Source: Planctopirus limnophila DSM 3776 (GTDB taxonomy: Bacteria > Planctomycetota > Planctomycetia > Planctomycetales > Planctomycetaceae). From it: a DNA stretch of 32,000 nucleotides. The translations under genes were made by a program, and so were the position numbers. Positions 1 to 32,000 of this stretch are shown here, piece by piece (position 1 is the first letter of the stretch; each line of letters opens with the position of its first letter). Below the pieces are notes generated by a model, which was not told where the DNA came from, searched no databases, and saw nothing but the letters and a program-made list of their open reading frames with translations. The stretch lies in contig NC_014149.1 in assembly GCF_000092105.1 (NCBI RefSeq), forward strand, positions 5,011 through 37,010. The letters are read 5' to 3'.

Positions 1-1
1 T

Positions 2-172
2 GTCTCAGTCAGGCGCAACCCTTCCGGTCAGATTAGACCAGCGAAACCAATGTCAGAGGACGCCAAGAAGATTGACGGGATTGCAGCTGCCATCATGGGT
101 CTGGCACTGGCCACTCGTAGTCAGCAGGCATCACCATCGGTCTACGAGACACGAGGATTCGTCACGCTGTGA
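2..172 (+). CDS. terL: Terminase large subunit, C-terminal fragment (5' part lies outside the window)
   Basis: Frame is open from the window edge to TGA 170-172. Translation ...DAKKIDGIAAAIMGLALATRSQQASPSVYETRGFVTL* resembles the conserved C-terminal KIDGxxAxIMAL...SVYExRG end of Terminase_1-type large subunits. It overlaps the portal start (GTGA). Confidence 0.75.
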   Translation, partial: VSVRRNPSGQIRPAKPMSEDAKKIDGIAAAIMGLALATRSQQASPSVYETRGFVTL

Positions 173-1803
173 ACCCTTTTAACTTCGCCGTCAACACGTC
201 GCAGGTGACCAACACGGAAGTCACTGGCAATCCCGAGAATCCCGCAGTGCCCCTCGATCCGGATGCGTGGGAGGATCTCGGATGGCTCGGCCGCATGACC
301 GATGCCGGCGTACGGGTGAATCACGAAAACTGCATCGGTCACCCTCCACTTTGGCGAGCGGTCAACCTGATTGCCGGAGACGTGGCCAAGCTCCCACTCA
401 ATGTCTATCGCCGAACTCAAGGCGGTCACGAGCGGGACAAAGATCACCACGCCAACTGGCTGCTGAGGCACAAGGTCAACGACTACATCCTCAGTTATGT
501 GTTCAAGAAAACCTTGACGTTCCACTCGCTGTTGCATGGGCAGGGATTCGCCTACATCCATCGCGAGGGCACAGTTCCCAAGCAACTCGTACCGCTGAAT
601 CCTGAGACAACAGAGCCTGTCGTCATCGGCGGGAACTTGTTCTATGGCGTGACCATCAACGGAAATAAGCGACGACTGCACGCGACGGATGTGCTGCACA
701 TCAAAGGGATCTCGTTCGATGGCATCGAAGGCATTGATGTCATTCAGGTCATGGCTCAGGCACTGGCTTTGGGAATCGCAGCCCAGAAGTACGGGGCCAA
801 GTTTTTCGGCTCCGGTGCTAAGGCGGGCGGAATCCTGATGCTGCCTCCGGGCCTGAAGCCGTCTGCCCGAAAGCAACGTGAGGAGGAGTGGAAGAAAGAG
901 CAGGAAGGCCTCGACAATGCCTTCAAGTCCATGCTGCTGGAAGATGGTGCCAAGTGGATCCAGAACACGATCACACCTGAGCAGGGTCAGTTCCTGCAGA
1001 CCCGACAGTTCGAGGCCATTCAAGTCGCCAATGTTCTTGGGGTGCCACCACACAAGATCGGCGACAATGGCAAGGTCTCTTACAACTCGCTTGAGCAGGA
1101 GAACAAGAGTTACCTGCAGGACTGCCTCGATCACTGGCTGGTCATGTGGGAGCAGGAATGTTGGGACAAACTTCTCACCGAGAACGAGAAGCGAAACGAC
1201 ACGCACTTTGTCGAGTTCAATCGGTCGGCATTGCAGCGAACGGATGAGAAGACAGAAGTCGAATCACTGGAGAGACAGGTCAACTGCGGGATGCTGCTGC
1301 TCAATGAAGCGCGGGCGATCCGCAACCTGCCACCAGTGGAAGGCGGCGATCGGCCACGCATGCCCTCGAACATCATCTTCACCGATGCGAAGCAGCTCGA
1401 AGCGAAACCTGCGGCTGCCACCAATGCTGGGGAGAGAATCGCTCAGTCGATCCAGAACGCACTCAATGATCGGATCGATCGACTGCTCGAAGTGGAGCAG
1501 GCGGTTCGATCAAAGGCGAACTGCTCGATCGATCTGCTGACTCAGCATGGTCGCAAGCTGGCCAGTGCTGTGATTCCTGTGCTGGATATTTATGCCGCCA
1601 GCCAGGGCAAGATCCTTGACGCTGACAAGACCACGGCTGCCATCGTGGCCGATTGTGTCAGCTATCAGGCTGCAGAGAACTGGCACACGTCTCGACGCAA
1701 TCATCTCGCCACCTTTTTGAAAGGCCTCGTGAATGGATCCCATCCTGAAGAAACTGGAAGAGCTGCGGGCGAAGCAGAACAAGCTGGCGAAACCCAGCCG
1801 TAA
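169..1803 (+). CDS. Portal protein (HK97-family)
   Basis: 544-aa ORF directly after the terminase, with GTG start and GAGGA 11 nt upstream. Size, position and sequence character match HK97-type portals. The antisense 354-aa ORF is judged a shadow. Confidence 0.88.
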   Translation: MNPFNFAVNTSQVTNTEVTGNPENPAVPLDPDAWEDLGWLGRMTDAGVRVNHENCIGHPPLWRAVNLIAGDVAKLPLNVYRRTQGGHERDKDHHANWLLRHKVNDYILSYVFKKTLTFHSLLHGQGFAYIHREGTVPKQLVPLNPETTEPVVIGGNLFYGVTINGNKRRLHATDVLHIKGISFDGIEGIDVIQVMAQALALGIAAQKYGAKFFGSGAKAGGILMLPPGLKPSARKQREEEWKKEQEGLDNAFKSMLLEDGAKWIQNTITPEQGQFLQTRQFEAIQVANVLGVPPHKIGDNGKVSYNSLEQENKSYLQDCLDHWLVMWEQECWDKLLTENEKRNDTHFVEFNRSALQRTDEKTEVESLERQVNCGMLLLNEARAIRNLPPVEGGDRPRMPSNIIFTDAKQLEAKPAAATNAGERIAQSIQNALNDRIDRLLEVEQAVRSKANCSIDLLTQHGRKLASAVIPVLDIYAASQGKILDADKTTAAIVADCVSYQAAENWHTSRRNHLATFLKGLVNGSHPEETGRAAGEAEQAGETQP

Positions 1804-2419
1804 GAATGCCGGCGAGAATGAGATCTACGTCTATGACGTGATCGGGCCTGCCGACTGGGGGTACTTCGGCGCAGCCACGATGAAAGATGAGCTGAAGAAT
1901 CTGGGTTCTGATGTGACCGAGGTTGTCATCAGAATCAATTCTGTTGGCGGCTATGTGGGCGAGGCCTCAGCGATTTACCAACTGCTCAAGGAACATCCCG
2001 CCAACATCCACGTCAAGATCGATGGCGAGGCGATCTCGTGTGCGAGCTGGATCGCCATGGCTGGCGACAAGATCACGATTGCCGAGCATGGACTCATGAT
2101 GGTTCATGACCCCAGCACATGGATCTCGGGGACTGCTGACGATCTCCGGAAAGAGGCTGAGGTGCTCGACTCGTACAAGGAAGTCATTGCCGGCATCTAT
2201 GCGGCTCGCAGCGGCACAGACGTGGAGGACGTCAAGAAGATGATGTCTGACGAAACCTGGATGACGGCCACGCAGGCCAAAGATAAGGGATTCGTTGACG
2301 AAATCTCGGCCAACAAGTCGAAGCCCGAAGCCACCAACTTCAAGGCTGTCCACATCGCGAACTGGCAGATGGAAAACATCCGCCGCAGGCAGCAGCTCAT
2401 TGAAGCGGCCAACGCCTGA
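1733..2419 (+). CDS. Prohead (head maturation) protease, ClpP/S14-like
   Basis: 228 aa. The segment IYVYDVIG...VVIRINSVGGYVGEASAIYQLLKEH...VKIDGEAISCASWIAMAGDKITIAEHGLMMVHDP is typical of ClpP-related phage prohead proteases. It lies between portal and capsid and overlaps the portal 3' end by 71 nt. Confidence 0.85.
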   Translation: MDPILKKLEELRAKQNKLAKPSRKNAGENEIYVYDVIGPADWGYFGAATMKDELKNLGSDVTEVVIRINSVGGYVGEASAIYQLLKEHPANIHVKIDGEAISCASWIAMAGDKITIAEHGLMMVHDPSTWISGTADDLRKEAEVLDSYKEVIAGIYAARSGTDVEDVKKMMSDETWMTATQAKDKGFVDEISANKSKPEATNFKAVHIANWQMENIRRRQQLIEAANA

Positions 2420-2577
2420 GGCGCAACAGATCCGGTCAGGTTATTGACGAACAACTCCTGTCCTCCTGTCAGTGCAGAGCGTGCCCAGTCATGCCGAGGC
2501 ACTGGCAGGTGCTCACAGGTTGAGGCCAAGTCCTCGATCTGCGACGGAGCGATGATGCCACGTGTCCTGAGAGATGG

Positions 2578-3900
2578 ATGCCCACGATGACGATGAAAGA
2601 ACTTCAGGAAAAGCGGAACAACCTGATTGCTGAATCCCGAAAGATTCTCGACAAGGCCGATTCCGAAAAGCGAGTGATGGATTCTGCTGAGAAGGCCCAG
2701 TGGGACAAGATGAATGCCGAGATAAGTGAACTCGGCGCTCACATGCGCCGCATGAATCGGCAGAAGAAAAACGAAGCAAGAACGAAGGAGCTTTTGGAGA
2801 ACAACGATCTGGGTCCCAGCCAGGTCGGCAATCGTAACAATCGCAAGCCAGGCAACGAGCCAGTCAACTTCAATGATCTGGTGTCTGGCTGGGTGAGGAT
2901 GGCCACGGGCCGCCGTATCACAAATGCCCAGAAGAAAGCTCTTCAAAACCGCTCCGCAAAGATCAATGGTCGCGAGGCCTATATTCCGCTTCACAAGAAC
3001 TTCAACGAAGTAAAGCGGGCTGTCAACGTTCTGACCACTGGAACTGGTTCCAGTGGTGGCTACACGATTCCCGAAGGGTTTATTGCCGCCCTTGAAGTTG
3101 CCATGCTCACTTTCGATCCGGTCTCCGCGGTCGCAGATGTCTGGCGTACAAGTGCCGGTAATCCTACTCCCTGGCCAACTGGTTCTGACACAGCGAACTC
3201 AGGGGAGCAGTTGGGAGAATCGACGTCGTTTGGCGCAAGCGTAGACCCCACTATGGGCGTGGTGCTGTTCGGTGCCTACAAGTTCAGCTCAAAGCCAATC
3301 ATGGTTCCTTACGAGCTGCTTGAAGACACTGGTGTCAACCTGACTCAGCAACTCGGTACCTGGTTGGGTGAACGACTCGGTCGGATCAAGGCTCTGCGAA
3401 ACACGCTGGGCAACGGGACGACTCAACCCCAAGGGATTGTCACCGGTTCAGTGCTGGGTCACACCGCCGCGGATGATGTGACAATCAGCTTCGACGACGT
3501 GATCAGGCTGGAGCACTCGGTGCCTCGCGCCTACCGAATGAATGCCGGGTACATGTGCAACGATGCCGTGTCGCTGGCATTGCGTCTCTTGAAGGATTCG
3601 CAAGGGCGTTACCTGTGGCAGGCCTCGGCCAATGCCGGGATGCCAGACCTGCTCAACAACCGGCCGCTGACGATCAACGACAACATGACCGGCACGATTG
3701 CAGCCAGTGCCAAGACCATGCTGTGCGGTGATTTCAGCAAGTTCAAGATTCGCGAAGTCGGCACCATCCGATTGAAGCGGCTGCAGGAACGCTATGCCGA
3801 ACTGGATCAAGAAGCCTTCATTGGCTTCGAACGCATGGACTCCAAAGTCCTTGATGCCGGTGCCGGTCCGATCCGTCACCTGATTCAGGCTGCCAGCTAA
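2578..3900 (+). CDS. Major capsid protein, HK97 fold, with N-terminal coiled-coil delta/scaffold-like domain
   Basis: 440 aa. The N-terminus is charged and helical (KELQEKRNNLIAESRKILDKA...), followed by a capsid-like core (TGTGSSGGYTIPEGF...). It follows the protease. Three in-frame ATGs (2578, 2587, 2593) leave the exact start uncertain. Confidence 0.88.
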   Translation: MPTMTMKELQEKRNNLIAESRKILDKADSEKRVMDSAEKAQWDKMNAEISELGAHMRRMNRQKKNEARTKELLENNDLGPSQVGNRNNRKPGNEPVNFNDLVSGWVRMATGRRITNAQKKALQNRSAKINGREAYIPLHKNFNEVKRAVNVLTTGTGSSGGYTIPEGFIAALEVAMLTFDPVSAVADVWRTSAGNPTPWPTGSDTANSGEQLGESTSFGASVDPTMGVVLFGAYKFSSKPIMVPYELLEDTGVNLTQQLGTWLGERLGRIKALRNTLGNGTTQPQGIVTGSVLGHTAADDVTISFDDVIRLEHSVPRAYRMNAGYMCNDAVSLALRLLKDSQGRYLWQASANAGMPDLLNNRPLTINDNMTGTIAASAKTMLCGDFSKFKIREVGTIRLKRLQERYAELDQEAFIGFERMDSKVLDAGAGPIRHLIQAAS

Positions 3901-3931
3901 TTTTGTGAAGCCGGTTCGCCGGCATGGATGA

Positions 3932-3969
3932 GGGGGCCAGGTTGAGGCCTGGCCCCCATTTCTCTTTCT
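3932..3969 (+). terminator. Rho-independent terminator after the capsid gene
   Basis: GGGGGCCAGG (3932-3941) pairs with CCTGGCCCCC (3948-3957), a 10-bp GC stem with a 6-nt loop. It is followed by the T-rich tract ATTTCTCTTTCT. Confidence 0.6.
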
Positions 3970-3979
3970 GATCACTCAC

Positions 3980-3997
3980 TGATTTCTGCAGAAATCA
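3980..3997. repeat. Copy 1 of gapped palindrome TGATTTC-N4-GAAATCA (spacer TGCA), intergenic
   Basis: Read directly from the sequence. The flanking C/G extends the palindrome to 3979-3998. Confidence 0.95.
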
Positions 3998-4032
3998 GCC
4001 TGACCGATTCACCCTGTCTGAGGATTTCCGCA

Positions 4033-4338
4033 ATGCAGGAAGAACAACTTTTCAGCGTCAAGCTGACCAGCTCGCGAGCGGGCAACGGGGTCGCCCATGA
4101 AAAGGGAGACGTGATCGACGTTCCCCTGGCCCGGGCTCATCGCCTGATCACAGCTGGCCAGGCAAAGTATGTCGGCGAAGGGAAGCTGCCACCTTACACG
4201 CCGCCAGCCCCTGTTCACGTTCCAGGGCCTGCTGCTCCTGAGAACGATGAAGACGACAGCGATGCCGATGATGGCGGCGAAGAAATCGCCAATACCGAAG
4301 GCAAGTCGAAGCTGCGGTCGAGAAAGGCCGCAAAGTAA
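4033..4338 (+). CDS. Hypothetical protein (small, acidic and Lys-rich C-terminus) in the head module
   Basis: 101-aa ORF between the capsid and connector genes, co-oriented. No recognisable motif. Confidence 0.5.
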   Translation: MQEEQLFSVKLTSSRAGNGVAHEKGDVIDVPLARAHRLITAGQAKYVGEGKLPPYTPPAPVHVPGPAAPENDEDDSDADDGGEEIANTEGKSKLRSRKAAK

Positions 4339-4384
4339 TTGAAGGCCAAAACCCCAGAGTAAAGTTCGCGGGCGGCAATTCACC

Positions 4385-4972
4385 ATGAAGCATCATCTCA
4401 CCCACGGTCGCGTTGTTACGACAATTGCACCGGCAGACGAGCCGATCACACTGGCGGACCTCAAACGCCAGATCCGTGTCGATACGTCTGATGAGGATGA
4501 TCAGCTCACGGCCTATATCAAAGCCGCCCGCGAACTTCTGGAGGAACACACCGAGCGGGCTCTCGTCACGCAGACACGCCAGCTCTATCTCGATCGATTC
4601 CCCAGTTGCCAGACCATTGAGATCCCCTGCACGCCGGTGACCTCGATCGAGTCGATTGAATACATCGATCCCACTGGTCAGCTGCAGGAGCTCGATCCCT
4701 CCAGTTATGTGGCCGATCTTGTCTCCAGTCCGGCCCGCATTCGTCCAGCGTATGGACGTTTCTGGCCTGCGATCCGGTACCAGATGAACGCCGTGATTGT
4801 CACCTTCGAGGCAGGCCAGGATGTTGACGAGGTCCCAGAGCGAGCGAAGCAGGCGATCCGTCTGCTGGCTGGCCATTGGTACGCCAACCGCGAAACCGTC
4901 CTGATTGGCACGATCTCCAAAGAGGTCGAGTTTTCATTCAACGCTCTGGCTGGTCAGTTGAGGTGGCACTGA
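4385..4972 (+). CDS. Head-tail connector protein (gp6-like)
   Basis: 195 aa. The motif LADLKRQIRVDTSDEDDQLTAYIKAARELLEEHTERALVTQT is typical of gp6-like connector / DNA-packaging proteins. Its stop overlaps the next start (ATGA). Confidence 0.75.
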   Translation: MKHHLTHGRVVTTIAPADEPITLADLKRQIRVDTSDEDDQLTAYIKAARELLEEHTERALVTQTRQLYLDRFPSCQTIEIPCTPVTSIESIEYIDPTGQLQELDPSSYVADLVSSPARIRPAYGRFWPAIRYQMNAVIVTFEAGQDVDEVPERAKQAIRLLAGHWYANRETVLIGTISKEVEFSFNALAGQLRWH

Positions 4973-5307
4973 TGGCACCGGCTGGCAAGTATCGCGATCG
5001 AGTGCGCTTCGAGTCATTCACAGCGACCCCTGATGCCAGTGGTCAACTGGTGGAAACGTGGCAGACGCTGGGGACATTCTGGGCCGAGGTCAACGCAGTC
5101 TCAGGTTCGGAGTCATTCCGCGGCCGCAAGATTCAGGGGCGTGTCTCTCACCTCGTGAGAGTTCGCGTCAACTCACTCACGCGGCAGATTACTAATCGTC
5201 ACCGCATGATCATTCATGGCCAGATTGTCTCGATCGCTTCCGTCTACGATCCCAACAATCGAGGCATCGAGATCGAAGTTCAGGGCGAGGAGCTGCTTGA
5301 CTCATGA
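4972..5307 (+). CDS. Head closure / head-tail joining protein (SPP1 gp16-like)
   Basis: ATG at 4972 overlaps the upstream stop. The 111-aa product YRDRVRFES...DASGQLVETWQTLGTFWAEVNAVSGSE...HRMIIHGQIVSIASV fits the head-tail joining family pattern. Confidence 0.7.
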   Translation: MAPAGKYRDRVRFESFTATPDASGQLVETWQTLGTFWAEVNAVSGSESFRGRKIQGRVSHLVRVRVNSLTRQITNRHRMIIHGQIVSIASVYDPNNRGIEIEVQGEELLDS

Positions 5308-5939
5308 GTGCTGCTGCTGCCCTGGGTCGCCAGCTGCTGCTGGAATTGTCCGGCGATCGGCAGTTGTTGAAAACCTTCGATCGACTGAGCACCACTGCTC
5401 AAGCCAAGGCTGCCCGACGCGGTCTGGCGGCTGGGCTGAAGGTCGTGACCAAGGCCCAGAAGAATGCTGTGCCTTCCGTGAAAACCAAAGGCCATTCGAC
5501 CAAGCGGCTGAAGGCGGGGATTCGCGGCCGGCAGATGCGAGTCAAGAAGGCGAACCTGTACGAAGCCAAGTCGGGGGTGAACGTCGGCAAGCGCTCGAGG
5601 CGCAGCAAATACTCTCAGGCCAAAGGGAATCTCAGCCGGGCCCCTCACCTGCATCTCTTTGTGCTGGGGACCCAGCCGCGATTCACTGGATCGACCAGCC
5701 GCAAGGTTCGCGGTCAATCCACAGGCACTCGCAAGGATGGCACTGCCTTTGTTCGCGGGAAGCATAAGCCAGGCACGATCATCCGCAAGCAGACCGGCAA
5801 GCCGAAACGGTTTCGCGGCCGCATGCCTGGAAGCTCGTTTTTGAACTTTGCTCAGGCCACTTCACTCTCAGCCACTCAATCCGCCGTGATCGATGCCATG
5901 CGTCAGGCGATCCTCACCGAAGCGACGAAAGGGAAATGA
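5304..5939 (+). CDS. Tail-completion / neck protein, HK97 gp10-like (tentative)
   Basis: 211-aa basic protein in the syntenic position, with ATGA overlap to the upstream gene. The family assignment rests on position and weak N-terminal resemblance only. Confidence 0.55.
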   Translation: MSAAAALGRQLLLELSGDRQLLKTFDRLSTTAQAKAARRGLAAGLKVVTKAQKNAVPSVKTKGHSTKRLKAGIRGRQMRVKKANLYEAKSGVNVGKRSRRSKYSQAKGNLSRAPHLHLFVLGTQPRFTGSTSRKVRGQSTGTRKDGTAFVRGKHKPGTIIRKQTGKPKRFRGRMPGSSFLNFAQATSLSATQSAVIDAMRQAILTEATKGK

Positions 5940-5940
5940 G

Positions 5941-6369
5941 ATGTCGATCGAAGCCGCCATGCGTGGAGTGCTGGTCGCAGCGACTGGTGTCGCGAACATC
6001 GTCGCCACCAACAGCACCAGCAACGACAAAGCCATTCGCCCGGAACGTCTGGCTCAGACCGACTCTTATCCGGCCATCGAAATCCAGATCACTTCCGAGA
6101 CGCATCAGGAAGATCTGGGCGGGTGGGATGGCACGAGTGATGTGGAGGTCACGCTCTTCTGCGTGGCCGAGACAGCGCAACAAGCCGCCGCTCTTGTGAA
6201 GGCTGTTCGCCAGACTCTGACCTCGATCAGCAATGTCAGCAGTGTCCACGGTCGCATTGAGAGCGTGGTGCTGACAGACACTGAGGGAAGTTATGAGCCT
6301 GAGGCGGACGGCAGTGACGAAGGGGTTTATGTGAAAGCCCTGAGCTGCAGTGTCTGGTTCGTGGAGTGA
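5941..6369 (+). CDS. Tail terminator-like protein (DUF3168-like, tentative)
   Basis: ATG at 5941, 1 nt after the upstream stop. 142 aa in the position before the major tail protein. MSIEAAMRGVLVAATGV...YPAIEIQITSE... resembles gp11/DUF3168 proteins. Confidence 0.55.
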   Translation: MSIEAAMRGVLVAATGVANIVATNSTSNDKAIRPERLAQTDSYPAIEIQITSETHQEDLGGWDGTSDVEVTLFCVAETAQQAAALVKAVRQTLTSISNVSSVHGRIESVVLTDTEGSYEPEADGSDEGVYVKALSCSVWFVE

Positions 6370-6376
6370 GGTTTTC

Positions 6377-6790
6377 ATGAGCAACAAAGTCGCGTCCAAA
6401 GGTACCAAGCTGCAACTCTCTGTCGCCTCGGTCTACACCGATATTGGCGGGGTCAGCAAGATTGACTATCCCGATCGGGAAGTCGAACACTGGGATGCCA
6501 CCGACCTGGACTCGGATGAACGCGAAGATGGCGAACTGACTGGCCTGGTCACTCCCGGCATGATCAGCGGCGAACTCTTCTACGATCCCGATGACGAGCT
6601 CCATCAGGAACTGGAAGATCTGCTGGCCACTCCGACCTATCGTGATTGGCGGATCCGCAAAGGGACGCGAGTCGTGACCGTCAACGGATCATTGAAAAAG
6701 TTTCAGCCATCATCGGCTGTGGGCGATGGCATGAAGGCCACCTTCGAAATCAAGTGCCGCACGAAGCCCGTGATTTCCACCGTAGCCTAA
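6377..6790 (+). CDS. Major tail (tube) protein
   Basis: ATG at 6377, 137 aa. GTKLQLSVASVYTDIGGVSKIDYPDREVEHWDATDLDSD...PGMISGELFYDP fits the tail tube N-terminal pattern. It lies upstream of the chaperones and tape measure. Confidence 0.7.
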   Translation: MSNKVASKGTKLQLSVASVYTDIGGVSKIDYPDREVEHWDATDLDSDEREDGELTGLVTPGMISGELFYDPDDELHQELEDLLATPTYRDWRIRKGTRVVTVNGSLKKFQPSSAVGDGMKATFEIKCRTKPVISTVA

Positions 6791-6862
6791 TCTTCGGATT
6801 GATCCCCAGACGCGACTCCATTTCGTTGTTCCATCACTGACGGTTTCCAGCAAGGTGAGTCC

Positions 6863-7162
6863 ATGAAAGCCAAGCTCATTCGAGATGCCGACGGCCCGAA
6901 CCCAGACTTCGACCCGAAGCAGAAAGTCTCTGCCACCAATCAGCCGCACGTGGTGATTCCCAAAGGAACCATCATTGAAGGGGAGAAGGCCTTCCGCCTT
7001 TGCCAGGGCTCGAATCCTGTGGCCGAGCCAGAGGACGATGATTGCAAGGCAGTCATTGCCGAATACCGCAAGAAGCGTGTGGCGATTCATCAGCAGCGGG
7101 CCGCTGAGCGAGTCGCAGAGAAAGCAGCAGAGAAAGCCGAGACCTCTCGCAAAGGCAGGTAA
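6863..7162 (+). CDS. Hypothetical protein between the tail tube and chaperone genes
   Basis: 99-aa ORF with AAGGTGAG 4-11 nt upstream of the ATG. No recognised motif. Confidence 0.55.
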   Translation: MKAKLIRDADGPNPDFDPKQKVSATNQPHVVIPKGTIIEGEKAFRLCQGSNPVAEPEDDDCKAVIAEYRKKRVAIHQQRAAERVAEKAAEKAETSRKGR

Positions 7163-7204
7163 TCCAGACGCTCTCCCCGGGCCCATGATTCACTGAAGTC
7201 CTTT

Positions 7205-7624
7205 ATGCGAAAGCCAGCCATGACCGAGAAAGCCAAGCCCGTCAAGCTCCTGACTGCGGATCTCCTCAAGCGACCTGCCCAGCGCGTGATTGTGAAATGC
7301 CGGGTGCCGGACGACTTCCACGATCCCGACATTGCCGGAAGCATTTTCTTCGTGAGACGAATGAAGGCGGGAGAACGTGGCCGGTATGAAATGCAGTTCA
7401 AGAATAGCAAAAGCGGTCAGCTCATTTCGGGCCGGGCCGCTGAGGTCCGTGAGCGTCTCATCATCCAGACGCTCTGCGACAGGGAGGGCAATCTGCTCCT
7501 GGGCAAGGATGACCTGCAGCAGCTCAAGCAGATGGACAGCGTGCTGGCAGACCTGATTGTCAACAAGGCTCAGGAAGTGAATCAGGTCAGCGAGGAAGAT
7601 CTTGAGGAACTGGCGGGAAACTGA
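7205..7624 (+). CDS. Tail assembly chaperone (lambda gpG analogue)
   Basis: 139 aa with an acidic C-terminus, immediately upstream of the tape measure. It ends in the slippery heptamer G_GGA_AAC followed by TGA. The start could instead be ATG 7220. Confidence 0.75.
   Translation: MRKPAMTEKAKPVKLLTADLLKRPAQRVIVKCRVPDDFHDPDIAGSIFFVRRMKAGERGRYEMQFKNSKSGQLISGRAAEVRERLIIQTLCDREGNLLLGKDDLQQLKQMDSVLADLIVNKAQEVNQVSEEDLEELAGN
7615..7621 (+). promoter_or_regulatory. -1 programmed ribosomal frameshift slippery site G_GGA_AAC (G to G-T fusion)
   Basis: Zero-frame codons are GCG GGA AAC TGA. In the -1 frame, GGG AAA CTG AGA GCT GAC CCG GGC CGC ATG runs without a stop into ORF 7642..7980. A downstream hairpin pairs GCCGCATG (7637-7644) with CATGCGGC (7650-7657). 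Confidence 0.7.
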
Positions 7625-7641
7625 GAGCTGACCCGGGCCGC

Positions 7642-7980
7642 ATGTTCGCCATGCGGCTGGCTCTCGCCATGCGGCGGGTCGATGTCGACGCGATGCTGGA
7701 TGAGATGGAACCGGAAGATCTGCGGGAGTGGCAGGCCTTCGCTTCGATCGATCCTTTTGACGAGGAGCGTGCCGATCTGAGGAACGGAATTCTGATTGCG
7801 AATCTGGGGGCGATGCTGGCACCGTTCTGTGGCAGCCATCTGGCCGAGCTCAGGCCGGTGCAGTTCATGCCGTTCAGTCAGCAGTCAGATGTGATTTCCA
7901 CAGAAATCAGTGAGGAGCAGGAGCGGCTCAACTGGGCCAACCTGGAAGCGGCCGTGGCCATGATGTCCGACAGCAAGTGA
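7642..7980 (+). CDS. Tail assembly protein T-like domain (DUF4035-like), probably made as a G-T fusion (7205..7980) by -1 frameshift
   Basis: The ORF is in the -1 frame relative to 7205..7624. AMLDEMEPEDLREWQAFASIDPFDEERADLRNGILIANL resembles gpT / DUF4035 proteins. Confidence 0.7.
   Translation: MFAMRLALAMRRVDVDAMLDEMEPEDLREWQAFASIDPFDEERADLRNGILIANLGAMLAPFCGSHLAELRPVQFMPFSQQSDVISTEISEEQERLNWANLEAAVAMMSDSK
7892..7909. repeat. Copy 2 of TGATTTC-N4-GAAATCA (spacer CACA), inside the gpT-like ORF (encodes VISTEIS)
   Basis: Read directly from the sequence. Confidence 0.95.
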
Positions 7981-7988
7981 GGTGAATT

Positions 7989-9713
7989 GTGGCAACTGCT
8001 GGAATCCTCGTGACCAAGCTGGTCAGCAACACGGCAGGCTTCGGGCCACCCATCAAGGCGGCTGGCCGCGATGTCTCGCAGTTTGCCGGCATCGTGGAGG
8101 GAACACGCTCTCGACTCGGCGGCCTGGTCGCTGCAGGAGCAGGAGCACTGGGAATCACCAGCCTGGCCGGCGCTCTCGGGTTTGGGATCAAGCTGGCCGC
8201 CGACGCCGAGCAGGCCGAGGTGGCGTTCGGAACATTGTTCCAATCGACGGACAAGGCCAAGGCGATGCTGGGCCAGCTCAATCAGTTTGCGGCCGAGACT
8301 CCGTTCGAGTCTCCGGAACTGGTCAGTGCTGCCCGCATGCTGGCCTCGTTCGGTACTCAGGCGGGGGACATCGTGCCCAACCTGAGAAGAATTGGCGACG
8401 TGGCCGCCGGCACAGGTCAGCCGATCGCCGAGCTGGCTGAGCTGTACGGCAAAGCCAAAGTGCAGGGACGGTTGATGGGTGAAGACATCAACCAGTTGAC
8501 GGGCCGCGGCATTCCAATCATCGGCCAATTGGCGAAGCAGTTCGGCGTGGCTGAGAGCGAAGTCAAGAAGCTGGTCGAACAGGGGAAGGTCGGCTTCCCG
8601 CAACTCGAACAAGCCTTCATCGACATGACCTCGAATGGTGGCATGTTCGCGGGGATGATGCAGGCACAGAGCCAGACTCTGACCGGCATGACGTCCACGT
8701 TGATGGATAACGCCAAGGGGCTGCTCAGGTCCTTTGGAGCGGAAGTCATTGCGGCATTCGACTTGAAGGGAGGTCTGGCTTCCGGGATTGAATTCATTGC
8801 CTCGCTGCAGTCGGGCTTTGATACGATTCGTCCATTGATCCAGCAGACGGGCAACGTCTGGCGAGCCTTCGTCGGGTTCATGGGTGCCGGCTGGTCTGGC
8901 CTCATGGGCGAGATCACATCGAGCACTGGCAGCACGTTTGGCGGCATCACCAACTGGATCATGGAAGCCCTGGTCATGGGTGAGTTTCTGTTTCAGAACT
9001 TTGGCGATGTGATCTATCGGACGTTCATTGCTGCCCAGCTTTCGGCCGTCACGTTCTTCAACGAGATGGTGCATTTCTTCTCGGTCGCCATCCCGGAATA
9101 CATCCGCTGGTTTGGCGATAACTTTCCTGAGATCTTCATGACGGCTGCTGACACGGTGCTGACAGTCCTGATCAATCTCGGTGAGAACATCCGCAACATC
9201 TTCAGCGAGATCTGGAAGTTCATTTCCTCGGGTGGATCGGATGGGCTGAACTTTGACCTGAAGCCATTGACCGAGGGTATCCACAACTCAATCCGGGAAA
9301 TGCCCAACGTCCCGGAGCGTGTGGTCAGCGAGACCGAGGCGGCCTTGCAGAGCCAGCTCAATGATATGGATCAGCAGTTGGGTCAACGCTACGGCGAGCT
9401 CGATCGCCAGCGGGCCAACGCGATGCAGGCACAATCTGCTGCGACGGCCGAGCTGCTTCCGTCAGATCCAGCCAACCCGGCTGCAGCCGGAGCAGCAGCC
9501 AACAAGAACGCGAAAGCCGCTCTCGGTGCATCTGCTTTCGCCGGCACTCAAGAGGCTTATGCGATCATCGCCAAGGCCAGCGCCGGCCCGCAGAAGAAGC
9601 TCGAGGCGGAAGCCAAGAAGACCAACGAGCAGCTCAAGCAAGCCGTGACTCATCTGGGCACGATCGCTGAATCGGTTTCGCAACCTGTGACTCAAGATGT
9701 GGTGGACTTCTGA
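7989..9713 (+). CDS. Tail tape measure protein (TP901-type core)
   Basis: 574 aa, GTG start with GAGGTG upstream. The core AEVAFGTLFQSTDKAKAMLGQLNQFAAETPFESPELVSAARMLASFG...GRLMGEDINQLTGRGIPII...FPQLEQAFIDMTSNGGMFAGMMQAQSQTLTG is typical of tape measure proteins. Confidence 0.9.
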   Translation: MATAGILVTKLVSNTAGFGPPIKAAGRDVSQFAGIVEGTRSRLGGLVAAGAGALGITSLAGALGFGIKLAADAEQAEVAFGTLFQSTDKAKAMLGQLNQFAAETPFESPELVSAARMLASFGTQAGDIVPNLRRIGDVAAGTGQPIAELAELYGKAKVQGRLMGEDINQLTGRGIPIIGQLAKQFGVAESEVKKLVEQGKVGFPQLEQAFIDMTSNGGMFAGMMQAQSQTLTGMTSTLMDNAKGLLRSFGAEVIAAFDLKGGLASGIEFIASLQSGFDTIRPLIQQTGNVWRAFVGFMGAGWSGLMGEITSSTGSTFGGITNWIMEALVMGEFLFQNFGDVIYRTFIAAQLSAVTFFNEMVHFFSVAIPEYIRWFGDNFPEIFMTAADTVLTVLINLGENIRNIFSEIWKFISSGGSDGLNFDLKPLTEGIHNSIREMPNVPERVVSETEAALQSQLNDMDQQLGQRYGELDRQRANAMQAQSAATAELLPSDPANPAAAGAAANKNAKAALGASAFAGTQEAYAIIAKASAGPQKKLEAEAKKTNEQLKQAVTHLGTIAESVSQPVTQDVVDF

Positions 9714-10606
9714 TGGCTTCGATTGTGGATGTAGAACGTCTGTTCGGTCGCGGGTTCGACGTCACCATTGATCCGAGCTCGAAGGTCACGCGCAACTATA
9801 AGCGAAAGCTCAGGCTGAGAGTTGATGAAAACCTTGACCCAGACCAAGTGGCGAATCTCTACGGAGTCGAGCAGTTCTACACGCATCCCCGCGACCCGTT
9901 CGCGTTCTTGCGCAAGCTGAGCTGCACCGATGTGCCCGACAAGATCGATCCCTGGGTCTACGAGCTGAATCTCGAATACTCGACGGATCAGCCCGACCTG
10001 CAGGAGCAGCCACCCAAAGAGCCAGGCGAATCCGATGATCCGCTCCTCGATCCCATGGAGATCGAGTGGCAGAGTGAAGAGACACAGACGATTAAGTTCC
10101 GCGATCGCGACAATCGACCATTCCTCAACACGGCGGGGGATGTCATCGAGTCACCGCCACCCATTCCCGACTCGACACTGAAGCTGGTCGTGACTCGCAA
10201 CGAAGCCTATTACGATCCGGCCCGGGCCAGGTTCTTTGGCAACACGATCAACCAGCATGCGTTCTACGGTTGTGAGCCTGGTCAGCTCAGGCTGCATCCC
10301 TTCGGTTCGAAGCAGAGCCGGCGGAATGGTCGCATCTACTGGCCACACACATACATCATGGAGTTCAAGCAAGATGGCTGGCAGCCGAAGCAGATCTCGG
10401 CCGGTTACCGCGAACTGGTCGACGGCCAGCTGACACGGATCAAGGATCCGGAGACTCGCAACGACGTCAGCGAACCGATTCCCCTGGATGCTGATGGGCG
10501 AGCCATTCCAGCGGAAGACCTCAAGGCCAACCCGGATCTCGCCGTCTACATCGAATTCACAGGCTTTCGCGAAACCGACTTTGCCCAGCTCGGTCTCAAC
10601 CTGTAG
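9713..10606 (+). CDS. Putative minor tail / distal tail protein (position-based)
   Basis: 297-aa ORF whose ATG overlaps the tape measure stop (TGATG). No motif recognised; the function is inferred from synteny only. Confidence 0.5.
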   Translation: MASIVDVERLFGRGFDVTIDPSSKVTRNYKRKLRLRVDENLDPDQVANLYGVEQFYTHPRDPFAFLRKLSCTDVPDKIDPWVYELNLEYSTDQPDLQEQPPKEPGESDDPLLDPMEIEWQSEETQTIKFRDRDNRPFLNTAGDVIESPPPIPDSTLKLVVTRNEAYYDPARARFFGNTINQHAFYGCEPGQLRLHPFGSKQSRRNGRIYWPHTYIMEFKQDGWQPKQISAGYRELVDGQLTRIKDPETRNDVSEPIPLDADGRAIPAEDLKANPDLAVYIEFTGFRETDFAQLGLNL

Positions 10607-10639
10607 CGCAACGGTGCAGCCTCAGGTGAGGAGCTGAGC

Positions 10640-12364
10640 ATGGCTGTGAAAGTTGCAGATCGCGTTCTCGAAACCACGAACACCACAGGGACTGGCAGCT
10701 TCCAGCTGCTGGGGACTCAGACTGGTTTTGTGCGGTTTCGCGACGGCGGGATTCTGACAGGCGAGCAGGTCTATTATGTGGCCGAACATCCCACGCTGGA
10801 TGAGTGGGAAGTTGGCGTCGGCACGTTGACCACGGGCACTCCCGATGTGCTGGCCCGGGTGCAGATCCTGAGCAGCTCGAATGCCGGTTCGGCAGTCAGC
10901 TTTTCACCCGGCCGCAAACGCATCCGCTGCACGTTGCCGGCAGAGGCCTTGGAAGATTACGGCGATCTCTTAGGGCAAATCAATTCACACGCCTCACGTC
11001 ACAAGCATGGCGGGGCGGATGAAGTGGCCACAGCTACGCCAGCAGCCAATGCGATCCCCAAAGCCGGGGCGGGTGGCAGCCTGGCAGATGGCTGGATTCC
11101 CTCACTGGCCATCAGCAAAACCACTGGCCTGCAGGCGGCACTGGACGCTAAGGCAGCTCTGTCTCACAATCACGGCGATGCCGATCTAATAGCCCTCGAT
11201 GCTGCCAAGCTGACCGGCACGATTGATCCAGCTCGTTTGCCAGTGCTCCCCAGTTCGGTGCAGATCGTGTCGAGTGGCGGAATTGCTGACCTGACCTCTC
11301 CCCAGCAGGCAGAGATCGGGGACGGCTCGATCGTCACCACGACCGATGGGCGACGATGGGTCTATACAGGATCCGGGAGCAAGACCTCCGAGGCCAGCTA
11401 TATCGAGCTGGCAGACCTCACTCCGGAATGGAGTGTCATTGCCAACAAGCCCGCGATCCTCACTGCGATCGATGCCCTGTCTGCGGCTGGAATCATTGCC
11501 CGCACAGGAGCAGGCACAGTCGCAGCTCGCACCATCACACAGGGAACAGGCGTCACTGTCACGAATGGCGATGGCGTCTCAGGTAATCCGACGATTGCGA
11601 TTGGTCAAGCGGTGGCGACGACAAGCGATGTGACTTTCAACACATTAACGACCACCAGCACGGCAAACGTGCAAGGATCAATGCGAGTTGGTTCAGCGGG
11701 GGCGGTGGGCAACGCCAGCTACATGATGCAGGTTGTGCAGAATGCAGCATCAACTCGCAATTTTGTTGTTGAGAATAGCAGCGGAACACATAACGCGGGT
11801 TTTGTTGTCATTGCTGGTTCTCGAAACATGTCATTCACCCAAACGCCAAGCGGCGCTTCGGGCATGACTGTCACTGGTGGCGGCGATCTGCTTTTCAACA
11901 TTGGATCGGCTGATCGACACTACATGCAGGCCGCTGGATCATTCCGAGACTTTGGTATTTCCTCTACACCAAGCGGCGTATCTGGATGGGCAACCCGATG
12001 GGCTGACACTTCTGGAAATTGGTATACGCGAGCGGGAACTGGCTCGATTTACCGCCTCGGAGCTCAAGGTCTGTTCGCGATCACCTACGGGGCGACGATC
12101 ACTCCGGACGCGAACAACGGGCCGGTGCAGTCCTGCACGCTCACGGGGGCGGTGACAGTCGCTGCTCCAACAAACATGTCATCGGGTGATTTCCTCAATC
12201 TGGTGCTCATCCAGGATGGCACTGGTGGCAGAGCAGTCACCCTTTCGGCTTTTTCCCTGACCAGCAACTCGGCGGCGATTGATACGACCGCCAATAAGCG
12301 GCAGGAAATTCAGATCCGCCGCGACGGTTCCATTTATCGAGCCCATGTTCTCGGGAGCTATTAA
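10640..12364 (+). CDS. Tail fibre protein
   Basis: 574 aa with a strong SD (GGTGAGGAG). It contains HKHGGADE and SHNHGDADL His-x-His type motifs common in phage fibres. The central region is Gly/Thr/Ser/Ala-rich and repetitive. Confidence 0.7.
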   Translation: MAVKVADRVLETTNTTGTGSFQLLGTQTGFVRFRDGGILTGEQVYYVAEHPTLDEWEVGVGTLTTGTPDVLARVQILSSSNAGSAVSFSPGRKRIRCTLPAEALEDYGDLLGQINSHASRHKHGGADEVATATPAANAIPKAGAGGSLADGWIPSLAISKTTGLQAALDAKAALSHNHGDADLIALDAAKLTGTIDPARLPVLPSSVQIVSSGGIADLTSPQQAEIGDGSIVTTTDGRRWVYTGSGSKTSEASYIELADLTPEWSVIANKPAILTAIDALSAAGIIARTGAGTVAARTITQGTGVTVTNGDGVSGNPTIAIGQAVATTSDVTFNTLTTTSTANVQGSMRVGSAGAVGNASYMMQVVQNAASTRNFVVENSSGTHNAGFVVIAGSRNMSFTQTPSGASGMTVTGGGDLLFNIGSADRHYMQAAGSFRDFGISSTPSGVSGWATRWADTSGNWYTRAGTGSIYRLGAQGLFAITYGATITPDANNGPVQSCTLTGAVTVAAPTNMSSGDFLNLVLIQDGTGGRAVTLSAFSLTSNSAAIDTTANKRQEIQIRRDGSIYRAHVLGSY

Positions 12365-12367
12365 GCC

Positions 12368-12724
12368 ATGCTTGCCCAACTCAACTTCCCCAATCCACTC
12401 GACCCGACTGGCAGCTATCCCAACGCATTCTGCTGGGCGGATGAGTTCTGCAATTTCACGCAAGAACGCAGGCTCTCGGCGGTCTTTAAGATCTACGCTT
12501 CGCCCGAAGCCTACTTCACTGGAAAGCCTCCCGTGGCCTCACGGTCGATCACTGTTGAAGGGCAGGACTATCTCGACCTGCTGGCAGCCAATGCTGCGGC
12601 CTTCACCAGTCTGGGTGATCTGCTGAGTACACACGCGAAAGAGAGCGTCCCCGAGTTCTCTGCCGCAGTCCAAGTGCCAACCACACTCCCAACCACCCTA
12701 GATCCAAGGCAACTGCCGGAATGA
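12368..12724 (+). CDS. Hypothetical protein (tail-fibre associated by position)
   Basis: 118-aa ORF starting 3 nt after the fibre stop, co-oriented. Confidence 0.55.
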   Translation: MLAQLNFPNPLDPTGSYPNAFCWADEFCNFTQERRLSAVFKIYASPEAYFTGKPPVASRSITVEGQDYLDLLAANAAAFTSLGDLLSTHAKESVPEFSAAVQVPTTLPTTLDPRQLPE

Positions 12725-12945
12725 ACGATCACGAATTCACCATCTACATCAGGAATCTCGAAGCCCAGAGAAACACGGCGATGAACGCGAACGCGGAGCT
12801 TTCGGCCCGCCTCTCGTCGGCTGTGCATCGTCTTCAGCAACTGGAGGCTGCCAACGCGGATCTCACTGCTCGCCTGCAAGCCTGCGAGCCAGCCAGTGAG
12901 TCAAACGAACCGGTCGCATCCACTGAAGAGGTGCCACAACCATAA
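12721..12945 (+). CDS. Hypothetical small coiled-coil protein
   Basis: 74-aa ORF with ATGA overlap to the upstream gene. Heptad-like segment EAQRNTAMNANAELSARLSSAVHRLQQLEAANADLTARLQA. Confidence 0.55.
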   Translation: MNDHEFTIYIRNLEAQRNTAMNANAELSARLSSAVHRLQQLEAANADLTARLQACEPASESNEPVASTEEVPQP

Positions 12946-13112
12946 TGCTCGGTAATGAGTCCATGTGTGAAGTCTCTGTGGGCGAACGTGTCCCGCGTGT
13001 CCCGGAAGTGGCAGCCAAGCTGGCAGACATCACAGAGACGCTCACGTTCCCCGTGACTGAGTTCGATGAACGAAACACAATTCAAGGCTCGATCATCGAG
13101 CAACCTGGTTAA
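12945..13112 (+). CDS. Hypothetical small protein (55 aa, below the ORF-track cutoff)
   Basis: ATG at 12945 overlaps the upstream TAA (TAATG). The frame stays open to TAA 13110-13112 and fills an otherwise empty gap. Translation MLGNESMCEVSVGERVPRVPEVAAKLADITETLTFPVTEFDERNTIQGSIIEQPG. Confidence 0.4.
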   Translation: MLGNESMCEVSVGERVPRVPEVAAKLADITETLTFPVTEFDERNTIQGSIIEQPG

Positions 13113-13120
13113 GGTGTTCC

Positions 13121-13642
13121 ATGCCTGGAGTGATCTATCTCGACAATGATCTCGATGTTGTCGTCAGGGGTTTGAGACTGGCCGAGGACAACTCGCCGAT
13201 CAATGACGCCGAGTTGTATGTGGCTCTCGGCCGCAAGCTGATTTCTGGAGAAATCACAGCAGCGACGAACGCCACACCGATCGTCATCACGAGCGCTGGC
13301 CACGGTCTCTCGAACGGTGACTCGGTGGTCATCATGAACGTGGAAGGGAACCTCGCAGCGAATGGTGGCTGGGAGGTTGCCAACGTCACGACGAACACCT
13401 TCGAGCTGGTCGGCTCTGTGGGGTCCGCCGCGTATGAGGCCAGCGGCGTCTGGTATGCCGGCGTCACTGATGCGATCCACATTCCGCTCGAGAGTGAACC
13501 CGGGGAAGCCGGTCATTACCGCGGCACGATCCCCGGGAGCGTCAACATCAATCGCGGTGAGATGCTCGTGGAGCTGATCTACTGCCGAAATTACCAACTG
13601 GGCTGGCAGCGCGAACTGCAGGGAAGGATCCGCACACGATGA
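13121..13642 (+). CDS. Hypothetical tail-module protein
   Basis: 173-aa ORF with AAGGTG upstream. ITSAGHGLSNGDSVVIMNVEGNLAANGGWEVANVTTNTFEL is a motif seen in several phage structural proteins. The exact family was not identified. Confidence 0.6.
   Translation: MPGVIYLDNDLDVVVRGLRLAEDNSPINDAELYVALGRKLISGEITAATNATPIVITSAGHGLSNGDSVVIMNVEGNLAANGGWEVANVTTNTFELVGSVGSAAYEASGVWYAGVTDAIHIPLESEPGEAGHYRGTIPGSVNINRGEMLVELIYCRNYQLGWQRELQGRIRTR
13239..13256. repeat. Copy 3 of TGATTTC-N4-GAAATCA (spacer TGGA), inside ORF 13121..13642 (encodes LISGEIT)
   Basis: Read directly from the sequence. The 18-mer is identical to copy 6. Confidence 0.95.
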
Positions 13643-14019
13643 CCGCAGTGATGTTCAGCCAGGGAGCGGCCCGCAAGATCCGTACGGCGACCGAGAGAGT
13701 TTTGGGGAAAGGGCCGCCGCCGCCAATCAACAGCACTCGACCTAGCCCGCTGCGTCCCGAGAACCGTTACATGGGGAAGTTCGTCACGTCCTTGGAGGCT
13801 CCGGAGATCGACCCGGAGATTGACCGCATTGTGCCGACGTCGGCCACGTTTCAGGTCTGGCTCCCTGATCCAGAGCAGCCCGACGTGCAGCTCATCCCCA
13901 CTGACATCGAAATGCTGGTGTATAACTTCGACCCGAGTCTGACGGCCGAACCCGATATCTTCGGGAAGATCGAATATCTGAATGGCGTCTGGTCTCCCTA
14001 TTGGGCCAGTTGCGAGTAA
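13639..14019 (+). CDS. Hypothetical protein
   Basis: 126-aa ORF with ATGA overlap to the upstream gene. Confidence 0.55.
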   Translation: MTAVMFSQGAARKIRTATERVLGKGPPPPINSTRPSPLRPENRYMGKFVTSLEAPEIDPEIDRIVPTSATFQVWLPDPEQPDVQLIPTDIEMLVYNFDPSLTAEPDIFGKIEYLNGVWSPYWASCE

Positions 14020-14031
14020 AGGATTGCTGAG

Positions 14032-15168
14032 ATGGGACGCCCCTGTGCCTGCTGCGGTTGTCGCTGCACCCTCGAAGAGCGAAACGCGAACGTCATGGAG
14101 GAGACGGATCTCGTCACCTTCCCGGCCTCAATCACCGGTAGCACAATCACAACGGCTGGCAATGAAGAAGATGGCAGTCCTTTCACTTACAAATGCAGCA
14201 ACACGCTTTCGCCAACGAATCATCCACCCAGTAGAGTCTGGACTCACGAGTATGAGACGGGGGCGATTTACAACGGAGCGTTATACGCCAGTTTTCCCTC
14301 GACAATTACCGCAGACCTGGATGGATCAGGATTCACCAGAGGGCCAGTTATCGACCTTGAATTTCTGGCTTCAACTGGCGTTCTTATTCCGAGCTCATGG
14401 GTTCGCTTCGATGGGTTCAGCTTTGGTTTCCCAACTTACACAGCGACTAGTCAATTTGTTTACGGTGGAACTCCAACAGCTATTGTCGCAGGACAGTTTT
14501 TCCCGGAACCGTTTGTTCCTGATGGTCATTCTCGATTGATTGATATTCGATGGGATCAAGCAGAATCGCGACACATCAGTCGAACTTACGATGACGAGCC
14601 ACTGGTTGAAAACTTCAGGTGGCTTTATTCGCAGTTCTATTCTTTCAACTTTACAACAGGTCTCTATGAAACTTCCGGCTCAATGACGAGCACCAACACT
14701 TATAGCCCCACGCTTATCGAAAGTGATGTCACTGACTTTTTCAATGAGTTGCGGCCGCTGGTTAAGCAAGGCGATCAGATTGGATACTTCGGAGCAGGGC
14801 CGACAATACACGCGACAAGCGGCATCTGGTCACGACTGTCAGTGAGCAACGTGTTAAGCGGAACAGTGATTCGCCCGAAAGCAACGCCAACAGTCGGAAC
14901 TGATTTTCTTGGAGCCTGGGAAAACTTCACGCTTGACCTCACGGAAGGAGCAGAACCTATTTATTTCGGACTTGGCTATTTCCGAATTGCTCCCACTCCA
15001 AAACCATTTGTGACTGTAGATATCGGCCCGCCTTCTGGTGGAGGCCCGTACGGTGCTGACACATTCACATTGAACTATTATCTCGACCATGTCGTAGAAC
15101 CCTGGACGTTCACGGACAACTTCGAATGGGACAGTGTCTGCGTCAAGCTGCTTCCCTCTGACGTCTGA
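14032..15168 (+). CDS. Hypothetical protein, candidate receptor-binding / distal tail protein; Cys-rich N-terminus
   Basis: 378-aa ORF with AAGGA 8 nt upstream. It is the last gene of the structural arm and is visibly more AT-rich than its neighbours. N-terminus MGRPCACCGCRC. Confidence 0.6.
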   Translation: MGRPCACCGCRCTLEERNANVMEETDLVTFPASITGSTITTAGNEEDGSPFTYKCSNTLSPTNHPPSRVWTHEYETGAIYNGALYASFPSTITADLDGSGFTRGPVIDLEFLASTGVLIPSSWVRFDGFSFGFPTYTATSQFVYGGTPTAIVAGQFFPEPFVPDGHSRLIDIRWDQAESRHISRTYDDEPLVENFRWLYSQFYSFNFTTGLYETSGSMTSTNTYSPTLIESDVTDFFNELRPLVKQGDQIGYFGAGPTIHATSGIWSRLSVSNVLSGTVIRPKATPTVGTDFLGAWENFTLDLTEGAEPIYFGLGYFRIAPTPKPFVTVDIGPPSGGGPYGADTFTLNYYLDHVVEPWTFTDNFEWDSVCVKLLPSDV

Positions 15169-15204
15169 TCGCGCAACAGTTGGCCTCATAACGGGAGGCC
15201 CACT

Positions 15205-16056
15205 GTGCTGCTGGCAGAAGCGATCGATCAATTCCTGAACCATGTTCTCGCGACGCGCAAGCCCGCGACCGAACGTCATTATCGGGAACGACTGCAAGGC
15301 CTCCGGAAGCTGCACGGTACCAGCTCGATCGACTCACTGACGACATCCTCGATCGAGCAGCATTTCGCTCAGGCCAATCACTGGCCGGACGGCAGGCCCA
15401 AGGCTCCCGATACCATCCGGGCCAACATCATTGCCTGGGAGCAGCTGCAGGCGTTTCTCCTGCAGGAGCAACTCATTCCGCAGGCGTTGACGGGGGCGAT
15501 CGCCAAGCCTTCTGGGCAGCTCAGGGAACGCCTTCCGACGAAGGATGAGATTGCCAGGATTCTGGCAGCCGCTGTCCCTGCCTTTGCTCTGATCTACCGG
15601 GCCTTGAGATTGTCCGGCTGCCGGCCAAGTGAGTTGGCCAAGGCGACCTTTGCCGACTGGGATCAACGTGAAGGAGTGATCAGCCTGGCTGACCACAAGA
15701 CCGCAACGAAGTCGAAACGACCCAGACGCATCGCAGTGGGCGACAAGCTGCTGGAGTATCTGCGATTGGCGATCGGTGACCGCACCGAGGGGCCGCTCTT
15801 CCTGACCAGCCAGGGCAAGCCCTGGACTTCCGCCCGGCTTTCGCAAGAGTTCCGCAGAACACGCGAGCGGGCCGGTCTCTCGAAGGATCTTGTGCTGTAT
15901 CTCACAAGACACGAACACGCCACCCAGTTGTGCGAGAAGCTCGATCTCAATGCGGCCGCCGAGGCCTTGGGTCATGCGTCGCTCAACACGACCCGACGTT
16001 ATCTCCACCTCTCAGCCAAGAAGCTGAAGGCCAATCAGGATCTCTTTGAGGAATGA
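15205..16056 (+). CDS. int: Tyrosine recombinase / integrase 1 (XerC/D-like size)
   Basis: 283 aa, GTG start with GGGAGG 6 nt upstream. Motifs: LRLSGCRPSEL (Arg I), LTRHEHATQL (His/Arg box), LGHASLNTTRRYLH (His-Tyr box). Confidence 0.85.
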   Translation: MLLAEAIDQFLNHVLATRKPATERHYRERLQGLRKLHGTSSIDSLTTSSIEQHFAQANHWPDGRPKAPDTIRANIIAWEQLQAFLLQEQLIPQALTGAIAKPSGQLRERLPTKDEIARILAAAVPAFALIYRALRLSGCRPSELAKATFADWDQREGVISLADHKTATKSKRPRRIAVGDKLLEYLRLAIGDRTEGPLFLTSQGKPWTSARLSQEFRRTRERAGLSKDLVLYLTRHEHATQLCEKLDLNAAAEALGHASLNTTRRYLHLSAKKLKANQDLFEE

Positions 16057-16366
16057 TGTCGTGAAGGATTTCCTTTTCTGTTGGCTGATGAGCTTCATTG
16101 TGGGTTTATTGTTTGTAGCCTTCTGGATCGGCTGTTGGCTGTGGGTGTGCGCGATGGATCGTTGGCCAGTTGAAGCAGGCACGATAACGGTCGCTGTCAT
16201 ACTGGTCGTTGTCTCTTTCCTCATTGCTCTGGCCGTACGAGATCGAGGCGATGAACAGCAGGAACATGAGGATCGCTTTTTGAATTACCAGCAGCTTTGT
16301 GAGCAGCGGAAACAAGAAGGCAAACCACTGCCCCTACCTCCGATGCTTGATCGGACCCAGTGGTGA
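16046..16366 (+). CDS. Small membrane protein (two predicted TM helices); function unknown
   Basis: The ORF has two hydrophobic stretches (FLFCWLMSFIVGLLFVAFWIGCWLWVCA and GTITVAVILVVVSFLIALAV) and a charged tail. The start is uncertain: TTG 16046, GTG 16061 or ATG 16088. Confidence 0.55.
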   Translation: MRNDVVKDFLFCWLMSFIVGLLFVAFWIGCWLWVCAMDRWPVEAGTITVAVILVVVSFLIALAVRDRGDEQQEHEDRFLNYQQLCEQRKQEGKPLPLPPMLDRTQW

Positions 16367-16373
16367 AGCCGAC

Positions 16374-16391
16374 TGATTTCCTCAGAAATCA
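16374..16391. repeat. Copy 4 of TGATTTC-N4-GAAATCA (spacer CTCA), intergenic
   Basis: Read directly from the sequence, 7 nt after the stop of the membrane-protein ORF. The flanking C/G extends the palindrome to 16373-16392. Confidence 0.95.
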
Positions 16392-16408
16392 GTGATTGAA
16401 AACAAGGT

Positions 16409-16440
16409 GGCCATGGGGATGCGTCAACACCCCCATGGCC
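16409..16440 (+). terminator. GC-rich hairpin (10-bp stem, 12-nt loop), possible terminator without a T-tract
   Basis: GGCCATGGGG (16409-16418) pairs with CCCCATGGCC (16431-16440). Confidence 0.35.
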
Positions 16441-16622
16441 TGCAATCCGACCTGATCGCACAGGCCGGCTGCATTCGCCAAAGGAGCGGACATGCAGCGG
16501 TATCCCTGTGCGCAAAACGTAGGTAAATCAGCAGGCCCGGGCGGTCTGCCACGTGGCCCTCCGGAAAAGATCGATCGACTCGCCGTCGTCTGGATCGATC
16601 ATTCCGTTTGTGAGGGTTACCC

Positions 16623-17447
16623 GTGAGAAATCAAATTGTTTGCTGGTTTGGTAGTAAGGCTGCGCTTGCTCCCGAGATCCTTCCCGAGTTCGGGCCGCAC
16701 AAGGCCTACTTCGAACCTTTTGCCGGTGGCATGGCGATGCTGTTGAGAAAGCCGCCTTGTCTCCGTGAAACCGTCAACGATCTGCACCAGGATCTGACCA
16801 ACCTTGCCAGAGTGCTGGCTCATCCGATTGATGGAGCTGCCCTGTACCGTCGATTGTCACGCATGCTTTGCAACGAGCAGCTCCACCGGGAATCTCGTGA
16901 GCTGCTCGAACAGCCCTTTGAGCCTGGTCTTGAGCGTGCGGTCCACTACTTTTACGTGTCATGGATGGGGAGAATGGGCTCGATCGGAGCCAGCACCTGC
17001 AACTCCATGGCTCATGGTTACAAGACCAGCTCAAACTCTTGTTCGAGGAAGCTGCGAGCGGCGGTCGAGTCAATCAACGCATGGCGGAAGAGGCTGCGTG
17101 ATGTGACCATAACAAACCGGGATGCGTTCACCTTGATCGATCAGCTCGGTGACGAGAGCGGTATGTTGATCTATCTCGACCCGCCCTATATCGAGAAGAA
17201 GGGCAAGTATCATTTCGATCTGCGGCCGGAAGATCACGGACGCTTGGCAGATGCGGTCAAGCGGTTCAAGAAGGCCCGAGTGATTGTGAGCTATACCGAC
17301 CATCCACAGCTCGCTCAGCTTTACCCGCCGGATCGATGGACAAAGCGAGTGCTGGTCCACAAATCGCAGACAAACAAGCTGGCCAAACGAGGGATTGTCA
17401 AGCCGCCTGAAGTGCTGCTTATCAACGGGCCATCCCTCTCCGCCTGA
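16623..17447 (+). CDS. DNA N6-adenine methyltransferase, D12/Dam class, with no adjacent restriction gene
   Basis: 274 aa, GTG start with GAGGG upstream. N-terminal WFGSKAALAPEIL...YFEPFAGGMAML (AdoMet motif) and IYLDPPY (catalytic DPPY). No endonuclease-like neighbour. Confidence 0.85.
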   Translation: MRNQIVCWFGSKAALAPEILPEFGPHKAYFEPFAGGMAMLLRKPPCLRETVNDLHQDLTNLARVLAHPIDGAALYRRLSRMLCNEQLHRESRELLEQPFEPGLERAVHYFYVSWMGRMGSIGASTCNSMAHGYKTSSNSCSRKLRAAVESINAWRKRLRDVTITNRDAFTLIDQLGDESGMLIYLDPPYIEKKGKYHFDLRPEDHGRLADAVKRFKKARVIVSYTDHPQLAQLYPPDRWTKRVLVHKSQTNKLAKRGIVKPPEVLLINGPSLSA

Positions 17448-17507
17448 CGCTTGCCTGATCACTGAACAATTAGCCCAGCAATAAGTTCAGACCGTTGCAG
17501 AAGATCA

Positions 17508-17554
17508 ACGGACTTTTAATCCGTAGGTCGAGGGTTCGAGTCCCTCCGCTCTCA
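17508..17554 (+). tRNA. Partial tRNA-Lys(UUU): anticodon arm to 3' acceptor strand only (att-like fragment, not a functional gene)
   Basis: Anticodon arm ACGGA-CTTTTAA-TCCGT, variable AGGTC, T arm GAGGG-TTCGAGT-CCCTC, acceptor 3' strand CGCTCTC plus A. The 26 nt upstream cannot form the matching acceptor (GAGAGCG is absent) or a D arm. Confidence 0.7.
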
Positions 17555-17704
17555 CTCTCGATCGATCTTTGAAACATCTGATACAGCGAGGGAATGAGGC
17601 CGTGTCCGTCAGGGCCACGGGATGCAGTAGCTGTGCTCTTAGAGCCTGAAAGGCTCCGTTGTTTGGGGCCATTGCATTTTCGAACCTCTTCCCCCAATGG
17701 CTGT

Positions 17705-17741
17705 CACCCCGCCGCTCAGCACCGGCGGGGTGTCTGCTTTT
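17705..17741 (+). terminator. Hairpin with a partial T-tract, possible intrinsic terminator
   Basis: CACCCCGCCG (17705-17714) pairs with CGGCGGGGTG (17723-17732), a 10-bp stem with an 8-nt loop, followed by TCTGCTTTT. Confidence 0.4.
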
Positions 17742-17895
17742 AGGCCCGGGTAGAACACCGGATTCGTAGTCCGGTGATCTACCAACCCAATACAATGGGC
17801 AAAATGCGGTGAACAAGCTGGATGTTTACTTGCTGTTCTGAATAGATATGATGGCCTAGCTAAAGGTGCTGTTTTCACTCTTCACTAGGGCTCAC

Positions 17896-18465
17896 ATGAA
17901 AAGACTTTCCGGCTGCGCTGTCGTCTGCTTTCTCGGTCTCGTTGCGTTATGCATCATCCCTGCCATTTTCGCCAAAAGAGGTGGGCCCGCAACCAACAGA
18001 GTCACACCTCAGCCAGTGGGCCCAGCGAAGCCGGTTGATCAGTCGGATGTCAAAGTCATTCCCGGTTTAATGCCAGTGGATATCTACATGAATCTGACGA
18101 AGCAGGGATTCCTGAAACAGGGGCCTGTCGGTAGTCCACCCATGTGGAGACTCACGCGGGAATCAGATGGCGTCAAGATGGACGTGGAGATCTTCTCTCC
18201 GGGCAGCATGAGCAGCGTGTCGTCGGTCAGAGCATTTTGTTTTTCGCCATCTGGCGTGCGAGTTGACGAGGCTGGGAAAATGCAGTTTCTCTTTCCTTAC
18301 CTTGCCACACTTCCCTATCAAGGGGCCGAGCCGATCAAGGCACAAGAGTGGGTCATTGAGCATATGAAAACAGGGGGCGAGACGATCATTGGCTCGGTCA
18401 AGTTTGAGATTCTTGGGGCTGATAATGAGTTTTCACGGAGCCTGAGAATCAGCGTTGTCGAGTAG
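17896..18465 (+). CDS. Membrane-anchored / secreted accessory protein ('moron'-like)
   Basis: ATG at 17896 gives MKRLSGCAVVCFLGLVALCIIPAIFAKRGG (N-terminal signal/anchor). 189 aa. It has its own strong terminator and sits between the att-like fragment and integrase 2. Confidence 0.65.
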   Translation: MKRLSGCAVVCFLGLVALCIIPAIFAKRGGPATNRVTPQPVGPAKPVDQSDVKVIPGLMPVDIYMNLTKQGFLKQGPVGSPPMWRLTRESDGVKMDVEIFSPGSMSSVSSVRAFCFSPSGVRVDEAGKMQFLFPYLATLPYQGAEPIKAQEWVIEHMKTGGETIIGSVKFEILGADNEFSRSLRISVVE

Positions 18466-18485
18466 CATTTCATTTGACGCTGCAG

Positions 18486-18514
18486 AAGCCGCTCTGACGA
18501 GCGGCTTTTTTTAT
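18486..18514 (+). terminator. Rho-independent terminator
   Basis: AAGCCGCTC (18486-18494) pairs with GAGCGGCTT (18499-18507) around a 4-nt loop, running into TTTTTTTAT. Confidence 0.8.
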
Positions 18515-18746
18515 TGCTTGACTTTCTTTGGCTCTGATGCTTTGATCATGCCCGCAGTCATCGGACTGCCACCCCGTCGAAAGGGTGAGATAAACAACGT
18601 TCGACCATGACCTTCTTTGGCGTGCTCTCAGCTCGCCGGGATGCCGCGGCCTGGACGTAGCCTTTTGGTTTTTGTCAGGCCGGTTCCGTTCCCGTTGTTT
18701 CGGAATTTCGACCGGCTCCCGTGTTCCGCCGCTGAGTTTTTGCTGG

Positions 18747-18780
18747 CTACCTACATCGGCAGGCCCGCCCATGTAGGTAG
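18747..18780. repeat. 10-bp inverted repeat CTACCTACAT / ATGTAGGTAG with 14-nt spacer
   Basis: Read directly from the sequence. It abuts the 16-8-16 palindrome. Confidence 0.8.
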
Positions 18781-18785
18781 ATACC

Positions 18786-18825
18786 CACTACGCACGCACA
18801 GTCTCAACTCTGTGCGTGCGTAGTG
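18786..18825. repeat. Perfect 16-8-16 palindrome (lox/FRT-like architecture) upstream of integrase 2
   Basis: CACTACGCACGCACAG-TCTCAACT-CTGTGCGTGCGTAGTG. The spacer is asymmetric and no T-tract lies on either side. Confidence 0.9.
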
Positions 18826-19040
18826 CCCAGCTTTACCAAGCGGCATGCCGGCAGGTGATGATTCATCTGCACAAGGATGTCGTGCGCTCATGCAAATTTT
18901 GAGCTATAGATCAGTAGGAGTCAGCTCCTCGCGACTGATCGAGAAGTCACTCACTCAGCCCGTCACGGATGGTCTTTTGGAATCGAGCCGGGTCGCTCCC
19001 GGTGCGGGCATTCCCATGTCCCAGGAAGTCCACGGAAGCC

Positions 19041-20156
19041 ATGCAGAACCAATTCACACTCACACGTTCACGGCCCGAACAGGCCCAGCCTCCACGCATC
19101 TTCAAGCTGGTGATCGACGACGATCAAGTCAGCTATGGAGACGCCCCGTTGTCAATCCATTCCACTCTGCGGGAATGCTTCGAGAAGGCGGTCTTGCCGG
19201 AGATCGAGATTGCCGAATCGACCATCATCGAATACGAGGCGATGCTCAACCACTGGGAACGCATCATGCGAACCGTGGGAGTGGGCACGATCGACAAGGC
19301 CATGCTCAAGCAGTTTCGCGACCGGCTGGCCGCCGAACGCTGGACGCGATCGAAGCTGGCCAAAGCCACTGGAAAACCTCGATCGGCCGCCACAGTCAAC
19401 AAGGTTATGCGGCACCTGAAGGCTGTCGTCATGAAGCTCTTCCCGCCCGACCGGCACAACCCCGAGGGGCTCGGCCTGGTACCGCTCTGCAAGTTCCCCG
19501 GGCGACTGGAGGAGCCTGCGAAGCTGCCCTTCACTTACAGCCGATCAGCGATGTCTGCTCTCTATCGAAATGCTCATGCGGCCAAGCCCGAGAAGACCAC
19601 GCGATCGACGCCGCTCTATCGACCGGAGCTGTGGCAGCTGGCGATTGTGCTGGGCTTTGGCACTGGCCCGCGATCGTGGGACCTGCTCTCAATGACGTGG
19701 GATCGCATTGGCTGGGAGGATTTCAAGTATGGGTCGATCAGCTTCAAGGCTCAGAAGACAAAGAAGCTGCAACGCATCCCACTGAGTCAGGTCGCACGCC
19801 GGCATCTGGAAATGGTCCGCGACCTGCAGCTGCACGAGAGCGAGATCTTCCCCATGTTCCGCAAGACCAATCGCAGTGTCTATCGCTGCTGGCGACGGAT
19901 CTGCCTGGCTGCTGGACTGATCTCACCCGAGGGCCGCAATGCTCACTTCGAGGATTTGCGCAAGACCTGCTCGACAGCCTACGACGACATCTCGCCGGGA
20001 GTCGGTCCCTGGATTACGGGTCACGAGCTGCAGGGGGTCAACGCCAAGAATTACCAGAACCCCACGAAGCGCGTGTTGAAGGCAGTGAAGCAACTCAAAC
20101 AACCGCTGGCATTTCGCGAAGGAGCCGGGCTGCTGAAGCCAACCACGCCCGAATGA
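19041..20156 (+). CDS. int: Tyrosine recombinase / integrase 2 (with N-terminal SAM-like core-binding domain)
   Basis: Motifs: TIIEYEAMLNHWERIM...ATVNKVMRHLKAVVMKLF (N-terminal domain), GTGPRSWDLLSMTWDRI (Arg I), FEDLRKTC (box II-like), GHELQGVNAKNYQNP (His...Tyr). The start is uncertain: the longest ORF begins at 18969, and ATG 19041 is chosen here. Confidence 0.8.
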   Translation: MQNQFTLTRSRPEQAQPPRIFKLVIDDDQVSYGDAPLSIHSTLRECFEKAVLPEIEIAESTIIEYEAMLNHWERIMRTVGVGTIDKAMLKQFRDRLAAERWTRSKLAKATGKPRSAATVNKVMRHLKAVVMKLFPPDRHNPEGLGLVPLCKFPGRLEEPAKLPFTYSRSAMSALYRNAHAAKPEKTTRSTPLYRPELWQLAIVLGFGTGPRSWDLLSMTWDRIGWEDFKYGSISFKAQKTKKLQRIPLSQVARRHLEMVRDLQLHESEIFPMFRKTNRSVYRCWRRICLAAGLISPEGRNAHFEDLRKTCSTAYDDISPGVGPWITGHELQGVNAKNYQNPTKRVLKAVKQLKQPLAFREGAGLLKPTTPE

Positions 20157-20171
20157 TTTCTCTGGAAATCA
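20154..20171. repeat. Copy 5 of TGATTTC-N4-GAAATCA (spacer TCTG); its TGA is the integrase 2 stop codon
   Basis: Read directly from the sequence. Confidence 0.95.
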
Positions 20172-20269
20172 ACGACACAACTGGTCTGCCGCAGGCACGC
20201 CCGGTCTTTGCTGTGACTCCTGCAGCAGAGGCCGGGCGTGGCCGTTTTCACTCATCAAGGAATTACATC

Positions 20270-20491
20270 ATGGGCTTTTCTCGCCCTCCACTCACGGTCG
20301 AGCAAAGGCTGTCTGCTCTGCTTGCCGGCTTCAATCGTCGCGACATCAGGATCTTCATGGATGCAGTCACTCTGCTGAAGTTCGCGGCCGACGGTCACTG
20401 CAAAAGTAAAGATTGCAACATGTGTAATCACCTCGAGCTGATCATGGAGCAAGGACTCCTTCACCCCACTCCCCAGGAACAATCGCTATGA
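20270..20491 (+). CDS. Hypothetical small protein (73 aa)
   Basis: ATG 20270 with AAGGA 9 nt upstream. Its stop overlaps the next ATG (ATGA). It is the only plausible part of the 548-aa ORF 18845..20491. Confidence 0.55.
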   Translation: MGFSRPPLTVEQRLSALLAGFNRRDIRIFMDAVTLLKFAADGHCKSKDCNMCNHLELIMEQGLLHPTPQEQSL

Positions 20492-21144
20492 GTGCTCGAT
20501 TCGAGCTGAAAATCACTTCCCCCGTTGGGCTTGCCAGCGCTGATGAAGCCGCTGGTCGAGCACTGATTGACTTGGCACAGGTCACACCGATTCGGGATGG
20601 CCAGGCCTTCGTCGCCTGTACTGAGAGTCGCATGCTTGCCATCGCTCGCTGCGAATCATCAGCAACGAACCAGTGCCTTGTCGGTGCTGACTTGTTGCGT
20701 GAGCCCAGGAGCTTTAACGCATTGGCACCGAGAGCGTTTCCACCGGTGGACAAGCTACTTGAGCAGGAGTTGAAACGACCGTCTGCTGCAACAGTCACAT
20801 TCAATTGCCGACTGCTCAAGAAGCTGGCCAAAGCCCTTGGATCTTCGGATGGTCAAGTCACCATCATCGTATCTGATGATCCTACTTCGCCCATTAAGGT
20901 CGTCACGCGGACTGGTGACATCGGCTTGTTGATGCCGGTAGAGCCACCCATCTTTGTAATCGAAGAGTATGACCCTCCCGCAAAGCGTCAGGCGTCTGCT
21001 GATGAATGCTGGAGGCTTCAAGCTCAAGAATACGTGGACGCTCACGAAAGATCGCAAGCGTCAGCAGCCGTGACGCCACAGGCTCAGCCTGCAGGTTCCG
21101 ATATAGATCGGAAATCGGAAGGGGGCCAGGCTCATGGTGATTGA
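20488..21144 (+). CDS. Short DnaN (beta sliding clamp)-like protein, two-domain size (tentative)
   Basis: 218 aa. FVACTESRMLAIA resembles the clamp motif (l)vATDghRLA. VTFNCRLLKKLAKALGSSDGQVTIIVSDDPTSPIKVV...GDIGLLMPV resembles the clamp C-terminal (i)gFNarYLldaLkal...v.l.l.d...P......g..MPmr. Confidence 0.4.
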   Translation: MSARFELKITSPVGLASADEAAGRALIDLAQVTPIRDGQAFVACTESRMLAIARCESSATNQCLVGADLLREPRSFNALAPRAFPPVDKLLEQELKRPSAATVTFNCRLLKKLAKALGSSDGQVTIIVSDDPTSPIKVVTRTGDIGLLMPVEPPIFVIEEYDPPAKRQASADECWRLQAQEYVDAHERSQASAAVTPQAQPAGSDIDRKSEGGQAHGD

Positions 21145-21358
21145 TCTCCAAGCCGCTTTCATAGACATGCTGGCCGAAGGCTGGACGAATGATGGCCCAA
21201 TGACTGAAGACCAGTTCGCGCAGCTGCAGGCCGCCTTCTTTGGAGGCGTGGCTTGCGCGGTCACGGACCTGCCCATCGATCACCCGCACAGGGAGGCGAT
21301 CAACATTCAACTGCAGAAGTTTTTCCGCCAGTTTAAGGCCAAGAACGGTCTGGCCTGA
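21134..21358 (+). CDS. Hypothetical small protein
   Basis: 74-aa ORF overlapping the upstream stop, co-oriented. Confidence 0.5.
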   Translation: MVIDLQAAFIDMLAEGWTNDGPMTEDQFAQLQAAFFGGVACAVTDLPIDHPHREAINIQLQKFFRQFKAKNGLA

Positions 21359-21393
21359 TTTAACGAGCCTTAACTCACTTGAAGGAACGCACG

Positions 21394-21603
21394 ATGCTAG
21401 TCCTCTCCCGCAGACCGCATGAATCCATCCGCTTGACGATCCCTGAGAATCTTCCTCCTGGCACAGTGATTGAGATCACGACATTGGAAGTCAGGGCCAA
21501 CGCCGTGAGGATTGGATTGACAGCACCTCGATCGGTGCAGATCGCCAGAAGCGAACTGGTTGACGAGTCAGGAGTCACCAGCAAGGAAGCTCCTGATGAG
21601 TAA
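21394..21603 (+). CDS. csrA: CsrA/RsmA-family RNA-binding translational regulator homologue
   Basis: ATG 21394 with GAAGGA 8 nt upstream. Compare MLVLSRRPHESIRLT...VIEITTLEVRANAVRIGLTAPRSVQIARSEL with E. coli CsrA [47 protein letters not shown]. There is an 8-aa insertion in the b2-b3 region. Confidence 0.8.
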   Translation: MLVLSRRPHESIRLTIPENLPPGTVIEITTLEVRANAVRIGLTAPRSVQIARSELVDESGVTSKEAPDE

Positions 21604-22624
21604 GCACAAGTCACCAGCACCCGGGCAGCAGTCGTTGATTGTCACACCGCCATACCCGAGGCGGCCACCCTACTTTGCCCTCAAATTCCTGAGGCTTGTC
21701 GATCGATTCTTCGGGCCTCAATACAACCCTCGAATTGTGCAGATCCTCATGTACGTGGTCTTAACTGAAGATCGCCGTCGATACGCCAGCGAACCGACCT
21801 TCTGGCTTTCGCAGATCCGCGATCGCATTGGCCTGAAGGATGACAGCCACACGGCTGCACTCATTCAACAGGCTGTTCAGTCAGGCTGGCTCTACTGGCA
21901 TAAGCCATCGAATCGGGAACTTGCCACTGCCTGGGTGTTGGTGCCACTGGCTTATGAATGCGAGTTATCGAATGGATCAGAAGCTGAAGATCACTTACCC
22001 GGGCTACAGCCCGGGTATCACCCCGGGTATCACCCCCGCAAAGACCCCGGCAAAGACCCAGTGAAAGACCCCTTGTCTTCTTTCCCTAACCTTAACCCAT
22101 CCCCCTCCCCCAAAGATGCCGTGGAGGAGGTGGTGGAAAAGTTGCTTCAGGCTGCAGGAGTGGCAAAGCACCTCGAAACGATCGAGGCCTCGCGAAAGCT
22201 GGGCAACTCCTTCGAGTGGATGCGAGCCAAGATCCAACACTTTCAAGCGAACAAGGGGAGCGACTGGGGGCCAGGCCTCCTCGCGACCCACCTGAAATGC
22301 CGTAGTTTCGCGGGGACGCCCGCGAACCATGGCTGGCCGACTCGAACCACATCCGTGGCTTCGAGGACGCCTGACGCTGCTGCAGAGGCCATCCGGTCCA
22401 CGCAGCAGCTCGAACGTGACCGCCGGGAAAGGCAGCTCGAATTCCAGTTCGGGCCGCTTGTTGATCAGCTCTCATCCGATGAGCAGATCGATCTCCTGAA
22501 GGCACGTCCTGACGCCGATCGACTGATTGAACTCTTTCGCAGCTCACACCGAGCGCGAGGCAAGGGAGGCGTCGTCCGACGCGCCCTGCTCGAAGAGTTC
22601 GCCAAGCGGCATACCGCCGCCTGA
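21596..22624 (+). CDS. Hypothetical DNA-binding / possible replication-initiation protein with an internal P-x-x-x tetrapeptide repeat linker
   Basis: ATG 21596 with AAGGAAG upstream, overlapping the csrA end. 342 aa. The N-terminal half looks winged-helix-like (function tentative). Linker PGLQPGYHPGYHPRKDPGKDPVKDP. Confidence 0.6.
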   Translation: MSKHKSPAPGQQSLIVTPPYPRRPPYFALKFLRLVDRFFGPQYNPRIVQILMYVVLTEDRRRYASEPTFWLSQIRDRIGLKDDSHTAALIQQAVQSGWLYWHKPSNRELATAWVLVPLAYECELSNGSEAEDHLPGLQPGYHPGYHPRKDPGKDPVKDPLSSFPNLNPSPSPKDAVEEVVEKLLQAAGVAKHLETIEASRKLGNSFEWMRAKIQHFQANKGSDWGPGLLATHLKCRSFAGTPANHGWPTRTTSVASRTPDAAAEAIRSTQQLERDRRERQLEFQFGPLVDQLSSDEQIDLLKARPDADRLIELFRSSHRARGKGGVVRRALLEEFAKRHTAA

Positions 22625-22642
22625 CTTCACCACGGATGGCCA

Positions 22643-23089
22643 GTGGGCACGGAGGCCCCTTTCCTTAACCTCACACAGGAGGCACGCTCAGCGTGCGCAC
22701 GTATGGCGAAAATCCCCACCACGATCGACGGCTTTTATGACTGGCTCTGCCGGCAGGTACCTGAAGGGACGACCGTCAATTTCATCGTTGCTCTCTTCCA
22801 CAGTGCCGAGCGAGGTCGCGTTTACACCTCAGTTAAGTACAACGTCGACCTCAACGATTACTCGAAGGATCGACCGGAGCAAATCCGGGAGCTGCTCAAC
22901 AAAGATTTCCACTCACTGGAACAAGCGGGCAAGTGGGTCACGAATCATGCGATCCCGCTCCTTAAGGGAGCAAGGCTCGAAGTGCCCAGGCCGAAGCAGC
23001 GACGGCTGACAGACACGCCGATCGGCCTGCCGAATAAGCAGCCGCTTCGCCTCGAACACAAACCCGAACCCTCCCCCTTGATTCCGTGA
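22643..23089 (+). CDS. Hypothetical protein
   Basis: 148-aa ORF (GTG start). The alternative ATG is at 22703, so the start is uncertain. Confidence 0.5.
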   Translation: MGTEAPFLNLTQEARSACARMAKIPTTIDGFYDWLCRQVPEGTTVNFIVALFHSAERGRVYTSVKYNVDLNDYSKDRPEQIRELLNKDFHSLEQAGKWVTNHAIPLLKGARLEVPRPKQRRLTDTPIGLPNKQPLRLEHKPEPSPLIP

Positions 23090-23277
23090 GGTGTGCTGTG
23101 ACTCAGCCAGAACTCGACACGGATTTCACGGACGAGATCGTCTGCCCATGGTGCGGCTATGAGCATCGAGACAAATGGGAATACCAAGAAGGCGAGCAGT
23201 TCTGCGGTGACTGCGGCCGCAAGTTCTTTCTCGGGATTCACACGAAGGTGACCTATTCAACTGAACGCTTGGAGTAG
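23086..23277 (+). CDS. Small zinc-ribbon protein
   Basis: CPWCG...(17)...CGDCG motif. GTG 23086 overlaps the upstream stop. The alternative GTG 23098 is preceded by GAGG. Confidence 0.55.
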   Translation: MRCAVTQPELDTDFTDEIVCPWCGYEHRDKWEYQEGEQFCGDCGRKFFLGIHTKVTYSTERLE

Positions 23278-23279
23278 CA

Positions 23280-23684
23280 ATGTCAAATCCCCATTACCGG
23301 AAATGCTTTGGTTGCGATCTCGTGTGGAAGCATCATGAGGTCATGACGCCTCGCGTGGTCTGCCTCAGATGTAAATCACAAAACACCGGTCTAATTGACC
23401 GAGTGCAAAGGTTTGCAACTTACATCGAACTTATTGGTTTCACTCGTCATAGAAATGACTGCTGGAGAATGCAGCTGGCGAAAGATGATAAGTCTGAGCT
23501 GGTCATGCAGTTGGTCGAGAACCTCGATATCGAAAACGCCTTCGACGTTGAACTGCATTCGCTACCTCTCAACGTAGGCGACGATCTGGTTCCTCATGCC
23601 GTTTTTCTTACCTACGCCAGACCAGTCACATCCGCTCATCAACTCTCCACTCTCGTTGAAGTATTGAGGATGTATTGCCAATGA
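23280..23684 (+). CDS. Hypothetical protein with N-terminal CxxC...CxxC
   Basis: 134-aa ORF with GGAG 5 nt upstream. Contains CFGCD...CLRCKS. Confidence 0.55.
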   Translation: MSNPHYRKCFGCDLVWKHHEVMTPRVVCLRCKSQNTGLIDRVQRFATYIELIGFTRHRNDCWRMQLAKDDKSELVMQLVENLDIENAFDVELHSLPLNVGDDLVPHAVFLTYARPVTSAHQLSTLVEVLRMYCQ

Positions 23685-23929
23685 ACACGAGCCCTGAACT
23701 CAAGCCCCTCGTGACGTTCTACACCATATTCAACAGCCCTCTGGATTATCCAGGGGAGTTTGTCGTACGGCGATTCCATGTGATGCCTGGCGGCAAGCAG
23801 GCCGTGGACATGGATCTATGGGCAAGAGGCCCAACTCTTGAGAGCGTGATCGAACAGATCCCTGATGGACTCACCCGCATTGGTCGTCATGCGCTGGATG
23901 TGTTGTCTCTTGTGGAGACGTGGTCATGA
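23681..23929 (+). CDS. Hypothetical small protein
   Basis: ATG 23681 (ATGA overlap) with GAGGA 10 nt upstream. 82 aa. Confidence 0.55.
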   Translation: MNTSPELKPLVTFYTIFNSPLDYPGEFVVRRFHVMPGGKQAVDMDLWARGPTLESVIEQIPDGLTRIGRHALDVLSLVETWS

Positions 23930-24195
23930 AGCTCCTCTGCCGCATCTTTGGCTGCGAAATCCACAGACGCCATGACGGCTGCTGTGAGGAATGTGGGGCC
24001 CACATCTACGACGACGATTTCATTCAGCAGCCCTGCTGGTTGATCCGTACGTGGCGGATCTGGTGGCAATGGCTGAGATGCAAGCTGGTCGGCCACAAGT
24101 GCTGCCACTGTGGCAAACGCTACTGGGTGCCAGGGCCGGGCGGCGGCGAGCTGTTCTGCTCCCTCGAATGCGACCGCGAACATGTCCCCTTTTAA
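23926..24195 (+). CDS. Cys-rich small protein (MKLLCRIFGC... type)
   Basis: ATG 23926 overlaps the upstream stop. The N-terminal MKLLCRIFGCEIH motif is common in small prophage proteins. Ten Cys residues in 89 aa. Confidence 0.55.
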   Translation: MKLLCRIFGCEIHRRHDGCCEECGAHIYDDDFIQQPCWLIRTWRIWWQWLRCKLVGHKCCHCGKRYWVPGPGGGELFCSLECDREHVPF

Positions 24196-24205
24196 GGATC
24201 TCCCC

Positions 24206-24460
24206 ATGAAGACCAAGCGAAACCCGAAGAACCTCAGAGAGTGGCAAGAAGCGGCCGACGCCGCTGAGCTATTCCTGCAGATTGATTCCGCCAGATCTTA
24301 CGGCCTGATCACTGGCGGCCCGGCCGTCGATGTCGATCGCTGCGAGGAGCTGCTGAAGCTCGCCGCCCGCCGCAAGATTCGACCCAACAAAGATGCCCTC
24401 GGTCTCATCCTGCAGGGACTGAAGACCACAGGCGGCCAACTTGTGGAGAAGCCACGATGA
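24206..24460 (+). CDS. Hypothetical small protein
   Basis: ATG 24206 with AAGGA upstream. 84 aa. Confidence 0.5.
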   Translation: MKTKRNPKNLREWQEAADAAELFLQIDSARSYGLITGGPAVDVDRCEELLKLAARRKIRPNKDALGLILQGLKTTGGQLVEKPR

Positions 24461-24807
24461 GAAACATGTCGTTCATGCTCACGACTCAGCAGATCCTCGA
24501 TCGCAGCAAGACGGTCACACGTCGGCTGGGCTGGAAGTTCCTGAAGCCGGGCGAGCTCCTGCAGGCCTGCGAGAAGTGCCAAGGACTCAAGCCAGGCGAG
24601 CAGCTCCGCAAGCTGGCAGTGATCGAGGTGGTTTCGATCCGCACTGAGCCACTCAACGCGATCCGGGATGATGATGTTGCCCGGGAAGGATTCCCCGATC
24701 AGCACTGGCATCAGTTCGTGGACATGTTCTGCGAGGCCATGGCGTGCCGGCCAACGGATCCAGTCCAGCGGATCGAGTTCAAGTATGTGGACGAGGTGGC
24801 ACCATGA
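24457..24807 (+). CDS. ASCH (PUA-like) domain protein
   Basis: 116 aa. LTTQQILDRSKTVTRRLGWKFLKPGELL...VIEVVSIR fits the ASCH pattern (...KT.T.R...). ATGA overlaps on both sides. Confidence 0.65.
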   Translation: MRNMSFMLTTQQILDRSKTVTRRLGWKFLKPGELLQACEKCQGLKPGEQLRKLAVIEVVSIRTEPLNAIRDDDVAREGFPDQHWHQFVDMFCEAMACRPTDPVQRIEFKYVDEVAP

Positions 24808-25100
24808 AGAGTCACCCAACCAACGAAGCCCCTCAACTCTTTGAGGACGATACCGTCAGGCCGAAACCGGCCAGCCGCAAGCTGCCACCCTGCATCCCCT
24901 CGCCATCAGGCACAGGCCCAGCCGGTGAAACCTGCATGAGTTGCAGGCATCTCTGCAGAGTCAGGCACAACGATTACGTTTACCTCAAGTGCGGCCACAT
25001 GAAGCATTCGTGGAGTCGTGGAGCAGGTACCGACATCCGGGCCGGATGGGCAGCCTGCCGGCAGTGGGAGAAGAAAGATCGTCGGGAGGTGGCCCAATGA
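24804..25100 (+). CDS. Hypothetical Cys-containing small protein
   Basis: ATG 24804 (ATGA overlap). 98 aa. Contains CMSCRHLC...LKCGH. Confidence 0.5.
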   Translation: MKSHPTNEAPQLFEDDTVRPKPASRKLPPCIPSPSGTGPAGETCMSCRHLCRVRHNDYVYLKCGHMKHSWSRGAGTDIRAGWAACRQWEKKDRREVAQ

Positions 25101-25504
25101 GTACCTCAACCAAGAACCGCTGCACGTGCATTGAATGTGAGATCTCTTTTGGGATTCGACCGCCTGGCACAGTTTCACCAGTGACCTGTGAAGAGTGTAC
25201 AAGTCGATTAAAGCCCAGCCGCCTTTGTATGACCTGCCAGAGAATCATCGCAGTTGGTGAATGCTTTATCGATCATCCTCGTCTCGGTTCGCTTTGCTCA
25301 GTCTGTTGCGATAACTGGCTGAAACAGAAGGAAGACGATGCCTGGGATGAGTATTCAATGGCAGATGAAGAGGAAGAAAAACAGGGTCTCTACTCGTTCT
25401 GTAATTCACTCACGGAACTGCGGCTGGCGTTAAGGAGTTTAAAATGGGTTAGCGCTCAAGAAAACGATGCAGCAGCACAAGTCGGTCTGGAGGTGGCTGA
25501 ATGA
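25097..25504 (+). CDS. Cys-rich (multiple CxxC) protein with acidic C-terminal part
   Basis: ATG 25097 (ATGA overlap). 135 aa. Contains CTCIECE, CEEC, CMTCQ, CSVCC. Confidence 0.55.
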   Translation: MSTSTKNRCTCIECEISFGIRPPGTVSPVTCEECTSRLKPSRLCMTCQRIIAVGECFIDHPRLGSLCSVCCDNWLKQKEDDAWDEYSMADEEEEKQGLYSFCNSLTELRLALRSLKWVSAQENDAAAQVGLEVAE

Positions 25505-25902
25505 AGCACCTCACACTCAAGAACGCCACTGGCTTCAGTCGGGGCGGTCATTCCAAGACCTATCCTGCCGGCACGATCTGCATTGTCTATTCGGCGATTG
25601 ACCACAACCAGCACCTCGATCTCAAGTGGCTGGGCGATGAACTCAAAAAGGCTCGCAAGCTGAACGAAGGCAAGTCAGGCCCACCGGCTTATCTGGTCGT
25701 GATCGTCGAGGGTGAGTTCATCACTGTGCTGCCACGCGAGCAGATGGCCATCGCCGAATGCGATCAGCCAGAGCCAGCGATCCACCTGGCTGGCTTCCGC
25801 TCAGCCCCGATCACTCTGCAGCAATCGGAAGTTCTGCCGGCCGCCGCTCCCGACCCAGTGAAGCCTCCCAAGAAAGCCCCTCAACGGAGTCTCTTTGAAT
25901 GA
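25501..25902 (+). CDS. Hypothetical protein
   Basis: 133-aa ORF with ATGA overlaps on both sides. Confidence 0.55.
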   Translation: MKHLTLKNATGFSRGGHSKTYPAGTICIVYSAIDHNQHLDLKWLGDELKKARKLNEGKSGPPAYLVVIVEGEFITVLPREQMAIAECDQPEPAIHLAGFRSAPITLQQSEVLPAAAPDPVKPPKKAPQRSLFE

Positions 25903-26138
25903 GGCACCATAAGGTCAAGCCACTGGCCGGGCAGCTCTCGCTCCTGGGTGATCTGCCCGTGAAGTACTGCCCGGTCTGCGGTCGACGCCTGACGAGCGAT
26001 CGCAGCCACAAGGCTGGCATTGGCCCGCAATGCCGACGTCAGGCTCACATCGTCCGACGCCAAGACGCCATCAGTCAGTTGATTCATCGAATCGTTTTGA
26101 AGGTCAGGAAAGCCCCATGTCAAAGGTCATCGAAGTGA
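25899..26138 (+). CDS. DUF6011-like small zinc-ribbon protein
   Basis: CPVCGRRLTSDRSHKAGIGPQC matches the CxxCGRxLT...S...GIGPxC signature. Confidence 0.6.
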   Translation: MRHHKVKPLAGQLSLLGDLPVKYCPVCGRRLTSDRSHKAGIGPQCRRQAHIVRRQDAISQLIHRIVLKVRKAPCQRSSK

Positions 26139-26476
26139 AACAGGCCAAGCCGACGAAAGAAGATTATGAGTGTTTTCTGGAGTTCATGTACGGTCTTGAG
26201 CGCATGCTCGAGCATCGCGTTCACCCCGATCGCAACAAGGATGAGGAAATCGATATCAATTGGATCGATGAGAATTTGCGATACTGGATCGAAAGACAGT
26301 GGGACAATCGCAGTAAGCCTCTGGATGTTTCTTTGGTCTGGCAGCGAGTGTTTTATGCCGGCCAATGTGCCGTCGAAAACTCATGCGACCCCTCGAAGAA
26401 AGTCCTCGAATGGCGTCCTGAAATCCAGCGGGCTCTCGACTTCTACGAGGCCCACGGTCCAAAGGTAATCAAGTGA
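26117..26476 (+). CDS. Hypothetical protein
   Basis: ATG 26117 with AGGAAAG upstream. 119 aa. Confidence 0.55.
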   Translation: MSKVIEVKQAKPTKEDYECFLEFMYGLERMLEHRVHPDRNKDEEIDINWIDENLRYWIERQWDNRSKPLDVSLVWQRVFYAGQCAVENSCDPSKKVLEWRPEIQRALDFYEAHGPKVIK

Positions 26477-28467
26477 TTGAATCACTATCTGACCTGCGGC
26501 CGCTCTTTGAGCAGCCCGGCGAGGAGGGCGACTGGTGGCGTGCGATCATGCCCTACATCGCCAGCCAGGTCAGCGGCTGGAGTTCCGCTTGGATGACCAA
26601 GACAGAGGAAGAGCTGCTCAACCCGACTTATGTCGCCGCCCTGGCTCTCGGTTCCATCAACGACCGCACGAAAGGCCTTCACTTTGAACACGGTCACTCA
26701 TGGGTGACATCGGAAGTCAACCACGCTCTGCGAAATCTCGAATCAATGTGTTCCCCAACCCCTGAAGAGGAAGAGTTTTTTATGGCCACGAAAACGAAAC
26801 CAGCACCTGCCAAGCCCACCAAAGCCACGAAGCCAGCGAAGCCGAAAGAAACCGCTCCTGAGGTCACATCAGAGTCATCGCAGGAGCATCCCGGCAAGGC
26901 CTTCATCGTCGATCGCAGTCGTGACATCCCACTCTCTCAGCTCGATCCCAGCCCCTGGCAGGTCCGCAAGAAGACCAGCAGCGAGTGGATTGCCGAGTTA
27001 GGCCAATCGCTCTTGGATGATGGCCAACTGGCACCGCTGTTGGTCAGGCTGAGCAAGATAATTAATCAAGGATCGCTGGCGAATCGCTACGAAATCATTG
27101 CTGGTCATACGCGAGCCTTCGCGGCTGGTCAGGTCGGCCTCAAATCTCTGAGGTGTGACATCCTCGAATGCGATGACGAAACCGCTCAGCGGCTCGTGTT
27201 GATCGATAACGCGAAGCGGAAAGACCTCACGAAGATTGAGCAGGCCCAGGCACTGAAGGCACTGGTCGAAACGTACGAGGCGGCCGGGAAGAGTCAGCGG
27301 CAACTGGCCGCCGACATCGGGATCAGCCAGGGACAGATCAGCAATCTGACCCGGCTGCTGCTCCTGCCGCCCGAGGTGCAGGAGCTGGTGATTTCTGGAG
27401 AAATCACTCAGGCGTCCGCCCGCGAAGCAGTGCCGATGCTGCAGCATCCAAAGATTGCCAAAGCATTTGTCGCGGAGATTGCTGACATTCGAGATGTGGC
27501 CGTGGAGGAGGCGGAACGTCAGGGCGAGGAGGCCAGGATTGACCTGATGAACTCCATCCGTTCGGTCGTTCGTGAGATTGGTCAACCTCTTGATGGTCAA
27601 ATCTACTACAAGGGTCGCTGGGTGAACCGGGCCTTTAAGCTGACGCCTGAGATTGAGGAGCAGCTCGACATTGTTGATCTGTCGAGCAACCCGAAGGACC
27701 CTCGACGATATGCACTCAACAAAAAACTCTTTGAGGAGCTGCAGGACAAGGCAGAAGCCAAGAAGAAGGCGGATGAGCAGAAAGGGATCGAGGGGAAGTG
27801 CTCAGGCAAGAAGCAGCTGACGCCGGCACAGCAGAAGGAAAAGGACAAGCAGCAGGCTGAACAGCTCGCAGCGAGAATCGCGAAGTGGAAGATCAGGATC
27901 CAGAAGGACATGGTCTGCGATTGGATTGATACCACTGCGAGCGAGCGGGAGATGGTCAGCGTGCTGGGATGGCTCTGGCTGCACTGGCAGCACCACAGCG
28001 AGAAAAGGGTGATCAGCGAGAGCCTGCGTGAGGCTTTGCAAGAATCTGGCATGAAGGACTTCAACCCTGATGAACGTGAGCTCGTTAAAGCCCTGCTGAA
28101 GGCGGATCAACCAAAGGATGATTTGGTTTTTCCCCAGGTGCTCCGAAGCATGGGCCTCAAGATTCTTCGGCGATGTGAGGTCGCTCCATTTCGAATTGCG
28201 GATCCTGAGATCATTCAGATCATTTTCGATTATGCCAGACTCAACATTGAGACGGTCTGGGCCTCGGCCTACGGTGAGGACGTCGAGGAGTTTTTCGGGA
28301 TGCATTCAACGGCTCAACTGACGGCCCTGGCGAAGGAGCTCAAGATCTCCGTCAGCAGCCCCAAGAAGATCGACATGATCGACGATCTCCTGCAGCACTG
28401 CTGGGGTAAGCCCTGCCCGAAATCGATCATTGATGCCAAGGCGGCAGACGCCAGCGGGAAGTGGTGA
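26473..28467 (+). CDS. ParB/Srx-fold N-terminal domain plus HTH protein (ParB/KorB-like), with long N- and C-terminal extensions
   Basis: 664 aa. IPLSQLDPSPWQVRK, GQLAPLLVR, YEIIAGHTRAFAA (the GxxRxxA box) and SQRQLAADIGISQGQISNLTRLL (HTH). It has a Lys/Pro-rich linker KTKPAPAKPTKATKPAKPKE. The start is GTG 26473, and the N-terminal 140 aa could conceivably be a separate domain. Confidence 0.8.
   Translation: MIESLSDLRPLFEQPGEEGDWWRAIMPYIASQVSGWSSAWMTKTEEELLNPTYVAALALGSINDRTKGLHFEHGHSWVTSEVNHALRNLESMCSPTPEEEEFFMATKTKPAPAKPTKATKPAKPKETAPEVTSESSQEHPGKAFIVDRSRDIPLSQLDPSPWQVRKKTSSEWIAELGQSLLDDGQLAPLLVRLSKIINQGSLANRYEIIAGHTRAFAAGQVGLKSLRCDILECDDETAQRLVLIDNAKRKDLTKIEQAQALKALVETYEAAGKSQRQLAADIGISQGQISNLTRLLLLPPEVQELVISGEITQASAREAVPMLQHPKIAKAFVAEIADIRDVAVEEAERQGEEARIDLMNSIRSVVREIGQPLDGQIYYKGRWVNRAFKLTPEIEEQLDIVDLSSNPKDPRRYALNKKLFEELQDKAEAKKKADEQKGIEGKCSGKKQLTPAQQKEKDKQQAEQLAARIAKWKIRIQKDMVCDWIDTTASEREMVSVLGWLWLHWQHHSEKRVISESLREALQESGMKDFNPDERELVKALLKADQPKDDLVFPQVLRSMGLKILRRCEVAPFRIADPEIIQIIFDYARLNIETVWASAYGEDVEEFFGMHSTAQLTALAKELKISVSSPKKIDMIDDLLQHCWGKPCPKSIIDAKAADASGKW
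27389..27406. repeat. Copy 6 of TGATTTC-N4-GAAATCA (spacer TGGA), inside the ParB-like gene (encodes VISGEIT)
   Basis: Read directly from the sequence. The 18-mer is identical to copy 3. Confidence 0.95.
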
Positions 28468-28470
28468 TTT

Positions 28471-28499
28471 TTGACGATCAACGGATTTTGCAAAATAAT
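28471..28499 (+). promoter_or_regulatory. Sigma70-like promoter candidate: TTGACG, 17 nt, AATAAT
   Basis: -35 at 28471-28476 and -10 at 28494-28499. It lies in the AT-rich intergenic region after the ParB-like gene. A second TTGACT (28513-28518) is followed after 17 nt by GATACT. Confidence 0.45.
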
Positions 28500-28516
28500 T
28501 ATGCAAAATCCGTTGA
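28478..28516. repeat. Perfect 15-bp inverted repeat with 9-nt AT spacer (operator-like), overlapping the promoter candidate
   Basis: TCAACGGATTTTGCA-AAATAATTA-TGCAAAATCCGTTGA. Confidence 0.9.
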
Positions 28517-28563
28517 CTTTCGTTTCGCTATCGCCGATACTCATTCCATCAGACCTGCAGCAC

Positions 28564-28794
28564 ATGGAAACGAAAATGAAACTCGCAGCTTACATCTACC
28601 CAGCCAGCCACGAACTGCACGGAAAAGTAATCTGCGTCCTGCCAGCCACTCACCGATGCAAGGTGCTGAACAAAGCCTGTAAGCGGATTTTCGGGACCAA
28701 GGAAGAGTTGCCGGGCAAAGTTGCGACGCTCAAGGGTGACGCCGCGACGAGATACAGCGAATCACTCGCCGCCAACTGCTTGTACTCACGCTAG
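28564..28794 (+). CDS. Hypothetical small basic protein
   Basis: ATG 28564 (alternative 28576) within ORF 28471..28794. The upstream part of that ORF covers the promoter/operator region and is unlikely to be coding. No clear SD. Confidence 0.4.
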   Translation: METKMKLAAYIYPASHELHGKVICVLPATHRCKVLNKACKRIFGTKEELPGKVATLKGDAATRYSESLAANCLYSR

Positions 28795-28799
28795 AACCC

Positions 28800-28824
28800 G
28801 ACCTGCAGCATGTCGCTGCAGGTC
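28800..28824 (+). terminator. Hairpin (10-bp stem, 5-nt loop), possible terminator without a T-tract
   Basis: GACCTGCAGC-ATGTC-GCTGCAGGTC. Confidence 0.35.
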
Positions 28825-28867
28825 ACTTAACCCGGCCCCGACAGGCCACAGCAAGGAATGACAGAAA

Positions 28868-29122
28868 ATGGCAAATCTGACAGCAGCACACGTCGATCTC
28901 GACCAAGGCACGAACGACGATGACCGCAAGTTCGGTTACGTCTTCGGCGATGAAGGTGGATTCTTTTTTACTCACATGCCCACCCTGCAGGAGACGCTGG
29001 ATTCCATTGAGGTCGATGAAGTTGATGGGGATGGCGGATTGACCAGCGAAGAGGTTGTGGAATTCCTGAGGACTTACCTGCCCGGCAAGATTCGCTTCCG
29101 CGGTGAAGAGTCTGACGAGTAA
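28868..29122 (+). CDS. Very acidic small protein (84 aa)
   Basis: AAGGA 10 nt upstream. The sequence is rich in D/E (DLDQGTNDDD, EVDEVDGDGG, SEEVVE, GEESDE). It is bounded by hairpins on both sides. Confidence 0.6.
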   Translation: MANLTAAHVDLDQGTNDDDRKFGYVFGDEGGFFFTHMPTLQETLDSIEVDEVDGDGGLTSEEVVEFLRTYLPGKIRFRGEESDE

Positions 29123-29136
29123 TTGCCAGACCAGCG

Positions 29137-29166
29137 GGCGGGGGACATTCACCCCGCCTTTTTTGT
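29137..29166 (+). terminator. Rho-independent terminator
   Basis: GGCGGGG pairs with CCCCGCC (29152-29158), followed by TTTTTTG. Confidence 0.7.
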
Positions 29167-29190
29167 CTCACGTCCTCACTGGAATCGATT

Positions 29191-29802
29191 ATGCAAAACG
29201 CCTGCGAATTTCTCGCTGATGTCGGCTATGAGTTTCTGCTCTCTCGCTGTGAGCAGGGCCGGATTGTCCAAGATTTGATTGACGCGAAGGTCACCCCCTG
29301 GCCCAATCGATCCGGCTGCAAGTGGATCATCCCGATCACATGGCCAGACCGCGTGCCTGGGCTGGTCACATGGACGGGCCAAATGACACTGCCAAAAATC
29401 ATCAATGGGATGATTGATGCGCTGAAAAAAGCCAAGGATGTCGAGGACATCCGGGCATTCCAAGCCCCTATGACTGGGGCCACTGGCTTCGATTTGCGGA
29501 CAGCGATTGAGCCGCTGGACGCCGGATTCTCATTGGACAAACTGGGCATGCCCATCATGCGGCGAGTCGGCTTGGAGCTGCTGGGGATCATCGGACTGCA
29601 GACCTTGCCGCTGGTATCCCTCGGTGGCCGCAAGGCGGGTGTGATCTATCGAGGCAAGATGTATCAATTCCCTGTGTTGCCTCGCTCTGGCGGGTATTAC
29701 CACAAATGGGGGAACGTCACCGAGATGGAGATCGAGGAGTACATTCCTCCCGGGCTGATTGACGAGGACGAAATCGAGCCAGTTGCCGAAAGTGTCGGCT
29801 GA
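29191..29802 (+). CDS. Hypothetical protein (203 aa), stand-alone cassette
   Basis: The ORF lies between a terminator and a long stem structure. No family recognised. The C-terminus is acidic. Confidence 0.6.
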   Translation: MQNACEFLADVGYEFLLSRCEQGRIVQDLIDAKVTPWPNRSGCKWIIPITWPDRVPGLVTWTGQMTLPKIINGMIDALKKAKDVEDIRAFQAPMTGATGFDLRTAIEPLDAGFSLDKLGMPIMRRVGLELLGIIGLQTLPLVSLGGRKAGVIYRGKMYQFPVLPRSGGYYHKWGNVTEMEIEEYIPPGLIDEDEIEPVAESVG

Positions 29803-29805
29803 CAG

Positions 29806-29915
29806 ATTCCCACCACCAAACACCTTGCTCCCGCGAGGCCGCGTCTGAGGTCTCTTGTTGAGACTGAGGGCAAGGCTTGTCGGAGCTGGCCTCGCGGGCG
29901 GGTGTTTGTGGGAAT
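29806..29915 (+). other. Long imperfect stem-loop (about 26 bp paired in three helices, 47-nt apical region)
   Basis: Pairings: 29806-29813 with 29908-29915 (8 bp), 29818-29824 with 29901-29907 (7 bp), 29830-29840 with 29888-29898 (11 bp). The apical region holds a small hairpin GTCTC-TTGTT-GAGAC. Confidence 0.7.
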
Positions 29916-29932
29916 GAATGAGGGAGCAGGCC

Positions 29933-30370
29933 ATGCCGCGAAAACGGATCCCCCTGGAGCCTCGGGCCTGTGAGTATTGCGGGACGGTCTACATGCCGGA
30001 TCGCGTCACCGCTCGCTGGTGTCAATCAGGATGCTATGCCCGCTGGCTCATCGAGACCCGCAAGGCAGAGCGGGCTGCACGTCGCATCGTCTATGAGATG
30101 GTCTGCCCGATCTGTGACATTAAATTCCAGACCAGTCATCACGCGAAAAAATTCTGCTCAGAAAAGTGCCAGGCCCGCGACTCGTCACAACGGCAGATCC
30201 AGAGGCTGAAGATTGATCGGGAGACAGCCAGACGCTACCGGAGGGCACACATCGAGAGGCTGCGATCCACGCCCGAAGGCCGGGCGAAGATCAAGCGATG
30301 GAACGACCAGAAAAACGCCCGCGTCTCAGCAGAGCGACGCCAACGACGCCTTGATCGCGATAAGGAATGA
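29933..30370 (+). CDS. Basic protein with two C-x2-C...(W/F)C-x(2,3)-C zinc-ribbon motifs and an Arg-rich coiled tail
   Basis: ATG 29933 with AGGGAG upstream (alternative ATG 29918). Contains CEYCG...WCQSGC and CPICD...FCSEKC. Confidence 0.6.
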   Translation: MPRKRIPLEPRACEYCGTVYMPDRVTARWCQSGCYARWLIETRKAERAARRIVYEMVCPICDIKFQTSHHAKKFCSEKCQARDSSQRQIQRLKIDRETARRYRRAHIERLRSTPEGRAKIKRWNDQKNARVSAERRQRRLDRDKE

Positions 30371-30373
30371 AGC

Positions 30374-30649
30374 ATGCCCGCAAAACGCTCGATCACACTC
30401 CCCGATGAAATTGATGCCAAGGCCCGGAAAATGGCCTCAGAACGCGAATTGAGCTTGTCCGGGCTGATTTGCTCGCTGATCGTCGCTGAAGAGGGACGCA
30501 AACGGGCAGGCAGGCCCAAGGCTGAGCTGCCAGTTGATGAGATCGTGGCTCAGCGGCAGGCGGGCAAGACCCTCCAGTCGCTCGCTGATGCTTACGGAGT
30601 CAACGTCGGCACCATTCACCGGCTGATTGCTCGGCAAGCCAGTCTCTAA
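30374..30649 (+). CDS. Transcriptional regulator: N-terminal ribbon-helix-helix plus C-terminal HTH
   Basis: AAGGA 7 nt upstream. RSITLPDEIDAKARKMASERELSLSGLICSLI is CopG/Arc-like. GKTLQSLADAYGVNVGTIHRLI is a resolvase-type HTH. Confidence 0.7.
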   Translation: MPAKRSITLPDEIDAKARKMASERELSLSGLICSLIVAEEGRKRAGRPKAELPVDEIVAQRQAGKTLQSLADAYGVNVGTIHRLIARQASL

Positions 30650-30819
30650 TGCCGGTCCTCAATCTCCTGCAGGCCACGTTCGATCAGTTCGAGGGCCAGG
30701 CTGCGGATCGATGGGGTGCGGCCGGATTGCTTTCGCTGATCAGCGATCAGCTGCAGACGCCTTGAGAGTTGGGCTGTCGTCGGCACTCGGAGAAACTTTT
30801 GGCCGCTGCGTTCTGCCAT
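30646..30819 (-). CDS. Small ribbon-helix-helix protein (57 aa, below the ORF-track cutoff)
   Basis: Minus-strand ATG at 30819-30817 with AAGGA 9 nt upstream. Translation MAERSGQKFLRVPTTAQLSRRLQLIADQRKQSGRTPSIRSLALELIERGLQEIEDRH. Its stop TAG (30648-30646) overlaps the stop of the convergent gene 30374..30649. Confidence 0.6.
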   Translation of the reverse strand: MAERSGQKFLRVPTTAQLSRRLQLIADQRKQSGRTPSIRSLALELIERGLQEIEDRH

Positions 30820-30947
30820 TGTCTTTTGTCCTTGACGAGTGGGAGGTGCCGACTTCCAATCGGCCTTCGTCCAAGGATGGACTGTTGTCGCTCTGGGGAG
30901 AGCCGCGATCGTCGGGTGTCAGGATGATGCCCGGCGATCATTTTACT

Positions 30948-31223
30948 TCAGCCCAGGGAAACTTCCACAGGCTCTTCAGCCTGCAGGTGAGTTCGGGCAA
31001 TCAATCGACCGCGACGCAAGAGGCGACTGACTCGACCTCGATGGGTCTTGAGCACTCTTGCGATCTGGTCGAGGCTCAGGTTGCCGAGCAGCCTCAACAT
31101 CAAGGCTGAGATGGCTCGAATGTTGTGCGGTGAATCACGGTTCACCGAGATCAGATAGGTCCACAGATCGTGGTTGGGCCGGTCGAGATCGACCTTGGCC
31201 CCTCGCTTGTCTCTGACTGACAT
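30948..31223 (-). CDS. Small HTH DNA-binding protein (sigma-70 region-4-like HTH)
   Basis: 91 aa. LGNLSLDQIARVLKTHRGRVSRLLRRGR. It is transcribed divergently from the Gam-like operon. Confidence 0.6.
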   Translation of the reverse strand: MSVRDKRGAKVDLDRPNHDLWTYLISVNRDSPHNIRAISALMLRLLGNLSLDQIARVLKTHRGRVSRLLRRGRLIARTHLQAEEPVEVSLG

Positions 31224-31319
31224 ACGCCTCCATTGCGCAACAGCGACGGTTTGGGTGCAGACAACGGGCCAGTGCCCATTCTCTTTTCGTCCAACCGGAT
31301 CTTGTTGCGCGAGGTGTTT

Positions 31320-31934
31320 ATGTCATCCGACGATGTTTTGCCGATCGATCCCGTGATTTCTGATGAAATCGAGCTCCGACAGGCCCTCAAGGAGCTGCAG
31401 CAGCTCGACGTGGCCATGCGGAAGCGAGCGGCCTCGCTCGACCGCGAAGTGCGGGCGATCTATGAGCGGGCAGGCCAGCACCTGGTCAACGTGTTGGGTC
31501 AATCGATCCCGGCTGATGTGCGGGCCAAGTCACTGCAGGAAGCGATCATCAACTTCGCCAATGACTATCGCGAAGAACTGCTCAAGGGCCGCGACAAAAA
31601 GTCGATCGAATATCCCGAAGGGACCCTCGCCTGGCGAACTGTGCCCGCGACGATCGCGGCCAGTGAAGGGGTCAAGCCAGACGACATCATTGAGCGGGCC
31701 GACAAGGTCGCACCCTGGACGATCATCGTCAGGAAGGTGCTGGAGAAAGTGAAGCTCTTTGGCGTTGGTTTCTTCGAGATGTTCGACGTCGTTTACAAGC
31801 CCTCGATGGCCAACATCAAGAAAGCCTGGCAGGCCAAGCGGCTGAAGCCAGCCGACCTGAAGAAGCTGGGTTTGGAAGTTGTGCCGGAACGCGAATCGGC
31901 TTTCTTCAAGCTGCCCGAAGTCTCGCTGGATTAA
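31320..31934 (+). CDS. gam: Mu Gam-like host-nuclease inhibitor protein
   Basis: ATG 31320 with GAGG 5 nt upstream. 204 aa. An N-terminal coiled coil (EIELRQALKELQQLDVAMRKRAASLDREVRAIYERA) is followed by ANDYREELLKGRDKKSIEYPEGTLAWRTVP, the pattern of the Mu Gam family. Confidence 0.7.
   Translation: MSSDDVLPIDPVISDEIELRQALKELQQLDVAMRKRAASLDREVRAIYERAGQHLVNVLGQSIPADVRAKSLQEAIINFANDYREELLKGRDKKSIEYPEGTLAWRTVPATIAASEGVKPDDIIERADKVAPWTIIVRKVLEKVKLFGVGFFEMFDVVYKPSMANIKKAWQAKRLKPADLKKLGLEVVPERESAFFKLPEVSLD
31354..31371. repeat. Near copy (13/14) of TGATTTC-N4-GAAATCA: TGATTTC-TGAT-GAAATCG, inside the Gam-like gene (encodes VISDEIE)
   Basis: Read directly from the sequence. Confidence 0.85.
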
Positions 31935-32000
31935 GCGAGCGAAAACCGGCCGCCGGGAGGTGTCTCCCTAACTCATTGTTACGTGTCCAAGTGCGCTTTT

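Follow-up and report, generated by a model that had tools for sequence, protein, structure and literature searches.

The 32-kb stretch of DNA analysed here (the window) belongs to pPLIM01, a 37,010-bp circular plasmid of Planctopirus limnophila that is in reality a phage-plasmid. An earlier suggestion that the structural and early arms form one genome is borne out, as both are present on this single replicon. The genes of pPLIM01 are nearly all on one strand. Dispersed along the window is the gapped palindrome TGATTTC-N4-GAAATCA, for which a pattern search allowing up to 2 mismatches recovered exactly the six perfect copies and the one 13/14 copy listed in the preliminary description, with no further site in the window at that threshold. 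The gene contexts given there for copies 1, 4 and 5, and the common frame of the four coding copies, were also confirmed (Table 1).

Table 1. Copies of the palindrome and the ParB-like gene, in window positions except for copy 8
Feature	Position	Strand	Sequence or product	Context
Copy 1	3980..3997		TGATTTC-TGCA-GAAATCA	Intergenic, 22 nt past the capsid-gene terminator
Copy 2	7892..7909		Spacer CACA	In tail-assembly gpT-like ORF 7642-7980; read V-I-S-T-E-I
Copy 3	13239..13256		Spacer TGGA	In ORF 13121-13642; read L-I-S-G-E-I
Copy 4	16374..16391		Spacer CTCA	7 nt past the stop of ORF 16046-16366
Copy 5	20154..20171		Spacer TCTG	TGA terminates integrase 2 (18969-20156)
Copy 6	27389..27406		Spacer TGGA	Inside the ParB-like gene; encodes V-I-S-G-E-I-T of the HTH region
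Copy 7	31354..31371		13/14 copy TGATTTC-TGAT-GAAATCG (last A to G)	In the Gam-like gene
Copy 8	L121:5033-5050		Perfect, spacer TCCA	Outside the window, in the remaining 5 kb; TGA terminates a 135-aa gene
Plim_4296	26473..28467	+	664 aa as ORF; annotated 624 aa	Long ParB/Noc-family protein gene

Organization of the sites on pPLIM01

The palindromes of pPLIM01 are a non-random and crisp set. The claim that they far exceed chance expectation holds, with none of 100 dinucleotide-preserving shuffles of the window reaching 7 matches (mean 0.2), and the window has 10 TGATTTC heptamers, 7 of which belong to the palindrome. Over the whole of pPLIM01, each occurrence of TTTC-N4-GAAA is a full copy, and the sites are therefore an all-or-none set. 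The eight sites are also spaced more evenly than expected by chance, with gaps of 3135-7235 bp (P = 4.4e-4 for a minimum gap at least as large as that observed), an arrangement that is not found in the elements V2588 and V2783. No partner motif and no second repeated palindrome were found in the neighbourhoods of the pPLIM01 sites.

The four coding copies all lie in the frame xTG ATT TCN NNN GAA ATC, encoding V/L-I-S-x-E-I. A GC-rich terminator (3932-3957) lies ahead of copy 1, and a GC-rich hairpin (16409-16440) starts 18 nt downstream of copy 4, which is itself upstream of a 44-aa ORF and a D12 methyltransferase gene. As with copy 5, the integrase stop codon is within a motif copy in the viral contig IMGVR_UViG_2881272144_000001 (L069:239). 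The site noted earlier inside the ParB-like gene is copy 6, and this placement is repeated in homologs of ~25-45% identity (L234:1847, L102:179 and L278:2576); one homolog with an intragenic copy sits in DNA of 66% G+C.

Motif presence follows a ParB-like family

Alignment with relatives, which had been proposed as a check, revealed invariant arms and drifting spacers. In the comparison of pPLIM01 with JAIXUU010000094 (~85% identical, with 78-90% nucleotide identity over aligned blocks), the motif arms are identical at 84/84 positions, versus 19/24 for the spacers and 417/540 for the flanks. Syntenic counterparts illustrate this pattern: that of copy 1 is retained despite indels in its flanks, that of copy 2 has the spacer CGCA, and that of copy 7 retains the terminal G with a different spacer. 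In the L284 lineage, the form ending in GAAATCG is the norm. More distant elements of ~36-38 kb, with proteins of 25-45% identity, each possess 5-10 copies with perfect arms and free spacers, a density of about one per 3-8 kb. Across 38 copies, the 14 arm bases are identical except for the terminal A-to-G change in two syntenic copies, with no compensatory change, a pattern that indicates sequence-specific readout rather than structure. The arms, and only the arms, are under strong purifying selection at the DNA level.

Across lineages, the presence of the motif follows the ParB-like family. The long ParB-like protein and the motif occur together in pPLIM01, JAIXUU010000094, V2588, V2783 and the L284 group. 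In L281, a phage with a different structural module, the full-length ParB-like homolog differs in its recognition helix (QRADSVRNIVRLL), and TGATTTC is absent, with four ATTTCT-N2-AGAAAT sites present instead. TTTC-N4-GAAA is absent altogether from the related phages L287-289, L283, L295 and L291-294, which share the same integrase family and showed no ParB-like gene in the part viewed, 6-21 kb out of about 38 kb for several of these control elements. A counter-case is provided by L235/L236, where a short ParB with Q173 is encoded but the motif is absent.

The preliminary description had also proposed comparing motif density between element and host DNA. The element set is sharp, with eight copies, but the motif is not strictly confined to such elements, as a few perfect copies are found in chromosomal contigs of Schlesneria in which no ParB-like gene was seen. 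Some of these are clearly prophage remnants with the motif-integrase-D12 methylase order of V2588, and others are in LPS-type and leuA neighbourhoods. A generic host repeat fits the data poorly.

The ParB/Noc-like protein and related site systems

Plim_4296 contains ParB_N and HTH_ParB domains (Pfam) between family-specific N- and C-terminal regions, and matches PHROG 4715 over its full length. A PDB sequence search retrieved Caulobacter ParB (E=7.5e-24), Noc (1.5e-17) and KorB (8e-4), and the AlphaFold model is confident only at residues ~145-335. In Caulobacter numbering, Q162, G170, S172, N178 and R204 are retained, while position 173 is Q, the residue reported as the Noc-type reader of adenine 1 (PMC7383237). 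Position 201 is Ala instead of the Arg that reads cytosine 6, a substitution that fits the unconserved central bases of the motif. The long ParB-like family shows no variation at the residues aligned with the CTP-pocket motifs of ParB (G211 and R214 of GxxR, R165, R249, D251 and L252); the GERR box, however, reads GHTR, and CTP binding is thus not assured.

TGATTTC-N4-GAAATCA probably represents a dispersed set of parS/NBS-like loading sites for the element's own long ParB/Noc-family protein; binding by this protein, its use of CTP and any downstream function are what we infer from the sequences. The evidence thereby favours the earlier proposal that a dimeric DNA-binding protein recognises the motif, for which the ParB/KorB-like protein had been named first and is here the putative binder. 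The motif had not been recognised as a known parS, operator or terminator family, a statement that must be revised, as its arms and spacing are those of a Noc-binding site (NBS) and its core is that of parS, the published consensus sites being TATTTCCC-GGGAAATA for NBS and TGTTTCAC-GTGAAACA for parS (PMC7383237).

The closest known site systems are KorB-OB, Noc-NBS and the IR sites of phage N15. In the case of Noc, the ParB-family CTPase of nucleoid occlusion in Bacillus subtilis, ATTTC-N4-GAAAT (A1-T2-T3-T4-C5 with a 4-bp centre) corresponds to the NBS core ATTTCCCGGGAAAT, numerous sites are scattered along the replicon and not grouped as one centromere, and the protein shares the ParB_N and HTH_ParB domains, the Gln at the adenine-1-reading position and the lack of a dedicated ParA partner. 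The pPLIM01 motif differs in that the central CCGG of NBS is unconserved whereas an outer TG/CA is conserved, and in its location on a 37-kb planctomycete phage-plasmid rather than a firmicute chromosome; Plim_4296, at ~660 aa, has unrelated N- and C-terminal regions, with a membrane-targeting helix not demonstrated. The KorB/OB system of the IncP plasmid RK2 also consists of a ParB-family protein and dispersed identical palindromes on a mobile replicon, at a similar density (12 OB on the ~60 kb of RK2 versus 8 sites per 37 kb), and sites of the pPLIM01 type ahead of particular genes, such as the integrase gene, could serve as operators. In contrast, OB is another sequence (TTTAGCGGCTAAA), KorB is only weakly related to Plim_4296, neither an IncC/ParA partner nor a KorA-like partner and its site were found on pPLIM01, and the majority of pPLIM01 sites are intragenic or at the ends of genes. 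KorB acts at a distance as a sliding clamp that depends on CTP (PMC11790492).

N15 resembles pPLIM01 as a temperate phage that is maintained as a plasmid and encodes a ParB-family protein, SopB, with several single palindromes of variable central dinucleotide (GTGCGACC-NN-GGTCGCAC) instead of one tandem centromere. The IR sites are scattered across the N15 genome, but are of other sequence and number four, versus eight to ten in pPLIM01 and relatives, and N15 has a cognate SopA ATPase, of which no counterpart was found on pPLIM01. For chromosomal ParB-parS, the similarities are the TTTC-N4-GAAA core within a 16-18 bp palindrome, the ranking of Caulobacter ParB and Spo0J as best PDB matches of Plim_4296, and a parB gene that contains a site, as spo0J does in B. 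subtilis. However, position 1 is A and not G, the central ACGT is unconserved, and the sites extend over the whole replicon and do not cluster near an origin. No ParA was found on pPLIM01, and a classical ParABS partition system is therefore without support.

Alternative explanations and a possible role for the sites

That the palindrome is the operator of another element-encoded regulator, either the small HTH/RHH proteins at 30.4-31.2 kb or an 89-aa essential protein, is rather unlikely. Such an arrangement would recall P1, with its dispersed C1 operators, or the stoperators of L5, and an operator-like position is seen in four lineages, where a site immediately precedes the integrase gene. 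In TraDIS, the 89-aa gene (23926-24195 in the window by accession order) alone among the plasmid genes is essential, the expected picture for loss of a prophage repressor. Yet most sites are away from promoters, the half-site specifically matches the ParB/Noc family, and the sites have no second conserved flanking motif. The small proteins, which had been named as candidate binders, are indeed encoded on the element but were detected only in its closest relative, whereas the motif is identical at 25-45% protein identity, a weak argument as short proteins diverge fast. It is also unlikely that the site belongs to a Planctomycetaceae host factor, for example a nucleoid protein or a ParB/Noc paralogue on the chromosome, with the phage-plasmids having accumulated the site to use that factor. 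Perfect copies do occur in chromosomal contigs of Schlesneria and other Planctomycetaceae, one MAG has five TSSA-type hits over four contigs, some in apparently ordinary genes, and use of host machinery is conceivable for an element without ParA. Nevertheless, no copy was found in related prophages of the same host genus or in their 10-kb host flanks (L283, L295 and the host part of L290), and six ordinary 8-kb chromosomal blocks held none beyond the ascertained one. In the MAG of JAIXUU010000094, 4/4 subset hits are on a single 38-kb element, and variation in the motif follows the recognition helix of the element's own ParB-like protein.

A role of the palindrome as an att- or dif-like core, acted on by the tyrosine recombinases of the element (Xer-like Int1 or Int2), is highly improbable, even though the Int2 stop codon falls within a motif copy in pPLIM01 and V2881, the Int1 start follows a copy by 1-21 nt in V2588, V2783, L290 and L140/L147, and in L212 a copy is 11 nt past the integrase stop. 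Several lineages have the same integrase family without a nearby motif, 8-10 recombination sites per replicon, of which two have the same spacer, would make it prone to deletions and inversions, and tyrosine recombinases have overlap regions of 6-8 bp, longer than the 4-bp centre of the palindrome; the copy carried by the integrated prophage L290 is internal, away from the junction with host DNA. Similarly doubtful is action as RNA, in which the transcript would fold into a 7-bp hairpin capped by a tetraloop and serve for processing, for termination or for recognition by an RNA-binding protein, for example the phage CsrA homolog. The near-uniform gene strand means that transcription yields the same hairpin from every copy, a U-G pair is preserved in the 13/14 copy, several copies are at gene ends, and some loops contain GGA. 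This alternative, raised in the preliminary description, fares poorly as the hairpins have little stability (-6 to -13 kcal/mol with 38 nt of context; z-scores mostly > -2.5) and no U-tract, the real terminators are the separate GC-rich hairpins adjoining copies 1 and 4, the arm bases are identical without compensatory changes, and CsrA is also encoded by the motif-less phage L287.

If the palindromes are loading sites of the ParB/Noc-like protein, the extended form (G)TGATTTC-N4-GAAATCA(C) would be the specific site for Plim_4296, with the helix-turn-helix of the dimer reading both ATTTC half-sites and leaving the central 4 bp uncontacted. Eight sites 3-7 kb apart would permit nucleation all around the 37-kb phage-plasmid, and, were the protein to act, as ParB, Noc and KorB do, as a clamp dependent on CTP, spreading from each site could mark or organise the whole episome, which would serve to position the plasmid prophage or to secure its inheritance. 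A KorB-like damping of transcription, for instance of the integrase gene, which several relatives carry immediately after a site, is a less likely purpose. Candidate roles would be partition, silencing or tethering. Sites could be placed at low cost in a gene-dense genome by use of a single frame giving I-S-x-E-I, or of a TGA that doubles as a stop codon. The intragenic copy 6 may be a mere by-product, the V-I-S-G-E-I-T peptide of the ParB-like protein happening to fit the motif frame.

Dispersed copies of the palindrome on pPLIM01 and its relatives

The 18-bp palindrome TGATTTC-N4-GAAATCA had been placed at seven positions of the window by a preliminary description, and a pattern search of the window recovers exactly these seven, with no further sites at up to two mismatches. 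The gene contexts assigned to them there (ORF and terminator positions) are likewise correct, as is the observation that all four coding copies lie in the same codon phase, xTG ATT TCN NNN GAA ATC, encoding V/L-I-S-x-E-I. None of 100 dinucleotide-preserving shuffles of the window reaches seven matches (mean 0.2), 7 of the 10 TGATTTC heptamers in the window are part of the palindrome, and the sequence common to the copies is the 18-mer alone, with nothing beyond it. An eighth copy lies on the part of the plasmid outside the window, and over the whole element every TTTC-N4-GAAA is a full motif copy, with no two-mismatch forms. The spacers on pPLIM01 are free (TGCA, CACA, TGGA, CTCA, TCTG, TGAT and TCCA), and the eight sites are spaced more evenly than chance, with gaps of 3,135-7,235 bp (P = 4.4e-4 for a minimum gap at least as large, and P = 0.0017 for a coefficient of variation at least as small). 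A search within 120 bp of the sites found no conserved partner motif. The motif is a real, selected feature, and no mention of the motif of pPLIM01 was found in the literature searched.

Positions of motif copies and other features; positions refer to the window unless another contig is named
Feature	Position	Context or content
Motif copy 1	3980	22 nt 3' of a G+C-rich terminator (3932-3957)
Motif copy 2	7892	
Motif copy 3	13239	
Motif copy 4	16374	7 nt past a stop codon; 18 nt 5' of another G+C-rich hairpin (16409-16440)
Motif copy 5	20154	TGA is the stop codon of integrase ORF 18969-20156
Motif copy 6	27389	
Motif copy 7	31354	
Motif copy 8	in the 5,010 bp outside the window	perfect; spacer TCCA; its TGA ends a 135-aa gene
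CsrA homolog	21394-21603 (+)	
89-aa ORF	23926-24195 (+)	
ParB-like gene (Plim_4296)	26473-28467 (+)	PF02195 (ParB_N) and PF17762 (HTH_ParB), by Pfam
V2588, distant viral contig		5 motif copies in the 36.5 kb covered
V2783, distant viral contig		about 9-10 motif copies
V2881, distant viral contig		at least 4 motif copies in 19 kb
TGCATCGTACGATGCA in phage L281	498, 12946, 18768	three perfect copies
L147, Schlesneria MAG	47-7998	motif-integrase-D12 cassette with BrxABC
L140, Schlesneria MAG	2338-4294	motif-integrase-D12 cassette
CACTGGC-N3-GCCAGTG in L290	1399-1545	four close copies, starting at 1399, 1439, 1488 and 1528

For the spacer subset TGATTTCTSSAGAAATCA, scanned with one genome per species, 105 stretches were found as against roughly 35 expected (our own estimate, under uniform base composition), with a clear excess in Planctomycetaceae. 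Viral-contig scans were narrowed to the spacer classes TSSA and SSSS, and among the matches listed the full-pattern matches in viral contigs were mostly chance singletons.

The contig JAIXUU010000094 (hereafter JAIXUU; 38,083 bp), which comes from a Planctomyces sp. MAG, aligns colinearly with pPLIM01, the aligned blocks showing 78-90% nucleotide identity, and it is on this single contig that all four subset matches of the MAG fall. All six comparable sites are syntenic. The expectation that the arms would be kept among relatives while the spacers drift was borne out in this pair, with 84 of 84 arm positions identical as compared with 19 of 24 in the spacers and 417 of 540 in the flanks; the odd terminal G of copy 7 is also kept. 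In the distant viral contigs V2588, V2783 and V2881 (36-38 kb), which share only 25-50% protein identity with pPLIM01 in a few genes, the arms are perfect and the spacers unrelated. Across the 38 copies compared, the arms are invariant except for a terminal A-to-G change in two syntenic copies, and in 28-32 of them the base directly flanking each arm is a G or a C. In about one-third of copies the TGA doubles as the stop codon of a called gene, and copies inside called genes use the I-S-x-E-I frame. Judging from these alignments, selection acts on the motif as a DNA word.

Association with the ParB-like gene and copies in chromosomes

Among the five motif-bearing lineages whose early region is in view (pPLIM01, JAIXUU, V2588, V2783 and the L284-286 group of relatives), the motif and a long ParB-like protein occur together, with the motif of the L284-286 group taking the form YGATTTC-N4-GAAATCG. 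The copy inside the ParB-like gene, within the codons of V-I-S-G-E-I-T, is present in homologs down to ~25% identity, one of them in 66% G+C DNA, and may be partly a by-product of V-I-S-G-E-I-T fitting the motif frame. A second placement also recurs, immediately 5' of the Xer-like integrase gene at 1-21 nt from its start (V2588, V2783 and the chromosomal loci L290 and L140/L147). In a set of relatives that carry the same Xer-like integrase family (L287-289, L283, L295 and L291-294), some of them also with common tail genes, CsrA and HTH genes, no ParB-like gene was seen in the 6-21 kb covered, and TTTC-N4-GAAA is altogether absent from the parts covered; it is absent as well from Schlesneria host flanks of 10 kb. 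The motif tracks the ParB-like family, and not the host or the integrase.

The 38-kb phage L281, which has a different terminase and portal module, encodes a full-length ParB-like homolog (26% identity over 613 residues) with the recognition helix QRADSVRNIVRLL, as compared with SQG-QISNLTRLL in the pPLIM01 protein. L281 is without the TGATTTC motif and has four ATTTCT-N2-AGAAAT sites, dispersed over 21 kb of 62% G+C DNA. A second dispersed perfect palindrome, TGCATCGTACGATGCA, is also present in L281, two of its three copies being located 39-50 bp upstream of ATTTCT-N2-AGAAAT sites, an arrangement that recalls the paired KorA/KorB operators.

Perfect motif copies are also found in contigs of Schlesneria and other Planctomycetaceae. 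In the case of L140 and L147, the order motif, integrase, D12 methyltransferase is the exact arrangement of phage V2588, and these loci therefore represent a prophage end or remnant. Among the other chromosomal loci, a prophage end is represented by L290 and regions of defence or mobile type by L181 and L212, and L156, L173, L163 and L195 have ordinary-looking neighbourhoods (LPS-type genes, leuA, DUF1559). Six ordinary 8-kb chromosomal blocks of relatives held no additional copies apart from the ascertained one, and the motif is thus highly enriched on elements, not exclusive to them. In the Schlesneria MAGs of L147 and L140 the motif-integrase-D12 cassette lies beside brxA, brxB and brxC (BrxABC in L147), and its palindrome, lengthened to CCATG...CATGG, overlaps the start codon of the integrase. 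The prophage tail region of L290 contains a cluster of a different palindrome, CACTGGC-N3-GCCAGTG.

About 30 viral contigs of IMG/VR sample 3300045988 (L027, L043, L056, L085, L240 and about 25 more; ~26-60 kb, 46-50% G+C) carry a single TGATTTCCCG(C/G)GAAATCA, which contains the full core of the Noc-binding site (NBS) and sits some 60-100 nt 5' of a small terminase gene (terS) of the P27 type. The contigs are one phage family in which the site is not dispersed, and it was judged a single independent coincidence amplified by relatedness. Six matches in termite-gut Desulfovibrio MAGs were also set aside, as they belong to a different, longer dispersed repeat. This repeat (L145, L157, L206, L213 and L223) ends in cTGATTTCTGCAGAAATCAg, and has an 18-mer identical to the motif; in three of the five loci a conserved, GC-rich segment resembling a hairpin precedes it.

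Site type, candidate reader and alternative readings

The published consensus of NBS (TATTTCCC-GGGAAATA) and that of the ParB site parS (TGTTTCAC-GTGAAACA) differ at half-site positions 1 and 6 (PMC7383237). A ParB/Noc-type site was defined as a 14-16 bp palindrome whose 14-bp core has TTTC at positions 2-5 counted from its edge, and all eight copies on the element have TTTC at half-site positions 2-5 with 4 bp between the C and the G. Written as TG-ATTTC-NNNN-GAAAT-CA, the motif contains the half-site A1-T2-T3-T4-C5 of NBS, equally far from the dyad, with positions 6 and 7 free and an extra conserved outer TG.

The 664-aa ParB-like protein has both the ParB_N and the HTH_ParB domain, and a PDB sequence search finds Caulobacter ParB as its best match (E = 7.5e-24), followed by Spo0J and Noc (1.5e-17) and, weakly, KorB. 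The protein retains the DNA-contacting residues Q162, G170, S172, N178 and R204 (Caulobacter numbering), with Gln at position 173 and Ala at position 201, the latter being Ala, Thr or Ser across the family. In Noc, Gln173 reads adenine 1, and Arg201 reads cytosine 6 (PMC7383237); with Gln173 and Ala201, the helix should therefore favour an adenine at position 1 and a free centre, and the recognition-helix residues, as aligned, are predicted to be compatible with the motif. At positions aligned to the CTP-pocket motifs of ParB, the residues G211 and R214 (GxxR), R165, R249, D251 and L252 do not vary within the family, with the deviations that GERR reads GHTR and that N246 is not kept in every member. 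The AlphaFold model reaches confidence only at residues ~145-335; on the N- and C-terminal regions particular to the family it gives no information.

Such proteins are already grouped as 'ParB-like partition protein' in PHROG 4715. The protein encoded in the window is 100% identical to one of P. limnophila DSM 3776 that is annotated 'parB-like partition protein (plasmid)' on a contig of 37,010 bp, and the window therefore represents 32 kb of pPLIM01. A word-indexed protein search returned 5-6 ParB-like relatives, the contexts of which were collected through the integrase family. No full-length homolog was found among deposited phages or plasmids, and no match was obtained in single-protein searches of viral contigs for capsid and ParB-like relatives or in a metagenome scan with an alignment of the ParB-like proteins.

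Other readings of the motif have to be weighed against recognition by the ParB-like protein. An intrinsic terminator or RNA hairpin is very improbable, since the motif is never called as a terminator, whereas separate GC-rich hairpins are called beside copies 1 and 4; its stems are A+U-rich, weak and without a U-tract, and the arms are without covariation. Equally improbable is a tyrosine-recombinase core site, for which inverted arms around a 6-8 bp overlap would be expected once per replicon, at a recombination junction. The 4-bp centre of the motif is too short for such an overlap, there are eight to ten copies per replicon, the copy in the integrated prophage L290 is internal to the prophage, and the Xer-like integrase family occurs without the motif.

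An operator of another small regulator is a somewhat better candidate, but still an improbable one, as beyond pPLIM01 the small HTH/RHH proteins were detected in its closest relative alone. Reading by a host factor is about as improbable, given that motif-less relatives occur in the same host genus and that the motif variants follow the element's own recognition helix. Finally, the evidence against a generic host genomic repeat of the REP or uptake-sequence type is indirect, in that host flanks and ordinary chromosomal blocks of relatives are without extra copies. Two other element-encoded proteins were rejected as readers: the D12 methyltransferase is missing in the covered parts of V2783 and of the L284 group, and a methylase site would not predict an over-represented palindrome, while CsrA is present in the motif-less phage L287.

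Possible roles of the ParB-like protein on a phage-plasmid

pPLIM01, which is treated as an isolated plasmid in a plasmidome preprint, encodes a complete HK97-type head-tail module (TerS, TerL, portal, ClpP-type protease, HK97 capsid, tail and tape measure), together with two tyrosine recombinases, a D12 methyltransferase, CsrA, Gam and an HNH endonuclease. The element (window 1-32000 plus L121:2414-7423) is a complete temperate siphovirus-like genome, that is, a phage-plasmid. Its capsid and ParB-like proteins are also encoded on circular-looking contigs of 37,018-37,040 bp from several sequencing runs, and Megablast of the window against phage and plasmid collections gave no match.

Neither the ORFs run against Pfam and PHROGs nor the remaining genes, for which precomputed Pfam calls were used, gave a match to a ParA family of the Walker or actin type, so that classical ParABS partition is not supported; many early ORFs have no family match whatever, and a novel partner may conceivably be among them. 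In a TraDIS study only one plasmid gene was essential (PMC10632474), WP_013112526.1, which by accession order would correspond to the 89-aa ORF. This ORF has no Pfam or PHROG match and may act as a repressor, antitoxin or replication factor. With the essential gene placed at this ORF and not at the ParB-like gene, the ParB-like protein would not be the sole barrier to a lethal lytic programme, which would speak against a role as master repressor. Compatible roles are in positioning, inheritance or organisation of the episome, or in an auxiliary, KorB-like damping of particular genes, for instance the integrase.

It is possible, though we advance it tentatively and regard it as rather doubtful, that in temperate phages or phage-plasmids of Planctomycetaceae a ParA-less ParB/Noc-type protein of ~530-860 aa loads at sites every few kb, set in one fixed coding frame or as stop codons, and coats the whole viral episome. 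Such genome-wide self-marking would have a purpose other than classical partition, and its Noc-like specificity would be independent, outside Firmicutes. The purpose may be to tether or position the episome within the compartmentalised cell of planctomycetes, to silence the whole genome, or to shield it from host defences.

Among the closest known systems are KorB, a sliding clamp that depends on CTP, with its operator OB at 12 sites dispersed over RK2 (PMC11790492), the IR sites of the prophage-plasmid N15, and Noc-NBS, which has the same half-site and scattered sites. However, NBS has a central CCCGGG with Arg201 reading cytosine 6, whereas the spacers of the pPLIM01 motif are free and position 201 is Ala, Thr or Ser. 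The OB sequence TTTAGCSGCTAAA differs from the motif, and neither a KorA/IncC-type partner nor a partner motif by the sites was found for the latter. The pPLIM01 case differs from all three systems in site sequence, protein architecture and host phylum, in that no ParA or KorA partners were found, and in that the sites are written into coding sequence.

The CTP switches of the ParB family (ParB, Noc, KorB) are an active field. To our knowledge, natural family variants with known sites are few, and we know of none from phages of Planctomycetes, bacteria with an unusual cell organisation that divide by budding and not by FtsZ-based fission. Here, a candidate cognate pair is at hand, namely a defined 18-bp site and a 664-aa protein, along with natural variation in specificity among relatives, where each of the sites TGATTTC...GAAATCA, YGATTTC...GAAATCG and ATTTCT-NN-AGAAAT goes with a recognition helix of its own, and a genetically tractable host in Planctopirus limnophila. 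The system would test an independent origin of Noc-type recognition, with Gln173 reading adenine 1, and what a ParB clamp does without ParA. It also illustrates how a word predicted to bind protein can be threaded through coding sequence.

Two further features of the replicon were observed. The CsrA homolog is also present in most related elements, motif-less ones included. Cumulative GC skew has its minimum just upstream of the ParB-like gene (window ~24000-27000) and its maximum near 9-10 kb, a course that possibly represents an origin/terminus-like polarity of the replicon.
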